Source: a virus
Lineage: Duplodnaviria; Caudoviricetes
IMG/VR virus record: IMGVR_UViG_3300030330_006525
Location: 121,579 to 185,578 of that record
Direction: 5' to 3' (one strand)
Length of the DNA: 64,000 nt
Numbering within the stretch: the stretch's first letter is position 1; each line of letters starts with the position of its first letter. Positions 1 through 64,000 of this stretch are shown piece by piece. The position numbers and the translations under genes were made by a program. The notes beneath the pieces were generated by a model. It was not told the DNA's origin. It did not search any database and saw only the letters and a program-made list of their open reading frames with translations.

Positions 1-185
1 TACAAACTAATGTGACCTTGAGGAACATTTCTCTCTAAAACGTCCACGCCATCTACAACCCTAGGTATGTGCTCGTTTCTATTGTTAATGTAATATTTAT
101 TGGCGGCTATGATGACTTCATATTCTGGATGCGTTCTTAGGATATTGACCATAAGATCGTCTTTTCCAAATTTATAAGTAGCCAT
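1..185 (-). CDS. Partial CDS (N-terminus only; runs off the left edge), probable virion structural protein
   Basis: Not in the ORF track. ATG at 185-183, 3 nt after the TAA of the upstream gene, opens a stop-free frame MATYKFGKDDLMVNILRTHPEYEVIIAANKYYINNRNEHIPRVVDGVDVLERNVPQGHISL to the window edge. Confidence 0.75.
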   Translation of the reverse strand, partial: MATYKFGKDDLMVNILRTHPEYEVIIAANKYYINNRNEHIPRVVDGVDVLERNVPQGHISL

Positions 186-188
186 TTT

Positions 189-1394
189 TTAGTAGTCCAA
201 TCTAACTCTCATAGTTAGTTCGTTTGTGGGGTCTTTTCGTAGAGGTTCTGAAACTTTGGCAATTGCTAATAGTTCATTGTCAGAGGAATATAGGCCTACG
301 CTTGTAATATAAGATATAGGCTGGTCTTTTCTTTCGTTTTTGACAACAATCTTACTTGAGTTCAAATATGTTGGATTTGAACTGTAATTGTAATCACCTA
401 ATTGAGCACGACACATATAAATTGTTGAATTTAACTCAACAGTATTATTAAAAGTAATATTCCTTATTCTATTTCTGAGCCCTCTTGCCAAATTTGGTAT
501 TGTAGCTGTATAAATTTCAGTTTTTGTGCCTGATAGCGAACCACCATTTCCAGAAGATGTTAATTCTAATCCAGTTCCTGGAAATTTGGCGGTTTCTAGA
601 AGATTGTCATTAAAAATAGAGGAGGTCAAAACTACAATACCGGGCTGATAGAATATCAAGCCCACTGGCAAACTAAGAGCTTCTGCTGTGTCAGTGCCTG
701 GATTACCGCCTGTTGCTGTGTCGACAATCCCGTGTTGAGCGGCAGTACCGCTGTCGTCTGAGCCCGACATATAGAGAAATCCATATTCACCAACAGTGGC
801 ATTAACTCTAAAACTGTCCGCACCGTTGTAAGTTACAGTCTGTCCTTTTTCTGCGACCGCGACATCTCTTATTACTGCAGAACCTGTAAATGGATTAGTA
901 TAACTTCTAGCAATTCCCAATGTTAGATTAAATGTGCCCTTTTTAATCTCATCTTTGACTAATAGTCTAGAGAAGTTAATGAAGTAACACTCGTTTATTT
1001 TTGTGCCGCCGGCAGCAATATTTCCATCTTGGTCAAACTGGATACCGTAATTTTGTCTCTTTTTGCCACTACCAAGCGAACCAGAGGTCACAAAGCCCAT
1101 AAGCATTTGACTATATAATTGATATATTCTTCCTTTATCATTTTTGCTTATAGTGTGTGGCGCTGAACTTCCTGTAAAGGCACCAAAACTTATATCCATA
1201 ATATGATTTGCAGATGAACTAGCGTGAGGATAATCAAAAATTGATTCGTAAAGATTGTGAGAAAAGGTTTTTACATTTCTGTCACCATATATCGAACCAG
1301 ATAAAATAGAGCCTGTTATTGGAATATATTCATGGAGCCTTGTTCTGGACTTTACAATATCGTTGGTTGTTAGCGTTCTAAAGGTTGTTGCCAT
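189..1394 (-). CDS. Putative virion (baseplate/tail-fibre attachment) protein, paralogue of 1396..2610
   Basis: 401 aa. The C-terminus YITSVGLYSSDNELLAIAKVSEPLRKD resembles the 'ExGLYD.DG.L.A.A' end of phage tail-collar/fibre (DUF3751-like) domains. Lies in the structural operon. Confidence 0.65.
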   Translation of the reverse strand: MATTFRTLTTNDIVKSRTRLHEYIPITGSILSGSIYGDRNVKTFSHNLYESIFDYPHASSSANHIMDISFGAFTGSSAPHTISKNDKGRIYQLYSQMLMGFVTSGSLGSGKKRQNYGIQFDQDGNIAAGGTKINECYFINFSRLLVKDEIKKGTFNLTLGIARSYTNPFTGSAVIRDVAVAEKGQTVTYNGADSFRVNATVGEYGFLYMSGSDDSGTAAQHGIVDTATGGNPGTDTAEALSLPVGLIFYQPGIVVLTSSIFNDNLLETAKFPGTGLELTSSGNGGSLSGTKTEIYTATIPNLARGLRNRIRNITFNNTVELNSTIYMCRAQLGDYNYSSNPTYLNSSKIVVKNERKDQPISYITSVGLYSSDNELLAIAKVSEPLRKDPTNELTMRVRLDY

Positions 1395-1395
1395 C

Positions 1396-2610
1396 TTAGT
1401 AATCTAACCTCACTCTTAGAAACAATTCATTAGTAGGGTCTTTTCTTAAGGGTTCAGAAAGTTTTGCAGTTGCTAAAAGTTCATTATCAGCTGAATATAA
1501 CCCAATTGTTGTGACATAGGACCGAGGAATGTCTGATTTTTGTTCTTTGACTCTTATTTGACTTCCGGATAAATAAGTTGGGTTTGAACTGTAATTAAAT
1601 TCATTGTGATTCATTCTGCAGAAATATACAGTTGAATTTAGTTCTGTTGTATTGTTAAAACTGATACTTTGTATCCTGGACCTAAGAGCAGAGCATGCTT
1701 GGTCAATTGTGCCTCTATCTACCATTCTTGCTGCAGTGGTCTGATGGCTGGGAAATTGTGTAAGATATACACTTGAGTCGGTAATCGCTGGTTCGCCGGC
1801 TGGAGACCCATTTAAAATTCCATCTTTATCCTGCGTAAAATCTGGAGCATTCGGATTACCTTTTTTGGAAAAAATCTTGGTATAATCTAACACAACAATT
1901 CCTGCTTGATAGTATATCAAGCCAACTGTACGGTCAGCCGCAGGAACACTGTTATCAATAGCGCCATCGGTTCCATCTTGAGCTTTAAGAAACCCGTATT
2001 CTCCAGCTGGTGAGTTGGATCTAAAATTATTAGTCGCGCCATCGTCAGTAATTAATATCCTGACATTGAAAGCTGTATTCAACTCTTCCTGAACTCCAAG
2101 AGTTAAGGAAAAACTACCTTTTTTAATTTCATCTTTTACCAATAGGCGAGAAAAACAAATAGCTGCAACATCAGCTATTTTATCTGAATGGTCTACATTG
2201 GCGGTTGCAAAATTTCCATCTCTATCAAATTTTCTAAGATTTCCGTTTTCATCGTATCCAACTAAAATCTGAGATAGTTGGTTATAAACATTTAACTTTT
2301 TCTCAGCTTGAGTATCCACAAGGCTGTTGCCTTCAGTATAAACACCAGCATTGCTCATTGAGCCGGTCTTAAAACCAAAAGTAATGTCAAACAAATGATT
2401 AGCAGATGAACTAAGATGTGGATAATCGTAAACAGATTGAAACATACCATGACTATATGTTTTAATGTGTGGCTCTGCTGAGCCTGTAATTATTGTTTTG
2501 TTCCCATAAGAACCAGATATTAATGAACCTGTTATTGGTATAGCTTCGTGCATCAAGCTTCTGCTGCTTGTTTTGTCGCTATTTGTGAATGTTTTAAAAG
2601 TACTAGCCAT
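1396..2610 (-). CDS. Putative virion (baseplate/tail-fibre attachment) protein, paralogue of 189..1394
   Basis: 404 aa. Shares blocks with the neighbour: IPITGSxxSGS, FSRLLVKDEIKKGxFxLTLG, GEYGFL, VGLIxYQxGIVVL, and the C-terminal SEPLRKDPTNELxxRVRLDY. Confidence 0.65.
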   Translation of the reverse strand: MASTFKTFTNSDKTSSRSLMHEAIPITGSLISGSYGNKTIITGSAEPHIKTYSHGMFQSVYDYPHLSSSANHLFDITFGFKTGSMSNAGVYTEGNSLVDTQAEKKLNVYNQLSQILVGYDENGNLRKFDRDGNFATANVDHSDKIADVAAICFSRLLVKDEIKKGSFSLTLGVQEELNTAFNVRILITDDGATNNFRSNSPAGEYGFLKAQDGTDGAIDNSVPAADRTVGLIYYQAGIVVLDYTKIFSKKGNPNAPDFTQDKDGILNGSPAGEPAITDSSVYLTQFPSHQTTAARMVDRGTIDQACSALRSRIQSISFNNTTELNSTVYFCRMNHNEFNYSSNPTYLSGSQIRVKEQKSDIPRSYVTTIGLYSADNELLATAKLSEPLRKDPTNELFLRVRLDY

Positions 2611-2621
2611 TATTTAAACCT

Positions 2622-3635
2622 TTACGATGGATTCGTGTTTCTTATAAAGCGCACTGGGATATCAATGCTGTATCCAGTTGTCACTCCTGTAACTCTAGCT
2701 ATAGTGTCGATAAAGTCACAATTAGCCACAGTGCCTCCGCCACCTATAAATGAGACGCCACTAGAGCCTAATTTTCCTAACTTGCTATACAAACTTGTTG
2801 ACGTTTTTGCTGCTTCTGAAGCAACTAATCTAAAGCCGAATCTTGTGCCTAAAGGACCTTGATGTACCAATTGACTGGTATCTCTACCTAGCTCAACATC
2901 GACAGAAGTCAATGTTCGTATAGGCGTAACATAATCTGTATCAGATGTTCCAAAAGCATAATGTGCAATATTATCGTCATCTATGAATATCGGCGTTTTG
3001 CGGCCAGTTGCATTTCTGTGAGGGACAATATCATCTAAATTACTTTTTGGTGATAAATTGGGTGCAGCAACTCTTGCGATTCTGTGGTCAACTTTCAATA
3101 TAAATTGTGTTTCTCTTAAATCTGGGTCAATTGGCGCTGTAACATCTTGGTCCTCATTTGCGTCTACTATACCCTGGTCTAAAATAATTGCATTTTTAGG
3201 GTATCCATCGCCGCCATGGCCATACATGACACCATCCTCTTCAGTGGCTGCAACTTTATCGCTATCAAATAGTTTTTTGTTAGCTACAATAACAAAGGTA
3301 TTTTTGTTATCGCCAGAGGCAACAAAGGGAGAGTGCTTGGTATTGATAAGAATCTTTGGTAGATAAAGGATATTTGTTCTACCAATTGTCATTAATTTAG
3401 ATTTCATGACAGACGTATTGTTCGTGAAGGCCTCAAAAACTGGAGTTTGTAAAATTTTTAAATCTTGGTATGCTGAGCCTGAAGTGTGGTTTGCTTCGAA
3501 AAGACCATAATTAATTTCGTCATCTCCTAGAGCAAACTTAACAATTTTAAAGTCGCCTCTAGCCATTCTCATTCGACCTGTATCTGTTAAAACTGCATCG
3601 AGCAAAATGTCGCCCGAGTTATCAAGAAATGCCAT
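2622..3635 (-). CDS. Putative virion structural protein
   Basis: 337 aa. The N-terminal DAVLTDTGRMRMARGDFKIVKFALGDD resembles the 'LT..G...LA.....I...A.GDG' start of tail-fibre/collar proteins. SD-like GAGGT upstream of the ATG. Confidence 0.6.
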   Translation of the reverse strand: MAFLDNSGDILLDAVLTDTGRMRMARGDFKIVKFALGDDEINYGLFEANHTSGSAYQDLKILQTPVFEAFTNNTSVMKSKLMTIGRTNILYLPKILINTKHSPFVASGDNKNTFVIVANKKLFDSDKVAATEEDGVMYGHGGDGYPKNAIILDQGIVDANEDQDVTAPIDPDLRETQFILKVDHRIARVAAPNLSPKSNLDDIVPHRNATGRKTPIFIDDDNIAHYAFGTSDTDYVTPIRTLTSVDVELGRDTSQLVHQGPLGTRFGFRLVASEAAKTSTSLYSKLGKLGSSGVSFIGGGGTVANCDFIDTIARVTGVTTGYSIDIPVRFIRNTNPS

Positions 3636-3678
3636 ATTTTTACCTCTACTTATGTGTTATTAATACTATATCTCATTA

Positions 3679-3686
3679 TAAATAGT
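3679..3686 (-). promoter_or_regulatory. Candidate late-promoter motif ACTATTTA
   Basis: Lies in the largest intergenic gap of the structural region, ~44 nt upstream of the 3635 start. The same 8-mer occurs in gaps at 33639 and 46749. Overlaps an 8-bp inverted repeat (3662-3669/3682-3689). Confidence 0.5.
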
Positions 3687-3728
3687 ATTTTTAATAGTAA
3701 TTTTCTTTTTTATATTTATTATATTCTA

Positions 3729-6700
3729 TCAACCGCTTGAGTAGCCAGTGCCTCCTCCTCCGGGTGAGCCACCACCAGAACTGCCTCCCATTCCTCCACC
3801 TCCAGGCGAGCCGCCTCCAGATGAACCGCCTCCAGATGAGCCGCCGCGGCTGGGGCCAGCAGAAGGTGTTGGATTAGTTATAGCACCTAGTCTATTTTGT
3901 CTAACTGTGTCTGCAAATCTTTGCACATCTTCGCCCATTATAATTTGAGCATTTTCTAAAAAGTTTGCAATGAATTTTTCATATTCTGGGCCGAAAGCAG
4001 TATTCATTCTTGCAAAATCAATATTAGCACTTAAAAGCTGAGTTCTAGCTGCTTCTGCGAGAGTTGCCGGGTCTAAGATTGTCTCATTATTGACACGTAC
4101 ATCTTCTGTAAAAGACAAATTCAAGTCAATTTTCTTTTGCGAATGTTTAGATTTAATTCTTACTTTAAACCTCCTACCTTTAGTAAAAATAGAGCCCTCC
4201 GGACCTGAATTTCTACCAAAAGAGCCCATTTCAGCAACATCGCTCGTTGAGGGGTCATCACCCATTTCAAAAGACCTCTGATTACTGGATGCCCTGATGA
4301 AAAGAAGCCTCTCAAACTTATCGATAAATGTTCTTTGAGCTTTTGGAAAACTGTATGGCCTAACGTCTAAATAACAATAATCTTCATGGTCAATTATTTC
4401 TACCTGATAAACTATTGAAGGATTAGACATATTACCACTTTTATCTATCGCTCTAAATGTATAATAATATTTTATATTTGGAACTACATAATCATAAAAA
4501 TCAGTGGCTGATGCGTTTTCCGATGGAGCTGTGCGAATCATTCTTCCTTTAAAATTTTCATAACTTAGCGGTGCGGCAGTAGTTCTAAAAACTTCGTAAT
4601 TTGTTGGCAAATCATCACTTTCATAAAAAATAGGCTCACCAGCAGGAACACCCTGTATCCTTCTCATATCTTCTATTAACGCACTATCTCGATCTTCTAT
4701 CGCTATTGGGTCCAAACGTCTTTCGCCACTAGTTGCTTGTAGACAAACTTTGAACATATTTTTGTTATCTTTCAGTGGATAAAATTTAACCTCTGGAAAC
4801 ATTGGTGGTCTGTCAATAACAATAATTTCTTTCTCTAGATATGGAATTTCTACAATTTTATAAATTGGCATAGAATTCACAAACAAGCTAACTTGGTTTT
4901 CTTCCAGTCCGTAAGAGTGCATAGCATTTACTTCTTGGAAAAACTCTATACGGTTGCCGCTCGGGCCACGGGTGAGAGATGTTAACATAGAACCATCTTC
5001 TCTGGACAGTACACTGTCATATTTATATTGGGTTCCCACTACAAAGTCATATGCATAAATTCTATAAATATATCTTTGACCGAAGATAATTTGACTATCA
5101 ATAAAATTTATATTTTCAATACCATCACTGTCCATCATATAAAAACTTTGTACAGGGGTGGTTTCTACTCCGCCGTCGTTATCAACTTTATGTTTATCAA
5201 TTCGATAACCAAGAGTTTCAGAATGCGCGAACATCTTACTACCATCTATCAACTCTTTGTAGCTTCTAAATAGTGACCTATATTTTGTATCTATTTTGCC
5301 TTTTAGTGATAATGCTTGTATTAACATTTTGAACTGATTGAAATTACTGATATCTGATTCCATTTTTAAAGGAAAATTCTTAATGTCTATTCCTCGCATC
5401 ATTTCATCAATTAATCTCTGCTTTTCTTCTTTGTTCGAGGCGATTTGGTCTATTAAATCTCTTTGTGTCGATGCCCTGTTGTTAACAGTACGCTCAATAG
5501 TGGCGTTATATGTTTCAAAAGCCTCTCTCAAAGGGTACCGGCGGTCATCGCGACGACCCATAAAGTGTGTGTAACCAGTGCTGGCAGTCGAAAGGTTGGC
5601 CAAAAATCTAGAAATACTGGTGGCGTCGGATAAATTATCAGCATTAGGGTCCTCAACGTTTCTCGAATATTGTTCTTCCGGAAGAGCCTCGAATAATTCT
5701 CTGATGCGTGTCCTAAAAGCGGACTCCAATTGGGCCGCGGCCATGGCTAAATCATTGTTGTCCATTTCTCTAACTTCCTCAACTGTTGCTACCTGACCAC
5801 CGGTATTTCTTATCAGAGATTTTTGAAGAGTTTGTTTATCTTCATAGACGTCACCAAAAAACATGTTTAACCAGTTCATAAAATTAAAAGTTACTATCTT
5901 GTTGCCATCTGTGCCTTCAGAAATTGTTAGTTGTCTTGCTCCGGATGGAAGTTCTCCAGTCTCGTTTGATGTACCTGTAATTACCTCTGCAAATGGCTGA
6001 CCGTTGGTTCTGTCTAAGGTCTCTTGTGAAAGAAACTGTAGAAACATTTTGTCTAATCCTGTTACACTAAGCATTTCTGCCATCGGAGAACCTTGATTTG
6101 TTCCAATATCGAACTCTACATACATTGGAACTTTTACTTTAAATTCATCATTAACTGACTTGAATTGATTTACATCAGAAGCAGTAAATAACATTTTTTC
6201 AAAGAGTCGGTCACCTTCAACTTTCTGCATTTTTTCATAAAAATCATCCTGTTCCTCTCTGGGTAAGTCTTTTACTTTATCTAAAGTGCTTAGTGTATAA
6301 ATTGAAGGTAAGGTCACCTCTCTTTCACCTTGGGAATTTCCATACCTTCTATATTCACTAGTTACAAAATTAGATTCCAATCTAGTAGAAACGGTTAAGT
6401 TCTTCATAGTATTAATTTTTTCAACTTCCGTATCAAAAAACGGCATATCAGTTACAAAGTCAAAATGCTCATAAACCTTATTTGGTGTTACCATATTAAT
6501 GTGATTATTTGGAAATTTAAAAGGATACCTACCGATGCTCTCTCCAAATATATAGCTAGATATATTTGCAAGTGCTTCAGTGATATAAATCCCGCTATAG
6601 GAGCCGACCCTAGCTATGACAGAATCATTAGATTCAACATTAGGATTGAACATATTCACTTCCCTAAAATCAAAAGTAATCCTTTCTTTCAGGCCAGGGT

Positions 6701-7502
6701 CACTAAAAAATGGTCTACCATTTATATTCGACATACTACTCACAAAGTCGTTTGAAACCGATTTAACACTAACTTGAAAGGGGAACTGATCACCGAATGT
6801 TGCGTGTGGGTACTCTAAGACAAGGCCTTCCGCATTACCTATCTCACCTTTGTTGTTTGAGGGCCTATGTTGATAAATCACGGTAGAATCATTTGACCGC
6901 AACCTTGGAGATTTATAATAACCCCCCAAACAATACATTAAAGGGTCAACAGTGTTGTATGCAATAGAGTGATTTCTTTTTGCGGTGTCCATTGCGCCCA
7001 TTGTTAGGCCGGCGCTGGTACTTTGGCCATCAGGCATAGGTCCGTATTCTTCATCAGCCTCAATATCGTGCTTAAATTGATATTCATCTTGATATTTGTG
7101 AGCTTCTTGTGGATATCTTATGGCAAGTCTTTGAATATCGGACGTACTAGATACATTGCGGGTGTTTTCCCGACTAAACTTCTGATTTAAATGTAGCAAA
7201 GCATTGCGTCCATTGATGAAGTGTGTAGATAGCATCATGATTTTTTTTCTAGACACTGCCGAAGTTGGTGCTTTGATTGTTTTGTCTTCTGTCAAAAAGT
7301 TACTTGTGGGCTCTATTGGGCGTAAGTCTTCGGCTGGACCTTCTTCGTCTTCTGCATTTTGCTCTAGAGTATTATTAGAACCGACGTCGGCGGGGTTGAC
7401 CGGTTCACCATCATCGCCTTCGGTTTCATCGGCCCCGTCGTCGTCGCCGTCCGGATTTATTGTAGGGTCGACTATTTCATCTTCAAAACACTTATCTACC
7501 AT
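3729..7502 (-). CDS. Large hypothetical virion protein with FN3-like beta-sandwich segments and a Gly/Ser tail
   Basis: 1257 aa. Acidic N-terminus. FN3-like motifs (YEVFRT...FYDYVVPNIKYYYTFRAIDKSGNMSNPS; FIDSQIIFGQRYIYRIYAY). C-terminal GGSSGGG repeats. SD-like GAGGT. Confidence 0.55.
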   Translation of the reverse strand: MVDKCFEDEIVDPTINPDGDDDGADETEGDDGEPVNPADVGSNNTLEQNAEDEEGPAEDLRPIEPTSNFLTEDKTIKAPTSAVSRKKIMMLSTHFINGRNALLHLNQKFSRENTRNVSSTSDIQRLAIRYPQEAHKYQDEYQFKHDIEADEEYGPMPDGQSTSAGLTMGAMDTAKRNHSIAYNTVDPLMYCLGGYYKSPRLRSNDSTVIYQHRPSNNKGEIGNAEGLVLEYPHATFGDQFPFQVSVKSVSNDFVSSMSNINGRPFFSDPGLKERITFDFREVNMFNPNVESNDSVIARVGSYSGIYITEALANISSYIFGESIGRYPFKFPNNHINMVTPNKVYEHFDFVTDMPFFDTEVEKINTMKNLTVSTRLESNFVTSEYRRYGNSQGEREVTLPSIYTLSTLDKVKDLPREEQDDFYEKMQKVEGDRLFEKMLFTASDVNQFKSVNDEFKVKVPMYVEFDIGTNQGSPMAEMLSVTGLDKMFLQFLSQETLDRTNGQPFAEVITGTSNETGELPSGARQLTISEGTDGNKIVTFNFMNWLNMFFGDVYEDKQTLQKSLIRNTGGQVATVEEVREMDNNDLAMAAAQLESAFRTRIRELFEALPEEQYSRNVEDPNADNLSDATSISRFLANLSTASTGYTHFMGRRDDRRYPLREAFETYNATIERTVNNRASTQRDLIDQIASNKEEKQRLIDEMMRGIDIKNFPLKMESDISNFNQFKMLIQALSLKGKIDTKYRSLFRSYKELIDGSKMFAHSETLGYRIDKHKVDNDGGVETTPVQSFYMMDSDGIENINFIDSQIIFGQRYIYRIYAYDFVVGTQYKYDSVLSREDGSMLTSLTRGPSGNRIEFFQEVNAMHSYGLEENQVSLFVNSMPIYKIVEIPYLEKEIIVIDRPPMFPEVKFYPLKDNKNMFKVCLQATSGERRLDPIAIEDRDSALIEDMRRIQGVPAGEPIFYESDDLPTNYEVFRTTAAPLSYENFKGRMIRTAPSENASATDFYDYVVPNIKYYYTFRAIDKSGNMSNPSIVYQVEIIDHEDYCYLDVRPYSFPKAQRTFIDKFERLLFIRASSNQRSFEMGDDPSTSDVAEMGSFGRNSGPEGSIFTKGRRFKVRIKSKHSQKKIDLNLSFTEDVRVNNETILDPATLAEAARTQLLSANIDFARMNTAFGPEYEKFIANFLENAQIIMGEDVQRFADTVRQNRLGAITNPTPSAGPSRGGSSGGGSSGGGSPGGGGMGGSSGGGSPGGGGTGYSSG
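3740..3848 (-). repeat. Low-complexity Gly/Ser repeat (GGSSG/GGSPG units)
   Basis: Near-tandem ccgcctccagatga units on the + strand; encodes RGGSSGGGSSGGGSPGGGGMGGSSGGGSPGGGGTGY. Confidence 0.85.
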
Positions 7503-7504
7503 TT

Positions 7505-10500
7505 TTAGTTACCACCTCTCATCAAAACATATTTTGTAGCAACTGGAGCTTTTGACAATTTAGAATAACCTATCTGCATATCTTCATTTTCATATTGCTC
7601 CAAAGACAATAAAACAAACTCATTCTCTGACAAGCCTAGATTAGTTATCTGTGAAGGAAGCATAGGAATAAAATCTTGCATATCCGGATTTTCATCTGTC
7701 TCTTTAATATTGTCGCCTGTATTAACGTTATTTAATATGTTAATTATTTTAAACGTATCAAAAACTACTCTCGTTTTTGGCTGTTTTGTTGAATACGGGT
7801 GACGAGGAGTTAATGTAAACTGCTTTATTTGAGCTGGAAACTTTTCTACTACAGGCTGGGTGACCCCGGGATAGCCAACATCTATTCGCAAATCACCATA
7901 AAATCTATCATGGTCGGTATTTAACATAGATTCAAACAAATTAGAAAATTTTTCTATTAGTTCTATGCCGACCTTCGAGCCAGCCGCTCTCACTCCTAAC
8001 TCAGACGTAAATTTATTTTTCATTTCCTCTATAAAAAACGTTTTTTGTTCAGATAAATTTGCTAATTTTGATAACTCATTTATAAAATTATTTGAATCAT
8101 CACCTCTTAAAACATCACTCAAAAGTGCTGTTGGCATAGGCATATGGTCAGCATATAAAGATATGCCTAATTCGTTTGCAAATTCTCTCATTGATTCAGT
8201 ATACATTTTTTCAAATTGTCTCAGAGATTTTTTAATATTTGTGCGTGCAAAATTATCTTTTAAAGTACTAACATCAATTTTTTTCTGAACAGGTATCGGC
8301 GTTTGAAAATTGATTTCAGACAAGCCAGACTGATAAAGTGATGATGCAATATTTTTCAAATCTTCGTCGCTTAAACCAATTCTAGGATTTTGAATAGCTC
8401 TAACATTTATTGGATTTTGCTGTTCTCTGTGAAATATAAAACCTTCAGGCTTGTCTTGAGGAAAAATTAATGATGAGTTAAAGAACATAGGTTCTAAAAC
8501 TACTTCGTTTTTCATGGCCTTCTCGTACTGGCCTGTCACAAACCTGTCAGCTGATATATCAATTCTTTCGCTTAAATCATTAGAAGTTACAACTGGGATA
8601 CCATACTCACTACCGGGGTCTTCGAAAATATCTCCAAAATAAGCTAAATTAAAATAAGACCTAGTGTTGTCTGGAGTAATGTATTCCGGAAAAAAATTAG
8701 TTATTGTGAATTGCCTTGAAGGGCCAGTGTCATTTCCTGTGCTTGTTGCTGAATTTTCAGTATACCTATGACTTGGTATATTATCAATATCCAACAACAA
8801 ACCATAATTCGTTTTTAAGTGATTTAAAAACCTTAAAAATGTCAATTGATTATCAGGACTTGCGCTAGAATTAAAAGGACTAAGCAAGCTTCTGATTCTG
8901 GCCCGGTCGAGTAGAGTTACTTTTCCACTAGTATCAAATTCTGCTTGTGCGTCATAGTCTTCCCCCTCTTCAGCGATGGCTGCAGAGTTTGTATTATATA
9001 ATATACTCAAAATTTTGTTTACTCTACTTACAATGTTGTGCAGCGCTGTCTTTACTAATCTTTTTGCGTCTCGCGCTGCAGCGATTGTGGTCATTTCAAG
9101 CCTGATAATATTATTATCGCGATAATTATCTACAAAACTTTGCCAAACAGAGCTTGTTCTATCATATTTTCTTTCGTAAGAATCGTATGATTGATAGCTC
9201 GTTTCATATAAGGTTTCGAGATAATTAATATCTATTAGTAATTGCTTGTATTTATTTAAGTAAAATTCTTGTGTATTGTCGATAAAACCAATCTCAACAT
9301 AATATTGATAAGTTGCACCACCGGACCTATCAACACTAAAATCAGTGCCAGTAAAAGATTTTATAAACTCATTTCTTACATTGTTTTGAGAGGTTCTTAA
9401 ATTTATCTCTCTTAATGTGCCCTGTCTTACTACAGAACCTCTACTTTCTGTATCGTCGCGGGTATCTGAATTATTTGATATTTGAGACGTAAAACTTGCA
9501 ATAGTAGAGCCTTCAATTTGTGAAATTTCAGCTACAAGATATGGAGGCTCTTCTTCATCTAATCCCTCATGGTCTGCATACCCAAAACTGTTGGTACCTG
9601 CTTTTCTAGTCTTAACTTTTCTTCGAAATACCTTAATTGATGGAGCCACCATCTTTCTAACCGCATCCATAGCATTTATAGTGTCGCCTGTTTTAGATGC
9701 AACATCCAAATATCTATTTACTTTGGCAAAGCGACTATTTCTCATATATATATCAAAAAAGTCAATCATAAAAAGATAGTTAACATATCCTTCAGATGTT
9801 TGATCTAAAATCATTTTTCCATAAACAACTGAATTTCCTTGTGAAAACTTTTGCATCTCAACATTTTTGTAATAATTTATGAATCTACTTTGAGCTGATT
9901 TGGGATTCTCACCTGAAAAATTTGGTAATGTAAAATTTGCTACTTCATCTGTTCCTGAAATCAGCGAATAGTCATTGCGTTCATCTTCTACTATTTCCTC
10001 TCCATCAGCTCCTAGTCCTAACTGACTCCAATCTTTAGAAATCACTCCTCGCATATCTTGAACTTTAACGTTCCTTACTATTCTTCTTGTAAGCTTAATA
10101 TCTAGAGGATTCTGTGCAGTTCCAGCTTGAAATCCAATGTAACCACCTTCGTTTTCCAAAGTTCTTTCGTGATAATTTCCAGTCCATATTTTTCTCACAA
10201 GTTCACCGGTTCCAGGGTCTGCTTCAAAATATTCCATTATATTGCCAACATCATTAGCGCTACCATTTTTCAAGATTAAATCATATGTTAAAACAGAGCC
10301 AATCTTATCTGCAATACCTATATCAAAATTATTTATATTTTCATCTTCAACTAATTGTTGAAAATCGAAAATGGAAAAAATATAACATGACATAAATTTA
10401 CTTTCTGCAAAATTGCTGTAAAACGGGTCTGATTTGCTTATTGTAAATGTTTTAACTGCTGGAATTTGTATTATTGCTTTCCCTTCGCTATCAACAGTTT

Positions 10501-11005
10501 TATACTTACTGAGATTTCGTCTTATTGAATCGGTATCATTACTTCGAGAATCAGTTAAAAATGAGCCCATACTAGCATTTATCTCAATAGGAAAAATATA
10601 ATCACCATATTGACTCCTAACATTAGTAGTGTTATCAATGCCACTGACCCAATTAGAAACTACTGCTGTTGGTGACATTTTTCCTATTTCAACACGCTGA
10701 GCGTTAGAGACTGCACCTCGTCGGCGTAAGTCTTGCATCATATGTGAAATTCTTTTTTCTGGATTTCTTATTATATTATAAATATCTTGTTCAGAATCTG
10801 CATTTGTTTGTAAAAATATTGAATATTTTATATATTGAGAAAAATCATAATCAGAGCCCCAAAATAAATTACCATTTTTATCAACGGTATCAATTGCTGA
10901 AAGCTCTAAAGTTACTGACATTTCGCTACTGTTCTCGTTCAATATAATTCCATGAGTTTTTATTGATGGTAAGTAGCCCAACATGTCTTTCATTGTGCCA
11001 CTCAT
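7505..11005 (-). CDS. Large hypothetical protein, probably virion structural
   Basis: 1166 aa ORF, TAATG-coupled to the upstream gene, GGAGG SD. No recognisable catalytic motif. Confidence 0.55.
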   Translation of the reverse strand: MSGTMKDMLGYLPSIKTHGIILNENSSEMSVTLELSAIDTVDKNGNLFWGSDYDFSQYIKYSIFLQTNADSEQDIYNIIRNPEKRISHMMQDLRRRGAVSNAQRVEIGKMSPTAVVSNWVSGIDNTTNVRSQYGDYIFPIEINASMGSFLTDSRSNDTDSIRRNLSKYKTVDSEGKAIIQIPAVKTFTISKSDPFYSNFAESKFMSCYIFSIFDFQQLVEDENINNFDIGIADKIGSVLTYDLILKNGSANDVGNIMEYFEADPGTGELVRKIWTGNYHERTLENEGGYIGFQAGTAQNPLDIKLTRRIVRNVKVQDMRGVISKDWSQLGLGADGEEIVEDERNDYSLISGTDEVANFTLPNFSGENPKSAQSRFINYYKNVEMQKFSQGNSVVYGKMILDQTSEGYVNYLFMIDFFDIYMRNSRFAKVNRYLDVASKTGDTINAMDAVRKMVAPSIKVFRRKVKTRKAGTNSFGYADHEGLDEEEPPYLVAEISQIEGSTIASFTSQISNNSDTRDDTESRGSVVRQGTLREINLRTSQNNVRNEFIKSFTGTDFSVDRSGGATYQYYVEIGFIDNTQEFYLNKYKQLLIDINYLETLYETSYQSYDSYERKYDRTSSVWQSFVDNYRDNNIIRLEMTTIAAARDAKRLVKTALHNIVSRVNKILSILYNTNSAAIAEEGEDYDAQAEFDTSGKVTLLDRARIRSLLSPFNSSASPDNQLTFLRFLNHLKTNYGLLLDIDNIPSHRYTENSATSTGNDTGPSRQFTITNFFPEYITPDNTRSYFNLAYFGDIFEDPGSEYGIPVVTSNDLSERIDISADRFVTGQYEKAMKNEVVLEPMFFNSSLIFPQDKPEGFIFHREQQNPINVRAIQNPRIGLSDEDLKNIASSLYQSGLSEINFQTPIPVQKKIDVSTLKDNFARTNIKKSLRQFEKMYTESMREFANELGISLYADHMPMPTALLSDVLRGDDSNNFINELSKLANLSEQKTFFIEEMKNKFTSELGVRAAGSKVGIELIEKFSNLFESMLNTDHDRFYGDLRIDVGYPGVTQPVVEKFPAQIKQFTLTPRHPYSTKQPKTRVVFDTFKIINILNNVNTGDNIKETDENPDMQDFIPMLPSQITNLGLSENEFVLLSLEQYENEDMQIGYSKLSKAPVATKYVLMRGGN

Positions 11006-12027
11006 TACTTACAGTCCTCCGGATCTTGATTATTTCCAGTATAAGGTGATGCGCCGGCTGAATCAGCTCTGGTGGTTGCAGAACTGCCGCCTTGCTCATC
11101 AAACGTGCTCATATTGGAGTTCCTAGAGTTATCAACATTCGGAAAACCCTTCTTAATAACTTCCGGAATCTGGTTATCTGTCATAACCTCAAAATATTTG
11201 TTTATAAAGCTCTGTTCGGGGTCTGTGCTTGGGAAACCAGTTGTATTTTCTAATTGTAAAGGAACTAATTCTTCAGTAACATCATCAGGAATCAAATTTC
11301 CTTCGCTATCTTTTCTTTCTTTTCGTTCTTTTGTAACTATTTCATAAATCTCAAATTCAAAATTTTCTTTTGTATAATCAACATTTGATTCTAGCAAATC
11401 TATTGCCAAATAGTCTCCTTTAAGCTCTACAATAAAATTACCTTCTGTTATATCGGAAGGATACATATATTCTTGCTCTTCACTTTTTCCTTCACTTAAG
11501 CTAGCAACCATTTTAGTAGCAGTGTGCTTAAGATTTACATTTATTTGAGGTATTTCTTGTACATATCCTGAGCCGGTATAGTGATTTATAAAATTATCAG
11601 TATCAAAACTAGCTCCTGCTGATTCCATAGTAAAACTAGGCGCTTTTTGAATATCTAATTTTGTATTACCTAGCTTATACTTGCAAATTGTATCTCTATC
11701 TTCTGAATTCTGTATACTGTCGCCATAATAGTCTTTCATTTCTAAGATTTCGTTATCGCCCTCAAATATTTCTTTATTTCTTTCATTAATTTTTGTTTCT
11801 GGGCCTTTTGCTAGCGGATTTATCTTCAAATATTGCATATTTTCAAGTATTCTTGTTTGAATACTATTTTGTGTCTCAGTAAGACTAGCATATGCGCCGT
11901 CATATAGCACGTTATCATCAAAAAAACAGTAATATGTTGGTTTGAATCGACCAGCAGCTAATTTTTCTCTGCCGTAAGATGTCAATTGTATATCAATTAC
12001 ATCCTGTTTTTTGTTAAAAAACTTCAT
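11005..12027 (-). CDS. Putative virion structural protein (N-terminus related to 2622..3635)
   Basis: 340 aa. DIQLTSYGREKLAAGRFKPTYYCFFDDNVLY aligns with DAVLTDTGRMRMARGDFKIVKFALGDDEINY. Confidence 0.6.
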   Translation of the reverse strand: MKFFNKKQDVIDIQLTSYGREKLAAGRFKPTYYCFFDDNVLYDGAYASLTETQNSIQTRILENMQYLKINPLAKGPETKINERNKEIFEGDNEILEMKDYYGDSIQNSEDRDTICKYKLGNTKLDIQKAPSFTMESAGASFDTDNFINHYTGSGYVQEIPQINVNLKHTATKMVASLSEGKSEEQEYMYPSDITEGNFIVELKGDYLAIDLLESNVDYTKENFEFEIYEIVTKERKERKDSEGNLIPDDVTEELVPLQLENTTGFPSTDPEQSFINKYFEVMTDNQIPEVIKKGFPNVDNSRNSNMSTFDEQGGSSATTRADSAGASPYTGNNQDPEDCK

Positions 12028-15000
12028 TATTCAATTATTACCTTGCTATCTATCTTAATTAGTTCTATTAATGAAAAGAAATCGTAAGGCCAGTTATAAG
12101 ACGGTCCTTTACCCTCTACTATTGTAGGCGTAATAATATTTGGATTATTTTCTACAGCTTTTTTGAACAGATTTCCAGCTTCAGTGTCATACAAACTGTC
12201 GTCAACCTTTCTTAGGTAAGACTTTTCTGCTCTTCTCTTAACTTTAAAAACAGCCCATCTGATATCGTCTGGAACTTTCCTTTCCCCACCCATCATTTTT
12301 GATAAATCATGCATAACAACTTTATCTTGTGGGCTTTCTCCGTGTTTTGCAATTTTCGGTGGTAGATTCTGCCATATATTCATCAAATCTTCTTTATCTA
12401 ATTCAGCTTCAAATTCAAAAACATACATCAAAACCCTACTTGCTCGTCGCGAACCACCAGCAATTTGTGGGGGATTACTTTGGCCATCATAACCAAAAGT
12501 CAGATAATCATATTGCGGTGGGAAAACATACTTATCTAACATTCTAGTCTGTATGACTAAAGGATGGTCTGCTGTTAAAGGCAGCGTTTCGGGGTCTACG
12601 CCTAACTTTTCTTGCGAGATTCTTCTAATAGCAGCATCGAGTGTATTCTTTCTAGCCTCAAATGGCTTCATACGCAGGCCTCGCGGGTCTCTGTAAAAAG
12701 GTATAGCAACAATTGCTTCTGAAATTATCTTTGTCTCTCTTACATTCCCAATAGTCTTTTCAGTGCGGTCAAATTTACAAAGGTCTATCAACGAACGCTC
12801 CCAACTCCGAATTTTACCATCAGCCATCCTTGCTTTATATCCGGAATTAATTTTAGAGTACTGATGCCAAAGGCCGCGAGATGATTGAATATAGTATTTT
12901 GATAAATCATTTGTCTTCCATGCGTATTCCAAACTAGATGTCACTACACTAACGGAGCCGGATACATTAATCTCATTGAAAATTGCAGGTGTATTATTGA
13001 AATTCAATACTGGCAGTTCCCATTTTGGCTGTATAACCCATGCCCTTTTGGTTTGATTCGTTGCATCTGATTGAGCTGTATTACCATTTGTATCTATTGT
13101 GATAGATTGTATTTCCTGAACTCCAAAAAGATTGAAACTAGAGTTAAGATACATTGCTTCTCTATAATTTGAATTAAGAACAGACCTAAAAGCAAAACCT
13201 CTAGGTAACATCCTGGCTTGAATTCTATTTCTTGAGCGCGTATTTCTAAAAAATTTATTTGCTAGTAAAAAGCTCGCCCGCCCTCGCGTTCGCTGGGCAT
13301 CCACATCTCTAAAAATTTGATATGAACGGGTCGAATTAAATAATCTTGTAAGACCGGAGCGGGGCAAGGGCATATGGAAATAATAAAACAAATTATTACC
13401 CAAACCTTCCTGGGTAAAAACTTTCCTTAGTTGAGTCTCTGGCAAGAAGTAATCAGAAAATTTTCTATACAATTTTTTAGCTCTCCGACCCTTCAATGGA
13501 ATATCAAACATACTTATTTCTGCCATCTGACCAACAAAGTTGTTGTTGTCTGATGCGTCAACAGCTCCACCAATCTTAAGTCTTAGCGGGTTTTCACGAT
13601 TATTAGTATAATTTTCTAATTTAATAGGCGGGTTAGCCCCGGGGGACACCATTGTCATGGACCTTCCATAAAATGGGTCGTCAGATATTTCAGCTTCAGT
13701 TTCTGACAGGAACTTTCCGTTGATATAGAGGTCAAAAACCACTTTCTTAGAAGTTAAATTGCCAGCTCTTGTATGAGAAATAGACATGGTAAATCCAATT
13801 AAATTCCAGTGATTTCTTACGACTTCATGATAAGATTCTTTAGACATTTGATCATTTGTTGTAACAACATAATTCTTGTTACCACTACCACTTATTTCTA
13901 TCGATGATTCGTTTATTCTAAAAACAAAAGAGTCACTTGAATTACCAAAAGAAAAAACATTCATTATTTCATTGTCACTCGAAGTGTTGTCCGAAGGATT
14001 AACCCAACAGAAAAATGAGAAATAATTTGCATTTTTATTTGTTATACCCTTAACAACCGGAGAAGCAACAGCCGTAGTTTCAGAGGCATTAGATGTCATG
14101 GAAGCACTTATTTTAGTAATTAATCTTCTATTGCCAACTAACTCAGCTGAATTACTTTGAAAATTATCTGTAAAGGTTAAGCATGCAAACTTCGTAAACC
14201 ATATCCCCTCTGACCTGAATAAGTTGTCTCCGTAAAACTGTGTCTCATCCTCAGTGTTTCTTTGAGGATATATCAAAGAAGATTGTAAGCCATTCTCGTA
14301 TGGCAAAAGGAACCTATATCTTGGGTCTCTGGATGTATCGGTGAACGACGTTGCAGTATCACCACCCGTTCTTAGATTTTCAAATTCAGAATCAAAAGCA
14401 TCAGAAGCTATTTTTTGCAAATGTCTTTGTCCGGTTTCAGCATCCTCTCTAACAAAAAACGCATCTTTTACACGAAAAACTTTTGACATATTATCAGAAA
14501 AAGAATTTTCCATGGAAGATTCATTATAAGGAATTACTAACTCTTGACGACTTGAATTTTCATAAAAAGACCTCTTCAACAAAATAGAGTTATTTTGACG
14601 TCTATCAGTTTTATAACTTTCAATATTTGTATTCACTTCATAATCAGTAATATAGCTAGCTGTTATTTGTGAAACAATTTCTTCTAATGAATACTCCCTA
14701 GATTCTCTTGGAGTAAATTCAAACTCAACTGCAGTTGCATTGTTCTTTCTTAGAAACTGTGGATGATAGGGCTTAAATCCTGATTTAGCCACATAGCCAC
14801 CGTTCTCTCTATATAATAAAGTATTTTCTACTGAAGGCCCAAATGCACTTTCTCTTTCATATACTGTTGTATCTTTATTCTCTACATAAAACCTCATTTT
14901 GTGCTTTCTGTTTGTATCTGATGGTTTAACATAAAAAGGCCCAGTTTCTGATTTAAAAGAAGTTAATTTTCCATCTTCCATAAAAAAGTTAACTGTTTCT

Positions 15001-18000
15001 GCTACAAAATTATTCATAGCTAAAGAATATTTTGTAAATGTGGCTACGTTATTCTTATTGAAACTAATTTGTCCGTCAACAGAAACCAAAGGAGAATAAG
15101 CATATAATAAGCTAGCACTAGGATGAGGTTCATTATCGTATATCGATTTATCCCCCAAAACAAAAGGGTTAATGAGTGCTTCAAATGGAATTCTGTCAGC
15201 TGACTCAACATCTAAGCGAGGGCCTGAACCGCCTTGAGTGGCTGCATAATTATTGTATGTTGCTAGAGCATGTGATTTTGTGTCATCGGAATCATTTATA
15301 AAAGAGCCCTTAACAGATTCGCCATATTCTTTCTGCTTAAGCAAAGAATCAGTAATAGTGCCATCTGCCAGTCTATCGGATTCTGAAATTGTTGACCTAT
15401 TTTCAAACACAGGGTAATCACACGCAATACCTGCTTTTATTGAATTGTACAAAATACCTGGAGCAAAAAATGGTTTACTTAAAAATGATAGTTTCGCTGA
15501 TGTCACTGAAGGGTTGGTCTCTATAGAACCACTATTATATTCTTCGGCAAATAGATTAGCCAATTGCAAAGTTCTATTGGCAGGATAAAAACCTTCATAT
15601 GGCAACAGCTTCAACAAAGCAGAACAACGTAGTGCTGTCATTCTTGGTTGGCCTGGGAGCTTACCTTGCTTAATAACATCGAAATATTTCATAAAATCTG
15701 TAAAATGATGTGTATTCCAAAAATCTCCAAGTCGCGAAGACAAACTACTACCGGTTAAAGAAAGGCCGCCGCGGCCAAATGGGGCAGATGGACCAGCATC
15801 AATTCTTCTAAAATAATTAATTCCATCATCTCTAACATATGTATTCATATGGTCTGAAGCTTTATATTCCGATACTAACCCATAATCTTTACCTACAGCT
15901 CTCAATTCTTCTCTATATTCATTATAGTCTTTGTAGAATGGCTGCAAACCAGAAGACGAAGGAGCAAGCCATTTAGATTCTCCTGAAAGCCATTCGTTAA
16001 CCTTTCTTCTGCTATATAGAGAACCTGTGGTGTGTACATATCTTGCTAGTGTTTCTATTCCAGTTGGATTTGAATATTTTCGGTCTTCCGTGTCGCCATA
16101 GAATCTAGATGTCTTAACTTGAAAAAGGTGTAATCCAGTTTTATCAAAATTTTCATTTAGTTGATTAAAAGGTAAACCAAATTCTACAAAACTGGAACTA
16201 ACTCCCATGGGCACTTTGTTGTCAGCAGACGCAGTGTGTAATTGAGGGTTCCTACAACTATCACCTAAACCAAAATGATTTGCACTTATTTCTGCTATCT
16301 GCTGTTTTGTTGTTGTTACATGTTCATCACTGGTTGGGACAGAACTTACAGTAATTGTTGATAAATCTGCACCTAAATAATTGTTAAAAACTCTATGAGC
16401 ATTAACATAGTTTGTAGCATCAAACTCTTCTGTACCTGTTAAGCCTACTTCATCATACCCAACAATATTGTTTCCTCTTACTGAAGCATAAGGTGTAAAA
16501 ATCTTTGGCTCTGCAAAAGAAACACTACCAGTGTCTATTAGGAAAGCTTTGCCAATACCGGGTGACTCCTCGCCCGGAGTATATGAACTGGTCAACTTAC
16601 TGCTATAAAAATTTAACAATTGCCATGGAGACGTAGATTTATTAAAAACTTCCTTAATTTTATCTAGAGCTGTCACATCTTCAAAGAAACTAGATGTGTT
16701 AAAGAACAAGCTTTCCCCAATCTGCCCTTCGTAAGAATCTCTATAATAAGTTGCAACATTATTTGGGATAGATAAAAATCCATTTGAAAGATCTGTGGAG
16801 TCTGTAAATTTGAACTTAGCTTTGTTTTTGTTCTTTGTTTCATCAAAACTAACAAAAGAACTTGAAGCAATTCCATGAGCATGACTAGCATCAGAAGTTA
16901 AAGATGTTGAAGATTTTGAAAATACATAATTATTTGGATTAGTTACAAAGATATCTTTAAGTAGCCAAGCATCGCGAGTATTATATGAATAAAAGTTTGC
17001 GTTTGTATTAACAGGTTGAATCCATCTAAAATATACATTTCCCAAACTAGCTGTAATTTGTGCTCTTTTAAATTCCCATTGATTAACATGCTTCTGTATA
17101 ACAGCCGATGTCGATGAGCCAAAACCAGTATGTTTATTTGCGCTATAATTAGTTGTTTGAGTTCCAAACGTGCTAGATGGTATTTCTTGTATTGTTGTCC
17201 ATGGGCCAGTTTTAGACGTGGCATACTGTAAATACATTCCAGTGGTTTTGCCATCCGTACCCATATTTGGCAAAGCTCTGAATAAATCAGCCCCAGACGC
17301 CAATGATTGAGAGGGGTGAACCATAATATTGCTAACTAACCAAACACTCTTATTGTGGGCTTCGGCGTTTGCATCTCCAAAAGATGCACCTTGGTCAGAA
17401 CCCCCATCATGCATTCTTGCCAAAAGCCTTATTTTAACATAAGTACCATCAGCAACATTATGCACACCACCATGTCCTGTATTCACATTGTTAATATGTG
17501 GTCTCCAAGTAAAAAACTTATTTTGCCTAGATGCATTGCTGTCTAAAAAGCTTGTTGATTTCCATGTTGTTCCACCATCTGCAGAATATTGGAAATGAAT
17601 TCTGTGATTTGATGCATGTTTTGGCATATCTGCAAAAGACGAACTATAATTAGCGGAACCGGAAACAGCATTACCAGCACGAGCGACCTTCATCGTTATT
17701 TGTAATGGGGTTTTATATTCTCTTGGAAATTCTAGATAACGCCAGTGGCCGACATTAAACGCATTATTATAAAAGTTTTTAATCCCACTAGAAGCATACC
17801 CGGGTATATTTGCAATTGGCAAGGAAACGCCACATAAAGCTACAGCTTTTTCGTATGCGTGATAACCTTGAACACTGGATGTTTGAAACACTCTGACCAT
17901 TTCATGTGGTCTATCATATTTGACTGTAGTATCTAAATATCCATTAGTTTTCCAGTGATTGGCAAGGTGAGTCGGTCTGCCTGGCGGAGAGCCAATAGCA

Positions 18001-21000
18001 GACCCGGAAAAACAATAAAAATGAGAATCATCAATTCTTAGATAATTGTTCATCCTATTTTCGTGACCGGTGGCACCAACTGATTGAATCTTATAAGAGA
18101 TACCACATGGAGTTGGAAATGACTTATTTAAAATAGCGTATCGACACCTTTCGCTAGTAGGATTATCTGGTACGTCACCGGGCTCGATGGAACCACTGAT
18201 AAATGCTAGCACTTTATCATTATAATCATAGGTGTTAGGGGTTTCAGCTTTGCTTTGATGATTGGAAAAACCAATATTTTTAGGTTTTTCCTTTGCTGTT
18301 CGATAGCCATTAAAAGAATAGTGGTCAGCACTAGCTGTTAACCTTTTCGCATAAAACACAGGACCACCGTATGGTTGAGCAGCAGCGTGAGTGCCATTAC
18401 TTGTATCATAATTTAAAATCCATTTGCCTTGAGCATTTCGATTTGTAGCCGTTCCAGAACCAATATTTGGCTCTGCAACATCGCCGGTAGTATTGTGTGT
18501 ATAAGTAGCAAAATCCTCAAAGAAAGGTCCTTGAGCGCCGCCGATGACTACGTTTGGACCCAAAGCAGTTAACTGATAAGGACCCGCATCACTTATATTT
18601 GGGTAATAATAAGTGTCAGCAGTTCCTGGCTCCTGGTCGTAGAGAGATTCAGCTGTTGGTTTCTTATAAACATAAAAGTTATTTTTGCTTCCAATATATA
18701 ATTCTCCGGTATCGCTCAATACTACATCTTGACCAAATTTACCATTAATAAAACCATCATCGGGAACTATTTTTTGAATTTCGGTCCAGACGCCAGCAGT
18801 TGAGCGATTGAGTATATGCACAGCACCAGCGTTTGTGGTAACAGTGTCATCATCGCGACGACCAACCACAGCGGTATCACCAGAAATACTAACATCAGTT
18901 ATTTCAGCGAGAGTAGTGAGATTAGCAACTTGAAGCCAGTCACCTTCAAGTTGAAGCTCGTATATGAAAACCCCGGAGTTTACGCTGGCAACAATGAGTC
19001 GATTTCCAGATTTATCTAGCTCAGCCATCACGCCGAACATATCATTTTCTGTGCCAGGGCCGGTGAGTTTGACGGTTTGACTCCAAGCGCCTGCTTCACT
19101 GCGATTGAATATATATACCGAGCCGGCGAGAGAAGCTCCGTCATCATCGAAAGGCGAACCAACAGCAATAACATCTCCAGCTATAGACACGGACAGGCCA
19201 AAGTTATCATTTGCTGCAGCATCATTGGCGGTGAGTTTGGCGCTTTGCGTCCAATTGCCAGCGTCGTCGCGGTCGAAGATGTAGGCCGCACCATCTCCGC
19301 TATTTTCGCTGGGTGCGCCGACGAGCGCGGTATCACCTGACAGGCTTACTGCTTGGCCAAATAAATCATTTGCTGCGCCATCAGATGCTGTAAGTATTGC
19401 TTTTTCTGTCCAATCGCCATCTTCACCAAGTTCAAATATATATACTGCGCCGGCGTCTGTCCCGGCTGTGTCTTCAAGGTTATTACCAATAACTGCAATG
19501 CTACCATCAACAGCAACATCCCGGCCAAATGCGTCTTCGACAGCCACACCATTAGATGCTACTAGAGTCTGGTGTAAAACCCATTCAGAATTATCAATTT
19601 TCTTGAAAACATATACTTGTCCGCCAGGGCCAACATTCCTCGCTGGTGCGAAAACATAGTCTCCGGACGCATCAAAATTAAGGGGAAAACTACTGTAATT
19701 ATGTGTTGAGTGTGATGTAAGGCCGAAATCTTGAGGGACAATCCTTTGGTATTTTCTATAATTTGTATACTTCGTTTCATGAGCATTGTTGTTGTCCGCA
19801 GTCTCTAAAACAGTTATCTTGAAGTTTTTAATTGCCCAACCATCGGTGCCGGTGGCAGAGATATGAGACAATCTAAATACGCAATTTCTATTGACAGGAA
19901 TACTTGCGCCGGCTGATGAGCTTGTATGTGTATAATCAAAAGAAAAACTATTGTACGAATTATCTGGTATTGAATCTGCTGCGATTAATTTTACAGTTTT
20001 CCATCCTATGTTTGATATAGTGCTGGTTGTTGACCCGGTAAAATCATTATAAACTTTTGAGTACAGCCCATCTATCACACTTTTTTGCAAGACTTCAGAT
20101 GCTTTAACAGAAGAACCCAAGCCATTTCCCAAGCTAGATGTTGCGACCGTAATCAGGAAATCTTCACCAGAGGCTGGGCTAGAATTACTCAATCCAAACG
20201 CATTGTTATTGGCACCGCCCTTGATTAAATCAAAAGATATATTAAATTTACTTCCATAAAATATTGCGCGGCGTGTTAACTGAGAATGGTGGAGTGGCCG
20301 GTGACCACCGGGGAGGAGCGTCGCGAGAGAATTATCCCCAAGAGCAGCAGGGTGGTTTCCATTTTCTGGCGATAATATCTTATCATAGGCCGGTTCCATC
20401 CATTTGATTATTGGCGAACTACTCCAAAGAGAACTTTGTGCGAAAGCACCCAGAGCATTAACACCGTGAATATCATTGTATGTAGCAACGTTATCATAAT
20501 CATGTGGAGCATTACTATTTCCAAAAAGAACTAAAGCTTTAGTGCCAGCTTCTGCAACAGTTGGTACATGAGAACCATTCCCGCTATGAGCTTTTACAAC
20601 TGCTCCCATGTGGAATTGTTCGCCAGCGACGGCGCCGGTCTTTCCAAGGCCTAAAATATTTTCTACTATGCCGCTAGATATCCAATAGGACGAGTGACTA
20701 TCTGCTTCTTCTAAATCTACATCATATGAAAATGGAACGTAAGAAGTAAGACTATTTATCGCGCCGGAACCGCCGCCAAAGAAATCATATTTAGTCACAC
20801 CACTAATTGAAGTGGTAATTGTTGTGTTGCCAGTGGCTCCAGGAATTTGTTGTACAAGGCCAACAGTACCTTCCGACGCGGACTTGGTGGTAAGTTCTGC
20901 TGCTATAGCACCATTATGACCTGAAGCTCCGTTTATAGCCGTAACTAAACTTGTATACGTCGTTGTAGCGCTACTTCCATCAATGGCCACAGAAACATTA

Positions 21001-24000
21001 CCAGCTGATGGGGAGCCAGAACTTCTAAACTCATAAGTTTTACTCAATCCTTGAGTTGAAATTATTGTTATAGTATTCCCATTACTTGGGTTGCCAGTAC
21101 TATATCTGATTGCACCTACAGCTTTACCGCCTTCATATGTAGAGGACTGAACGTTATTATCAATCGATAAATAAAATTTTCTAGTTCTAGGATCGTGTCC
21201 AACACCCACCATGTGAAATTGATTATCTGCAATATTGACAGAAGAAACTATATCATGAAGACCCATAAAACTAGCAGTTACAAATCCATTTCCGGATGAG
21301 TTTTTCTTGTAATGAACATCAACAAAATTATAAAGCCTAGTTTTTGCGAAAGAGCCCTGAGAAGCATGTGTGTTTCTATGTGCTAAAAGTTGCTGCTGGG
21401 GAATGAGTGCTGTATTTAGTGAACTTGTGAGCATTGAGCCCGTCTGACTCATAACAAATTCGTTAAAATGCTGCCCAGTTGGTGGTCGAACAAACTGGTT
21501 TTTTCCAGAGAAATTTATATGTTGCCTATTCGAACCGGTAATTGTCTCACCAGAACCAGATGCTTCGTATATGGCATCGATGCCAATGGCACCGCCGTTG
21601 AATGGCATTTGAGGCATGCCAAAACTCACCAAAGTTACATCATCAGAATCAGCCGCAATCTTAAAAAATCCTAGATAACCAAAGCTTCCAGTTGCGGAAG
21701 CTAGTGATTTATTTGCAACGGGGCCGGCATCATTGACAATTTTATCGAATACACCAAAATTACCTTTATCTTTAATCAAAGGCCAGTGATAATCTGTATG
21801 TGGCATGTCTGCAAACTGCAAATCCAAAGGAGGATTCATAAGTAATTGAGATTTATTGAAGTTCATTGAATAAATCTCTTCTTTCTGTGGCCACCTTCTA
21901 GAGTACAAAGCAGAAGCAGGAGAACCAAAATGTTCTTGATTGAATCCTAAGTGCCAGGTATTATAATCATTTTGTAATTCGCCTTCACCAAATTGGCCTT
22001 GCCCGCCTCGTAAAACAGTTTGACTACCACTGAATTGTCTAAAAGAGTGCGTTAAGTTTGTTGGTAGATTTGTAAAGTCTTTTCTTGCATCCAAAGGCCA
22101 AATACTAGAAGTTATCATTGTTACAACGTTCTTTACAGTGCGCTCAAGTCGGGCTGTACCCATACTATTTTCTTCTATAAACTTTTTATTGGAAGTAGTA
22201 GTTGATTCAACTTTTACATTATCAATCAACCAAATATCTTGTTTAGTGAAATTTGCGGCTGAATTTGCTTTGTCTGTTCTGCTGATGAATCTGAACCTTA
22301 CATTACCTATATCTTCTGTTAGTTCATGTTCACCCAAATGCCAGGTGCCGGTGAAAGGGCGCGAACCATCACTGTTTTTAGTATTTGTATATTGTTTGAG
22401 AGTTATCCATTCTCCATCAGTGACTTTGTATTGTACAAATAGGTCTTTTTCTGCTTCTGGAGTTGGCCAAGTACCACCACCAGCATCAAATACATAACCA
22501 TCATCATTACTGGTTGCACCTCTAAACGTATAACTAAAGTTGCATGGAGTCGCAAAATCCTTATTTAATACTGCAGTTCTGAACTTGTCGCGGTTATTGA
22601 GCGCTGGTGGGCACCCGGCGCCCTCAACAGCTATTACACGGGCTCTTGTTGAAGCCGCACCACTTAAAGCCAAAACCTTATCACTAGAATCTGCAACAGG
22701 GAGTTTGCGAGCTTGAATTCCCATCCCCGGTAAACCGCTAACAGCAGCAATATCTGACCTTACAGAGGTAAATTCAATCCCTGTGCCAACTACAAAAGAA
22801 GCACTGAGTGCCTGTCCCCCTGTCGTGGGATACGTAAACGCGCCACTGTTAGTATTAAAATCAACATCCAATAACAGGTTTAATTTATATATTGTTTGTC
22901 TATCACTTCTATTTTCTTTCCAAAAAGGATACATATATGCAGTTCTAGATCTAGTTCTTTCCCTAAATGTTTCATTTTCTCTAGGATAAACGTTTTCAGT
23001 GTAATAAAAAGAATCTGGTCTTGGCACTGAACCAGCCGGTTCTAAATTATCGACAAACAAATCTAATATTTCTGTGTCGTTAGTTAATTCGTTATCTTTT
23101 AAAAGATTTGTCAGGTTTCTGTTAGCAAAACGAGAAATACGATTACCATATGAAAGCTGACCAGCTAATAAAATATTGCGCCTGTTTAAGTTTGGAAATA
23201 ACCATCTTGTTTCAAACTCTTCAGAATCTACTTCGTCCAACAAGCCATCAACTGTAAGCCCTGATTCTGCTCCAAAATAAGCAAAATTAATCGGCTTGAA
23301 CCTCACACTGACAGGTATTTCATAATAATTTTTGACTTCACGGTCAAAAGTATGTACAATTGGCTCTCTATTCTCTGGCTCTCCCAAGTATACTGCCTGA
23401 TTTCCAGGCATGTATGTGTTGAAAGTACGCGAAGAGGGCACTCTACCTCCACTACTAAGCTTACGATTCCTTACTTGAACTGTATATATATTCTCTTTTC
23501 GCAATACTCTTGCAATTGGATGTTCTCCACCGCGCATTTGCTTCCAAGAAGGATAACCGTAAGAACCGCCTCTGTGATGAATTAGTGCGTTAAGAACACC
23601 ATGGGGGCCAGTGTAATTAGTGTTATTGGTAATTACAGTCTCGTCGAAGTTGTCAATTGGGAGGCCTCCGACAAAAGATTGATTAATATAATTTGCTTCT
23701 ATATAACTGGAGAGCGCACCTCGATGGGTTGTAATGAATTCAGGGTATCCTAGAATATTCGAAGAAGAGCTTACTGGTTCAAAGATGTTTGTACTAATTC
23801 CAACGAAACTAGTTGGTACAAAACTGTGGTACAACGCTAGCTCCAATGGGTCGGCGCTATTTGCAAAAGAAAGCGGGTTAGAAGAGCCAAAATATCGATT
23901 GCCACCGTTTATATGCGAACCAACATCGCTTGAAGAAATAAACCTCAACTCTGTCTGGAATCTTGAAGTTGTGGCATCATGTGGCACTGTAAAGTTGTGC

Positions 24001-27000
24001 TGATATCCTGGAAAAGTTTGAGTTGTATCTAGTGATGATGCCGTAATCCAAGTATACTGTATGTCACTTTGTGGAATTGGTCTTTGAACAAAAAGATTAT
24101 CATTGCGCTGTACTCTTGTAGGAGCAAGAGGTAATTCATATGCATCTTGCTCTGTTCTTGTGAATTTTGCATTTCTGTTTATTTTATGAAAAGAAGCAGG
24201 TGGCTTGTCGCTATAAACATCTCCAATTGCAGAACCAGACCTAATACCAAATCGCTGTGATTTTTCTGAAGAAAGTAGATTAAGCGTTTCTCTTTGCAAA
24301 AGATTTCGCATATTCATTGAGTTATTCGCTGATAATTCTCCAAAATCTCTGTCTAAATTAGGCCCGCCTCTATGGTCACCTGTTACTGTTCCATCACCAT
24401 CAAACCTTACTGCAAATATATTCTTGACAACTTCTCTTTCTGGTTTTGCTCTCTCCAAGGAAGTGGCGAAAGCAGAAGATGTAAGTTCAGTGGATGTATC
24501 TTTCACAAAACCTTGGTTATTAATAGTTCTACCGGCAGTGTTAAAGTAATCATAAGGATTGTTGAAATTTCCTTGTATTACACTTCCTGTGACCGTTTGA
24601 ATGTTCTTAATATTTACAGGACTCTTTGTCATTCCTTCGCGAGTAACCAAAACATTATTTGGACTTTCTGGTGAAGTGTGTTGTAACTCAAATCGGTTTG
24701 AAGTTATCTTGAGTTTATAACCTTCAATTCTATTTGTGGGGTCAGTTTCTAGCAGATTACCATGGCGATGAGGCTGACCACCAACGTGTTCTTGTGCGAA
24801 CGGACCTTGTAGGGGCACTTCAGTAGTCGGTCCATATGAATCAATATGCTGATTTGTTATTCTAGCTTTTGTAACAAAGGCTGACAATAGAGGCTGGTCA
24901 ATTGATGAGGACATGATAGTAAAAGGAAAAATCAAATCAACATCAGCATCTAAATATCCAGTCGTATTTTCTGTATCTGCTTTTGCAAAAATTCTGTGTT
25001 TCTTATTTGGAACAATTTTATCATTGCAAGAAGCGGTTGCTTGAATGTCTGTTTTTGCTATTGCTATACCGTTATCAGTACCAAATTCTACAGCTGCCTT
25101 ATAAAGGTCTGGCAATTTGTTTGCTGTTGGGTTATTACCAGTACTCAAATCTCTGCTTCTTTCTACTCCAAAGCGATACGGTCTGGATAGTCTTCTTGTT
25201 GCATAAGTCGAACCTGAAACGTCTGTAACCCTTATTCTATTAATTGTCTCTTTTTGATTGTCAATCTTTATATCGCCAGTTCTAAGTTCAGCTGATGACC
25301 TAGGTGCTCTATCTTTCCACCAGAGACAATTATCAAACTCTTCTTTACCTGCACCGCCTGTAAAATTGGAAACTACAGTGTGCCCAATTGAATCAGTGTT
25401 TATTCTATTACCTATTGAGCCAGCTTCAGCTTGAGTAATCGTGACTGTATCAACCCCGTTTGAAACTGCAGTATAAGATGCATCTGTTGTGGCGTTTATA
25501 GCAACCGCAATTGCATTTGCAGCTTTTGTTTTCCCAGAAACACCACCACCGACGCCACTAAAGCCTACAACAGCAGTACCACCAGAGCCACCGCCTGAAG
25601 CTTGCGCTATGCCTCCATTTATAGTGTATGTTGTACTAGTGCCCCTATAATCTACTAAAGTAAACGTGTCTCCATGCTGAATGCCGCCGGCATCAGATAT
25701 AACGATTGTAGCCGTAGCAGTGGCAGTAGCCAATGGAGCATGACCGTGCTCCCAATCATATAACAGCTCGTTAACGCCTCTAATACTTGGAAAAGGATCT
25801 TGGGCTTTCATTTCCAAAGTTGGAAATTTATGCCAATACTTATTTCTCTCTAGCAAGTGACTTTCTATCAAGGTTCTTAAATCATCAACCATATTCGCGG
25901 TTGCCGGTTTAAGATTTGCTATAATTGTACTGATTGCAGAGTCAAACCACTTATAATATTCGAGATATTTCTCAACACTTGGTGTATTTTTAACCCTCGA
26001 AAAGAAAAGGTCTCTTAGTTTTTCCATACTCTTGTATTCTTGGCGGTATTTGTTAACCGGTTCACCGATTAAGTTATTAAAATCAGTAATAGTACCAAAA
26101 AATTTGAGCATCTCAGATGAAATAACGTCATAAAAACTTTTTTCAACTGCAAATAATAGTTCTTGTGGTTTATAATCTCTTCTAAAATTTTCTAAATCAA
26201 AGTCTTCTACTTTAATCATATTTGAACTGTAAACTTGTTCAATATCATTTTTATTAGCAACATTTATATAGCGATAATCAACAATATCTGTGACACCAGG
26301 AAAACCGAAACCTAGACCAGGATGGCTTCTGTTGACAATGTTTCCTAAATATCCATATGCTGGGTCTGTCAAAGAGTCAGAACCAGAAGAATAGTCTTGA
26401 ATTACTATTCCGCCGTTAGCATCTGTAACTCCGCCATTCTCTAAGTTGTTGAAATCCCAATGCAAAGAGAGGGTTTTGTACTTAGGAATATCTAAAATAG
26501 AACCACTATTTTCAAAAATATATGGTTGTTCATATACTTTATTTTGGCCGTAAGAAGAATAAATAGCGTGATTATTAACTTCTTCATTTGTTAACAAGCT
26601 CTGCCAATATCTTACTGAAGAAACCAACACGTCTGTTTGCCGCGTAACGCTACCAGTGTAATTGGTTCTTTTAGCGCCAGCATAAATTTTCTTTTTGTTT
26701 TGTAGTAATGCTTTACCAGCAGTTGCATTGCAAGTACCAGTTGCCTTAAAGCTATCGATTAATTCATCTTGGACATAGTGAACTCCATAAAACTCAATGG
26801 TATAAGTTGCTGGGTCTCTAGAGCCAGAAACTGCATCTGTGAAAGGGTAATCAATTGGCTTGATAGAAACAGCTAATGTCCATTTTTTATTATCGTATAA
26901 ATCAACAATTGTATCAGATGTTATATTGCTAAACAAGCCGCTGTGAGACTTAAGTACAAATTTGGCATCCGGGCTTGCAGAGTTAACTTTTTCTACGTAG

Positions 27001-29516
27001 ACGTCCATATCAGAAATTGTATTTCCGCCAGTCACTGTATTGGTTAATAATAAGGCCGGGTCTGCTCCAGAATTTGCAGCAAAAGCTGTAGTAATCGTGC
27101 CGCTAGAATCGTGAGTTAAAGAAATTTGAGTACCTGAAGCTACAGCTGTTACATTAACTGTTCCACCAGAAGAGCCATTTATTGCGGCTGCAATACGAGT
27201 TGCAAGAGTCTCTGAATTTCCTGATATTGCTATATCAACTAGTGCATCTGTACTGTTATCATTAGCCAGAGTCACTGTTCTAGTAGAACTGCCGTCGCCT
27301 ATTGTGATTGTGTTGCCAGCATGAGCATTAATCATTCCTGCGCCAACGCGGCTGACAGTGATAGAAATTGTGTGAGTAATCGGTAAAACGCTAGCGTATG
27401 TGTTTCCTTTATTGTCCGTTGGTTCATGAAAACCAAAAATAGAACTTTCTGTAAAACCACCATCAACAAAATTTACCGAATCTGCTGCAAACTTCTCCGG
27501 AAACATAACGTCTGCTTCCATTGTAAAAGGTATTGTCTCAAAACCAGCAGCAATACAACTTCGCGCTCTAGAATCATCCGGATCCATTGAACCTGAAGAT
27601 TGGTAGAAAGTCGCAGAAAAATTGTTAATATTATCGAAATCAATGAACGCTTCTCTTTTTGCTGTATATCTAGGAGAATCTTCAATTATGAATTCAGAAT
27701 TTTTTCCGTAAATATTTAACTTTACTACTTCTTCATCAATACCAAAACAGCGAAAAAGATTTCTAAAGGACTTCTCAGTGCCTTTAGTTTTGTATATATG
27801 AGTTAAGTTATTATAGATATTTCTATAGATAAAGTTCTTAACATCTTCCAATTCTTCATCGTATTTTCTCTCGTTATCTTGACCGTGCAATCTTTCTAAA
27901 ACTGACGCATCAGCAAAAAGCTCTGGTGTTAAAAAACCTGCAGACTCTAAAGCCTTGTGTATAAAAGGTGGTGGCTTTGAACCGCTAGAATGCTGAGAAG
28001 ACCTAAGATAATCATTATACTCAATATTTTTGAGAACAGGCAGGGATTTAATTTGTAAAAATGCTGTATCAAAATAACTGGCTAAAATTTGTGTTAGTTC
28101 TAAAAGAAGATCTTTATTCGAACCGTCCTCTCTCTTCATCCACGTTGGAATAGAATTCCAAATCGCAGAAGTGTTTTTTAAGTCATGTTCTTCACCCTTA
28201 TCTGTCAAAGTTTTAAGACTAGAAATATAATCTGGATGGTCGGGATATAATATTGGGTCCTTGAACTCTTTATCTGCTTTACCGCTTAAAACGATTGCAG
28301 ACTGCGTATTTCTAGTGTATGAGTTATAACCTGTAAATGTAGCGTTTGTTAATCTTCCGGAATAATCTAATATTGTTTGGTCAATACTGGAAGTTCCTGT
28401 GATTCCTTCGTTAAATTTATAGTATACACCTAGAGCTGCATTATCGATATGTTTGTTAGTTCCACCTGCAACTTCGCGAAAATAGTTTCTTCCAATTTGT
28501 TCAGCTGTTCTTTTCTCTTTCCAGAATCTGAAATCATCCAAAGAACCGGACAATTTACCATAACCTCTCACTGTTGTTGTAGCGTCGGAGGCAGCAACAA
28601 GACCACCAATAACACCATTTATAGTTGTTGGAATGTGACCAAAACTTGTAATACTAGTAAAATCTTTTGTCTGATTGTGTACACCATCAACATACATATC
28701 TGCTATCAGCTTAGCATTGTCACTGTCATGCTTGATTGCAAATGAATAATGATGCCAATTGCCGTCACAGACTGTTGCAGTTGTAAGAGTTGTGGCACCA
28801 ATCTGCTGAAAATTTGGCCCAACATTACCAGCAGCAGAACCAGATTCATAAGTAATGTGGAAAGGAGACCCGCCGCTGCCAGGGGTTGCCAACTCTATTC
28901 TAAATCTACCATAACCCTGTGTACCTGAACCTGTGCCAACCGTGTAAGCATCGAAAATTACTTCTCTTTTAGTTAAAGAATCAGAGACTAAAGCCGATTT
29001 TTTTAACCAAAATTCTAGAGTATTTCCGTCGATACCAGAAATCTTTAAGTTAGATTCTTGCTTTGCAGACGGGTCATAAACATTCTTTACAGTTGAGCCA
29101 AAGAAAAATATATGTTCTGGAGATGATGATTTTCCATAAACTCCTCCAAATTGAGACCCGACCAAACTACCCCAGCCGGTTGGAGAAAAGTTAACATAAC
29201 CATTTGTTCTTGGATACTTATTTTCAAATAAAAACAAGTCTATATAGGAAGAGCTTGCTTGCCATTCTTCTTTTTCAAAAAAGGTGCCATCGTAAGGATA
29301 CGTACTATAAACTCTTTTAAATGAATCTCTATAATATTTTTCAGCCAGTCCAAAATTAGCAAAATTGGTTGGGTCGGAAAAATCGACAGTAGGCATATAT
29401 CTAGCTAAATTATCAACTTTTTGAGTTACAAACCTGCGACCTTCCGTGCTTCCGGATAATGCTGCTAATGACCTAGATTTGGAACTTTTTTGTTGGAAAT
29501 AATCCTTATAACTCAT
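12027..29516 (-). CDS. Giant (5829 aa) baseplate-wedge (gp7-like)/adhesin protein with LamG, reelin-like, FG-GAP and inserted modules
   Basis: IYKTKGTEKSFRNLFRCFG matches the 'YxxKGT..S...LF' motif of gp7/P2-gpI-type wedge proteins. LamG motifs (TLEFWLK..DGNWHHY..MYVDG..SGSLDDFRFW; FSFFCWVNP..WNLIGF..LYING..FVGQMAEISMFD). Asp-box YSADGGTTW. FG-GAP repeats. Lies downstream of the gp25/gp6 genes. Confidence 0.75.
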   Translation of the reverse strand: MSYKDYFQQKSSKSRSLAALSGSTEGRRFVTQKVDNLARYMPTVDFSDPTNFANFGLAEKYYRDSFKRVYSTYPYDGTFFEKEEWQASSSYIDLFLFENKYPRTNGYVNFSPTGWGSLVGSQFGGVYGKSSSPEHIFFFGSTVKNVYDPSAKQESNLKISGIDGNTLEFWLKKSALVSDSLTKREVIFDAYTVGTGSGTQGYGRFRIELATPGSGGSPFHITYESGSAAGNVGPNFQQIGATTLTTATVCDGNWHHYSFAIKHDSDNAKLIADMYVDGVHNQTKDFTSITSFGHIPTTINGVIGGLVAASDATTTVRGYGKLSGSLDDFRFWKEKRTAEQIGRNYFREVAGGTNKHIDNAALGVYYKFNEGITGTSSIDQTILDYSGRLTNATFTGYNSYTRNTQSAIVLSGKADKEFKDPILYPDHPDYISSLKTLTDKGEEHDLKNTSAIWNSIPTWMKREDGSNKDLLLELTQILASYFDTAFLQIKSLPVLKNIEYNDYLRSSQHSSGSKPPPFIHKALESAGFLTPELFADASVLERLHGQDNERKYDEELEDVKNFIYRNIYNNLTHIYKTKGTEKSFRNLFRCFGIDEEVVKLNIYGKNSEFIIEDSPRYTAKREAFIDFDNINNFSATFYQSSGSMDPDDSRARSCIAAGFETIPFTMEADVMFPEKFAADSVNFVDGGFTESSIFGFHEPTDNKGNTYASVLPITHTISITVSRVGAGMINAHAGNTITIGDGSSTRTVTLANDNSTDALVDIAISGNSETLATRIAAAINGSSGGTVNVTAVASGTQISLTHDSSGTITTAFAANSGADPALLLTNTVTGGNTISDMDVYVEKVNSASPDAKFVLKSHSGLFSNITSDTIVDLYDNKKWTLAVSIKPIDYPFTDAVSGSRDPATYTIEFYGVHYVQDELIDSFKATGTCNATAGKALLQNKKKIYAGAKRTNYTGSVTRQTDVLVSSVRYWQSLLTNEEVNNHAIYSSYGQNKVYEQPYIFENSGSILDIPKYKTLSLHWDFNNLENGGVTDANGGIVIQDYSSGSDSLTDPAYGYLGNIVNRSHPGLGFGFPGVTDIVDYRYINVANKNDIEQVYSSNMIKVEDFDLENFRRDYKPQELLFAVEKSFYDVISSEMLKFFGTITDFNNLIGEPVNKYRQEYKSMEKLRDLFFSRVKNTPSVEKYLEYYKWFDSAISTIIANLKPATANMVDDLRTLIESHLLERNKYWHKFPTLEMKAQDPFPSIRGVNELLYDWEHGHAPLATATATATIVISDAGGIQHGDTFTLVDYRGTSTTYTINGGIAQASGGGSGGTAVVGFSGVGGGVSGKTKAANAIAVAINATTDASYTAVSNGVDTVTITQAEAGSIGNRINTDSIGHTVVSNFTGGAGKEEFDNCLWWKDRAPRSSAELRTGDIKIDNQKETINRIRVTDVSGSTYATRRLSRPYRFGVERSRDLSTGNNPTANKLPDLYKAAVEFGTDNGIAIAKTDIQATASCNDKIVPNKKHRIFAKADTENTTGYLDADVDLIFPFTIMSSSIDQPLLSAFVTKARITNQHIDSYGPTTEVPLQGPFAQEHVGGQPHRHGNLLETDPTNRIEGYKLKITSNRFELQHTSPESPNNVLVTREGMTKSPVNIKNIQTVTGSVIQGNFNNPYDYFNTAGRTINNQGFVKDTSTELTSSAFATSLERAKPEREVVKNIFAVRFDGDGTVTGDHRGGPNLDRDFGELSANNSMNMRNLLQRETLNLLSSEKSQRFGIRSGSAIGDVYSDKPPASFHKINRNAKFTRTEQDAYELPLAPTRVQRNDNLFVQRPIPQSDIQYTWITASSLDTTQTFPGYQHNFTVPHDATTSRFQTELRFISSSDVGSHINGGNRYFGSSNPLSFANSADPLELALYHSFVPTSFVGISTNIFEPVSSSSNILGYPEFITTHRGALSSYIEANYINQSFVGGLPIDNFDETVITNNTNYTGPHGVLNALIHHRGGSYGYPSWKQMRGGEHPIARVLRKENIYTVQVRNRKLSSGGRVPSSRTFNTYMPGNQAVYLGEPENREPIVHTFDREVKNYYEIPVSVRFKPINFAYFGAESGLTVDGLLDEVDSEEFETRWLFPNLNRRNILLAGQLSYGNRISRFANRNLTNLLKDNELTNDTEILDLFVDNLEPAGSVPRPDSFYYTENVYPRENETFRERTRSRTAYMYPFWKENRSDRQTIYKLNLLLDVDFNTNSGAFTYPTTGGQALSASFVVGTGIEFTSVRSDIAAVSGLPGMGIQARKLPVADSSDKVLALSGAASTRARVIAVEGAGCPPALNNRDKFRTAVLNKDFATPCNFSYTFRGATSNDDGYVFDAGGGTWPTPEAEKDLFVQYKVTDGEWITLKQYTNTKNSDGSRPFTGTWHLGEHELTEDIGNVRFRFISRTDKANSAANFTKQDIWLIDNVKVESTTTSNKKFIEENSMGTARLERTVKNVVTMITSSIWPLDARKDFTNLPTNLTHSFRQFSGSQTVLRGGQGQFGEGELQNDYNTWHLGFNQEHFGSPASALYSRRWPQKEEIYSMNFNKSQLLMNPPLDLQFADMPHTDYHWPLIKDKGNFGVFDKIVNDAGPVANKSLASATGSFGYLGFFKIAADSDDVTLVSFGMPQMPFNGGAIGIDAIYEASGSGETITGSNRQHINFSGKNQFVRPPTGQHFNEFVMSQTGSMLTSSLNTALIPQQQLLAHRNTHASQGSFAKTRLYNFVDVHYKKNSSGNGFVTASFMGLHDIVSSVNIADNQFHMVGVGHDPRTRKFYLSIDNNVQSSTYEGGKAVGAIRYSTGNPSNGNTITIISTQGLSKTYEFRSSGSPSAGNVSVAIDGSSATTTYTSLVTAINGASGHNGAIAAELTTKSASEGTVGLVQQIPGATGNTTITTSISGVTKYDFFGGGSGAINSLTSYVPFSYDVDLEEADSHSSYWISSGIVENILGLGKTGAVAGEQFHMGAVVKAHSGNGSHVPTVAEAGTKALVLFGNSNAPHDYDNVATYNDIHGVNALGAFAQSSLWSSSPIIKWMEPAYDKILSPENGNHPAALGDNSLATLLPGGHRPLHHSQLTRRAIFYGSKFNISFDLIKGGANNNAFGLSNSSPASGEDFLITVATSSLGNGLGSSVKASEVLQKSVIDGLYSKVYNDFTGSTTSTISNIGWKTVKLIAADSIPDNSYNSFSFDYTHTSSSAGASIPVNRNCVFRLSHISATGTDGWAIKNFKITVLETADNNNAHETKYTNYRKYQRIVPQDFGLTSHSTHNYSSFPLNFDASGDYVFAPARNVGPGGQVYVFKKIDNSEWVLHQTLVASNGVAVEDAFGRDVAVDGSIAVIGNNLEDTAGTDAGAVYIFELGEDGDWTEKAILTASDGAANDLFGQAVSLSGDTALVGAPSENSGDGAAYIFDRDDAGNWTQSAKLTANDAAANDNFGLSVSIAGDVIAVGSPFDDDGASLAGSVYIFNRSEAGAWSQTVKLTGPGTENDMFGVMAELDKSGNRLIVASVNSGVFIYELQLEGDWLQVANLTTLAEITDVSISGDTAVVGRRDDDTVTTNAGAVHILNRSTAGVWTEIQKIVPDDGFINGKFGQDVVLSDTGELYIGSKNNFYVYKKPTAESLYDQEPGTADTYYYPNISDAGPYQLTALGPNVVIGGAQGPFFEDFATYTHNTTGDVAEPNIGSGTATNRNAQGKWILNYDTSNGTHAAAQPYGGPVFYAKRLTASADHYSFNGYRTAKEKPKNIGFSNHQSKAETPNTYDYNDKVLAFISGSIEPGDVPDNPTSERCRYAILNKSFPTPCGISYKIQSVGATGHENRMNNYLRIDDSHFYCFSGSAIGSPPGRPTHLANHWKTNGYLDTTVKYDRPHEMVRVFQTSSVQGYHAYEKAVALCGVSLPIANIPGYASSGIKNFYNNAFNVGHWRYLEFPREYKTPLQITMKVARAGNAVSGSANYSSSFADMPKHASNHRIHFQYSADGGTTWKSTSFLDSNASRQNKFFTWRPHINNVNTGHGGVHNVADGTYVKIRLLARMHDGGSDQGASFGDANAEAHNKSVWLVSNIMVHPSQSLASGADLFRALPNMGTDGKTTGMYLQYATSKTGPWTTIQEIPSSTFGTQTTNYSANKHTGFGSSTSAVIQKHVNQWEFKRAQITASLGNVYFRWIQPVNTNANFYSYNTRDAWLLKDIFVTNPNNYVFSKSSTSLTSDASHAHGIASSSFVSFDETKNKNKAKFKFTDSTDLSNGFLSIPNNVATYYRDSYEGQIGESLFFNTSSFFEDVTALDKIKEVFNKSTSPWQLLNFYSSKLTSSYTPGEESPGIGKAFLIDTGSVSFAEPKIFTPYASVRGNNIVGYDEVGLTGTEEFDATNYVNAHRVFNNYLGADLSTITVSSVPTSDEHVTTTKQQIAEISANHFGLGDSCRNPQLHTASADNKVPMGVSSSFVEFGLPFNQLNENFDKTGLHLFQVKTSRFYGDTEDRKYSNPTGIETLARYVHTTGSLYSRRKVNEWLSGESKWLAPSSSGLQPFYKDYNEYREELRAVGKDYGLVSEYKASDHMNTYVRDDGINYFRRIDAGPSAPFGRGGLSLTGSSLSSRLGDFWNTHHFTDFMKYFDVIKQGKLPGQPRMTALRCSALLKLLPYEGFYPANRTLQLANLFAEEYNSGSIETNPSVTSAKLSFLSKPFFAPGILYNSIKAGIACDYPVFENRSTISESDRLADGTITDSLLKQKEYGESVKGSFINDSDDTKSHALATYNNYAATQGGSGPRLDVESADRIPFEALINPFVLGDKSIYDNEPHPSASLLYAYSPLVSVDGQISFNKNNVATFTKYSLAMNNFVAETVNFFMEDGKLTSFKSETGPFYVKPSDTNRKHKMRFYVENKDTTVYERESAFGPSVENTLLYRENGGYVAKSGFKPYHPQFLRKNNATAVEFEFTPRESREYSLEEIVSQITASYITDYEVNTNIESYKTDRRQNNSILLKRSFYENSSRQELVIPYNESSMENSFSDNMSKVFRVKDAFFVREDAETGQRHLQKIASDAFDSEFENLRTGGDTATSFTDTSRDPRYRFLLPYENGLQSSLIYPQRNTEDETQFYGDNLFRSEGIWFTKFACLTFTDNFQSNSAELVGNRRLITKISASMTSNASETTAVASPVVKGITNKNANYFSFFCWVNPSDNTSSDNEIMNVFSFGNSSDSFVFRINESSIEISGSGNKNYVVTTNDQMSKESYHEVVRNHWNLIGFTMSISHTRAGNLTSKKVVFDLYINGKFLSETEAEISDDPFYGRSMTMVSPGANPPIKLENYTNNRENPLRLKIGGAVDASDNNNFVGQMAEISMFDIPLKGRRAKKLYRKFSDYFLPETQLRKVFTQEGLGNNLFYYFHMPLPRSGLTRLFNSTRSYQIFRDVDAQRTRGRASFLLANKFFRNTRSRNRIQARMLPRGFAFRSVLNSNYREAMYLNSSFNLFGVQEIQSITIDTNGNTAQSDATNQTKRAWVIQPKWELPVLNFNNTPAIFNEINVSGSVSVVTSSLEYAWKTNDLSKYYIQSSRGLWHQYSKINSGYKARMADGKIRSWERSLIDLCKFDRTEKTIGNVRETKIISEAIVAIPFYRDPRGLRMKPFEARKNTLDAAIRRISQEKLGVDPETLPLTADHPLVIQTRMLDKYVFPPQYDYLTFGYDGQSNPPQIAGGSRRASRVLMYVFEFEAELDKEDLMNIWQNLPPKIAKHGESPQDKVVMHDLSKMMGGERKVPDDIRWAVFKVKRRAEKSYLRKVDDSLYDTEAGNLFKKAVENNPNIITPTIVEGKGPSYNWPYDFFSLIELIKIDSKVIIE
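18660..19670 (-). repeat. FG-GAP (integrin-alpha-like beta-propeller) repeats within the giant protein
   Basis: About 6-7 units, e.g. LTASDGAANDLFGQAVSLSGDTALVGAP...GAAYIF and LTANDAAANDNFGLSVSIAGDVIAVGSP...GSVYIF. Confidence 0.85.
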
Positions 29517-31816
29517 TTATGAACCCTAAATTTAAACCTTTCTTTTTGTTCTGTGTACGTACCATTAACATCATACATAAAACAAATATTGTAAGTAAAA
29601 TCTTCCTTCAACAGTGACATGTCGAAATCAAAATAATTGCCAAAATTATCGTATGAAAGACGACTATACCCCAAACTGCCGGTTGAATATCCGACCACTT
29701 CTAAGTTATCTGTTTCTCTTTCTATTTTATAATAGCCTTTTATTATTGGATATAACTCAGGCGTATTTTGTGCAACTGAATATATGTTTGGTTGCCAATT
29801 ATTTTCTCTAACCGATACTCTGAATTTTATTCTTTCTTTTCTAGAATAGCTATCTTTCAAGTTTGTTATTGAGGTAACAAACTTATCTTGAGGTCCAATG
29901 CCAGAATTATGAATATTTTGATTCATTGTATAGAATTGCTTTATATTAACTGGGCATGTTCCATTATGACCCTTTAAAAGCCCTGTAGTTTCATCTGAAA
30001 TCCACCATTTTTCGTACAAAGTAGATGATGTAACGTTTGTAGGCACAATAAAACTGGCTTTATAGGTGCCAGTTGCAGTCTTAGTGCTTGTTATGAAACT
30101 AGCAGTGTTCTGTAAAGTCGAAACAGGAAATGAAGTGCCAACATTTGCAGAAGAAGACGTAACAGTAACAGTACCAGCTGAATCATGTGTCAATCTGAGT
30201 GTAGAGCCAGAAACCACAGCTGTCACATTAACAGCTGTGCCGAACGTAGTGTCATTGATTGCTGCAGCCAATCTTGTTAGGGCAGTAGCAACAGTCGGAT
30301 TACTCTCCATTTGAACTTGCGATGCGTTGCCGGCGGCACCGTTTTTGAACGTTACTACTCTAGAATTTGTGCCGTCATTAATTGTTAGTGTGGCATCTGC
30401 AATATCAGGGGAAGTAGCATCAATGTTAGATCCGGGAGGTGAGAGCTTCTTGCCCAATACAACGTCTAGCCTCACATCAGTCGTATCTGTGGCCAATGTT
30501 GACTTATTACCAAGTGTTTTATCTGTTGTCAATGTAAAATTTGGAACAGCAGAATTAGGAAAATCCTTTAATTGACCATTGACCCAGTTATAATAATATA
30601 GATTGAAAGTATTATCTGCATTACTTAATTGGCTATTTGCAGTTGAAAGCCTGGCTCTATCATCAAGAATTGAATTATCCCAACGAGCTTCAATCGCTGG
30701 TCGTTTGAAAAAGAATTCAGAACTTCTAGCAAAAAATTTCTTTGTATAAAAAGACCTCTGGTATGTTCCGTCTTCGTAGGCTCCCGACAAAAATATACCT
30801 AAACCAAAGTTTTCTAGCGCCGACTTTGATGCTGTCCCTGTTCTAGTTAAATTACTTAATAACTCTTCGACCAAAGCTGTTATGTCCAACTCAATATCTT
30901 CTGTACCTTTATCTATTGGAAATTTATAAAGGGGTAAAGTTTGACCAGAGGTGTATGCCAAACTCTTGAAATCTCCACCTGGAGTTTGCCATGGAGTGTA
31001 ATTTGAGCCAGTTCTTATTGTAAAAAACTGAATCTGGTCGGGAGTTTGGTCAATTAATGTAGCCGATGCCGTTGGCTGGCGAGATATACCAGCTGTGGTG
31101 TTTAAAACCTCTATAAATCTATTGCTTGCATCAGCAGTTGAGAAGGAGCTTGAAAACTCTGTTCTGTTATTGATTACGGTATTAAAAGTTGTGATTAAAG
31201 CATTAATGTCTGCAGCAGAAGAGATATCTACACGTATATCAGCTTCAGCACCGGCATTTGGTGGTGAGTCATTGCCAGTATCAAACCAAAAATCATACCT
31301 TTTCTTTTCACCATCATAAAGAGATATATAACCATCGTCAAAATGAGACATGGTAGCTGATTTAAATAATATTTTGAGCCGCTGAGCAACGTTATCAAAA
31401 GAAGCAGTAAGCCAGTTTGTTACACCTTTGTGTGTGTAAGACTCCATATCAAGGCCGTATCCCTCGTCCCAAGAAGCCCCTGAAACTGGGAGTACTGTTA
31501 AGAAATAATTCGATGGTAGAGTCTGTGAATGTTCCGCATTGTACATTCTTAAATAAAAATTAACACTGCCACTAGCAGGTATACCTTCTGGTTTTGCCAA
31601 CCCTACTGTTCTAGAAGAAGAAATTTCAGAAAGAGGGAAATCAATCAATATCCTTGATTTCTCCAAAGAACCAGAACTTGCTTGACCAAATATGGAAAAT
31701 GTTTCCAAAATATCAGAATTACCCATATTTGCATCTGTACCTCTAGTAGAGAGGTTAGATTTGAAAGCATTTGTTATAGTTGTATCTTTGTTTATAAAAA
31801 ACTTTTTAATACTCAT
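29513..31816 (-). CDS. Baseplate-associated structural protein (DNRLRE/CBM-like N-terminal domain plus inserted modules)
   Basis: 767 aa. KDTTI..NMGNSDILE..SRILIDF..W.EG.G..RPAIEARWD pattern. Sits between the gp6-like and gp7-like genes. Shares a module with the 5829-aa protein. Confidence 0.55.
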   Translation of the reverse strand: MSIKKFFINKDTTITNAFKSNLSTRGTDANMGNSDILETFSIFGQASSGSLEKSRILIDFPLSEISSSRTVGLAKPEGIPASGSVNFYLRMYNAEHSQTLPSNYFLTVLPVSGASWDEGYGLDMESYTHKGVTNWLTASFDNVAQRLKILFKSATMSHFDDGYISLYDGEKKRYDFWFDTGNDSPPNAGAEADIRVDISSAADINALITTFNTVINNRTEFSSSFSTADASNRFIEVLNTTAGISRQPTASATLIDQTPDQIQFFTIRTGSNYTPWQTPGGDFKSLAYTSGQTLPLYKFPIDKGTEDIELDITALVEELLSNLTRTGTASKSALENFGLGIFLSGAYEDGTYQRSFYTKKFFARSSEFFFKRPAIEARWDNSILDDRARLSTANSQLSNADNTFNLYYYNWVNGQLKDFPNSAVPNFTLTTDKTLGNKSTLATDTTDVRLDVVLGKKLSPPGSNIDATSPDIADATLTINDGTNSRVVTFKNGAAGNASQVQMESNPTVATALTRLAAAINDTTFGTAVNVTAVVSGSTLRLTHDSAGTVTVTSSSANVGTSFPVSTLQNTASFITSTKTATGTYKASFIVPTNVTSSTLYEKWWISDETTGLLKGHNGTCPVNIKQFYTMNQNIHNSGIGPQDKFVTSITNLKDSYSRKERIKFRVSVRENNWQPNIYSVAQNTPELYPIIKGYYKIERETDNLEVVGYSTGSLGYSRLSYDNFGNYFDFDMSLLKEDFTYNICFMYDVNGTYTEQKERFKFRVHK

Positions 31817-33612
31817 TATTTAACTATTCCAACTATATCATCAAAAGGGTACTTAACTTCTAATACCATGTCACTTTCCACAGAAAGAATTGTCCCTTCT
31901 GCAGACATATTAGATTCTATTGGGTGTTCTACATCACTATAAATACCACCCACTTTGTTTATTAATTTAACATTGAGTACATCAATTACACCATCAACGT
32001 TCCTTAAAATTCTTATTATATCTGTGGTATAAAATGGTTCTCCAATTTCTTTTGGAATTTCTAATTCATCAACAATCTCATTTATGCACCTTATGCGGGC
32101 GTCTTCTTTGTTCACTTCTCTTTCAACTCTTATCTCAAATTCAATACATATATTAACTACAGATGCGTCTATAATGTCAGCAGTGTCGTTTATCATTTTA
32201 ATATTATTTAAGTAATTTCTTAAATTATTTTTTAAAGTTTCGTTAGTAGCTATGAATTTTCCATTTGCGTCTTCCGCTAATACGTAGATTTTTAAATTTC
32301 TTCTACCGCTATCAACGTCTCTTTCTATAGAGCATCGCTTTACTGCGCCAAACTGTGCCGGCATAGAATATACAGCCGCTTTATAATCTTGAATTGTAAC
32401 TGCTCTATTTTGCATAGCATAAATATCAATAGCGCGTCTTTTTATTTCTTCAGTTGTAGGAGTTGAAATATCTCCCAAGATAGGCTCCGGATTGTCTACT
32501 TCTATATTTGAAATAATGTATTGTCTGACAGCAAAATTTAAGTCTGATTGATTTTTAAATCTAACTTTAGTTTTAGTTATTTCTGTAATTTGACTGGTAC
32601 CTACGTTGACATTTTCATTTGTATTTTTCCTGTAAGTAACAACCAAAGTTGTATTCGCCGGAGCAACTCCAAATTTATCAGTTTTTGTTATTCTTATTGG
32701 GTCAAAGGAACTATCAGTCACATATGTTCTTCCATCGACTTGCAAAGCAATATCAGCCGGGTCAACTAAAGATTTGTTTTTTAGTTCTTCTTCTGAGCCG
32801 TATCCAAATTGTAATACTGTCCTGTCTCTTTTTTGCTCTACAACAAACCTTCTAGGTACCGCAAATGGCTTAAAAATAGAAGGCACTGTTTCTTTATTAT
32901 CTCCTAAGTTCGGTATTGCTTTATAAATAATATTTTGAGAAAGATAATCTACTTCAAAATATTCCTTACCTTCTGAATCAAATACTGATACAACTTCTCC
33001 AATATCGGTCCCTACAATTGTGGCTTTTTTGAATCTTTCGAAATCACCTATAACAATCTCTTCTTCAACTAATTCTCCGGATACAACTCGACCATGAGCG
33101 CGTAATAAATAATAAGTTACAACACCGTTGTCATCACGTTCATAAACCTCTCTATCTCCATATCCAGCAGATTCAAAACTTACATTTTCTACTAATGTAA
33201 ACATTGTTCCATTGGTAGACTGCAAAGTTGTACCCGCCAGAATGATAGGGAAGTACGATTCATTGGGGCCGCCGGTTATAGTTGATGCCGGGACAGCGAC
33301 ATAAAAATCACAGATACCAGTTGAAGAAGGACTATTCCTGTATTTATATCCTAACTGATTGGCGTGATTTAGAACGTTTTCATATTCAATAGAAGTTTCT
33401 AAAAAGGATTCATTAACACTATAATCTAAATAAAAGGACAACATATCGCCAACATAAGCGACAGTATCTAACATTAAAGAACCAAAGGAGGCATCATTAA
33501 AATCTTTAAAAGTATTTGGATAATATCTTTTAGCATGGTCCACTAGGTCTTTTTTGATTGAATGAAAATCTCTACTAGTATATTTGACCGGAACTATTTT
33601 TTTTCTTGACAT
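31816..33612 (-). CDS. Baseplate wedge subunit (T4 gp6 / baseplate J-like)
   Basis: YTSRDFHSIKKDL..FKDFNDASFGSLMLDTVAYVGDMLSFYLD, LQFGYG, and QNRAVTIQDY motifs. Follows the gp25-like gene. Confidence 0.9.
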   Translation of the reverse strand: MSRKKIVPVKYTSRDFHSIKKDLVDHAKRYYPNTFKDFNDASFGSLMLDTVAYVGDMLSFYLDYSVNESFLETSIEYENVLNHANQLGYKYRNSPSSTGICDFYVAVPASTITGGPNESYFPIILAGTTLQSTNGTMFTLVENVSFESAGYGDREVYERDDNGVVTYYLLRAHGRVVSGELVEEEIVIGDFERFKKATIVGTDIGEVVSVFDSEGKEYFEVDYLSQNIIYKAIPNLGDNKETVPSIFKPFAVPRRFVVEQKRDRTVLQFGYGSEEELKNKSLVDPADIALQVDGRTYVTDSSFDPIRITKTDKFGVAPANTTLVVTYRKNTNENVNVGTSQITEITKTKVRFKNQSDLNFAVRQYIISNIEVDNPEPILGDISTPTTEEIKRRAIDIYAMQNRAVTIQDYKAAVYSMPAQFGAVKRCSIERDVDSGRRNLKIYVLAEDANGKFIATNETLKNNLRNYLNNIKMINDTADIIDASVVNICIEFEIRVEREVNKEDARIRCINEIVDELEIPKEIGEPFYTTDIIRILRNVDGVIDVLNVKLINKVGGIYSDVEHPIESNMSAEGTILSVESDMVLEVKYPFDDIVGIVK

Positions 33613-33638
33613 TGCTTTTAAAAATCCCTATTTTAATC

Positions 33639-33646
33639 TAAATAGT
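33639..33646 (-). promoter_or_regulatory. Candidate late-promoter motif ACTATTTA
   Basis: In the 35-nt gap upstream of the gp6-like gene; identical to the copies at 3679 and 46749. Confidence 0.5.
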
Positions 33647-33647
33647 T

Positions 33648-34046
33648 TTAAACTTTATTTTCTGGTATGTTAATAGACAATACATCCTCTTCTGCTAGAG
33701 GATTTATATAGTAAACTATTTGTATATTTAAAGTGTTAATATTATTTTTTAAGTCATTAGTTCCGTCGTCAAAATAAAAATCTTTTAAACTTAAAAACGG
33801 CATGTACGTCTGTAGTTGAGTTTCGATACGACTTCCTATTTCTAGAACTACACTTCTGTCATTTGGCTCAAATAAAAACCGTTCTAAACCCACTCCAAAA
33901 TTAGGGTCCATAATTCTCTCTCCAGGTATTGTTAATAAAAGCATTGTTAAATTTTGCTTAACAACATCCTTTAGTTCTTTTAGAGAAGTGTATGGCCCTT
34001 CTATAGGGCTAAGAGTAAGTGGTAATTTTGGTGATAAACCTGCCAT
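33648..34046 (-). CDS. Baseplate wedge/sheath initiator (GPW/gp25 family)
   Basis: VKQNLTMLLLTIPGERIMDPNFGVGLERFLFEP is the characteristic gp25 motif; 132 aa. Confidence 0.92.
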   Translation of the reverse strand: MAGLSPKLPLTLSPIEGPYTSLKELKDVVKQNLTMLLLTIPGERIMDPNFGVGLERFLFEPNDRSVVLEIGSRIETQLQTYMPFLSLKDFYFDDGTNDLKNNINTLNIQIVYYINPLAEEDVLSINIPENKV

Positions 34047-34063
34047 ATTTTAATTATCCTTAT

Positions 34064-37000
34064 TTAACAAGAATTCTCATCTTTTTCTGTATTTGGTACA
34101 CTTTCATCGCTTGTTCTATCACATGGATCAGATTCGCCACTTGCGCTAGATTCCGGTGAAGATACTCCTTCATCACATGGACCTGGCAACATATTATCTG
34201 GAGTTATACTCTCATTTGCACATGTGGTCTTGTACCTGCCAATATCACCCGGAAGTTCGTTAACGCCCATCACTAGAAGACCTGTTGGTGTTAAAAAGGA
34301 GCCATAAGCGTTATTTGCAGGCCCCAACAACCCACCACAACCAGATGCTAGGTCCGAAGCTAATTGAGCTTCTGGGGGGAGAACTCCTGAATTTATTACA
34401 CCGTTAACCATCTTTGTTAAAGATGATTTAAATCTTGGATAATTTATAATAAAAGGTGGAAATGGAACAAAACTTGTAAAAAAGTCTAATGGAAATGCAA
34501 TATTAATTGGAGCGTATGTCCTATTGCCACTCTCATCTTCCAATATACCATAATCTAATTCTTTAGTATCTGTAAAATATTGCATTTCTTTAAATGAAAT
34601 ACCATTTAGTTTACAAGAATCCACCTTCTTTTTCATATCCCTGTAAGCTGGGTCTGTAGCTTGAGCAAAAGTTCTAGGAACTTTTATCAAAAATTCTTTC
34701 GCTTGCCTAGCTATCATCTTATCGAAATTTGCAAAAAATCCACCTAAAGCTTTAATGCGCGGTGGAAGTTTAAAACCATCAGAACCGTGGCCTTCTTGCA
34801 TAGATTCTTGCAAGGCCGGCGAACAGGCGTTTAGAGCTTGAACTAGTGTATTTTCTGGGTCATTATGAGTTATGTCAGACACCATCGAAGCAACAGATAT
34901 ATTTGAAAGTATTAGCCCTTTTGATGAACCAAATATATCTATAATTTCTGGCTTTGTTGATAGGGCGAACATAGAAAATACACCACAAACATCAAATATT
35001 CTTTGTATTGGAAAACTGTACTGCATTATTCTTTTATAGTTTCTTTCTTCAGATAATTTGTTTTTTAAATAATTGAAATTTTCTTCATAGGATTGATAAA
35101 CATCTCTTATATTAAAACACGCATAAGGGTTATCTTCGTCAAATGGTATTTTCTCTTCATAAAAAGCAAAAGGAATAGCTGACCTAAAATGTGTATTATT
35201 TTCAATATCTTGAAATGGAAGCATAAAAGATTTTTGTTCTTCAACAACTTTGTAAAATCCGCTATTTCCATCGCCCGCGCCTTCACCGCTAATACCTAGG
35301 TGGTCAAAAATGCGCTGACTATTATTTTCGTCCATGACGCCGACTAGTCTGACTCCTAAGTGTAAGCCACCAAAAATAACTTTGAAAAAAGTAGCTCTTA
35401 TTATCTCATTTATATCGCCATCTTCTGTTTCGGGAGATAAAATATTATCAATTGCTGCCAAGGTAAAAATCTGATTGTATTGAATAGAATTTTGAATTTG
35501 TATATGAGCCCTAAACTTTTTTATATCATATAATACCCAGGCATATGAATTATTTGTATCATCCAACATTCTTGCGTATGTTTCTTCTTCAAAGGGGTTA
35601 ACATCCTTTACTTTAAACTTTAGCATATGCCTAGCAATACTTTCACGTTTGCTTTGATAAGCACGTTTTACTGCGGGTACGTCGCTGTTTCTAAGGGCAC
35701 CACCACTGTTGCTGTCTGCCCAGACCATTGATATATTTTTATATGTAGGGCGAATCTTAAAATGCTTTGCTGAAACTCCCTCTTCTTTTATGGCTTTTGC
35801 GATATCTTGTGAAGCCGCCGCATTGGCAAGACTCGTGACCGCGATGTTAATATTTGATGGATTTTCATCGTTGGTTGGGCCACCATACACTCTTTCAACT
35901 TGAATCGAATTAATCCAGTCTTTATTCGATGTCCTTCCATAGATACCATCAAATGTTGTTCGATCAACATAATAATTTATATAATTCATTACAAAACCAA
36001 ACAAATTTTCCGTAACAGCACCCCATTCCACACTAGGGCGACTACTACTATAATCCCTATAAACATCTCTTGGGTCTGTATTGAGACGATAAACTGTGCT
36101 TTCTCTGGCTAAATCTGATGACCTCATAACCCTGTATTTTGGGTGAAAATAATTATTTTGCTCTTGTAGCGATATATTAGTATCAAAATAAAATGTGCCG
36201 GCTGTATGAAGTGCCCCGGTGCTGCGGCGAATTGGGGATTTTAATAAGTACCCGGGATGCTCTATAAAAAGTTTATCATAATGCTTTTCATGATTTCTAC
36301 CCACTATAAAATTAGAATGAGCAATATCCCATTTCGCATTATTTGTCCACTCATAAAATGCAGCTGTACCATATAATCTTGCAATAGTAAATTTACATGG
36401 AGCATAATTAGCCCTATTGCTAGTCCTGGGATTTTTATCTTTGAACATATCTTCTAAACTATCAATGTGACCTCCTGCTAACAAAACCCTAAAAACTCCA
36501 CACTGATGTTCGAATGCTTGCCTAAGTAACCGAGTTTTTTTCTGAGTTGCGATTGCGAGGTCGCTTGCTTCTCCTCTTGTTGGAAGTGCTTGAAGAACAG
36601 AGGGCACAACATAATTTGCGAACAACTGTGTATCTTTTATAGTTGTGCCATGCATATAATCTATTCTGCGACAAAGCACCTTAATTGGAGACATTAGTTT
36701 ATTTCTTTGTCTTATGTCCCTCTCGTACCCGGTTGCTTTTGTAGCCCTAGATAGAGGATAGGCAACTCTCAAAACTTGAGGGGTATTTTCAAAATTAATA
36801 TTCTCTACATTAAAAAAGTTTCTAGTGTTTAGAGGAGTAGGAGGCAAGCCACCTAACAAAGCATAAAACTCTTGACTTATATGACCAGCATCTTGAGCAA
36901 CAGAAAATTCATTTTTAATATCTTCCCTGCTTCTTATACGACCATCGACCATCCCAATTAATATAAAACCCAACATTCTAGGTGGTAAATTGTTATCCGC

Positions 37001-40000
37001 TCCAAGATGATTCATATCGTTCACCCGACTTTCTCGGGCTTCTTTATACCGAGCGGCAATTCGGTTTGCATCCGGTGGTACATTTCTACCGGTGGTGCCA
37101 CCGACACGCATTTTCTTTGTAGTTGCATCCCTTTGTTGTCGTCTCCATTCTGTGGCCACAGTTTTAATAGTATTGAACACTTCTTGGGAAATATCATAAA
37201 AAACGCTAGGGCCACTATAAGACGTAGCTCCGCCGGCAAAAAGTTGAGTAGTGCCTGCCGCCCTTGCGGTATTGTGAGTCATTGCTTCACCTAAACAGGC
37301 ACCGTATATATCATCTGAATCTCGGTCAACAGTCCAAGTACCTGTGAGCTGGTCCGAATCTCCGGCGACTAATGGAGCGCGACTATAAAGACCATACCTT
37401 GTAATTGTTCTACTATCGGATTGATGCTCGCCTCCAGAAGTTGGCGCAGGGCCTTGAACCGTTAAACCGGTAAGATTCATAAACTCACCAACGGTTACAC
37501 TCGGCAGAACACCTTCGTTATCAAAAGTCTCTCCATAATGTGCAAAAGGATAAGTTTTAATATGAAACACATATTCAGTCCAAACTTCATACGTATTTTC
37601 TGTAATGCCTAAATCTCTTTGAGAGTCACTAACCGGAACAGTCGCCCTAGCAAACTCTTCTTCTGAAAGTTCAACTACAGTTGGGTTTGTTTCGGGATTT
37701 AAATCATTTTGGTCGTAAAAATTAGAAACCACTCTTCCCGATTCATCAGGAACCGAGTACTTGATTTTCTTAAGCTTTAAACCTTTTTTAACCTTATCAT
37801 TATCAAAAAGCGTATCAAGTTCCACGCCATGGCCAATATTATAGAATTTTCTAAACTGTTCTAAAACTCTATCATCGCTCATAATACTTTCTTTTGTAAA
37901 GAAGCCAGCTGTAGAATCAACACCTATTTGAGAAAATATATCGCTAAGATTGGTTTGTATTTTATAATATTTTGGCGCTGATTCAAAGCCACGCTTGAAA
38001 GGGCGATTACTAAAAGGGACATCAATATAACGCGCTAGATTATTGATCCAGTGATGAATTGTTGAATCTCTTTCTTTGAAAGTTCTGGCAGTCTTTATGC
38101 TGTGGCCACCACCGGAACTGTTGCCCTCCATTGGATTTAATTCTATATGTATTCTTCTTCGCATAATATGCTTTATCGGATACAGTGGTCTAGTTGTTGC
38201 TTCTTCTGATATTCCCAATGGGCGTCTAAGCAAGTTTGCAATTCGGTCTTTTCTTATTATTAAGCCGTCAAAGAACCCTTGAAGCTCTTGTGGGCTGAAA
38301 ATTTCGCGTTTTCTATTGGAATCAGTCACTTTTTTATCTAAATGATGAATAGCTCGCTTTATGTCGTTATCTTCAGTGAGTGCTCGCATTATTCTGTCTA
38401 CTTCACGGTCTCCCTGAAATTCGTCAAATTGCTCTCGTGTTAATAACCCTTCTTCTTCTAATACTTGTGTTTTTGCTTTGCCAACAATATTACTGGCAAG
38501 TGCTGCTCTTAAATGCTGCTTAAATACATCAATTAGTGAATTATTATATAAGCCTTTATATTTAAAATATTTTTCCAAATAAAAGAACGGTTTATTAGCA
38601 CCAACCAACAACTTTAGTTGTTTTGTGCCCGTTTGAGAATTTGGGTCTAATACTGATTTAGTTAGTCTTTCGGATGTTGGGATTGTTTGACCAACTGGCG
38701 GATATTTGTTGAAAACATATGCAGACTCTAATGAGTTTAAAAAGTTGTTTTGTACATCTAAATCTATTTTTTCATTGCCAAATATAAAATTTATATTTTC
38801 TTTTAAATCATTTATTTGGTCATTAACTATTTTTTTAATAGCTCTTGTATCGTCGTTAATATTTGTTATTTTTTTAATAGCATCCATAACAACACTAACA
38901 TACTTCTCTCCAACTAATTCTGTTATGTTTTGTCGTATATAAACTGAAAACATGTTTACATAACTTTCTTCAGCTAGAGCCTCTACATTGGAAAAGCTAG
39001 ACATTGTTATTGAAGATCTTAAGGTAAACTCAATAACATAAATTCTAATCAAAAATTCAGATAATCCCAAAATCATACCCTTTTCAACTGGGCCTGATTC
39101 TGTAAAATCATATGTATATGGGTCATATTCTGAGCTGTTGAATTCTTGTTCAATTCTTTGAGCAATTTTCTTTGGTAAATCATCAACACCAAAAGTGTCA
39201 AAAGCAGAAACTATACAATTATTACCATCAGTATGCTCTATTCTCAACAAGCGTGCTGCCAAACCTCTAACGTAATCATTATCAAATATTTTAGACTCCC
39301 TATACTGACCTAAGATAAATTCGAATAAAGTTTCATAAAAAGTCATTCTTGTGTCTTCTATTTTATCTATCAGCCCTACTCCGTTGTCGTCTAGTGTCAT
39401 TACATTTGTTGTTAAATTTTCTTCTTGGCTTCGATATCTCTGAGCCACAGCTGCACCCGCATCGCTCTCAGAGACCCAATTATATTCTTCTAGTTCTTCA
39501 TCATATACTCTAATAAAGCTAGTATCTTTTGGATAGGTTTCTAGAATAGCATTTTTAAAAGAATCTTGAGCAACTCGGGCAAAAACTCTTGATTTCTTAC
39601 CGCGTGTTCCACCATATTCCCGATTCAAAGAGAGGCCTTCTTCTGAAGGTGCTGGGTCGCAGGCATCTATAATCACTTCAGTGTTGGTAAAATTATCTCT
39701 ACTAATTGTTATTCTATATCTGTCAGCTTCTTCAGGTGGGCCTTCTCTGGCCAACTCTTCATAAGATATGATATTTGGAACTTCACCGGTACCCAAATCA
39801 GGAAGAGAAAAGTTAATTTTTACTTCACCTTGTTCGTCACTAAAGTCGACAACCTCCCTAAAGGCGTTAGGGACTTCTTCTTGATTTTCTGCTATTGCCT
39901 CTCTCTTTAGTTCTTCTTCCGGAGAAAAAACACTTTTTATAGCTGGTAATAATTGGCCTTCAAACTTTCTTTTCAGATTGACCGTCAGATGATTTAAAAT

Positions 40001-43000
40001 ATCTTGCTGCAATTCTCCCATTTTTTCATTGATATCTGCTTGTATTTCTTGTACCAAATTAGCATGAACTTTTATCAAAGGTAGAGCATCACCGATACCA
40101 GAATCAGGCAAGTCAAAATCAGGTATTTTATGGTCACGATTATTATCACTATCATCTTTCTCAGAATACAATTTACCTACTTCAATTCTTTGTGGTCTCT
40201 TATCGCGACCACTTTTACCAACCATCAAGCCCGTCATCAAAACTGGTGCAAACGGCCTGCCTTCTTTTGCATTATCTTGACCTCGATTTAAATTTGCTAT
40301 ATCAATATCACCTCTAATCTTAAAAGAAAGAACAGATTCTCCAGTATCTGAATCTACACTTGTCACAACACGATATTTTGTAGGCTGTTCATTGAATGGG
40401 GTTGGAAACGGAAATTGCAAAAAATTGCTATTATCTTGGTCCGCCGGGTCCGCTAATTCGAATATGGAACTGTCTGAATACAAATATTCCCTTAACATCC
40501 AAGACTTTTCAATATTTATGCCTGCTCTCTGCGCTTCGGGTGGTTCAGGATTAAGCAAATCTTCTTTATCTATCTTATCTAGAATAGCCATGGCCCTATA
40601 AAACTTGTATGCAAAGAATGAATTAAATTCAGGGTCAGTTTGGTCCAGAGGGGTCGATACTTGGTCGTACAGCCCTTCAATAAAGTTTTCCGAGTCTACC
40701 CTTAAAGAAACTCGAACCTGCTCTGAAATCGCAGTCATACTCGTATTTATTGAACTTTTAAAAAAGTCAGGCATGATATTCGCTGGTGTAGGTGGCGGAT
40801 TATTTTGCACAAGTTTATTGATTGGAGAACCAGTAAATAAAGCTTTGAAAGCCTCTGAGCGGTTGATTGCTTGTTCTCTGACAGCTTCAATTGCTCTTTC
40901 CACTTCTGCTTTTGCTGTACCGTTTTGTTCTAAATCTTTCTTAAGTTGGTCAATAGTATCTTCAGGACAGCGACTAGGAGCCATACTGGACTCTGCAATT
41001 GCTGTAATTCTTCTGCAAATTTCAGGGTCGACTAATTTACCTAATTCTGCAAAAAGGGACTTTATAGATGAAGCATCATAAAAATATCTTACAAGACCAG
41101 GATGATTCTCTGACATAACGATTTCTATGCCATCCAATGTTTGCTGCGATGGATTTCCTTCTAGCAAAGCACAGAGTTGACTAACTGTCAAAATTTCAGA
41201 TATATCACTGAACAAACTAGAAACAGTATTCGGCTGACCCGGACTTCCTGTCTCTGAAGCAAAGACTTCTGGCGGAATGCCGGAATTTCTTAGCGCTTCA
41301 ACTATAACCATTTTTCCTTCTAAGTTTCTATCTCTTGTCGCTTCTTTTATAAGGTCAATAATGTCTACTGCGCCATTCAACGCCAGTCTAAACAAGTCTT
41401 CACAAGAGGGATCGCGCAAAATATCTAATATTGAGTTAATAAGAGAGCACAAAAATTGAGTTACTAGGTCTATTAAGAAAGCTTCTATTATAGGAATTAT
41501 AACTGCCATTGGGTCAAAAGTTGGCAATTTTGGCAATTTTGGTAAGTTTATATCAAAATCTGTGGGTATAGGGGGTATGTCTGGTATACAAGCAACCAAA
41601 TCACACATCAATGCACTAAAATTAAACTTATTGATTAACTCGTCATACAAATCTGGAAGGTTGCACATTTCTCCCAAAGGAAATTCATCTTCAATTCTAA
41701 AAACTTTACCTTTTCTTAAACGAATAAAGTCGTCTTTCTTTTTGTTAGTTAAATCACTCCTATATTCTTCTATTTTTTGTCTAGCATCTTTAATAACCTC
41801 TTCTACATTTGAATCGATATCAAAATCTGTACCGGCTTGAGGGTCCAAATTGCTCTTGAAATTAGACATTGGATATCTAAACTTAGCTACAAATATTAAA
41901 GCTCCCAATTGCGTTGCATTTTTACACTTCTCTAAGAAACTCATACTTGAAGATGCATCGGGTTGGTCAAACATCTCTATGTTATCAAAGGCACCTCTGC
42001 CTTTTACTTCGTCATATATTTGATTGATAAAACTAAAATAACCAACAGCTGTTGCGTCAGTATATGGATTTCTACTTAAAGGTCCACCTGGCGATGTGGC
42101 TGTAGATACCACTTCCGCAAATTGAAGCTTTTGCCGCCTAGTTCTTTCTTCATCTGTTAGATTGGTGAGGTCTGTATTTTCTTCTGTAGCTGCAGTGTTA
42201 TCTTCTGGACCTAGCTCTTGTCTGATTTTTTTTAAATCTGATAACTCGTTTGAATTATAGTGCATTTTTATTATGGCAATGCCACCGGTGCCAGCAATGG
42301 GGGCAAATCTAACCCTCAAGGTACCTCTGTTTCTAAACCCTCTATCTTCTATGTAAGCTACAATTGTTTCATATAAACTCTTTAAACGCTCTGCTTCTAC
42401 TGACAAATTTATAGGAGGCCTAAATCCTCCATGGAGACCTTTTTCTGATAGATTTTCTAGTTCTTTTTGATATTTATTCATTTTACCAAAAATTACATCT
42501 ACCCTATTTTTTAAACCTATCAAATCATATTCAACTGTTTTGTCTGCAGATGGTCTAGTAGCCGCTAAAGCAGCTGTTTTTTCTTGAGACCTTCTCAATC
42601 TATTTCTAAATGTTTGTTCTCTTAATGCACCAGTTATATCCAACTTTTCATCTAATTTCTTGGTTGCATATCCAATTTGGTCTCTTGTTTCTTTTCTTTT
42701 GAAATCATCTATAGCATCATTTATTCTAGCTTCGTATTTTCTTTTTGTCTTTAAATATTCATCTCCTAAACCATATACAAATTCTTTAGGATTTGAAAAT
42801 ACATAATCAACTTTATCAAAAACATCTTTCCCTAGTTCATAAGCTTGTTTGCTTTTCTCATAAGCCTCTGCTATATTAAATTCTCGACCTCTTGTAGCTG
42901 GTGTAATAATTGCATCAAGTTTTGTTTTGTTTATTGCAAACTTAGCACCATAAACTGCATTTTTGTGCCTTTGAACTGGCGGGAAGAAACCTTCAAATTC

Positions 43001-44026
43001 TATGAATAGCAATGTATCATCATTTAAAACACCCAACTTAGTTCTGGGTAGCGCTGCGCGACTAATTGGGGTTATACCAGCTACAGTTCTTTCAAAAAGC
43101 GGTAAATAAAATTCGTTTGTAGGATTGGCAACATGCATATTTATATCTTGACCTGGAGAGCGTGTCGATAGAAAAGGAAAAGCCCTAACCATATCACCTT
43201 GAGTTCCAGTGACATCAATTTGAATTGCTTCTCCAGGAGAATCGTTTCTCAAAATGAAAAACATTTGCTTATTAAAATATCTAAATACTTGTTTAAGTGC
43301 TACAAGTTCCAACATATCACATGGACCACCAATAGCAAAAAATGATTCTCTATTGTTTTGGTCCGATAAATCAGGTGGATTATTATCAAGCTTATAATTT
43401 GTTCTAATAGCAATATGAACTTTGTTGCCTCTAACGACTGGTTTTGGATTTAGTTTTGGATCTTCTATAGCAAATTCTTGTACAGCCCTTTCTATATCCA
43501 TTGGAGGCATTGCTATATCTGGGCCAACGTCTGCTGGCTCACTGAAAGTTAACTCTTCTAGTGCTAAACCTTGTTGCACAACACTTGTACAAGCGTTATA
43601 CAATTCACTTCTACTTAATGTTAAATTTTGATTACTATATCCTGTGGGTGTTAGAATTACCTCACCAGCTGAGAACCAAAAACCGTGCATAACCATCAAC
43701 GTTGCTTGGCCAAGCACCCCAAACTCCTGCTCCATGGCCTCATCTAAATCGCTGTCTGGAATTCCACGAACGCCTGAAAAATATTCCTTAATCGGTATTT
43801 GAAATTTTTGTTGATATTTTTGTAGCGCAACTTTCATTTTTTGGTCAAAAAGAGCGCCATCACTAGAATCCACTCCGGTTGGATTTTCATCGCCAAGTAC
43901 GCTAAATAAGAGCTTTTTTACAGCTAATATAGTATTACCGCCGGTACCTTCTTCTGCTTTTTTAAATTCGAATACATGCCTTTTTCCATCTATTCTTATA
44001 GTAATATTAAAAAATTTTTCTGCCAT
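34064..44026 (-). CDS. Very large (3320 aa) baseplate-region protein with an N-terminal peptidoglycan-binding-like domain
   Basis: N-terminal DGALFDQKMKVALQKYQQK...FGVLGQAT resembles PG_binding_1. Contains an LPKLPKLP segment and Cys-bearing helical region. Lies between the spike and gp25 genes. Confidence 0.55.
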   Translation of the reverse strand: MAEKFFNITIRIDGKRHVFEFKKAEEGTGGNTILAVKKLLFSVLGDENPTGVDSSDGALFDQKMKVALQKYQQKFQIPIKEYFSGVRGIPDSDLDEAMEQEFGVLGQATLMVMHGFWFSAGEVILTPTGYSNQNLTLSRSELYNACTSVVQQGLALEELTFSEPADVGPDIAMPPMDIERAVQEFAIEDPKLNPKPVVRGNKVHIAIRTNYKLDNNPPDLSDQNNRESFFAIGGPCDMLELVALKQVFRYFNKQMFFILRNDSPGEAIQIDVTGTQGDMVRAFPFLSTRSPGQDINMHVANPTNEFYLPLFERTVAGITPISRAALPRTKLGVLNDDTLLFIEFEGFFPPVQRHKNAVYGAKFAINKTKLDAIITPATRGREFNIAEAYEKSKQAYELGKDVFDKVDYVFSNPKEFVYGLGDEYLKTKRKYEARINDAIDDFKRKETRDQIGYATKKLDEKLDITGALREQTFRNRLRRSQEKTAALAATRPSADKTVEYDLIGLKNRVDVIFGKMNKYQKELENLSEKGLHGGFRPPINLSVEAERLKSLYETIVAYIEDRGFRNRGTLRVRFAPIAGTGGIAIIKMHYNSNELSDLKKIRQELGPEDNTAATEENTDLTNLTDEERTRRQKLQFAEVVSTATSPGGPLSRNPYTDATAVGYFSFINQIYDEVKGRGAFDNIEMFDQPDASSSMSFLEKCKNATQLGALIFVAKFRYPMSNFKSNLDPQAGTDFDIDSNVEEVIKDARQKIEEYRSDLTNKKKDDFIRLRKGKVFRIEDEFPLGEMCNLPDLYDELINKFNFSALMCDLVACIPDIPPIPTDFDINLPKLPKLPTFDPMAVIIPIIEAFLIDLVTQFLCSLINSILDILRDPSCEDLFRLALNGAVDIIDLIKEATRDRNLEGKMVIVEALRNSGIPPEVFASETGSPGQPNTVSSLFSDISEILTVSQLCALLEGNPSQQTLDGIEIVMSENHPGLVRYFYDASSIKSLFAELGKLVDPEICRRITAIAESSMAPSRCPEDTIDQLKKDLEQNGTAKAEVERAIEAVREQAINRSEAFKALFTGSPINKLVQNNPPPTPANIMPDFFKSSINTSMTAISEQVRVSLRVDSENFIEGLYDQVSTPLDQTDPEFNSFFAYKFYRAMAILDKIDKEDLLNPEPPEAQRAGINIEKSWMLREYLYSDSSIFELADPADQDNSNFLQFPFPTPFNEQPTKYRVVTSVDSDTGESVLSFKIRGDIDIANLNRGQDNAKEGRPFAPVLMTGLMVGKSGRDKRPQRIEVGKLYSEKDDSDNNRDHKIPDFDLPDSGIGDALPLIKVHANLVQEIQADINEKMGELQQDILNHLTVNLKRKFEGQLLPAIKSVFSPEEELKREAIAENQEEVPNAFREVVDFSDEQGEVKINFSLPDLGTGEVPNIISYEELAREGPPEEADRYRITISRDNFTNTEVIIDACDPAPSEEGLSLNREYGGTRGKKSRVFARVAQDSFKNAILETYPKDTSFIRVYDEELEEYNWVSESDAGAAVAQRYRSQEENLTTNVMTLDDNGVGLIDKIEDTRMTFYETLFEFILGQYRESKIFDNDYVRGLAARLLRIEHTDGNNCIVSAFDTFGVDDLPKKIAQRIEQEFNSSEYDPYTYDFTESGPVEKGMILGLSEFLIRIYVIEFTLRSSITMSSFSNVEALAEESYVNMFSVYIRQNITELVGEKYVSVVMDAIKKITNINDDTRAIKKIVNDQINDLKENINFIFGNEKIDLDVQNNFLNSLESAYVFNKYPPVGQTIPTSERLTKSVLDPNSQTGTKQLKLLVGANKPFFYLEKYFKYKGLYNNSLIDVFKQHLRAALASNIVGKAKTQVLEEEGLLTREQFDEFQGDREVDRIMRALTEDNDIKRAIHHLDKKVTDSNRKREIFSPQELQGFFDGLIIRKDRIANLLRRPLGISEEATTRPLYPIKHIMRRRIHIELNPMEGNSSGGGHSIKTARTFKERDSTIHHWINNLARYIDVPFSNRPFKRGFESAPKYYKIQTNLSDIFSQIGVDSTAGFFTKESIMSDDRVLEQFRKFYNIGHGVELDTLFDNDKVKKGLKLKKIKYSVPDESGRVVSNFYDQNDLNPETNPTVVELSEEEFARATVPVSDSQRDLGITENTYEVWTEYVFHIKTYPFAHYGETFDNEGVLPSVTVGEFMNLTGLTVQGPAPTSGGEHQSDSRTITRYGLYSRAPLVAGDSDQLTGTWTVDRDSDDIYGACLGEAMTHNTARAAGTTQLFAGGATSYSGPSVFYDISQEVFNTIKTVATEWRRQQRDATTKKMRVGGTTGRNVPPDANRIAARYKEARESRVNDMNHLGADNNLPPRMLGFILIGMVDGRIRSREDIKNEFSVAQDAGHISQEFYALLGGLPPTPLNTRNFFNVENINFENTPQVLRVAYPLSRATKATGYERDIRQRNKLMSPIKVLCRRIDYMHGTTIKDTQLFANYVVPSVLQALPTRGEASDLAIATQKKTRLLRQAFEHQCGVFRVLLAGGHIDSLEDMFKDKNPRTSNRANYAPCKFTIARLYGTAAFYEWTNNAKWDIAHSNFIVGRNHEKHYDKLFIEHPGYLLKSPIRRSTGALHTAGTFYFDTNISLQEQNNYFHPKYRVMRSSDLARESTVYRLNTDPRDVYRDYSSSRPSVEWGAVTENLFGFVMNYINYYVDRTTFDGIYGRTSNKDWINSIQVERVYGGPTNDENPSNINIAVTSLANAAASQDIAKAIKEEGVSAKHFKIRPTYKNISMVWADSNSGGALRNSDVPAVKRAYQSKRESIARHMLKFKVKDVNPFEEETYARMLDDTNNSYAWVLYDIKKFRAHIQIQNSIQYNQIFTLAAIDNILSPETEDGDINEIIRATFFKVIFGGLHLGVRLVGVMDENNSQRIFDHLGISGEGAGDGNSGFYKVVEEQKSFMLPFQDIENNTHFRSAIPFAFYEEKIPFDEDNPYACFNIRDVYQSYEENFNYLKNKLSEERNYKRIMQYSFPIQRIFDVCGVFSMFALSTKPEIIDIFGSSKGLILSNISVASMVSDITHNDPENTLVQALNACSPALQESMQEGHGSDGFKLPPRIKALGGFFANFDKMIARQAKEFLIKVPRTFAQATDPAYRDMKKKVDSCKLNGISFKEMQYFTDTKELDYGILEDESGNRTYAPINIAFPLDFFTSFVPFPPFIINYPRFKSSLTKMVNGVINSGVLPPEAQLASDLASGCGGLLGPANNAYGSFLTPTGLLVMGVNELPGDIGRYKTTCANESITPDNMLPGPCDEGVSSPESSASGESDPCDRTSDESVPNTEKDENSC

Positions 44027-44028
44027 AA

Positions 44029-45147
44029 TTAATTCGTCGTATTATATCTACTCAAGGGAGATTTACCTGCTATCACAGATTTAAATCTTGATTCTCCTTC
44101 ATCGCTACCATCTATATATGAACTTAAAGCACCAATAGCTTCTTGTTGGTCTTTTGTTACTGCCAGACCGTGTTCCCATTTAAACTTTGCAAGATTACTT
44201 TTCATGCTTGTTAAACTTGTTACAGTTTTTGCCAACATGTCAATTGTTACTGTAGTCGCTACTGTCCTAGACACTGGGTCCATTACAACCAGACCTGCAC
44301 CAGAAGCACCAAATTCAGCTAAATATCCATTATTTATTATATTTTGTTGAGCAAAAAAGGTTGAAACTATACCGGTCAAATTATCAACCAAAGTAATCAT
44401 TTCTGATATCATCTTCATCATTGCGTGACCCTTGACTAAAGGCTCTTGATTGATTGCTTTACCATTTGCATCTATTCCGTTACCCGCAATCAAATCGATT
44501 CCATATGTTTTTACTAATTTGTGACCTTGGCTTGATACATTTTCTGGAAATTGAACCCCGGAACCCATTGTTACTAATTTCATACCTTCTCTGGAAATAA
44601 GCCGAACATGGTCTGCTTTCATAGCTATTGCTGACCTAGGATTAGTTGAGGCCATTCTGGGGCCGTTATTTGTAGGGGTTAACCTAAATGCGTCATCTAT
44701 TCTACATTTTTGGCTTAAATATATTCTAGCTGCATCCATTGCTACGCTTTCCACATCTTCTTTGAGTGGGGGGCTTCCGTCATCATCTATTTTGTAATCT
44801 TTTAATTTTGGGTCGATAATAGCATTAAATAAAGGGCCGGCTGTGCGAAAATCTCTTGAGTCAATTCCTAAAAAATTTTTTGATTCAGGTTCCAAAGTCC
44901 AGGCACATTTTGGTGCTTGGCGACCAACAACTATATCAATAGCTCCAGCTCTTTTATATTTACCAAAGCCACCAGAGGCTGCTCCGGTTCGGTCGCGACC
45001 CAAAATAATACAGGCGTTGTTATCTACGCCGTCGAGACCAGGAATAGCTGCAGTTATAATTCCATCACCATCTCTAGCTGAAAATTTTGGTACTCTTTCT
45101 GCTAATTCTAAACTACCAATTCCTGATTTTTCTAAATCATACGTCAT
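44029..45147 (-). CDS. Putative baseplate central spike, C-terminal/beta-helix part (gp5/gpV-like)
   Basis: 372 aa. Short beta-strand motifs (NNACIILGRDR, AARIYLSQK, SAIAMKADHVRLISREGMKL) followed by EPLVKG and a helix, as in large-myovirus spikes. Position upstream of gp25. Confidence 0.55.
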   Translation of the reverse strand: MTYDLEKSGIGSLELAERVPKFSARDGDGIITAAIPGLDGVDNNACIILGRDRTGAASGGFGKYKRAGAIDIVVGRQAPKCAWTLEPESKNFLGIDSRDFRTAGPLFNAIIDPKLKDYKIDDDGSPPLKEDVESVAMDAARIYLSQKCRIDDAFRLTPTNNGPRMASTNPRSAIAMKADHVRLISREGMKLVTMGSGVQFPENVSSQGHKLVKTYGIDLIAGNGIDANGKAINQEPLVKGHAMMKMISEMITLVDNLTGIVSTFFAQQNIINNGYLAEFGASGAGLVVMDPVSRTVATTVTIDMLAKTVTSLTSMKSNLAKFKWEHGLAVTKDQQEAIGALSSYIDGSDEGESRFKSVIAGKSPLSRYNTTN

Positions 45148-46451
45148 GAATATCCCTTTTCCAAACCCGGTATTAACGATTCTGGATCTACTTTTGGCCC
45201 TCTCTGGCGATTATCGTTATTTGGATTAGGCACCTGTCTAACACTTAAATGTAAGTGAGCTGGGGAGTCAAATATAGCAGTATCTCCCGCCAACACTATG
45301 GTCTGCCCGGGCTGAACTTCGTCTCCCTTTTTCCAACTTTGAGTAAATCTATCGACATGTTGGTAATAAAAATCATATGCTAGGCCATCATCAGAAATAT
45401 ACCGGACTATCAGCATAACTCCGGATAACTGCATTGGACGGTCTTTCGATTCGAGAGCGCGGAGAATTGTAGCGGCCTTGTTTCGACCTAACTTCGCTGC
45501 GCACATTTTCTTAAAATCTGCCCAACTAGTAGGTTGAGTTGTGCCTTGCATAGTCGCCTTAGTTTCCTCATTTTCATTGAGATAATTATAAAACGCTTTC
45601 CACTCTTTATCATATCGCTCTCGGGAATAATAGCCTATTATCTTTCCTTTGGCTTGAGAAACTATTTTGGTTCCAACTGGCATGTTGATGTCGATTGCTT
45701 CGTGAGCGCCTTGAGAGCGACTGGCACCAAAACCAGAAACAACTCTGGTATGCCCGGGTGCTGGAACTATCATGTTTGCGCCATTAAACATTGGATATCC
45801 GGGCTGCAAAGAAGCTGCTCCCGCTATCGCTGCAGCGGCTGCACTATCATATCCACCGGCAGTAGCCAACCTTTGCTTCATTGACTGCGCTTTAATAAAG
45901 TCGTATGTTCCTTCTTTGTCTAAAACAATAATCTCATCACCACAAAAATCTTTTGTTTTGTTTAATATTTTAACTCGATACTGTTCTCCAGCTTGTGGCT
46001 TTTTAAGAAAAAGCCCAAATGCTAAACTATAATTTTGACTTCTCAACAAATCTCTAGAAGACATTTCTTCTGGTATTTTTGCTATGTGACTAGGGGCTGG
46101 TTTGTTACAATCTCTAAAATCTATAGCTACTCTACATTTGTACATTGAAAACCCACTAGGGTTTGCGGCATACGTATTCCATAAATCTCTCGGCACCATA
46201 CATGCGTGACTGTTGTCTGTTATTTTAATCTCAGTAGAAGAAACCATAACTGCTGAAAATGTGTTTCCATCTGGCAGTAAGTCTCTATCGTTGCGCTCTT
46301 CTATCATTCTTGATAGTTCGACAAAGACGTTTTCACCGGTAATACCAGCTGTTGTTGAGGGTAAGCTGTCATCTAAAGACGCAGCATAACGGCGGTCAAT
46401 TGGGTTGTGTTTAGATGGGCTGAGTTGTTCTAAGATATTTTTATTAGCCAT
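45144..46451 (-). CDS. Virion-associated M23 peptidoglycan endopeptidase, possibly with an N-terminal OB-like domain
   Basis: M23 zinc motifs HEAID (HxxxD) and HLH, plus YQHVD and GDEVQPGQTI. Start placed at MANKN (46451) rather than 46466. Confidence 0.85.
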   Translation of the reverse strand: MANKNILEQLSPSKHNPIDRRYAASLDDSLPSTTAGITGENVFVELSRMIEERNDRDLLPDGNTFSAVMVSSTEIKITDNSHACMVPRDLWNTYAANPSGFSMYKCRVAIDFRDCNKPAPSHIAKIPEEMSSRDLLRSQNYSLAFGLFLKKPQAGEQYRVKILNKTKDFCGDEIIVLDKEGTYDFIKAQSMKQRLATAGGYDSAAAAAIAGAASLQPGYPMFNGANMIVPAPGHTRVVSGFGASRSQGAHEAIDINMPVGTKIVSQAKGKIIGYYSRERYDKEWKAFYNYLNENEETKATMQGTTQPTSWADFKKMCAAKLGRNKAATILRALESKDRPMQLSGVMLIVRYISDDGLAYDFYYQHVDRFTQSWKKGDEVQPGQTIVLAGDTAIFDSPAHLHLSVRQVPNPNNDNRQRGPKVDPESLIPGLEKGYS

Positions 46452-46743
46452 CTTCAGAATCCTCACCTTGAATTAAGTCAAATAATTCTTTTTTGTCTTC
46501 TTCGGTAATCCCTTCAGACTTGTGAGATTCTTTCTTTTGAACTAATGCGGCTATTTTTACTAATTGCTCGTTAGACCTTTGCAGAGTTTCTAAATACTTA
46601 GCAGCTATTAGACCAGCATCGCGATGGCGGTCTTCTGAAGACTGGATATACTTCATGACCGTCATAAGTAGGGTCTTGGTTGCTGCCCTGTCCTCTGTGA
46701 TATTCTTTGTAGCTTCTTCTATATATTTTTCTAAGTTCTTCAC
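46444..46743 (-). CDS. Hypothetical helical/coiled-coil protein
   Basis: 99 aa, GTG start a few nt downstream of an ACTATTTA motif. Confidence 0.6.
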   Translation of the reverse strand: MKNLEKYIEEATKNITEDRAATKTLLMTVMKYIQSSEDRHRDAGLIAAKYLETLQRSNEQLVKIAALVQKKESHKSEGITEEDKKELFDLIQGEDSEDG

Positions 46744-46748
46744 AACAT

Positions 46749-46756
46749 TAAATAGT
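46749..46756 (-). promoter_or_regulatory. Candidate late-promoter motif ACTATTTA at the head of the structural operon
   Basis: In the 25-nt gap after the sigma gene. A second copy at 46798-46805 lies inside the 3' end of the sigma gene. Confidence 0.5.
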
Positions 46757-46768
46757 TTTTAATCGATT

Positions 46769-47473
46769 TTATATTTCGCCTCTTTCCCATTTAATCTTAA
46801 ATAGTTTATATTTATCACGTATTTTATTTAAGTTATTAACAACCTGTTTTGTGTTTAAGCCTGTTATCTCCCTTAAGTATAAATATATTGCTTTTTTGTT
46901 AAATATTTCAATGTTATCTATATTATCAATCAAGTGCCTAACAGCCAAGAGAACTTTCTTTTCGTTAGGTTTTAGCATTACAGTTTCCCACTTATCTAGA
47001 TTTTTCATTAACTCAAACCAAAACTCTTGGTCTTCTCGATCTTTTAAATAAGTGTTTTCTAGATTCATTTGAACCTTAGATTCCAACACCCCTTTTTCAA
47101 CCATATCTTCATATGAAACTTCGGTTTTGGCCTTTTTAGAGTTCTTCTTTATCTTATGAATAAACCAATTTTTTGTTACTACTGAGAAGTACGAGAAAGC
47201 TTTGCTGCCTTTATCTGGATTGTATTTATCTAGTATTGTTGTTAACCAAACCTTGCACTCTTCGCGCAGTGAATCAATATTTGGTATATTAGTAAACTTA
47301 TAAGTGAATATAATCTTATTCACCATTTCGTCTAATGCAGGCTGTATTAAACTTACATACAATTCAGTTCGAACCTTTATACAATCTGTTCTAGCGTATT
47401 GTATAATAGCTTCTTCATGAACCTTTGTGAAATAATTATTCTTCTTTTTCTTGGCTCTCGTCCTCATACTCAA
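46769..47473 (-). CDS. Phage RNA polymerase sigma factor (T4 gp55-like late sigma)
   Basis: NNYFT..EAIIQY..IIFTYKF..KYNPDKGSKAFSYFSVVTKNWFI is a sigma region-2 pattern like gp55 (YDPEK..AFAYFT). Directly upstream of the structural genes. Confidence 0.8.
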   Translation of the reverse strand: MSMRTRAKKKKNNYFTKVHEEAIIQYARTDCIKVRTELYVSLIQPALDEMVNKIIFTYKFTNIPNIDSLREECKVWLTTILDKYNPDKGSKAFSYFSVVTKNWFIHKIKKNSKKAKTEVSYEDMVEKGVLESKVQMNLENTYLKDREDQEFWFELMKNLDKWETVMLKPNEKKVLLAVRHLIDNIDNIEIFNKKAIYLYLREITGLNTKQVVNNLNKIRDKYKLFKIKWERGEI

Positions 47474-47750
47474 TATCCTCTTCCGGGAGAAAAATCCCTT
47501 TTATAGACTCTATATTTTCGGATAATTCCTGAGAGTGTTCGATGAGAGCTTGTAACGTTGAATCGCCATAAAACATCTCTGTATCATGCACCACTTTGAG
47601 ATGACTATTAAATTTAGTTATTCCCACCCATAGTTCAGAAATTGTACTATCTATGTTAGATAAAGTTTTTAACAACCAACGTATATAGAATAACATAAAT
47701 ATAATAATACCAACTAACGCAAAAATTGTTACAAATAATGCAATTTCCAT
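47436..47750 (-). CDS. Small membrane-anchored protein
   Basis: N-terminal hydrophobic helix (IALFVTIFALVGIIIFMLFYI), then an amphipathic helix and acidic tail. Confidence 0.65.
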   Translation of the reverse strand: MEIALFVTIFALVGIIIFMLFYIRWLLKTLSNIDSTISELWVGITKFNSHLKVVHDTEMFYGDSTLQALIEHSQELSENIESIKGIFLPEEDIEYEDESQEKEE

Positions 47751-48004
47751 TATATTCTATCTTTCCTCAACTGTTTTTTCTGGTCTTCTAAAACTTTGCG
47801 ATTTTCTTCAATATATTCTTTAGTCAAATTGCCAACTTTATTGGTTTTTAAACTAGGCTTACTGCTTGTGTTGAAGCCAGATAGTACTTTCCTAAACTCC
47901 TCAACTGCGCCGCAAGAAGGGCAAACTTCTATCTTTTCATCAAAAGAATGGTGAAAAGATTTGCTTAAGCCGCAGCTATCACAAACATAATCATATATTG
48001 GCAT
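47750..48004 (-). CDS. FmdB-family zinc-ribbon protein
   Basis: MPIYDYVCDSCG...CPSCG signature. Confidence 0.85.
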   Translation of the reverse strand: MPIYDYVCDSCGLSKSFHHSFDEKIEVCPSCGAVEEFRKVLSGFNTSSKPSLKTNKVGNLTKEYIEENRKVLEDQKKQLRKDRI

Positions 48005-48198
48005 TAATCGCTGCCAACTGTAACTAGCGTCTCCTGATTGTCAATCTTAAATGTTGGAGGATTAGTTACGTTTAGCTGTTGTTCTTCATTTAACATAAAA
48101 TTAAAGTTTTTTAGAACTGGTACAATATCGCTCTGTTCCAATAATGACTTTTGTAGTGCCATCATAATAGCGCCTAAAGCTTGATCTGATAGGTTCAT
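48004..48198 (-). CDS. Hypothetical protein
   Basis: Start moved to MNLSDQ (ATG at 48198), which is preceded by an AGGAG SD; 64 aa. Confidence 0.6.
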   Translation of the reverse strand: MNLSDQALGAIMMALQKSLLEQSDIVPVLKNFNFMLNEEQQLNVTNPPTFKIDNQETLVTVGSD

Positions 48199-48240
48199 AA
48201 TTACTTCTCCTGTATTATCCAATATGATATTATCATAGTT

Positions 48241-49074
48241 TTATTTATTATTTAATTTCCATTGTTTAAATTTTGCGTATACATAGTCTGACTCTGGATG
48301 CCAAGAAAATTCATCCAAAAATAATATAGGTGTTGATAGTGGATTCCAATTTGTCTGGTATCTTGTTCTGTTTTCAGGTTTTGACCAAACAACGTGAGGA
48401 CAACCACACAAACTAGCTAAATGCATTGGGCCAGATGAAGGCCCAAAAGAACATTTTGCATTTCTTAAGACATCAAAGGTCTCGCTTAAATCAATATCTC
48501 TTAAATCCTCAGTACCTTCAATCCAGCCAGATTCCTTTTTAGTTCCTATACATGCAATCTTAACATCCTTTTCTCTCTTTAAATGAAAAGCTAACTTTTC
48601 CCACTTATTTAAACTCCAATTGTCCTCTTTTCTTAATTCTCTGTCTCTAATGTGGAAAACATAATCATATTTTTTTTCTTTCAAAGAACCAAATGTAATG
48701 TATTCTGGTTTTATTTTTAAATTACCAAAAGGTATCTCTTCAGTAAAGTGAGTATTTGGTGGAAAACCTATTCTTCTAGGAGGTGCTAACGCACAACCCT
48801 TTAAAGATAATTTATTTTCTTGTATTACTTTTTTTAACGCTCGATTTATATCTAAGTTGTGCATAAAGAATGCATCTGCTAAACCAGTGTTTGGATTAAA
48901 ACCATAAAATTCATCACAAAAATCATTATAAAGTTGAAATGAGGCATTTCTAGCTATTATTACTGTCTTATCAAAATTCTTTGACAAGGCTCTAATATAA
49001 GCATGCCAAGCAAACAATTCCCAACCAAACTCTCCGACCCAAGGGCCAGCAATTAATGTTTTTTTACTGCTCAT
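48241..49074 (-). CDS. Glycosyltransferase, GT9 (heptosyltransferase)-like
   Basis: GEFGWE N-terminal motif; NWSLNKWEKLA; DLSETFDVLRNAKCSFGPSSGPMHLASLCGCPHVVW (the DSGPMHLA-type GT9 signature). Confidence 0.75.
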   Translation of the reverse strand: MSSKKTLIAGPWVGEFGWELFAWHAYIRALSKNFDKTVIIARNASFQLYNDFCDEFYGFNPNTGLADAFFMHNLDINRALKKVIQENKLSLKGCALAPPRRIGFPPNTHFTEEIPFGNLKIKPEYITFGSLKEKKYDYVFHIRDRELRKEDNWSLNKWEKLAFHLKREKDVKIACIGTKKESGWIEGTEDLRDIDLSETFDVLRNAKCSFGPSSGPMHLASLCGCPHVVWSKPENRTRYQTNWNPLSTPILFLDEFSWHPESDYVYAKFKQWKLNNK

Positions 49075-50635
49075 TACAGATATTTACTACCTTTTTTGCC
49101 CAATTTAAACGATTAAATTGATTGACTTTTCTTTTACCACTTTCAGAAATTTTGTTTAAAACCATTTTATTTTTCAAGCACTTGCTGATTTTATCATTTA
49201 AGTCATTTATATCGGAAAATATCATTAAATCTTCATTATCTACAAAATATTTGTCGCGACCGTCCCAATCGTTAGTAAGCAAAAAACCACCTGCGGCTAA
49301 GATTTTGTAAACGCGATCTGAAGCTCCTTCTGATGTGCAAAAATTAAGATTTATCCAGCTTTTTGACACTATTTTTGCATGTTCCGCGCCGTAAGCATTA
49401 GAAAAAATATGAACATCATGATTTAAATTTTCTATTATTTTTTGTCTGTCGCCATAGATATTGCCGATAAAACTAATATCATGTTCTTTCTCTAAACTAT
49501 GTGGTTTATCGACATCTTGGTCGTATCCTTCACAAACATGAAAGCTGTTTTTATTTATCTTTTTAGCTTCATCTAAAACATTTCTTTTATCACAACAAAA
49601 GTATGTAACTTCTGCTGTTTTTAGTCTCATATCTTCGTTATATGTAACCAGAGGGTCCATAAACCACAAACAAGTCTTTGTTAGCGGTTTGATTTTCTGA
49701 AAACATTCGACAGAAACTGAATCACACTTACTGAACACAACCAAATCGAAATCACCTTCTTCAACTGTTTGCAAGAGATGGAGGTCTCTTTGAGAATTAC
49801 CCATAGATTTCGCTCTACTTCTATAATTATACCCAACGACCGTGTGCCCCAAACGCTTAAAGGCTAGCAATTGAGACGTGTTTGTAGATTTCTTACTAGT
49901 GTCGAACACACCAACAAAAAGAATTCTCATATTGTCCCCGTATATTCTGTCATAATCCTTTCGTATTTGGTCCATTTTTGTCTTTACGTTCTCGTCAAAG
50001 ACGCCGCGTCCACCATAATGAATTATGTTTGATTTAAAACGATTTGGACTACCATTCCATGGCTCAGAAAACATCGTCATATGGTTGTATTGAAATGGTA
50101 AATCCATAATTTCAAAGCCATTTTTCTTAATTAAATAGCCAAGTTGCACATCATCGCTTCCAAAACCTGTCCAATATTCACCATCAATCGCTTGAAAAAT
50201 ATCTCGATGGCATTTTGACGTTAGAATGATACCTGTATTTATATATTCGCTATTCCATCCTATGTGTCCAAACTTGTCTTGAGCGCTCTGTATAAGATTG
50301 TGTCTTGCCGGCTTTCTAGAGCCCTTATCTTCTAGAACTGTGCCGATTTTGTCATAAGGCACAACCTCAAAAAGGTTTGGACAATTAGGCATGATTATCA
50401 TATCAGAATCAATATGCAATATTCTATCGTATTTTTCATGAAGCTCGTAGTGTTTTAAAATTCTATAATGTGGTCGTCCGTCACCAGAATCAGAAGGAGG
50501 GACATGACTTAACACCATAAAATCAGCACCAACTTTCTCTGCATATTTTTTTATAATAGGGTGAGTAATATCTGTCATCTCTTTGATTCCAGCGTCTGCT
50601 CTAGTTGTTATTAATAGTTTTGTATTATTTTTCAT
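49064..50635 (-). CDS. Fused GT8-like + CgeB/Glyco_trans_1_2-like glycosyltransferase
   Basis: N-half: ILHIDSD (DxD), YINTGIIL, LPFQYN, IIHYGG. C-half: DISFIG, DRVYKILAAGGFLLT. Start set at MKNN (50635). Confidence 0.75.
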   Translation of the reverse strand: MKNNTKLLITTRADAGIKEMTDITHPIIKKYAEKVGADFMVLSHVPPSDSGDGRPHYRILKHYELHEKYDRILHIDSDMIIMPNCPNLFEVVPYDKIGTVLEDKGSRKPARHNLIQSAQDKFGHIGWNSEYINTGIILTSKCHRDIFQAIDGEYWTGFGSDDVQLGYLIKKNGFEIMDLPFQYNHMTMFSEPWNGSPNRFKSNIIHYGGRGVFDENVKTKMDQIRKDYDRIYGDNMRILFVGVFDTSKKSTNTSQLLAFKRLGHTVVGYNYRSRAKSMGNSQRDLHLLQTVEEGDFDLVVFSKCDSVSVECFQKIKPLTKTCLWFMDPLVTYNEDMRLKTAEVTYFCCDKRNVLDEAKKINKNSFHVCEGYDQDVDKPHSLEKEHDISFIGNIYGDRQKIIENLNHDVHIFSNAYGAEHAKIVSKSWINLNFCTSEGASDRVYKILAAGGFLLTNDWDGRDKYFVDNEDLMIFSDINDLNDKISKCLKNKMVLNKISESGKRKVNQFNRLNWAKKVVNICNEQ

Positions 50636-51347
50636 TAAACCTTGTCCAATTTGTTGTGTGATAAGAAACCATAGTGCCAGCATCAGCCCAACGGCCATTC
50701 ATTATTGTGTAATCACAATCATCAGAATCAATAAATGTATTATTAATATCTGAAATTTCATACTCTCCTCTATCTGAGAGTTTTATATTTTTTAGAATTT
50801 CAAATACTTTAGAAGTATAAAAATAAATTCCCACGCAGGCTAAATCTGTTTGTGGCCGGTCAGGTTTTTCTTCGACCATAACTAACTTTTTTTTGTTAAA
50901 TACTCCAACACCATATCTTCTTGGGTCTCCCACTCTTTTAAAAAACAATCTACAGTTTGCTGTACTTTTTTTAAATTCTTCTATATGTGGAGTTAAGTCT
51001 TCCTGAAAAATATTATCGCCTAATAATACCGCACAATCTGAATCCTTTACAAAATCTCCACATAAAGATAAGGCGCCACCAATACCATCTGGCTGGTCTT
51101 GTACTCTGTAAGTGAAGGAACAATCATGACCTGCTCCAGAACCCAAATGTTGCATCATTGCACCACAATGTTCTGCCCCAGTTACTATCATAATATCTGT
51201 AATACCCGCTTCAGTCAAACAATCAATCGGATGATCAATCATGGGCTTACCTCCAATCGGAAGCAAATGTTTGTTTGTTACTTTTGTAAGAGGATATAGT
51301 CTTGAACCTGTTCCTCCTGCTAATATTATTCCTTTAGTTTTTTTCAT
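50625..51347 (-). CDS. rmlA: Glucose-1-phosphate thymidylyltransferase (short RmlA/SpsI type)
   Basis: KGIILAGGTGSRLYPLTKVTNKHLLPI, QDQPDGI, LLGDNIF, EEKP, SDRGEYEISD, WADAGT. Confidence 0.92.
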   Translation of the reverse strand: MKKTKGIILAGGTGSRLYPLTKVTNKHLLPIGGKPMIDHPIDCLTEAGITDIMIVTGAEHCGAMMQHLGSGAGHDCSFTYRVQDQPDGIGGALSLCGDFVKDSDCAVLLGDNIFQEDLTPHIEEFKKSTANCRLFFKRVGDPRRYGVGVFNKKKLVMVEEKPDRPQTDLACVGIYFYTSKVFEILKNIKLSDRGEYEISDINNTFIDSDDCDYTIMNGRWADAGTMVSYHTTNWTRFNEK

Positions 51348-51351
51348 TATA

Positions 51352-52287
51352 TCACCTTTTAGTTAACTTATCTATAAACTTAGCCCTTACTAAAGTGGAT
51401 TGACTATCGTTTTTTAGTGCTTCTATATTGTCTGAAAACGCCTTCAACATATCGACAAAATGATTAGATGATTGTGTTTTAATTTTTTTACACAAACCAT
51501 CTTTCCAAAATTCTATTGGTATTTCGCATGTGTCAGGTCGTGTAAACACCCGATTTATTTTAAGTATTCCATTTTCACCCCAAATAGTTGCTTCGTTTCT
51601 ATAGGAATGACCAAAACCATATGATATGTTTGCAGTGGCTGTTGGATATTCGATTTGTATATATCCTCTTTCGTCTACTTCAGTTTCTTTATCGTAATAG
51701 ATAGAAGGCTTATAATCACAATAATTTTCACCCAAGAAGCGAAATACAAAACTCAAAGGGTATACCAAACAATCTAATATTGCACCACCGCCCAACTCTT
51801 TAAAATATCGTATATCTTCTTTATTATCAAAATGCGGAAAACCAAAGAAAGTCTCAATATGTTTTATTTTTCCTATATCTGAAACAAGTTGCGCTATTTG
51901 ATTTTGTAAAGGGTGATACTGATACATTAGCGCTTCCATACACGCTAATTGATTTGTATCAGACAGCTCAAACAACTCTTTTGCCTGATTATAAGTTTCT
52001 GTAAAAGTCTTTTCCATCAGTAAATGCTTTTGAGATTGTAAGACTTTTTTACCCCATTGATAATGTAAACCCACTGGCAAAGAAACGTAAATAGCATCAA
52101 CATCGCTAGTTAATAATTCATCATATGTATACGGTAAAGTATTGAAATTACCCGCAAATTCACTGGCTTTAACCTCAGAACGAGATGCAATACCGGATAG
52201 TTTAAAGTCTTTTGATTTTAAAATTGCAGGTATAACCAGCCTTTTTGCAGCTGAAGAACAACCTAGAACACCTATTTTAATGGGCAC
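51352..52287 (-). CDS. Gfo/Idh/MocA oxidoreductase, probable NDP-hexose 3-ketoreductase
   Basis: IGVLGCSSAAKR, DAIYVSLP..LH, HLLMEK, LGGGAILD..VYP. Adjacent to a 2,3-dehydratase, as for KijD10/SpnN-type reductases. Confidence 0.8.
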   Translation of the reverse strand: MPIKIGVLGCSSAAKRLVIPAILKSKDFKLSGIASRSEVKASEFAGNFNTLPYTYDELLTSDVDAIYVSLPVGLHYQWGKKVLQSQKHLLMEKTFTETYNQAKELFELSDTNQLACMEALMYQYHPLQNQIAQLVSDIGKIKHIETFFGFPHFDNKEDIRYFKELGGGAILDCLVYPLSFVFRFLGENYCDYKPSIYYDKETEVDERGYIQIEYPTATANISYGFGHSYRNEATIWGENGILKINRVFTRPDTCEIPIEFWKDGLCKKIKTQSSNHFVDMLKAFSDNIEALKNDSQSTLVRAKFIDKLTKR

Positions 52288-53677
52288 TCTTTTCTCCTCT
52301 ATAGTAAGATGCTATAGACAGTAATGTTCGTGCCTCGATATTCACACTGCATTCAAAGCCGGTCATCTTTTTTAATTGATACAGTGTCATCCAACGAAAA
52401 TTATTTCCCATATTTATGTCAAGATTTTCATCAGCAAGAATCAACATATATCTGTTTTTTTGTTCCAAGAAACGACCACCTTCTTCAGATTGATATTTGT
52501 CGTATATTACTTTACAATTTTCTGATGTTAGATTATTTGTTTCTAGATTTTCATTTAATTCGCTTTGTGATTGAATTGAGTGAAATGTTGGACCCAATTC
52601 TGGTCCGGACCAGTTGTAGTCTTCTTCGACCATTTGAGCTAAAACATGTACAATACCATTAATCTTTTTAACCAAAAAAGCATACGTCTTTGGTATATTA
52701 TCTCTTACAATTGGCTGATACCATGAAGAAACTTCTCTGGATTCTATTGAAGCTTTTATACCCACTAGTTCAAATTGTTTGTTGTGTTGGCTACTGATTT
52801 TATTTTTAGTTTTCACCCAACCTTTATCAGTTAGCAAATTCAAAGGCACAGTTGAATATTCAATTGAACTATTAGCTTTACAGTTAGAAACCCATTGTGT
52901 GATACTTTCCAATGAGTGCTTCGCACCTTGTTCAGACAAAGAAGAGAATAATAATTGATTCTCTAAACTGTTCATGTTTTCCATTCCATGGAAAATCTCA
53001 TCGCGAGTAAGGGGTGTACCTATAAAATCCATTGTAGCCAATACAGATCTTGTATCCATGTTAATACAATGCTCTTTTGACAACAAGAATCGTATGTGAC
53101 CCAAAGTTAGCCACATAAATCTTGTGTCCAAACAACTAGCATTGTTGTCATGTACATGTACGTTATCATTAGCTTTTCTGTAAAATTTATATCCATGTTC
53201 AGATTGAAAAATACGATTAACAACCTTCTCTGAAGATGGCATAAAGTCTTGAATATATGCTACACCTTTCCCTTTGTGCGCTCCAGTATAATTGCTTTTT
53301 GTAGCTTGAACAGTTGGAGAGTATTGAACATTTCTTAAGTTACCAGGCTCTATTTTAGCTTGTAAAAGAACCTCAAGACACCCATTATTATATCTTGTAA
53401 TAATTCCTAAAATGCCCTGTTCCGGTTGGTCTATAATTGGTTGATATCTTTCTTCTCCCGTTGTCTTGTTAAAAGCACGGGCACCACAAATACGGAAAAA
53501 CTTTCCACTATCATGAACAAAATCACCACTTGAATTAGTTGACCACTTTTCTAATTGGTCAAAATTTACCTCTTTAACTTTTACGGCCATACTTTCTCTA
53601 TGGCTTTCCATTGAGTCTAAAATATCTTTTTCAGATACTTTACTGTTGTAACTGTTTAAAAAATTATCAATAATCAT
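52277..53677 (-). CDS. NDP-hexose 2,3-dehydratase (EvaA/SpnO/TylX3 family)
   Basis: HDSGKFF, QPIIDQPEQGILG, LQAKIEPGN, SPTVQATKSNY, QSEHG and QSEEGGRF in two tandem domains, and the C-terminal NIEARTLL. Confidence 0.92.
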   Translation of the reverse strand: MIIDNFLNSYNSKVSEKDILDSMESHRESMAVKVKEVNFDQLEKWSTNSSGDFVHDSGKFFRICGARAFNKTTGEERYQPIIDQPEQGILGIITRYNNGCLEVLLQAKIEPGNLRNVQYSPTVQATKSNYTGAHKGKGVAYIQDFMPSSEKVVNRIFQSEHGYKFYRKANDNVHVHDNNASCLDTRFMWLTLGHIRFLLSKEHCINMDTRSVLATMDFIGTPLTRDEIFHGMENMNSLENQLLFSSLSEQGAKHSLESITQWVSNCKANSSIEYSTVPLNLLTDKGWVKTKNKISSQHNKQFELVGIKASIESREVSSWYQPIVRDNIPKTYAFLVKKINGIVHVLAQMVEEDYNWSGPELGPTFHSIQSQSELNENLETNNLTSENCKVIYDKYQSEEGGRFLEQKNRYMLILADENLDINMGNNFRWMTLYQLKKMTGFECSVNIEARTLLSIASYYRGEKSAH

Positions 53678-54306
53678 TCTACTGTCTCACAATCTTTAAA
53701 TAAATCAAAATTTCTCAAATCTGGATAATATGGTTCGTTTTCATACGAATCAATGTTTGGTATATCTTTGGCATGTGTTGGATAATTATGCATGAGCATC
53801 AAGCCTCTTGCGGCTTGCTCGGGAGTCATATAAGCATTCCATCCTAAAATTGCAATATTATCTTTATCCATCCTAATTTCGTGTCGGCCTTCGTACCTAG
53901 AACGTTTAGCAAAATAAACTAAATCTTCATCGTCAGTAAGAATCATCCCACCTTTACCAATTGGCAATAATTTTTTTATGTGAAATGACAAACACATAAT
54001 TGAGCCAGGAATGTACATTCCAGAAGTTAGCCTTTTTGCTGAATCCCATATTGGGTATGGCTCTAATTGATATATGCCCTCCCATTCATAATCACGAAAT
54101 TTAACAGTACCGCCGGCATGCATAATTGATTGAGGGACAGAAAGGTAAGTTCTAGCTGGTATTGTAACTTCTTCTACTTTTAGATACTTGGCAGCAATCA
54201 TTAAAGCATCAGTGCAATTATCTATTGCTATAGCAAATTTTGAACCACAATAATCTGCCATTGTTTCTTCAAACATCTCTACAACTCTAAAAGGGTTATG
54301 CCTCAT
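53674..54306 (-). CDS. DegT/DnrJ/EryC1/StrS-family sugar aminotransferase, unusually short
   Basis: FEETMADYCG..AIAIDNCTDAL, DSA, CLSFHIKKLLPIGKGGMILTDD (PLP-lysine loop), GWNAYM; 210 aa. Confidence 0.85.
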   Translation of the reverse strand: MRHNPFRVVEMFEETMADYCGSKFAIAIDNCTDALMIAAKYLKVEEVTIPARTYLSVPQSIMHAGGTVKFRDYEWEGIYQLEPYPIWDSAKRLTSGMYIPGSIMCLSFHIKKLLPIGKGGMILTDDEDLVYFAKRSRYEGRHEIRMDKDNIAILGWNAYMTPEQAARGLMLMHNYPTHAKDIPNIDSYENEPYYPDLRNFDLFKDCETVE

Positions 54307-55234
54307 CTTTGTTCTTTCTTATCTTATAAATAACTGCGCGAACAACTTGCTCAATTGAAATGCCATTACATCCAACTCTACCATCCGATTTTACAAAGAG
54401 ATTTAACGCTTCATCATTGACAGGTGTTAATGAATGAAACTTTTGATGATGGTCTGGAAGGTAATTTGTTATCAATTGCACAGCCGGCTTTGAGTAAGCA
54501 CCAACAACCCACATTGGACCGGTGTTAACTCCAACAACTACATCCGAAGCAAGACATGCTTTTACTTGGTCAAAGAAAGACATACTCGTCATTTTGTTGT
54601 AACCAGGACAGGAAGCTAATGGAGGTTCAGTATCTCTTCCATAATGATAAACACTAAAACCATTTTTGGTAAGTTTTTCTATTAGATTTTTCCACCAAAT
54701 TGAGTTTGGAGAACGGCCAGAATTTGCTTGACCTTGACCGAAAGGCCATATGGCCACACTTTTTTGAAATCCAGAAAGATCGTTTTTATTACTTTTACTG
54801 TAAGTGTGAGAGTGTTTGTTAGCGACTCCGATATCAAACCACTGATATAGCTTTGGCTTCATTTCTTCTTCTGTTAAAACTTCTGTTATATCATTTATTC
54901 CTGCAAGGATAGCTGTTTCTTCTACAAAATCAGTAAAATTATACCAATCAACTCGATTGTGTCTGAAGTTGTCGCATGTTGCTTTAACGTCACAAGATTC
55001 GATTAATCTATAATCATCTGGAGACCAACCATCCCATTTACCGCTAATGTGAATTCTGTCTATTAAAGGGTGATTTAAAAAAAGTGGCGCTGTGAAAGCG
55101 CAGCGCTTTTCAATTGCAAAATATTTGTAACTACCCGGGTATTTCTTTTCATAATAAGTAAGCATTGGTAAACCCCCAATAAGGTCACCAATTAATCCAT
55201 AACTCATTCCCCATACTTTTGTTTGTTTATTCAC
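54296..55234 (-). CDS. Glycosyltransferase, GT9 (heptosyltransferase)-like
   Basis: GLIGDLIGGLPML, LFLNHPLID, SFFDQVKACLASDVVVGVNTGPMWVVGAYSKPAV. Confidence 0.8.
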   Translation of the reverse strand: MNKQTKVWGMSYGLIGDLIGGLPMLTYYEKKYPGSYKYFAIEKRCAFTAPLFLNHPLIDRIHISGKWDGWSPDDYRLIESCDVKATCDNFRHNRVDWYNFTDFVEETAILAGINDITEVLTEEEMKPKLYQWFDIGVANKHSHTYSKSNKNDLSGFQKSVAIWPFGQGQANSGRSPNSIWWKNLIEKLTKNGFSVYHYGRDTEPPLASCPGYNKMTSMSFFDQVKACLASDVVVGVNTGPMWVVGAYSKPAVQLITNYLPDHHQKFHSLTPVNDEALNLFVKSDGRVGCNGISIEQVVRAVIYKIRKNKDEA

Positions 55235-55802
55235 CTTTTTTTATCACCGTTGTCCTGTGTTCCCATGACTCTTCACAGCATTGAAGAAATGTGTCCACCA
55301 CTTCACCACCATGAGCAGCTGCATATTTTTCCAAATCGTAACGAATCATCTCATTATTAGCAGATTCAATTATAATCAAATGACCATTGTCGCCCACCGT
55401 TTCATATAATTTGCTAAATATATCAACATTTTGTGGATATCCAAACATGTAAAAAACTCCGAATAAAAATACAACATCAAATCCACTTTCTTTAAAATTT
55501 TCAATACCATGATTACTAAAGGTTATATTAGGCCGCATGCTAGATTCCTTAAAAGGAACGTAATTGTCTATTGCGCGAACAGACTTTACATGTTCAGAAA
55601 AAAGCTTTGAGAATCTTCCACTACCTGAACCAACATCAAGAACTGCACTATCTGGTAGAAAATATTTGTTTATTCTTTTCCAGATGGTTTTTTCAAATCC
55701 GCTAGTATCTAAACGATTTTGATGTCCGAGGCCCGGGCCGCAGTATTCCCAATTTTTAAAGGGTAAGTTTTTTAATTTTTCTATTGATTTTTGATACTTC
55801 AT
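55227..55802 (-). CDS. Class I SAM-dependent methyltransferase
   Basis: VLDVGSGSG motif I, FDVVF, GHLII. Confidence 0.85.
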   Translation of the reverse strand: MKYQKSIEKLKNLPFKNWEYCGPGLGHQNRLDTSGFEKTIWKRINKYFLPDSAVLDVGSGSGRFSKLFSEHVKSVRAIDNYVPFKESSMRPNITFSNHGIENFKESGFDVVFLFGVFYMFGYPQNVDIFSKLYETVGDNGHLIIIESANNEMIRYDLEKYAAAHGGEVVDTFLQCCEESWEHRTTVIKKGE

Positions 55803-55804
55803 TT

Positions 55805-56299
55805 TTATTTTTCCCCAACTATCATAAAAGAATTATTTAAGTCAACACCTGAAGCAAATATATTTTTATATCCTAAGTGTTTCATAAAGTCTTGCATAAT
55901 TTCACTTGACAGTATGATCTTGTGCTTTTTATTGTTCCATGGCCTCCAATATTTTTGGCTGTAGTCTGGTAAGTATAAAAATAAAACTCCGTCCGGTTTT
56001 AAAATACTGTACCAGTATTCCATGACTTCTATCCAATTATCTATGTGTTCTAAACAATGACTGGAAAATATATAATCTACGTTTTTGTGGGGTAGATTCA
56101 TAGCTTCGTATTCATTATCAAAACTTAAATCAATTGGTATAGCTCCAGGCAATGCCCACTCTTCTTTTTTACAACCTATATCATAACCGAGGCCGCGGCA
56201 GAAGTGAGATGCATAAGGTATAGCGAATTGACTAGCTTTACCTTTTGTCTGAAATTTGGGATAATCTACACCCTCAAATGTAATAAAATTTTCTGACAA
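55805..56299 (-). CDS. Methyltransferase_11-like protein
   Basis: GYDIGC, VDYIFSSHCLEHI, ILKPDGVLFLYLP. TTG start. Confidence 0.8.
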   Translation of the reverse strand: MSENFITFEGVDYPKFQTKGKASQFAIPYASHFCRGLGYDIGCKKEEWALPGAIPIDLSFDNEYEAMNLPHKNVDYIFSSHCLEHIDNWIEVMEYWYSILKPDGVLFLYLPDYSQKYWRPWNNKKHKIILSSEIMQDFMKHLGYKNIFASGVDLNNSFMIVGEK

Positions 56300-56656
56300 T
56301 TAATCACCCTTTATTATCCTATAACTATCGCTATCAAAATGTTGCGTTGAAAATTCAAAAAGCTCTGTGTCCTCTAAAGCTATCATCTGGTGTCTTAATC
56401 CAGTGTATACATGAAAATTATCTCCAGGATTTAATATTGTTTCTTGTGCAGTATAAATATCGTCACTCATGGAATACAAAACTCTAATCTTACCAGACTG
56501 AATATAAAACACTTCGTCTTTTATTTTATGATAGTGCCAAGAACATCTTTTACCCTTATTGAAATAAAGCAACTTGCCACAATACTTATCATTGTTGACA
56601 ATCCACTTTTCATAACCCCAACCTTTTGGCACATGTTTAATCGGTAAAGAAGTCAA
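56300..56656 (-). CDS. Cupin-fold sugar(-phosphate) isomerase-like protein
   Basis: PKGWGYEKWI, SWHYHKIKDEVFYIQSG (cupin metal motif), RHQM. TTG start overlapping the upstream gene. Confidence 0.75.
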   Translation of the reverse strand: MTSLPIKHVPKGWGYEKWIVNNDKYCGKLLYFNKGKRCSWHYHKIKDEVFYIQSGKIRVLYSMSDDIYTAQETILNPGDNFHVYTGLRHQMIALEDTELFEFSTQHFDSDSYRIIKGD

Positions 56657-56963
56657 TATCCTTCATCCCTTTATCATCTATAAATATATCAGCTTCAGGT
56701 TTACCCATAAAGAGTTCATGAAACTTAACACCCCACTCTCTCAATTGATTTTCTGTAAAAGTGTATAAGCATTTATACGCACCAATTTGGTCATTATTAG
56801 TTCGTCCCATACCCCTAGCGGTTAATAAAATTATTTTGTGACCTTCATCATATAATTTGTTAACAACAGCAATACGTTCTAGTACTGGTGTTGATTCTGC
56901 GTAGTCTCCACTCTCTGGGTACTGTGAACAAAGCGTTCCATCAATATCAAAACAATATATCAT
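56637..56963 (-). CDS. Small HAD-family phosphatase (EcbF/BcbF capsule-phosphatase-like)
   Basis: FDIDGTL, LTARG, GKPEADIFIDDK. Confidence 0.85.
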   Translation of the reverse strand: MIYCFDIDGTLCSQYPESGDYAESTPVLERIAVVNKLYDEGHKIILLTARGMGRTNNDQIGAYKCLYTFTENQLREWGVKFHELFMGKPEADIFIDDKGMKDIDFFTD

Positions 56964-57738
56964 TTACATCTTCCTTTCTTAGTGCGTAAGTGCCGCTTTT
57001 TTGCACAACAGTGCTTGCACACATATTAGCACATCTTATTGCGGATTCTAAATCATTTTTAATCATGTACCCATAAACTAAAGCAGCTAAGAAGGTATCT
57101 CCTGCACCACTAACATCTGATACTTCTACTTTTTGTGTCGGATATTGCTTTTCTCTCCACCTTGCTCCATTTGGGCCTAACGTTGTAATAATTTCATTAT
57201 TCGTTCCGAAATCAGTAATATTATGATATTCTTTCTCATTCACTTTTATTACGCAGTTCTTGAAAACAGAAAGGTCAGTCTTCTTGGTGTCAACAAATAT
57301 CTTTTTCCGGAAAAGATTTTGGACGGCCTCTATAACGAACGGAGTTACAAAACCTTTATTGTAATCTGAAAATATTAAACAGTCATAAGAATCATCTCTA
57401 AGCATCGCTAAAGTTGTTAAGCCACCAACTACTAAACTTTTTACTTTTTCAGATTCTCCAAAATCAGAACGAAGTAAATGCTGCTTTGATCTTATATCGA
57501 CAAAACGTTCTTTTTTTATTTCTTCTTTGTTGGTCCAGACATCAGTCTCCACATCAAAAGCTTTAAGGTTGTTAGCAACGTTTAAAACCATGCCTTCGTT
57601 TTCTATTGTATGATTGTGTTGAAATATTGGAACTGGAGCTTCTGGACTTATTCTGTTGCAATAACCATAGTGGTAACGGTCAATACAACTGTCACCTATC
57701 AACAAGACTTTTAATTGTTTTTGTTGTTGAGTACTCAT
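56947..57738 (-). CDS. rfaE1: D-glycero-beta-D-manno-heptose-7-phosphate kinase (RfaE/HldE domain I, PfkB family)
   Basis: LIGDSCIDRY, RISPEAPVP, SDYNKG, VDTK, DVSGAGDTF. Confidence 0.88.
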   Translation of the reverse strand: MSTQQQKQLKVLLIGDSCIDRYHYGYCNRISPEAPVPIFQHNHTIENEGMVLNVANNLKAFDVETDVWTNKEEIKKERFVDIRSKQHLLRSDFGESEKVKSLVVGGLTTLAMLRDDSYDCLIFSDYNKGFVTPFVIEAVQNLFRKKIFVDTKKTDLSVFKNCVIKVNEKEYHNITDFGTNNEIITTLGPNGARWREKQYPTQKVEVSDVSGAGDTFLAALVYGYMIKNDLESAIRCANMCASTVVQKSGTYALRKEDVNDILF

Positions 57739-58096
57739 TTATTCTACTAAAAAATTTAAGCTCTTTTGCGTGCATTGAACCGATGACTACTTTGTCCTTG
57801 TAATCAGAGCCTACAATCATTATATCAGGTTTGTAACCTTTAATTAAATTTATTAACTCTTCATCGCTTGAAAACTTTTTTACTTCGTCAACAAAGCCTA
57901 TAGACGATAAAACATACATTCTGTCTTCTACATTATTAAAAGGGCGTGTTGCGCCTTTAGAAGCTTTTACTCTCTCGTCTGTGTCAACGGCAACCATCAA
58001 ATAGTCACCATGAGTCTTTGCGTATTGAAACATTTTGATATGACCGGGATGTAAAATGTCAAAACATCCGTTAATAAATACCTTTTTATTTCCCAC
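57692..58096 (-). CDS. rfaE2: Heptose-1-phosphate adenylyltransferase (RfaE/HldE domain II)
   Basis: NGCFDILHPGH, KGATRPFN, KPDIMIVGSDY, YSTT. Confidence 0.85.
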   Translation of the reverse strand: MGNKKVFINGCFDILHPGHIKMFQYAKTHGDYLMVAVDTDERVKASKGATRPFNNVEDRMYVLSSIGFVDEVKKFSSDEELINLIKGYKPDIMIVGSDYKDKVVIGSMHAKELKFFSRINEYSTTKTIKSLVDR

Positions 58097-58961
58097 TCAA
58101 AAAACCCCTATACCTTGCTATACCCTTTTTTAGGTCAAGAAAATTATTGTTGTATTTTCCAACTTCTCTAAGAAGATTTAGGTCTGCGCATGTATACTTT
58201 TGATACTTATCTCTCAAGTATTCTGGCATTTCTATTTCCTGTATTTTAAATTTAAGTTCTTGTTGCATAATATTTGCAATATCAGAAAAGCTTTTTGCGG
58301 TTCCTGTGCCGCAATTAAATATTCCAGAGATTTTTTTGTTTTCCATGAAATGTAAATTAACAGAAATAACATCATCTACATGTATAAAGTCTCTTTTATA
58401 GTTTTCGCTATTTTTAAATAATTGTATTTTATTTTTTAAATCTGATTGTTTTTTAAATTGATATATAACAGATGCCATATTTCCTTTATCTTGTTCACCT
58501 GGACCGTAAACATTAAAATATCTCAACCCAACAACCTGTGTGTTAACACCTTCACGCAAATAGGCTCTTACGTACTCATCAAATAGATGCTTTGATGTTG
58601 CATAAATATTTATTGGATTACTGTTATTTTCCGAGAATGGGCCATGGCCATAGATAGCTGCAGATGATGCATATATTAATCTTATATTATGCTTCAGACA
58701 ATATTTAAATAATTTAACAGAATAGTCAAAATTTCTCTCCATCATGAAACTAGTATTATAACACATTGTGTCTGTACAAGCTCCTTGATGAAATATCGTG
58801 TCTATAGATTTGGCAAACTCAACATTGTTCAATCTATCTAAAAAATCGTAAGGGTCAACGTAATCATCTTTAAAATCAACTTTAATAATTTCATATTTAT
58901 TTTTTAGGGATTCATATAGGTTTGAACCTATAAATCCTCCTGCCCCGGTGATGACTATCAT
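58086..58961 (-). CDS. hldD: ADP-L-glycero-D-manno-heptose 6-epimerase
   Basis: MIVITGAGGFIGSNL, FHQGACTDT, YASSAAIYG, YATSK, GLRYFNVYGPGEQDKGNMASV, KYQKYTCAD. Confidence 0.9.
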   Translation of the reverse strand: MIVITGAGGFIGSNLYESLKNKYEIIKVDFKDDYVDPYDFLDRLNNVEFAKSIDTIFHQGACTDTMCYNTSFMMERNFDYSVKLFKYCLKHNIRLIYASSAAIYGHGPFSENNSNPINIYATSKHLFDEYVRAYLREGVNTQVVGLRYFNVYGPGEQDKGNMASVIYQFKKQSDLKNKIQLFKNSENYKRDFIHVDDVISVNLHFMENKKISGIFNCGTGTAKSFSDIANIMQQELKFKIQEIEMPEYLRDKYQKYTCADLNLLREVGKYNNNFLDLKKGIARYRGFLSGK

Positions 58962-59800
58962 TTTTTATTTTCCAGTATTGTGTTTTCGAAAAGTAATAAT
59001 GCATTATAAACCTTTTCAGAAATTTTTTCAATTAGTTCATCACCAGATAAATGAAACCAGTCCTCATAGCTAGCGCCTAATAATCTTTTCTTAGTTATAA
59101 CTTTGCAATTTAACATTTTGGCTTCAACGACCAACCTACAAAGTGATTCTAAAACACCAGGAAAGAAAACTAAAGTTTCATACTGTGATAATATTTTTAA
59201 AAATTGTTTTGAGTCCGGTGCAGATATAAGATCAAAATCCATTTGCTTGCTGGTACAAAACTGTTTAGCCATCGGTGTATTTTTTATTGGATTGTTTGAA
59301 TTAACAATGGCAACTTTATTGTTCTTAGTTTTATCTAAATCTTTTATATATTGTAACGAAGATGGGTGCCACAAGCTTGTACCTATAGAAACACAATTAT
59401 TTAATTTTGCACTTTCTTCTAGAATCTTAACTTGTATAGAACTAAGACAAATAACTTTTTTTGCAGATTTATAAAATGATAAATTTATTAAATTTTGCTC
59501 TGGAATTTTAAAATCTTTAAACTTTGAAGGGTCGCGAGTAGAAACGTATTTATGGTCATGCTCATATATTAAGTAAGGTTTATTATTAATAATAAAGTCT
59601 CTATTATTAGAATCCAAGCCTATAAAATTAGATATTATTATATAGTCTAATTCTTGCAGTTTTTGAATTGTACAATTTTGGCTAGCTATTTTAATTAAAT
59701 CAAATTTTCTACTTAGATATGTGATGAGAACTTCATCATTTAATTCTGCTCCACCGGTAAGCTGTGAAGAGAAAAAGTCAGATATAAAACCTACCTTCAT
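58958..59800 (-). CDS. GT-B fold (GT4-like) glycosyltransferase
   Basis: GGAE N-terminal motif, YEHD, ESLCRLVVEAKMLNC (ExxxxxxxE donor motif). Confidence 0.7.
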   Translation of the reverse strand: MKVGFISDFFSSQLTGGAELNDEVLITYLSRKFDLIKIASQNCTIQKLQELDYIIISNFIGLDSNNRDFIINNKPYLIYEHDHKYVSTRDPSKFKDFKIPEQNLINLSFYKSAKKVICLSSIQVKILEESAKLNNCVSIGTSLWHPSSLQYIKDLDKTKNNKVAIVNSNNPIKNTPMAKQFCTSKQMDFDLISAPDSKQFLKILSQYETLVFFPGVLESLCRLVVEAKMLNCKVITKKRLLGASYEDWFHLSGDELIEKISEKVYNALLLFENTILENKK

Positions 59801-61080
59801 AAAATCTCAATCTTCTCTAATTCCTCTAGCCATTCTTTATCATCTTCAGAAATTGTCATACCTGGAATTGATAAAATATAATCAACGAATTGGGCTTGCA
59901 TCGCCTCGTCTGTAAACTTGGAAACATTTGCTTTCTTTAGCTTTTTAGCCCTCGATAAAGCAGGGCCATAGTTTTTATATAATTCTCTTAAAGAATCTTT
60001 ATATGACTGCTCTTCAGGGAAGCACCACTTTGAACCCTTTGGTATGACGCCTTCCCAAATTGCATTGTCTTGGACATCTCCCATTTTATAATCTATTTTT
60101 GTAAAGAGTGGCCGCACTTTTTCTTGAGTTTTACCTTTTCTGGTTGTCTTGACATTTGCATACAAAAAGTCCTTGTGACCGCTCCAATCAGGAGCAACAA
60201 CAGGAAGACCTGCACAACTAGCTTCAAAAAGAGAAAGCCCAAAACCCTCACCGTGAGTAGCTGTTACAAGTGCTTTAATCTTGTCATGATGATATAGTGC
60301 AGATAATTGTTCATCTGTTAAATCACCATGAAGCAAATAGATTTTACACTTTTTATCTCCTAAACTCTCAACCAAGCTAGTAATATTTTGTCTTGTTATA
60401 TGAAAATCGGGAGTTGAACAGTTCATTGAAAATATTTTTAAAACCATTCCAACGTTTTCGTTTCTAAATTCTTCTACAAACCATTTAACGGTATTCTCTA
60501 TATTTTTTCGCGGACCCCACTGGCTAATGACAAGAAAATTAAAATCTGTATCAAAATCAACATTAAAATTTTTATCTGGCTTAGCTAGACGATTAGGATA
60601 ATTAATGTACTCTACTGGAGTGTGGTTTTTAATTTCTCTAGTTTCTCCGCTTTTCATTTCAAGTTTATATCCTGTACCTTCGTAGATATCTTTTGAATGT
60701 TTAGATACAACTAAAATCTTATCCATCAATGAACTTTTTTGAATCCATTCAGGTGCAATTCTATCTGTCTCTATACCAGCAGTATAGCCAATATTTATTG
60801 GAGCAATTTTTTCAAATTCATTAGGAATAGTAACTTGTATTGACGCATCAAATTGACGCTCAGTTTCAGGTAAAGAAAATGTTTTGATTAACAATTGGTC
60901 AAACATTTTTCTTTCTTCATTATCTTCCCAAATCCACCCAGTTTGTCCCCATGGGATGTTAAAGGCATATACATCAAATATGTCTTGCCTAGAAAGCAAA
61001 GACCTAAGAGCAAATCTTGCTTGTTCACCATAACCAGAACGACTCATCATTGGGCCTTTTAAAATAATTTTTTTCTTCAT
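59797..61080 (-). CDS. GT4-family glycosyltransferase
   Basis: SGYGEQAR, RKNIE, HGEGFGLSLFEASCAGLPVVAPDWSGH. Start at MKKK (61080, ATGA overlap). Confidence 0.88.
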   Translation of the reverse strand: MKKKIILKGPMMSRSGYGEQARFALRSLLSRQDIFDVYAFNIPWGQTGWIWEDNEERKMFDQLLIKTFSLPETERQFDASIQVTIPNEFEKIAPINIGYTAGIETDRIAPEWIQKSSLMDKILVVSKHSKDIYEGTGYKLEMKSGETREIKNHTPVEYINYPNRLAKPDKNFNVDFDTDFNFLVISQWGPRKNIENTVKWFVEEFRNENVGMVLKIFSMNCSTPDFHITRQNITSLVESLGDKKCKIYLLHGDLTDEQLSALYHHDKIKALVTATHGEGFGLSLFEASCAGLPVVAPDWSGHKDFLYANVKTTRKGKTQEKVRPLFTKIDYKMGDVQDNAIWEGVIPKGSKWCFPEEQSYKDSLRELYKNYGPALSRAKKLKKANVSKFTDEAMQAQFVDYILSIPGMTISEDDKEWLEELEKIEIL

Positions 61081-62336
61081 ATCGCTGCTAATCTCCAATT
61101 TGTATACTCTTTTCTATTTTCCCAACTACCAAAATCTTCATGTGTTTTCAGCATCAAATTAACCCAATTTTCCTTAAAAGAGTTAAAATTATAGTTTTTA
61201 AGCACATGAGCACGGCCTTGTTGGCCAAGCTTCTTTCTACCTTCGGTGCCGGCGTTATATAATTCCCTCATAGCTTCAAGAAAATCTTCTTTGCAAATCC
61301 TGTCTTCGTAAATCCATGGAACTTGTTGAGAACCTATTATAGCTTTTGAAGATGGCTGTATTCCTTGACCAAACCAATTTTCTCCATCTGTTACTTGTTC
61401 TTGTAAACCACCAGTCATAGTAACTACAATAGGTGTGCCACAGCTAAGACTTTCTAGTGTTGCTAGTCCAAAACCCTCTGCATCAGATATATTAACAGTT
61501 AAATCTGCAGCTGCATACAGTCTGGCTAACATCTCAGGTGGTAATTTTTGTACAGACAAAGTAACTTGACCGTCTTTGAGGCCTAATTCGTTTAATATTG
61601 AATATAGGTCTTGACCATGAGGGTCACCCGGGTCTGTGTGCATAATTAATTTTGCTTTATCATGACCAATTTCATCAATAAATTCTTTGAACCAATAGAT
61701 TAAGCTACCAGATTGCTTTCTTCTTGCATTTCTATTATTCCAGAATACAACCATTGTATCATCATTATCAACCTCAAATGCTTGATTTCTGAAGCTTTTT
61801 CTATCTAAATCAGTCATAGGGGCAAAAATCTTGTCATCAACAGCATGTGGTATGTAATTAGAACGGACATCTGGAACTAGATTTTTTACTATATCATATG
61901 TCACTTTTGATATTGCTACTATGTTATCATTCGCAGCATACCATTTAGTATTAAAACTAGGATATGGATAATTATCCCAGACATGGTAGTAAATCATTGG
62001 AATATGTGCTCTAATTTCATTATCGAATGTCCACAACCATTCATAGAAACGAGGGTCGGTCATAAACCATAACATGTCAATTTTTTCATTTCTAATAATA
62101 GACCTGATTAATTCAGGAGTTCCGTAATCATCTACTGGATAGATTATCCAATCATCTCCATAATCACCCACCTTAATTGGCTCATAGTTTACATGCTTCA
62201 TAGCTCCACCTAGGCTTATGATTTTAAACTTTCCACTTTCCAGCAAAGCTTGCATAACATACTTTGTTTGTGTACCTACCCCACTAGGAGATAAAGGGTG
62301 GTCACTAAGAGTTAATATTTTTATTTTTTCATCCAT
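61077..62336 (-). CDS. GT4-family glycosyltransferase
   Basis: SGVGTQ, IPHAVD, NRNARRK, AEGFGLATLESLSCGTPIV..TGGL. Confidence 0.9.
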   Translation of the reverse strand: MDEKIKILTLSDHPLSPSGVGTQTKYVMQALLESGKFKIISLGGAMKHVNYEPIKVGDYGDDWIIYPVDDYGTPELIRSIIRNEKIDMLWFMTDPRFYEWLWTFDNEIRAHIPMIYYHVWDNYPYPSFNTKWYAANDNIVAISKVTYDIVKNLVPDVRSNYIPHAVDDKIFAPMTDLDRKSFRNQAFEVDNDDTMVVFWNNRNARRKQSGSLIYWFKEFIDEIGHDKAKLIMHTDPGDPHGQDLYSILNELGLKDGQVTLSVQKLPPEMLARLYAAADLTVNISDAEGFGLATLESLSCGTPIVVTMTGGLQEQVTDGENWFGQGIQPSSKAIIGSQQVPWIYEDRICKEDFLEAMRELYNAGTEGRKKLGQQGRAHVLKNYNFNSFKENWVNLMLKTHEDFGSWENRKEYTNWRLAAI

Positions 62337-63099
62337 TGCAATGTACCTTATATAAATGACAGCGGTTGCATGCTGTCTTGTTCTTGATATATCTATTGCT
62401 GTTGATATTCTTTACAGCAGTCTCTAAAAGAGTAAGAGAGTTTTTTATGCGGCGTTCTGCATTAGTTACCCTTAAAACTTCTACTCTATCTTTTTTCGCA
62501 GTCCTCTTTAAAAGAATAAAATAAGTTTCGATGTTTTTTAAGTCAATATTGTGTTTTTTAGCAAAATAATTCTTATAAAAACTAAGTTGATAGGCTAGCA
62601 TTTTATCCGTCTTTTTCTTCATATCCCAACCCCAAGAGCAAGTTTTCCAGTCAATAACATGATATTTGCCATCAGGTGTCTTGATAACCAAGTCAATAAA
62701 GCCTTTAAATTTTAAATTATTTGAATCAAATTCATCAATATTTTCATATAAAGCTTCCTCAACAGATATTAATTCAAACTCAGGAAATTTCTTCTTTAGA
62801 GCTGGTAATATTTCAGGACATAAGGCTTTACCTTGTTCCATAAATTGGTTTACGATTTTTTCTTCAATATTGCCAATTTTTTCAACCTCTTTTTTGAAGC
62901 TCTCAACAAATACTTCTTCTAAATTTATATTTGAGTCTTTGACACCCTCCTCGCACGCCTTATGGATAGCTGTTCCAAATGCTAAATATTGATTTGCTAG
63001 AAAGTGATCGACTTTATCAATATAAATTAACTTATGCTTATAAGTACACTCTTTCCAAGTTCTTAGCTCAGAGTAGCTTATCTTCTCTTTTGTTGGCAA
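62329..63099 (-). CDS. PD-(D/E)xK nuclease, Cas4/AddB-like with predicted Fe-S staple
   Basis: ISYS..C, FGTAIH, EE, KGFIDLV, VIDWKT, QLSFY, and C-terminal CxxC..C (ACNRCHLYKVHC). Confidence 0.85.
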   Translation of the reverse strand: MPTKEKISYSELRTWKECTYKHKLIYIDKVDHFLANQYLAFGTAIHKACEEGVKDSNINLEEVFVESFKKEVEKIGNIEEKIVNQFMEQGKALCPEILPALKKKFPEFELISVEEALYENIDEFDSNNLKFKGFIDLVIKTPDGKYHVIDWKTCSWGWDMKKKTDKMLAYQLSFYKNYFAKKHNIDLKNIETYFILLKRTAKKDRVEVLRVTNAERRIKNSLTLLETAVKNINSNRYIKNKTACNRCHLYKVHCNG

Positions 63100-63101
63100 A
63101 A

Positions 63102-63482
63102 TTATTCCTTTTCAGATATTTTATTTGTTATTTTTTTAACTCTATCGCGGATAGACGGTCTTGGCTCTTCTTCTATTTCGATTTCTTCATCGACTTCTTC
63201 AATGGCAGGTTCTTTAATTTTAGCGCGGCGGTTTCTGGTTTTTCTGGTTGCTTTTGGCTTATCAAAAACAAAAGTTCCGCTTAGTTCACCGGTACCATAG
63301 TTTGATATTACTAAACCAAAAGTATCAACAGTTGGAACTAAAAGGCGATGTCCTTGTTCTTTTAACGCATTTTCAGCATCTATAAAAGAGTAAGATATTT
63401 TTTTATCTTTAGCATATTGTCTTTTTGGTAAAACAACCTCTATTATATATTGAGTTTTAGTTTCTTTAATCTCTACGTTCAT
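63102..63482 (-). CDS. Hypothetical protein
   Basis: 126 aa with a basic then acidic C-terminal tail. Confidence 0.6.
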   Translation of the reverse strand: MNVEIKETKTQYIIEVVLPKRQYAKDKKISYSFIDAENALKEQGHRLLVPTVDTFGLVISNYGTGELSGTFVFDKPKATRKTRNRRAKIKEPAIEEVDEEIEIEEEPRPSIRDRVKKITNKISEKE

Positions 63483-63491
63483 AATACTATA

Positions 63492-64000
63492 TTATAATAA
63501 TTCCTCAATCTTTTCAAGTAAAATCGGACTTATTTCTGATAGTTTTTTAATATCTTTATGAAAAAAATAAGCCTCAAACCCGTTAGCAAAGTACTCTGAT
63601 AAAGAAGTTGCACCGTATGGGCTGTAGAATAAATCACTTGTTAAATTCCTGAGAAATGAATATGTTACCTCCTTGTATAAAAATTCATCAAATTTAATGT
63701 CATATTCAACTTTATCAAAAGAATAATCCTCAACGTTGAAACCCTCAGAGCCCAAAAGATTATAAAGTTTTTCTCTTTTTTTCAAAAATTCCCTTTGCAA
63801 AGTTAAATCTGAATATATCAATTGATTGTGAACTTCTTCGACAGCATGAGCAACTTCGTGTATTAAATCGTCTGTCATATCATTTTCTGACTTTTGGTCG
63901 TTACCTAAAAATATCATCCCATTGGAATATGAAGCGTCTAAAGAACGACTATTCAAATGCTCAAAATCGCCAATATATATTGTATCAATATACTGAAGCA
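63492..64000 (-). CDS. Partial zincin-like metallopeptidase (5' end outside the window)
   Basis: LIHEVAHAVE (HExxH) and SLSEYFANGF (third-ligand Glu). The frame stays open from 63956 to the window edge (LQYIDTIYIGDFEHL). Confidence 0.7.
   Translation of the reverse strand, partial: LQYIDTIYIGDFEHLNSRSLDASYSNGMIFLGNDQKSENDMTDDLIHEVAHAVEEVHNQLIYSDLTLQREFLKKREKLYNLLGSEGFNVEDYSFDKVEYDIKFDEFLYKEVTYSFLRNLTSDLFYSPYGATSLSEYFANGFEAYFFHKDIKKLSEISPILLEKIEELL

What the first reader, a model, noticed from the sequence alone, without database searches (positions are those of the whole stretch)
189..62336. Candidate phage-encoded virion O-glycosylation system: rare-sugar pathways, transferases and a Ser/Thr motif on structural proteins
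Seen: a ~14 kb glycan locus (48241-62336; six transferase genes, about seven GT domains, two nucleotide-sugar pathways, two methyltransferases) sits next to the late sigma factor and the tail genes. A subset of those tail proteins is studded with [S/T]-G-S. Established: ADP-heptose is a donor for protein O-heptosylation on Ser in Gly/Ser turns (AAH/TibC-type enzymes), and virus-encoded virion glycosylation is known in chloroviruses, mimiviruses and some actinobacteriophages. Inference: this phage builds heptose- and deoxy(amino)sugar-containing O-glycans on its baseplate and fibre proteins at an [S/T]-x-S sequon. Alternatives are host LPS/EPS remodelling or DNA modification.
Basis: partly seen in the sequence, partly recalled or inferred. 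Interest (0 to 1): 0.85.

Follow-up and report, generated by a model that had tools for sequence, protein, structure and literature searches.

The report
Marine phage tail-glycosylation candidate system
An abundant uncultured marine T4-like phage carries a soluble sugar-building gene island, started by a conserved pair of glycosyltransferases, next to tail proteins studded with a short Ser/Thr-Gly-Ser motif, so it probably sugar-coats its own tail, though no glycan has yet been seen on any protein.

Summary
Both halves of the observation hold. The 14-kb locus (48241-62336) encodes an ADP-heptose route with a true HldD, part of a 2,6-dideoxy/amino-sugar route, two methyltransferases and five or six glycosyltransferase-like proteins. 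[ST]-G-S is the single most over-represented tripeptide in five tail proteins (SGS 27 vs 5.8, TGS 21 vs 4.9). T4 tail proteins show no such excess.

New here:
- The first two GT4 genes, with the PD-(D/E)XK nuclease upstream, are a core block in all 8 near-complete relatives and in Flavobacterium phage immuto and Microcystis phage Mel-JY01.
- The genes between that pair and the baseplate differ from phage to phage.
- The pair is predicted to form a heterodimer.
- The motif excess is lineage-wide, specific to certain proteins, and shifts position among homologues.
- No membrane or export protein, DNA hydroxymethylase, TET or C5-methylase is encoded.
- Published LC-MS of immuto DNA shows no sugar.

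Virion O-glycosylation is the best reading (about 0.45) but unproven. The AAH/TibC link fails: the GT9-like enzyme lacks the defining features. The "late sigma factor" was not found. This scan noted the same variable sugar slot in related genomes before.

The parts
62329..63099 (-). PD-(D/E)XK nuclease, the conserved upstream neighbour of the GT4 pair
   Evidence: PF12705 E 4e-21. Orthologues sit at the same position in immuto and Mel-JY01, in relative L094 (47% identity) and in LR756508.
61077..62336 (-). GT4-A, a core glycosyltransferase and proposed catalytic subunit of the priming heterodimer
   Evidence: Glycos_transf_1 E 7e-13. EX7E motif at 287-295 is invariant in 6 orthologues, including immuto. 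It is 52-60% identical in 8 relatives and 30% to immuto gp89. Net charge is -14. Predicted to bind GT4-B.
59797..61098 (-). GT4-B, the second core glycosyltransferase and partner of GT4-A
   Evidence: Glycos_transf_1 E 2e-7. EX7E at 284-292 has its first Glu invariant and its second nearly so. At least 7149 homologues at about 50% identity in marine metagenomes, many fused to GT2. It carries an intein in relative L097.
58958..59800 (-). 280-aa mini GT4-like protein, a frequent third gene of the conserved block
   Evidence: No Pfam hit. Homologues at 37-42% identity lie right after GT4-B in 5 of 8 relatives, three of them fused forms. The consensus has GGxE and ETxxRxVVEA. Atlas neighbours carry PF00534.
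56300..58961 (-). ADP-L-glycero-D-manno-heptose cassette: HldD, rfaE-II adenylyltransferase, rfaE-I kinase, HAD phosphatase and cupin (a candidate isomerase standing in for the missing GmhA)
   Evidence: NCBIfam TIGR02197 scores 304.6 bits, above cut-off; TIGR02199 E 4e-33; TIGR02198 E 7e-45; the HAD protein matches a capsule phosphatase family at E 1e-7. No SIS/GmhA in the genome. Kinase, NTase and HAD recur in 3 of 8 relatives; the cupin recurs with them in the two whose fetched stretch reaches it, at 71-76% identity. The cupin weakly resembles cupin sugar isomerases.
55227..56299 (-). Two SAM-dependent methyltransferases (sugar tailoring)
   Evidence: Methyltransf_23/11. The protein at 55805-56299 is 55% identical to a Mel-JY01 island methyltransferase.
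54296..55234 (-). GT9-fold candidate heptosyltransferase (312 aa)
   Evidence: AF2 pLDDT 95.5. Foldseek: WaaF 1psw E 1.3e-11, GT9 3tov, WaaC, TibC 4rap E 2.4e-8. Profile against PDB: WaaF E 6.6e-6. No Cys4 cluster.
50625..54306 (-). Deoxy/amino-sugar cassette: short DegT-like protein (210 aa), NDP-hexose 2,3-dehydratase, GFO-type (3-keto)reductase and RmlA-like nucleotidyltransferase. No 4,6-dehydratase is encoded.
   Evidence: The only SDR in the genome is HldD. The DegT-like protein keeps the Schiff-base Lys but lacks about 70 internal residues and the C-terminal domain. The same short form occurs in immuto (40% identity) and in L095 (61%).
48241..50698 (-). 544-aa two-domain GT-like protein and a 277-aa protein of unknown function, at the downstream end of the island
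   Evidence: Glyco_trans_1_2 E 3e-16 and a weak GT8 match for the 544-aa protein. Nothing was found for the 277-aa protein.
46769..48004 (-). Conserved downstream flank of the island: Zn-ribbon protein, 104-aa protein and 234-aa protein
   Evidence: The 234-aa protein is 54-63% identical in six of the eight relatives' stretches, and the Zn-ribbon protein is found in six. The Zn-ribbon protein matches PF09723. The 234-aa protein has no sigma-like hit; its weak PDB hit is to an inner baseplate protein.
31816..34046 (-). Baseplate wedge genes (gp6-like and gp25-like) that fix the module as tail/baseplate
   Evidence: PF04965 E 7e-14; PHROG baseplate wedge E 4e-20.
29513..31816 (-). 767-aa tail protein, motif-enriched (candidate acceptor)
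   Evidence: [ST]GS 5 vs 1.1, z 3.8.
12027..29516 (-). 5829-aa giant tail/fibre protein with FG-GAP repeats, motif-enriched (candidate acceptor)
   Evidence: [ST]GS 29 vs 7.8, z 7.2, spread over every 500-aa bin. FG-GAP_2 E 2e-54.
189..2610 (-). Two of three tandem paralogues (401 and 404 aa) of an uncatalogued, very abundant tail-module protein family; the strongest motif carriers (candidate acceptors)
   Evidence: 6 vs 0.8 and 5 vs 0.5. More than 7312 homologues. Two invariant N-terminal sites plus 56 variable motif columns. Excess of 7.4-fold and 5.6-fold across 80 related contigs. No known fold.
1..185 (-). N-terminal part of the third paralogue (410 aa; genome 120531-121763)
   Evidence: Genome ORF call; [ST]GS 3 vs 0.4.

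Best explanation
The phage encodes a self-contained, cytoplasmic glycosylation system whose acceptor is most likely its own distal tail proteins.

Proposed mechanism:
1. A conserved heterodimer of two GT4 enzymes (GT4-A/GT4-B), often followed by a mini GT4-like protein, attaches the first sugar or sugars to Ser/Thr in hydrophobic-[ST]-G-[ST] turns. The targets are the 401/404/410-aa paralogues, the 767-aa protein and the 5829-aa giant fibre protein.
2. The attachment happens before or during tail assembly.
3. The variable genes downstream then extend and tailor the glycan. In this phage they make ADP-L,D-heptose and a methylated 2,6-dideoxy or amino sugar, using a GT9-fold heptosyltransferase and a two-domain GT.
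4. Related phages keep the GT4 pair and the motif-rich acceptors but swap the sugar set, giving virion 'glycotypes' comparable to O-antigen serotypes.

Shown: gene identities, conservation, synteny, motif statistics, absence of export and DNA-hydroxylation genes.
Inferred: the acceptor, the order of steps, the sugars' final structures, and that the cupin replaces GmhA and the host supplies the 4,6-dehydratase.
For: 1. Motif specificity. SGS and TGS are the top two of all tripeptides in the five proteins (z 8.1 and 6.9; next 3.8). Position -1 is I/V/L/F in 25 of 48 instances. Codons are diverse.
2. T4 baseplate and fibre proteins show no excess (7 vs 9.6), so this is not a general fibre property.
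3. The excess is lineage-wide and protein-specific. Across 80 related contigs the ratios are 401-type 7.4x, 404-type 5.6x, 337-type 2.5x and 1257-type 0.5x.
4. In 116 homologues of the 401-aa family, [ST]G[ST] occupies 58 alignment columns. Outside the N-terminus the mean is 4.06 vs 1.08 expected, and 114 of 116 sequences exceed expectation. Control tripeptides reach at most 1.8x. This is sequon-like positional turnover.
5. GT4-A and GT4-B are core genes. They occur in 8 of 8 relatives that are at least 90% complete, at 44-60% identity and in the same slot. GT4-B has at least 7149 homologues, matching the 401 family in size.
6. The block PD-(D/E)XK, GT4-A, GT4-B, then variable sugar genes also occurs in phages of a Flavobacterium and a Microcystis. 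Their fibre-region proteins are motif-rich too, up to z 11. Conservation across host phyla fits a phage-encoded acceptor better than a host glycan.
7. Two phages with GT4-A but no GT4-B orthologue found (RM378, LR756508) have no or weak motif excess.
8. Predicted GT4-A/GT4-B complex: score 0.87, best of 3 controls 0.00. That mark was reached by 58 of 80 solved complexes and 2 of 110 mismatched pairs. Runs agree in at least 96% of contacts and partner pLDDT is 90. My own shallow alignments were used, and a two-protein GT-B O-glycosyltransferase (GtfA/GtfB, from my own knowledge) is solved, so likeness may contribute.
9. None of the island proteins has a TM segment, and the genome has no polytopic membrane protein.
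10. The variable middle is shown (TPP enzymes, B12-radical SAM, full-length DegT and mini GT4s in relatives). Three of 15 relatives carry MptE-like/Maf-type domains in or near the sugar region. By my own knowledge, Maf proteins are flagellin O-glycosyltransferases.
Against: 1. No glycan has been observed on any protein of this lineage; everything rests on sequence statistics and gene content.
2. The co-occurrence of the GT4 pair and the motif is confounded by common descent. All carriers belong to one broad lineage, and no near-complete relative without the pair was available as a control.
3. The two invariant N-terminal sites (T-G-[ST] at 27, S-G-T at 32) could be structural, and hydrophobic-[ST]-G-S could simply be a favoured strand-to-turn element of these folds.
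4. GT4-A's nearest solved relatives, BshA and MshA, act on small molecules.
5. The GT9-fold protein resembles the LPS enzymes WaaF and WaaC at least as well as TibC.
6. Capsid, sheath and other virion proteins are not enriched, and non-target proteins do not avoid the motif (35 vs about 30).
7. Both sugar routes lack a first committed enzyme (GmhA, RmlB).
Confidence: 0.45

Rival explanations
1. Host envelope remodelling. The soluble transferases act at the cytoplasmic face on host lipid-linked intermediates (lipid A-core, Und-PP-linked units), and host flippases export the product. This would change the infected cell's surface, for example to exclude superinfecting phages. On this reading the tail-protein motif is unrelated.
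For: The GT9-fold protein is closest to WaaF and WaaC. Source annotations of homologues read 'ADP-heptose:LPS heptosyltransferase' and 'RfaG'. ADP-L,D-heptose is the classical LPS-core donor (established knowledge). Missing GmhA and RmlB imply reliance on host sugar metabolism. Variable sugar sets also fit surface-antigen diversity. From my own knowledge, LPS-type gene clusters of unknown role are known in T4-like cyanophages.
Against: The GT4 pair is conserved as a core block in phages infecting Bacteroidota and Cyanobacteria, whose envelope cores differ. No initiating transferase, flippase, polymerase or ligase is encoded. GT4-A is strongly acidic (-14), which is unusual for a membrane-surface enzyme. 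This reading leaves the highly specific, lineage-wide motif excess unexplained.
Confidence: 0.25
2. The glycan goes to some other cytoplasmic acceptor: another phage or host protein, a small molecule, or a free oligosaccharide. The [ST]-G-[ST] excess would then be a structural or otherwise functional feature of these tail folds, unconnected to the transferases.
For: GT4-A's best solved relatives, BshA and MshA, glycosylate small molecules. Two motif sites are invariant across the family, as expected of structural elements. PF20706 'GT4 in conflict systems' gives weak hits. The 401-aa fold is unknown, so a structural role cannot be judged.
Against: Motif positions turn over (58 columns) while density is kept in 114 of 116 homologues. 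That is hard to explain by a fixed structural role. The excess spans unrelated proteins (the 401 family, the 767-aa protein, the giant protein, immuto fibres and spikes) but not their neighbours. A hypervariable rare-sugar set is not expected for an intracellular small-molecule product.
Confidence: 0.22
3. DNA hypermodification. The transferases add heptose or other sugars to a modified base in phage DNA, as in the phage gene clusters that glycosylate 5hmC or 5-hydroxycytosine.
For: Phage GT-B enzymes that resemble BshA and MshA put hexose, HexNAc, Kdo or heptose on 5hmC. One such cluster uses a HAD/kinase enzyme plus a cytidylyltransferase, and some lie near structural genes (bioRxiv 10.1101/2023.12.21.572611). 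A nuclease gene adjoins the GT4 pair.
Against: The genome holds no thymidylate-synthase-type hydroxymethylase or 5hoC synthase, no TET/JBP dioxygenase and no C5 cytosine methyltransferase, so there is no route to a hydroxylated base. Those enzymes are prerequisites in both published systems. LC-UV-MS of virion DNA of Flavobacterium phage immuto_2-6A, which has the orthologous GT4 block, found canonical dA, dC and dT, with dG fully replaced by formyl-preQ1 (324 Da) and no sugar adduct (bioRxiv 10.1101/2023.04.13.536721). GT4-A is acidic.
Confidence: 0.06

Closest known systems
Virion glycosylation in mycobacteriophages Che8, Corndog and Myrna (Freeman et al. 2023, Cell Host Microbe 31:1216; known here only through citing papers PMC12363180 and PMC12582341)
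   Same: Phage-encoded soluble glycosyltransferases next to structural genes modify the phage's own virion proteins in the cytoplasm. There is no export machinery.
   Different: There the acceptors are capsid and tail-tube proteins of siphoviruses of actinobacteria. Here the candidates are baseplate and fibre proteins of a 186-kb T4-like marine myovirus. This system also has a dispersed short motif, a conserved GT4 heterodimer and a large swappable rare-sugar island. GT4-A shows only a weak match (24% identity) to a GT in the structural region of actinophage TJE1. Nothing here is experimentally shown.
GtfA/GtfB O-GlcNAc transferase of serine-rich-repeat adhesins (accessory Sec system); from my own knowledge, with only weak GT4 family hits here (TIGR02918 E 0.0099 to GT4-B; PDB 4pqg Gtf1 E 1.8e-4 to GT4-A)
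   Same: Two adjacent GT-B proteins work as a complex to O-glycosylate Ser/Thr of a large surface protein in the cytoplasm. Further transferases then extend the glycan.
   Different: Sequence similarity is only at GT4-superfamily level. Both phage subunits keep the EX7E motif, whereas GtfB is non-catalytic. The acceptor motif is dispersed rather than a long Ser-rich repeat. The heterodimer here is predicted only.
BAHT family (TibC, AAH): ADP-heptose-dependent O-heptosylation of autotransporters (PMC4358343)
   Same: ADP-heptose donor, GT-B catalytic fold and a protein Ser acceptor. TibC appears among the structural matches of the 312-aa protein (E 2.4e-8).
   Different: The phage protein lacks the N-terminal beta-barrel, beta-hairpin thumb and four-Cys iron finger needed for the dodecamer. 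It matches WaaF and WaaC better. It is also an accessory gene, not part of the conserved core.
Glycosylation machinery of chloroviruses and other giant viruses (PMC9614988, PMC5408694)
   Same: The virus encodes nucleotide-sugar pathways for rare sugars plus cytoplasmic GTs that decorate virion proteins independently of host membranes. PBCV-1 B736L (PDB 3oy2) is among GT4-A's sequence hits (E 1.1e-6).
   Different: Those are eukaryotic viruses with capsid or fibril acceptors and mostly N-linked, atypical sequons in chloroviruses. There is no conserved GT4 heterodimer with swappable-island architecture.
Phage DNA glycosylation clusters (5hmC and 5hoC glycosylation; bioRxiv 10.1101/2023.12.21.572611, PMC13326640)
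   Same: Phage GT-B/GT-A enzymes with sugar-activation genes, diverse glycans including heptose, sometimes near structural genes.
   Different: Those systems require a ThyA homologue, or a C5-methyltransferase plus TET-like oxygenase. None is present here, and DNA of the cultured relative carries no sugar.
Bacterial O-antigen and capsule loci; LPS-type gene clusters of T4-like cyanophages (my own knowledge)
   Same: Conserved flanking genes bracket a hypervariable set of rare-sugar and GT genes. GT9 and HldD/RfaE enzymes are shared.
   Different: No Wzx/Wzy/ABC exporter, initiating phosphoglycosyl transferase or ligase is present. The locus lies inside a phage tail module.

Membership tests
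BAHT (TibC/AAH) protein O-heptosyltransferases | N-terminal beta-barrel domain (TibC residues 1-97) preceding the catalytic domain (PMC4358343) | tested here: not met
   The 312-aa protein starts directly with the first Rossmann strand (E6-8) in a pLDDT 95.5 model. It is about 90 residues shorter than TibC.
BAHT (TibC/AAH) protein O-heptosyltransferases | Iron-finger: four conserved Cys (TibC C339, C342, C358, C370) inserted in the C-lobe | tested here: not met
   Cys occurs at 45, 81, 87, 209, 227 and 289 only. There is no CxxC pair, and only C81 is nearly invariant in 53 homologues.
BAHT (TibC/AAH) protein O-heptosyltransferases | Dodecameric ring and heptosylation of a beta-helical autotransporter | not testable with these tools
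   This needs biochemistry. No autotransporter-like acceptor is encoded.
GT9 heptosyltransferase fold (WaaC/WaaF type) | GT-B fold with closest structural and profile similarity to ADP-heptose transferases | tested here: met
   Foldseek: 1psw E 1.3e-11, 3tov 1.6e-10, 2gt1 1.6e-9; all of the top 11 listed rows are heptosyltransferases. Profile against PDB: 1psw E 6.6e-6. The Pfam and NCBIfam single-sequence searches gave no hit or stayed far below cut-off.
GT4 retaining glycosyltransferases | Glycos_transf_1 C-terminal domain with EX7E motif | tested here: met
   GT4-A: PF00534 48.9 bits, EGFGLATLE invariant. GT4-B: 31.2 bits, EGFGLSLFE with first E invariant and second nearly so. The 280-aa protein shows only a consensus ETxxRxVVEA and no Pfam hit.
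GtfA/GtfB-type two-protein O-glycosyltransferase | Two adjacent GT-B proteins forming a complex | tested here: inconclusive
   The predicted complex scores 0.87 against a best control of 0.00. This is a model, possibly helped by likeness to solved complexes. Sequence hits to GtfA/Gtf1 are weak.
GtfA/GtfB-type two-protein O-glycosylransferase | Serine-rich-repeat acceptor and accessory Sec genes | tested here: not met
   There is no Ser-rich repeat protein and no SecA2/SecY2. Motifs are dispersed singly.
ADP-L-glycero-beta-D-manno-heptose pathway (GmhA, HldE kinase, GmhB, HldE adenylyltransferase, HldD) | All five activities encoded | tested here: not met
   HldD is above the equivalog cut-off. 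The kinase and adenylyltransferase domains are the best hits but fall below cut-off. The HAD phosphatase match is weak. No SIS-type GmhA is found in the genome. A cupin conserved with the cassette may replace it, which is inference.
dTDP-2,6-dideoxy / 3-amino-2,3,6-trideoxy-hexose pathway | RmlA, RmlB (4,6-dehydratase), 2,3-dehydratase, then 3-ketoreductase or 3-aminotransferase | tested here: not met
   The RmlA-like protein, the 2,3-dehydratase (E 2e-99) and the GFO reductase are present. No 4,6-dehydratase exists; the only SDR is HldD. The DegT-like protein is a 210-aa short form that keeps the Lys but lacks about half of the fold.
Phage DNA base-glycosylation clusters | Enzyme creating a hydroxylated base: ThyA-type hydroxymethylase or 5hoC synthase, or C5-methyltransferase plus TET/JBP oxygenase | tested here: not met
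   PF00303, PF12851 and PF00145 have no match in the 185,578-bp genome. Divergent forms cannot be fully excluded.
Und-P-dependent surface polysaccharide loci (O-antigen, capsule) | Initiating phosphoglycosyl transferase, flippase or ABC exporter, polymerase or ligase (polytopic membrane proteins) | tested here: not met
   A hydropathy scan found no TM-like segment in any island protein and no polytopic membrane protein in the genome. This was a crude Kyte-Doolittle window, not a dedicated predictor.
Phage-encoded virion glycosylation (actinobacteriophage type) | Glycan demonstrated on virion proteins and dependent on the phage GTs | not testable with these tools
   This needs glycoproteomics or genetics. 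Cultured relatives exist (immuto, Mel-JY01).

The most novel reading that the evidence does not exclude
One of the ocean's most abundant uncultured myovirus lineages, with cultured cousins on Flavobacterium and Microcystis, uses a dedicated heterodimeric GT4 enzyme to write an O-glycosylation code (hydrophobic-[ST]-G-[ST]) onto its baseplate and fibre proteins. It then diversifies the attached glycan through an O-antigen-like swappable island of rare-sugar genes. Virions of near-identical phages would then differ in 'glycotype', a new layer of phage-host and phage-environment specificity.
Probability: 0.35. Interest if true: 0.88.

Novelty: new variant of a known kind. Interest (0 to 1): 0.7.

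Why it matters
Virion glycosylation by phage-encoded enzymes is so far documented only for a few actinobacteriophages, and outside phages for giant viruses of eukaryotes.

If this reading holds, a very large marine phage lineage decorates its host-recognition apparatus with variable rare-sugar glycans. Each marker family has more than 7000 members at 90% clustering. Such decoration would bear on host range, adsorption, particle stickiness and stability in seawater, and recognition by grazers or defences. It would also explain the long-puzzling 'LPS-like' gene islands of large aquatic phages.

The finding supplies three practical things:
- a short candidate sequon;
- a defined enzyme pair;
- two cultured systems (Flavobacterium phage immuto, Microcystis phage Mel-JY01) in which the question can be tested directly.

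Even if the acceptor proves to be something else, the architecture is new: a conserved GT4 heterodimer, a hypervariable sugar cassette, and a conserved baseplate flank.

Tried and rejected
- Fold of the 401-aa protein. The AF2 model has pLDDT 65.5. Foldseek against PDB gave nothing at E<=0.001, VIA wide search gave best Z 3.7, and a profile against PDB sequences gave nothing. The family's place in the virion rests on gene order only. The 767-aa protein also has no PDB sequence relative.
- T4-type late promoter TATAAATA. There were 14 matches against 9.4 expected, and none sits in the few intergenic gaps. No statement on timing is possible.
- The 236-bp 'gap' at 48005-48240 appears to contain a small ORF and is not an obvious promoter region.
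- 'Late sigma factor'. No sigma-like hit in Pfam, PHROGs, NCBIfam or PDB for ORFs at 44029-48004 or 62329-63956.
- First search for relatives with the single 401-aa protein gave only 2 loci. The alignment-based scan was needed.
- A scan of bacterial genomes for close relatives of the 2,3-dehydratase found none, so the donor lineage and host remain unknown.
- The 280-aa protein is not detectably MptE/Maf-like. PF01973 has no match in this genome, and its relatives hit GT2/GT1 families instead.
- Motif avoidance in non-target proteins was considered and not seen (35 observed against about 30 expected).
- Freeman et al. 2023 could not be read. Statements about it come from citing papers.
- Paper searches for glycosylated tail fibres and for Mel-JY01 returned nothing relevant.

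Full report
**Context**

The window is the last 64 kb (121579-185578) of a 185,578-bp IMG/VR virus record that CheckV rates 100% complete. Every sizeable ORF lies on the minus strand. GC is 30-43%, and no tRNA lies in the window.

gp25-like (33648-34046) and gp6-like (31816-33612) genes mark a myovirus baseplate module. Read in the direction of transcription, the order is:
- PD-(D/E)XK nuclease
- the glycan locus (62336 down to 48241)
- small conserved genes
- an M23-peptidase protein and hub-region genes
- a 3320-aa protein
- gp25 and gp6
- a 767-aa protein
- a 5829-aa protein
- four further proteins
- three tandem paralogues of about 400 aa, the last of which starts at window base 185

**The glycan locus is real**

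Pfam and NCBIfam identify:
- two GT4 enzymes;
- HldD, above NCBI's equivalog cut-off at 304.6 against 274.6 bits;
- separate RfaE kinase and adenylyltransferase genes;
- a small HAD phosphatase and a cupin;
- two SAM methyltransferases;
- a short DegT-like protein;
- an NDP-hexose 2,3-dehydratase (E 2e-99);
- a GFO-family reductase and an RmlA-like nucleotidyltransferase;
- a 544-aa two-domain GT-like protein.

The 312-aa protein at 54296-55234 gave only a trace GT9 signal by sequence. With 53 homologues it folds at pLDDT 95.5. Its best PDB matches are all heptosyltransferases: WaaF 1.3e-11, a GT9 protein, WaaC, then TibC 2.4e-8.

The 280-aa protein at 58958-59800 has no Pfam hit. Its family consensus carries GGxE and an E-x7-E element, relatives are often fused to GT2 domains, and its Atlas neighbours carry PF00534. 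I read it as a mini GT4-like protein.

Both sugar routes lack their first committed enzyme. No SIS-type GmhA exists, and no second SDR could serve as a 4,6-dehydratase, anywhere in the genome. The cupin is 71-76% identical in the two relatives whose fetched stretch reaches it, and it travels with the kinase/adenylyltransferase/phosphatase cassette. It weakly resembles cupin-type aldose-ketose isomerases. That it replaces GmhA is an inference.

The DegT-like protein keeps the Schiff-base lysine but lacks about 70 internal residues and the C-terminal domain. The same short form recurs in phage immuto and in a relative, so it is a family and not a recent wreck.

**The motif is real and specific**

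Shuffling within each protein gives these [ST]GS counts:

| Protein | Observed | Expected |
|---|---|---|
| 401 aa | 6 | 0.8 |
| 404 aa | 5 | 0.5 |
| 5829 aa | 29 | 7.8 |
| 767 aa | 5 | 1.1 |
| third paralogue (410 aa) | 3 | 0.4 |

Their neighbours (the 1257-, 1166- and 3320-aa proteins and gp6-like) show none.

A blind scan of all tripeptides in the five proteins ranks SGS (z 8.1) and TGS (z 6.9) first. The next best reaches z 3.8. The residue before the motif is I, V, L or F in 25 of 48 cases.

The 48 instances are written with 34 different 9-mers and ordinary codon usage. They are spread along the whole giant protein, so this is neither a DNA-level signal nor a tandem repeat.

As a negative control, 17 baseplate, whisker and fibre proteins of T4 contain 7 motifs against 9.6 expected.

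**The motif carriers belong to a huge family**

The 401-aa protein has more than 7312 homologues at about 45% identity, mostly from marine metagenomes. No match was found in Pfam, PHROGs, PDB sequences or PDB folds.

In 116 aligned homologues:
- T-G-[ST] at residue 27 and S-G-T at residue 32 are invariant or nearly so.
- Beyond these, [ST]G[ST] occupies 56 further alignment columns at intermediate frequencies.
- Outside the N-terminus the mean is 4.06 per protein against 1.08 expected.
- 114 of 116 sequences exceed expectation, and ten control tripeptide classes stay at or below 1.8-fold.

Across 80 related viral contigs the excess is 7.4-fold in 401-type and 5.6-fold in 404-type proteins. It is 2.5-fold in the adjacent 337-type protein and 0.5-fold in the 1257-type protein.

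So which proteins carry the motif is conserved, while where they carry it drifts. That is the behaviour of a modification sequon, although related sequences are not independent samples.

**The GT4 pair is a core gene block; the rest of the island is a swappable cassette**

A pair of adjacent GT4 genes of about 420 aa is present in 15 of 19 long related records, including all 8 that are at least 90% complete. The four records without it are only 56-61% complete. None of the 19 has a true HldD, and their SDR gene sets differ widely.

I fetched 20 kb from each of eight near-complete relatives. They share:
- on one side, GT4-A (52-60% identity), GT4-B (44-50%) and, in five of the eight, the 280-aa protein (37-42%);
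- on the other side, in most of them, the Zn-ribbon protein and the 234-aa protein (54-63%).

Between these flanks lie roughly 5-17 kb of genes that mostly have no counterpart here. Sampled examples include TPP-dependent enzymes, B12-radical-SAM and SPASM enzymes, full-length DegT aminotransferases and several mini GT4s. Three of 15 relatives carry MptE-like (Maf-type) domains in or near the sugar region.

GT4-B has at least 7149 homologues at about 50% identity, the same order as the 401 family, and many are fused to GT2. In one relative GT4-B is interrupted by an intein. From my own knowledge, inteins tend to sit in conserved sites of important proteins.

Both GT4s keep the EX7E motif. A complex prediction of GT4-A with GT4-B scored 0.87 against a best control of 0.00. 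That mark was reached by 58 of 80 solved complexes and 2 of 110 mismatched pairs. The runs share at least 96% of contacts, and partner pLDDT is 90. In the model the C-terminal tail of GT4-A (413-419) packs against residues 252-261 of GT4-B. This supports binding but does not show it. My own shallow alignments were used, and likeness to solved two-protein GT-B complexes may contribute.

**The block is older than the clade and crosses host phyla**

Among 50,697 phage records, the 401-like C-terminus and GT4-A are found in the same seven records: four Flavobacterium phage immuto records, Microcystis phage Mel-JY01, Rhodothermus phage RM378 and a 484-kb uncultured phage. GT4-A also gives a weak match in actinophage TJE1.

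In immuto and Mel-JY01 the order is PD-(D/E)XK nuclease, GT4-A, GT4-B, then GT2s, aminotransferases, methyltransferases and epimerases. The orthologues are about 30% identical to ours. Their 401-like and fibre or spike proteins are motif-rich too:
- immuto: 4 vs 0.43, 5 vs 0.77 and 8 vs 1.48;
- Mel-JY01: 9 vs 0.61 and 5 vs 0.52.

RM378 and the 484-kb phage have GT4-A but no detectable GT4-B. They show no excess or only a weak one. T4 has neither. The trend fits the hypothesis, but it consists of few, phylogenetically linked points.

**Weighing the acceptors: DNA**

Published phage systems that glycosylate DNA, with heptose in one case, start from 5hmC or 5-hydroxycytosine. Those bases are made by a ThyA homologue or by a C5-methyltransferase plus a TET-like oxygenase. 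None of these families has a match in the genome.

LC-UV-MS of immuto_2-6A virion DNA found canonical dA, dC and dT, and formyl-preQ1 in place of dG, with no sugar adduct (bioRxiv 10.1101/2023.04.13.536721). That phage carries the orthologous block. GT4-A is also strongly acidic. I rate DNA at about 0.06.

**Weighing the acceptors: host envelope**

For this reading:
- the GT9-fold enzyme looks like WaaF and WaaC;
- ADP-L,D-heptose is the LPS-core donor;
- the pathways lean on host enzymes.

Against it:
- no initiating transferase, flippase, polymerase, ligase or any polytopic membrane protein is encoded;
- the core GT4 pair is shared by phages of Bacteroidota and Cyanobacteria;
- the motif statistics are left unexplained.

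I rate it at about 0.25.

**Weighing the acceptors: other targets and virion proteins**

A third possibility is some other cytoplasmic acceptor together with a purely structural motif. I rate that at about 0.22.

Virion tail proteins are the only acceptor that ties together:
- the core GT4 pair;
- its position in the tail module;
- the soluble machinery;
- the surface-antigen-like variability;
- the specific, drifting, lineage-wide motif.

I put this at about 0.45.

The TibC/AAH analogy does not hold as membership. The 312-aa protein lacks the N-terminal beta-barrel and the four-cysteine iron finger that the family needs for its dodecamer. It is an accessory of this phage and not part of the conserved core.

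Heptose and the dideoxy sugar are likewise one glycotype among many. No sigma factor was detected beside the locus.

**Relation to earlier notes of this scan**

Other windows from related genomes were already noted to carry different sugar sets (nonulosonic acid or Kdn, fucose or perosamine with sulfotransferases) after a GT4 pair, with no membrane machinery and an unknown acceptor. My independently confirm that architecture.

The addition here is threefold: the link to a specific motif on specific tail proteins, the predicted GT4 heterodimer, and the experimental argument against DNA.

**Verdict**

It can be tested directly in two cultured phages.

Noticed in passing
L097:15817-18327 (relative G005): The GT4-B orthologue of one relative is 836 aa and contains an intein (Intein_splicing E 1.6e-13 plus a LAGLIDADG domain). 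Inteins usually sit in conserved sites of important genes.
   Followed up: partly
window 53674-54306; L091:14692-15336; L095:6961-7581: A recurrent 206-214-aa 'half' DegT/perosamine-synthetase-like protein. It keeps the PLP lysine but lacks about 70 internal residues and the C-terminal domain. It is found here, in phage immuto (40% identity) and in a relative (61%). Function unknown.
   Followed up: partly
window 56300-56656: This 118-aa cupin is the best-conserved gene of the heptose cassette (71-76% identity in relatives, against 35-50% for the kinase, NTase and phosphatase). No GmhA exists in the genome. It may be a cupin-type sedoheptulose-7-P isomerase.
   Followed up: partly
window 189-2610 and genome 120531-121763: Three tandem paralogues (401, 404 and 410 aa) belong to a family with more than 7000 metagenomic members. 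The family has no Pfam, PHROG or PDB match and no recognisable fold. The termini are invariant (MA...IPITGS.VSGT at the N-terminus, ...LRVRLDY at the C-terminus) but poorly modelled, which would suit strand-exchange arms.
   Followed up: partly
window 12027-29516 and 34064-44026: Two giant tail-module proteins of 5829 and 3320 aa. The larger has four FG-GAP repeat stretches (E 2e-54) and a weak reelin-subrepeat hit. The smaller has no family match at all.
   Followed up: partly
window 55805-56299 vs Microcystis phage Mel-JY01 86962-87459: The island methyltransferase is 55% identical to one in the Mel-JY01 island, although the core GT4 genes of the two phages are only about 30% identical. This suggests island genes are exchanged between distant phages.
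   Followed up: no
window 3729-7502 and homologues in 76 related contigs: The 1257-aa-type tail protein is depleted in [ST]GS (13 observed against 26.5 expected), next to strongly enriched neighbours.
   Followed up: no
window 48005-48240: The only sizeable 'intergenic' gap of the window appears to hold a small minus-strand ORF starting MNLSDQALGAIMMALQK. The whole window would then be one unbroken gene array.
   Followed up: no
L093:14510-16297, L099:8941-10809, L099:11829-13382: Sugar islands of relatives encode TPP-dependent (acetolactate-synthase-like) enzymes and B12-binding radical SAM enzymes. These hint at branched-chain or C-methylated sugars.
   Followed up: partly
PP395634.1 83441-84932: In Mel-JY01 the GT4-A orthologue is annotated as two genes (190 and 302 aa) that together cover the whole of GT4-A. 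It is either a split gene or a sequencing frameshift.
   Followed up: no
window 45144-46466: A 440-aa protein with a C-terminal M23 peptidase domain lies in the hub region. It is probably the tail-associated cell-wall hydrolase.
   Followed up: no

Follow-up and report, generated by a model that had tools for sequence, protein, structure and literature searches.

Introduction

In Streptococcus and Staphylococcus, serine-rich-repeat adhesins are glycosylated in the cytoplasm by the priming O-GlcNAc transferase GtfA/GtfB, which is encoded by two adjacent GT-B genes. One of the two is a GT4 glycosyltransferase (GT), GtfB is non-catalytic, and the serines of the substrate are spaced by small residues (S-A-S, S-V-S). 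The systems Aah/AIDA-I and TibC/TibA likewise carry out O-glycosylation in the cytoplasm, where they modify numerous surface serines of a beta-rich, adhesin-like protein; we know of no [ST]GS consensus in this autotransporter heptosyltransferase system. Chloroviruses and mimivirus encode rare-sugar pathways and GTs that decorate their capsids or fibrils with strain-variable glycans, which in chloroviruses are N-linked at atypical sites. The O-glycosylation sequon of Bacteroidota, D-[ST]-[AILVMT], is modified in the periplasm and requires an Asp before the Ser or Thr. In mycobacteriophages, virion glycosylation places glycans at the C-termini of capsid and tail-tube subunits, according to the summary of Freeman et al. 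2023 given in PMC12619734.

Here, a window of 64,000 nucleotides from the 185,578-bp genome of an uncultured, marine, T4-like phage was analysed, in which the tripeptide [ST]GS accumulates in virion proteins. As in mycobacteriophages, the phage's own GT genes and genes for sugar modification and methyl transfer lie beside structural genes, and capsid and tail proteins are the proposed targets of a cytoplasmic modification that would yield a glycan coat. In contrast, C-terminal sites were not found; the candidate sites are tripeptides dispersed over many proteins (sheath, capsid, neck, baseplate and fibres) of a T4-like myovirus clade. Like GtfA/GtfB, the locus has an adjacent GT pair and serines spaced by small residues. 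However, it is not of this two-protein type: both GTs keep an E-x7-E box, and the tripeptides stand isolated in folded domains, with no long Ser-rich dipeptide repeats. The likeness to Aah and TibC would consist in many cytoplasmically glycosylated serines on a beta-rich protein surface, whereas the enzyme family is a different one. With giant viruses the phage would share virus-made, host-independent sugars on the outer virion, but those viruses are eukaryotic and their sequon is not the same. Finally, the motif comprises three residues and occurs in many proteins, as does the Bacteroidota sequon, but acidic residues directly before it (position -1) are depleted to 0.3-fold. A search of the literature on virion glycosylation in this clade found no report.

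Results

Ser/Thr-Gly-Ser exceeds every composition-based expectation

The features of the window are compiled in Table 1.

Table 1. Motif-rich and motif-poor genes and glycosylation-related genes of the window (positions within the window).
Feature	Position	Strand	Remarks
401-aa virion protein	189..1394	-	huge marine family; six [ST]GS
404-aa paralogue	1396..2610	-	five [ST]GS; N-terminal box P-I-T-G-S-x-x-S-G-S common with the 401-aa protein
337-aa protein	2622..3635	-	one motif; family mildly enriched (2.5-fold)
1257-aa neighbour	3729..7502	-	no motif; composition similar to rich proteins
1166-aa neighbour	7505..11005	-	no motif; composition similar to rich proteins
340-aa protein	11005..12027	-	one motif here; family 6.4-fold enriched in relatives
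5829-aa giant outer baseplate or fibre protein	12027..29516	-	LamG-like, FG-GAP and Reelin-like domains
767-aa protein	29513..31816	-	Ig/FN3-like sandwiches; adjoins gp6-like wedge protein; five [ST]GS
598-aa gp6-like wedge protein (inner baseplate)	31816..33612	-	no motif
3320-aa protein	34064..44026	-	no known family; 2 motifs versus 1.7 expected
Variable sugar island	48241..58961	-	adjacent to GT pair
GT433, GT4-type glycosyltransferase	59797..61098	-	invariant E-x7-E box in orthologues
GT419, GT4-type glycosyltransferase	61077..62336	-	22-base overlap with GT433

A preliminary description had counted 6, 5, 5 and 29 [ST]GS motifs by hand in the 401-, 404-, 767- and 5829-aa proteins, and these numbers proved exact. 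The composition of the proteins predicts 0.77, 0.57, 1.13 and 7.97, respectively, and the enrichment withstood composition shuffles in each of the four (p ≤ 0.004); for the 5829-aa protein on its own, the p-value of the excess is 7e-9. Local shuffles within blocks of 10, 20 or 40 residues did not abolish the excess (e.g. 29 versus 8.5–9.6), and a first-order Markov expectation was still exceeded by a factor of 2.2–2.35. Among the 8000 tripeptides in the four rich proteins, SGS ranks first (27 versus 5.6, p 8e-11) and TGS second (18 versus 4.8, p 3e-6). Taking the outward-facing tail, sheath and head proteins of the phage and its relatives together, Ser/Thr-Gly-Ser is over-represented four- to sevenfold.

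Position specificity was deduced from the enriched families of four genomes (30,289 aa). At position 1, Ser (4.9-fold) and Thr (5.3-fold) are enriched and every other residue reaches at most 1.3-fold; in contrast to generic turns, Asp (1.0-fold) and Asn (0.7-fold) are unfavoured. Position 2 accepts Gly (5.1-fold), Ala (2.8-fold) and Ser (2.2-fold), position 3 Ser (5.1-fold) and Thr (2.0-fold). The motif is thus [ST]-[G>A>S]-[S>T]. The order of the residues matters: in each of four genomes TGS occurs 19–28 times versus 2–12 times for its five anagrams, and TSG, GTS and SSG were not enriched. Of the variants named in the preliminary description, TAS (2.8-fold), TSS (2.6-fold) and SSS (2.4-fold) hold, whereas SAS is at just 1.0-fold. 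The hydrophobic flanks were borne out, at a modest 1.5-fold at position -1 and 1.3-fold at position +3, and ITGSxxSGS is indeed present in both the 401- and the 404-aa paralogue.

The shuffles, the Markov expectation and the anagram controls rule out dipeptide bias and composition, whether global or local, as the cause. The codons at the 45 [ST]GS sites are mixed, with serines encoded by both TCN and AGY; the motif therefore acts at the level of the amino acids, and a DNA-level signal is ruled out. One could still suspect an artefact of chance, of a Ser/Gly-rich composition, of the DNA or of paralogy, because the motif had been chosen post hoc, the 401- and 404-aa proteins are paralogues, and Ser, Gly and Ala are abundant in some sheath loops. 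However, when all 8000 tripeptides are ranked without bias, the motif comes out on top, here and independently in six further phage proteomes. Neither local shuffles nor Markov expectations nor anagram controls account for it, the codons are mixed, and the 5829-aa protein reaches its p-value alone. An artefact was tested on these grounds and rejected; its probability is negligible.

Windows around the motif sites are no more similar to each other than control windows, which rules out a repeat domain or a common sequence context, and the motif is absent from the FG-GAP repeats of the 5829-aa protein. Shuffles, tripeptide ranks, anagrams, mixed codons and non-homologous site contexts therefore argue for a selected, ordered short motif. 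The earlier proposal of a selected short linear motif instead of a repeat domain is well supported by these data: the motif is specific in order and position, scattered, and recurs at non-homologous positions. Its order and positions, which exceed the composition, local-composition and anagram controls, are properties of a sequon. The same holds for its independence of fold and domain, the motif having come and gone at non-homologous positions.

The motif marks outer virion proteins

Together with a third protein of 410 aa, the 401- and 404-aa proteins are tandem paralogues; the third one starts at position 185 of the window and passes its left edge. More than 7000 database relatives of the 401-aa protein exist, and 120 homologues contain 491 motifs versus 90 expected. 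These are arranged in about 14 semi-conserved columns, in which [ST]GS alternates with [ST]AS and [ST]SS. The 404-aa family is enriched 5.4-fold. For the 767-aa family, 874 motifs versus 123 expected were found in 120 homologues; the fold of the protein matches just generic Ig/FN3 domains and uncharacterised viral proteins. The 5829-aa protein contains 65 [ST][GAS]S tripeptides, among them its 29 [ST]GS, the excess extends over nearly all 500-aa bins, and its orthologues possess 35, 14 and 22 motifs versus 7.0, 2.3 and 3.7 expected. Altogether, the enriched families are those of the sheath (outer domains), the major capsid protein, the neck and the outer baseplate or fibre proteins. In Flavobacterium phage immuto, the motif-rich proteins are annotated as tail spike, tail fibre and sheath.

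According to the preliminary description, the motif is nearly absent from neighbouring proteins. This is literally true, as the 1257-, 1166- and 598-aa proteins contain none and the 3320-aa protein contains 2 versus 1.67 expected, but zero versus about one expected motif is non-significant for any single protein. The depletion becomes clear across about 80 related loci, where the 1257-aa family has 25 motifs versus 43.7 expected (0.57-fold) and the 1166-aa family 7 versus 16.4 (0.43-fold), compared to 3.8- to 7.3-fold in the rich families. Six gp6-like homologues contain one motif altogether (in relative G001, none in the other five), and portal and terminase have zero [ST]GS. The motif marks outer virion proteins only. 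The lack of motifs in the sheath core was dropped as a sign of exposure and is uninformative, because composition predicts less than one motif there. A search for sequence matches among solved structures gave one short unrelated match for the 1257-aa protein and none for the 1166-aa protein and GT433. That the 1257- and 1166-aa tail proteins match the rich proteins in composition, yet are free of the motif, is an observation that counts against a sequon.

About a third of the sites are conserved and the others turn over

Positional conservation, which the preliminary description had brought up, applies to about a third of the sites only; the rest turn over. In pairwise alignments 32% of the sites are common. 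For the 5829-aa protein, 14 of the 44 aligned sites are common and 21 face unrelated residues. Motif columns unique to one genome make up 74 of 87 in the 5829-aa family, 15 of 17 in the sheath and 8 of 9 in the capsid protein. In the 401- and 767-aa families, most motifs lie in strongly conserved columns, which for these many sites speaks against a sequon; in the conserved columns Gly is the most constant residue and the centre swaps between Gly, Ala and Ser. Conservation in combination with turnover is what viral sequons display as well.

In the secondary structure of the AF2 model of the 767-aa protein (pLDDT 69), the central Gly is in coil at all five sites. Four of the five are located at strand ends, in a two-residue hairpin turn or in loops; the fifth (residue 48) falls within a stretch of pLDDT below 50. 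The AF2 model of the 401-aa protein is poor (pLDDT 58) and places its sites similarly; a Foldseek search with this model gave no match.

These findings bear on a purely structural explanation, namely that [ST]-G-S is a favoured strand-capping or tight-hairpin element of the beta-sandwich and fibre domains from which this clade happens to construct its outer virion, an element in which a small residue separates two hydroxyls and nothing is modified. The placement of the 767-aa sites directly adjacent to strands and in a two-residue hairpin, the similar low-confidence 401-aa model, the hydrophobic flanks, the conserved columns with their constant Gly and the G/A/S exchange at the centre all fit such an element; hydrophobic flanks and strand-end placement, taken as observations against a sequon, are also expected of a folding or turn motif. 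However, the tail, baseplate and fibre proteins of T4 are equally rich in beta-structure, Ser, Thr and Gly, and yet have 8 motifs versus 12.4 expected. Position 1 shows no rise of Asp or Asn, which classically form turns before Gly, the motif is spread over domain types and sequence contexts that are unrelated, it was gained independently at non-homologous positions in orthologues of the capsid, sheath and giant protein, and neighbours of equal composition lack it. A solely structural role is rather unlikely, although of appreciable probability.

The motif is a trait of a clade and accompanies a glycosyltransferase pair

Ranked over the whole proteome, SGS leads all tripeptides in this phage, in three complete uncultured relatives and in immuto, and ranks 4–5 in Mel-JY01 and RM378. 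In T4, S-SSM7 and LR756511, it ranks 100–4077. A general trait of T4-like tails is ruled out by the 8 versus 12.4 motifs in the structural proteins of T4 and by 19 versus 27.9 in its whole proteome; S-SSM7 reaches just 1.2-fold. The motif is a trait of a clade of T4-like ('Far-T4') phages. Three members are cultured, phages of Flavobacterium (immuto), Rhodothermus (RM378) and Microcystis (Mel-JY01), and the hosts of the motif-rich clade comprise Bacteroidota, Rhodothermus, cyanobacteria and unknown marine taxa.

Three GTs and an NDP-sugar pathway (48241–62336) are encoded on the same strand as the tail genes and upstream of them. The island contains genes for an NDP-sugar nucleotidyltransferase, a 2,3-dehydratase, a GFO/IDH/MocA reductase, a DegT-type aminotransferase, two methyltransferases, a PfkB kinase, an epimerase/dehydratase and the third glycosyltransferase (49064–50698). 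In relative G003, the island slot is filled with a different toolkit consisting of FkbM methyltransferases, GT11, a carbamoyltransferase and four epimerases. The C-terminal domains of GT419 and GT433 are paralogous (28% identity), and E-x7-E is kept in both. Among PDB entries, the best matches of GT419 are BshA- and PimA-type enzymes; it further matches PBCV-1 B736L (3oy2, E 1e-6) and, weakly, pneumococcal Gtf1 (4pqg, E 1.8e-4). Their sequences identify the GTs as generic members of GT4 and do not reveal the acceptor; they could modify host envelope sugars or DNA instead of proteins.

A GT433 orthologue is present in all motif-rich phages tested and absent in four of four motif-poor ones (T4, S-SSM7, LR756511, LR756508). 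GT419 and a GT433-like gene form an adjacent pair in 7/7 motif-rich phages, with a sugar island behind it whose make-up varies among relatives, and T4, S-SSM7 and LR756511 are without both. GT419 is conserved over the Far-T4 group including LR756508, which has GT419 but not GT433, carries a glycan island and yet shows no motif excess. Since these comparisons amount to essentially one clade plus the one within-clade contrast of LR756508, shared descent could explain the link between GTs and motif. Only five relatives of GT433 (43–49% identity) were found in bacterial or archaeal genomes, all metagenome bins; in all likelihood these are phage contigs caught up in the binning, so that no independent lineage is gained from them. 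A distant GT419 homologue lies by a sugar cluster in Tetrasphaera phage TJE1; this phage has no [ST]GS excess and was set aside as uninformative.

No ThyA-family hydroxymethylase (PF00303) was found across the whole 185,578-bp genome. T4-type DNA glucosylation therefore lacks the enzyme that would supply its acceptor base (a ThyA-family pyrimidine hydroxymethylase); DNA may still be modified by other routes. A search for a Pkinase-family kinase in the genome was negative as well.

Discussion

The explanation that we favour, with a probability approaching but not reaching an even chance, is that [ST]GS is an O-glycosylation sequon on outer virion proteins, to which the GT pair would attach sugar. 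This reading of the sequences, which takes up the modification sequon proposed in the preliminary description, is supported by the GTs, because they lie upstream on the strand of the tail genes, and by the glycan island, because it differs between close relatives. It is further favoured because partner genes for DNA glycosylation and a kinase are absent.

The motif could instead be recognised by something else: it may be phosphorylated or acylated by a host or phage enzyme, be the place where an assembly chaperone or a decoration protein docks, or be bound by the host surface. It bears all the marks of a short linear motif that a partner recognises, and LR756508 combines GT419 and a glycan island with a lack of motif excess. 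On the other hand, the genome is without a Pkinase-family kinase, and of the conserved, clade-specific enzymes, the GT pair alone follows the motif. The diversity of the hosts, which span Bacteroidota, Rhodothermus, cyanobacteria and marine unknowns, makes an enzyme or receptor particular to one host unlikely. Overall, recognition of this other kind appears improbable.

Given the observed motif with its specificity, distribution, turnover and co-occurrence with GTs, we infer a modification, its residue and its enzyme for the O-glycosylation sequon as follows. Soluble GT4 enzymes of the phage would recognise, in the cytoplasm, exposed Ser/Thr-Gly-Ser at the ends of beta-strands and the tips of hairpins. 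The virion proteins would be folded or folding when recognised, and Ser would be O-glycosylated. For the priming step, GT433 is the strongest candidate, and GT419 lies beside it. The enzymes of the strain-variable island would supply and extend an unusual glycan, here presumably a deoxy-amino, methylated sugar. The outcome would be a phage-made sugar coat on the virion. Extended to the clade, it is possible, if somewhat less probable than the sequon itself, that these abundant marine and freshwater T4-like phages coat capsid, sheath and fibres with strain-variable, phage-made glycans that GT433 attaches at [ST]-G-S.

If the motif were purely structural, it would still be the top over-represented tripeptide of these proteomes and mark unannotated outer virion proteins. 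If it serves as a glycosylation sequon, aquatic phages of a very common group would possess a self-made sugar coat whose chemistry differs among close relatives. This would bear on the resistance to proteases, grazers and host defences and on the sticking to particles and hosts. It would also be relevant to the presence of so-called LPS or sugar 'auxiliary' genes in phages, and would provide a simple sequence rule for the prediction of exposed and modified phage proteins. Moreover, it would be the first sequon-directed protein glycosylation in tailed phages, and the differing coats would be akin to serotypes.

The phage and its relatives

The window covers the final 64 kb of one phage contig of 185,578 bp, and its large ORFs are all on the minus strand. 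Among the products of this genome are a T4-type major capsid protein, a portal protein, a large terminase, a tail sheath protein and a gp6-like baseplate wedge protein. Among cultured phages, Flavobacterium phage immuto, Microcystis phage Mel-JY01 and Rhodothermus phage RM378 stand closest (capsid identity 42–49%); the group is the one informally named "Far-T4". Three complete uncultured relatives (G001, G003 and G004; GC 39–47%) show about 36–60% identity in most compared families, and marine metagenomes contain more than 7000 relatives of the 401-aa protein alone.

Excess of the motif in outer virion proteins

Every count of the tripeptide Ser/Thr-Gly-Ser ([ST]GS) in the preliminary description was exact on recount. 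The proteins of 401, 404, 767 and 5829 aa contain 45 motifs compared to 10.4 expected, and the reported enrichment was confirmed by composition shuffles for each of them (p ≤ 0.004). With block shuffles of 10, 20 or 40 residues, the expectation hardly rises. When all 8000 tripeptides are ranked by over-representation in these four proteins, SGS and TGS take the first two places. The codons at the sites are mixed and both serine codon families occur at the background ratio; the signal is therefore at the protein level. The motif had further been described as nearly absent from neighbouring proteins: those of 1257, 1166 and 598 aa indeed contain none, but with about one expected in each, this is not significant for any of them singly.

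A milder excess was found in this genome for the tail sheath (4 versus 1.2 expected), the major capsid protein (2 versus 0.5), a neck or adaptor-like protein (3 versus 0.4) and a third paralogue of 410 aa (3 versus 0.36). Family totals computed over about 80 related IMG/VR loci gave enrichment for families 410 (7.3-fold), 340 (6.4-fold), 404 (5.4-fold), 5829 (3.8-fold) and 337 (2.5-fold), and depletion for families 1257 (0.57-fold), 1166 (0.43-fold) and SbcCD (0.22-fold). G001, G003 and G004 display the same pattern, family for family; in this comparison portal and terminase contain no motif, and the gp6-like protein contains one, in G001. In immuto, the proteins with most motifs are the annotated tail spike (26 versus 5.9), the tail fibre and the tail sheath (7 versus 1.3).

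The orthologues of the 5829-aa protein in relatives comprise 1800+1199, 3234 and 4246 aa; this outer baseplate giant therefore grows, shrinks and splits among close relatives. The 440-aa M23 protein is probably a tail-associated cell-wall hydrolase.

Features of the window and of related phages
Feature	Genome	Position	Description
5829-aa ORF	Window	12027-29516	LamG-like, FG-GAP (four stretches) and Reelin-subrepeat-like domains combined
440-aa protein	Window	45144-46466	M23 peptidase domain; weak tape-measure-like PHROG matches; upstream of 3320-aa ORF
Sugar island	Window	48241-58961	Next after GT pair, between pair and tail genes
DegT-family aminotransferase ORF	Window	53674-54306	210 aa versus 360-position profile
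312-aa ORF	Window	54296-55234	Beside DegT gene; no Pfam family match
GT433	Window	59797-61098 (-)	GT4 glycosyltransferase, E-x7-E box; overlaps GT419; same strand as motif-rich genes, upstream
GT419	Window	61077-62336 (-)	GT4 glycosyltransferase, E-x7-E box; same strand as motif-rich genes, upstream
PD-(D/E)XK nuclease gene	Window	62329-63099	Directly upstream of GT419
PD-(D/E)XK nuclease gene	G003		Directly upstream of GT419
PD-(D/E)XK nuclease gene	LR756508	L208:3690-4700	Directly upstream of GT419; adjoined by thymidylate synthase and DNA methylase
Island slot	G003	L085/L086, 18.4-34 kb	Three FkbM methyltransferases, GT11, carbamoyltransferase, four epimerase/dehydratases
Tail-sheath paralogues	LR756508	L203, 202-209 kb	Two in tandem, ~825 aa
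1552-aa protein	S-SSM7	88177-92835 (L153)	[ST]GS 11 versus 3.1 expected, p 4e-4
805- and 508-aa proteins	Mel-JY01	635-4591 (L139)	Adjacent; G-T-S/S-G-T low-complexity repeats

Specificity and conservation of the sites

In 30,289 residues of the enriched families from four genomes, only Ser (4.9-fold) and Thr (5.3-fold) are favoured at position 1. Position 2 prefers Gly (5.1-fold) over Ala (2.8-fold) and Ser (2.2-fold), and position 3 prefers Ser (5.1-fold) over Thr (2.0-fold); any other residue reaches at most about 1.7-fold at any position. Counted genome by genome in four genomes, the enriched families contain TGS 19–28 times compared to 2–12 for its anagrams TSG, GTS, GST, STG and SGT; the remainder of each proteome shows no preference among them. 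The previously noted hydrophobic flanks were found, but are only modest (1.5-fold at −1, 1.3-fold at +3); at −1, acidic residues fall to 0.3-fold. With the motif masked, windows of 30 residues on each side of the sites are no more alike than controls (mean local score 20.6 versus 20.7), and in the 5829-aa protein the excess extends over nearly all 500-residue bins despite its different domains. The motif is thus not a repeat-domain signature, in line with the earlier proposal. It is highly probable that selection maintains [ST]GS as an ordered short motif of outer virion proteins.

Most motifs of the 401 and 767 families fall into about 12 semi-conserved columns, where [ST]GS swaps with [ST]AS and [ST]SS; in some of these columns, the Ser at position 3 is near-invariant. 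In contrast, 15 of 17 motif columns of the sheath, 8 of 9 of the capsid and 74 of 87 of the 5829 family are found in one genome alone. Of 44 sites of the giant protein compared by pairwise alignment, 14 are shared, 9 lie opposite a similar tripeptide and 21 opposite unrelated residues; a further 38 are present in the partner alone. Motif density is therefore kept while positions shift.

A purely structural motif, forming a turn or cap, is a less likely explanation. The Gly and Ser positions of an N-terminal box, P-[ILV]-T-G-[ST]-I-V-S-G-T-Y, are invariant in more than 100 homologues, and this box may well be structural. In contrast to ordinary turns, there is no preference for Asp or Asn before Gly. 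AF2 modelled the 401-aa protein poorly (pLDDT 58), with no fold match; its model of the 767-aa protein (pLDDT 69) contains Ig/FN3-like sandwiches. The five sites of the 767-aa protein are placed in a disordered loop (residue 48), directly before (82) or after (269) a strand, in a two-residue hairpin (536) and in a loop between strands (712). This modelled placement would fit exposed tips and a strand-capping role equally well.

Distribution of the motif and of the glycosyltransferases

An unbiased whole-proteome scan ranked SGS first among tripeptides in this phage, G001, G003, G004 and immuto, fourth in Mel-JY01 (behind a GTS repeat) and fifth in RM378. The repeats of two Mel-JY01 proteins dominate its tripeptide statistics. 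SGS ranked 100th in cyanophage S-SSM7, 421st in LR756511 and 4077th in T4, whose 21 structural proteins contain 8 motifs versus 12.4 expected. The whole 484 kb of the uncultured phage LR756508 showed no excess (119 versus 85.5; anagrams flat; none in either sheath paralogue).

By profile searches, orthologues of both GT419 and GT433 were found in immuto and Mel-JY01, GT419 and a divergent adjoining GT433-like gene in RM378, GT419 alone in LR756508, and neither in LR756511, T4 or S-SSM7. S-SSM7 also lacks a proteome-wide excess despite its motif-rich 1552-aa protein. The excess therefore tracks the GT433-like gene in 11 of 11 genomes, the seven positives being members of a single clade. The contrast with LR756508, which has GT419 only and no excess, points to GT433 rather than GT419. 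In prokaryote genomes only five GT433 relatives were found, most likely contigs of this phage group that had been binned with them.

A glycan island that is hypervariable lies between the conserved pair and the tail genes. Its products in this phage are a nucleotidyltransferase, an NDP-hexose 2,3-dehydratase, a GFO/IDH/MocA reductase, a DegT-type aminotransferase, a PfkB kinase, two methyltransferases, an epimerase/dehydratase and a third GT; the dehydratase, aminotransferase and methyltransferases make up a predicted deoxy-amino sugar pathway. The LR756508 slot contains a cytidylyltransferase and a GT29-like gene. The short DegT form is conserved, not broken, since G003 has a 206-aa homologue (61% identity).

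Function of the motif

The conserved linkage of the PD-(D/E)XK gene to GT419 could hint at a DNA-related role of GT419. The whole genome contains no ThyA-family enzyme, which weakens T4-style DNA glucosylation, and no Pkinase, which weakens kinase-based explanations. That the motif is a recognition site of another kind is improbable. Several points count against an O-glycosylation sequon: the GTs are generic, their co-occurrence with the motif is confounded by phylogeny, two tail proteins lack the motif, and the site flanks are hydrophobic. Given a selected motif, the sequon is nevertheless the best mechanism, which we favour tentatively. The phage's own GT4 enzymes would O-glycosylate the motif in the cytoplasm, and the variable sugar island would serve the same putative modification.
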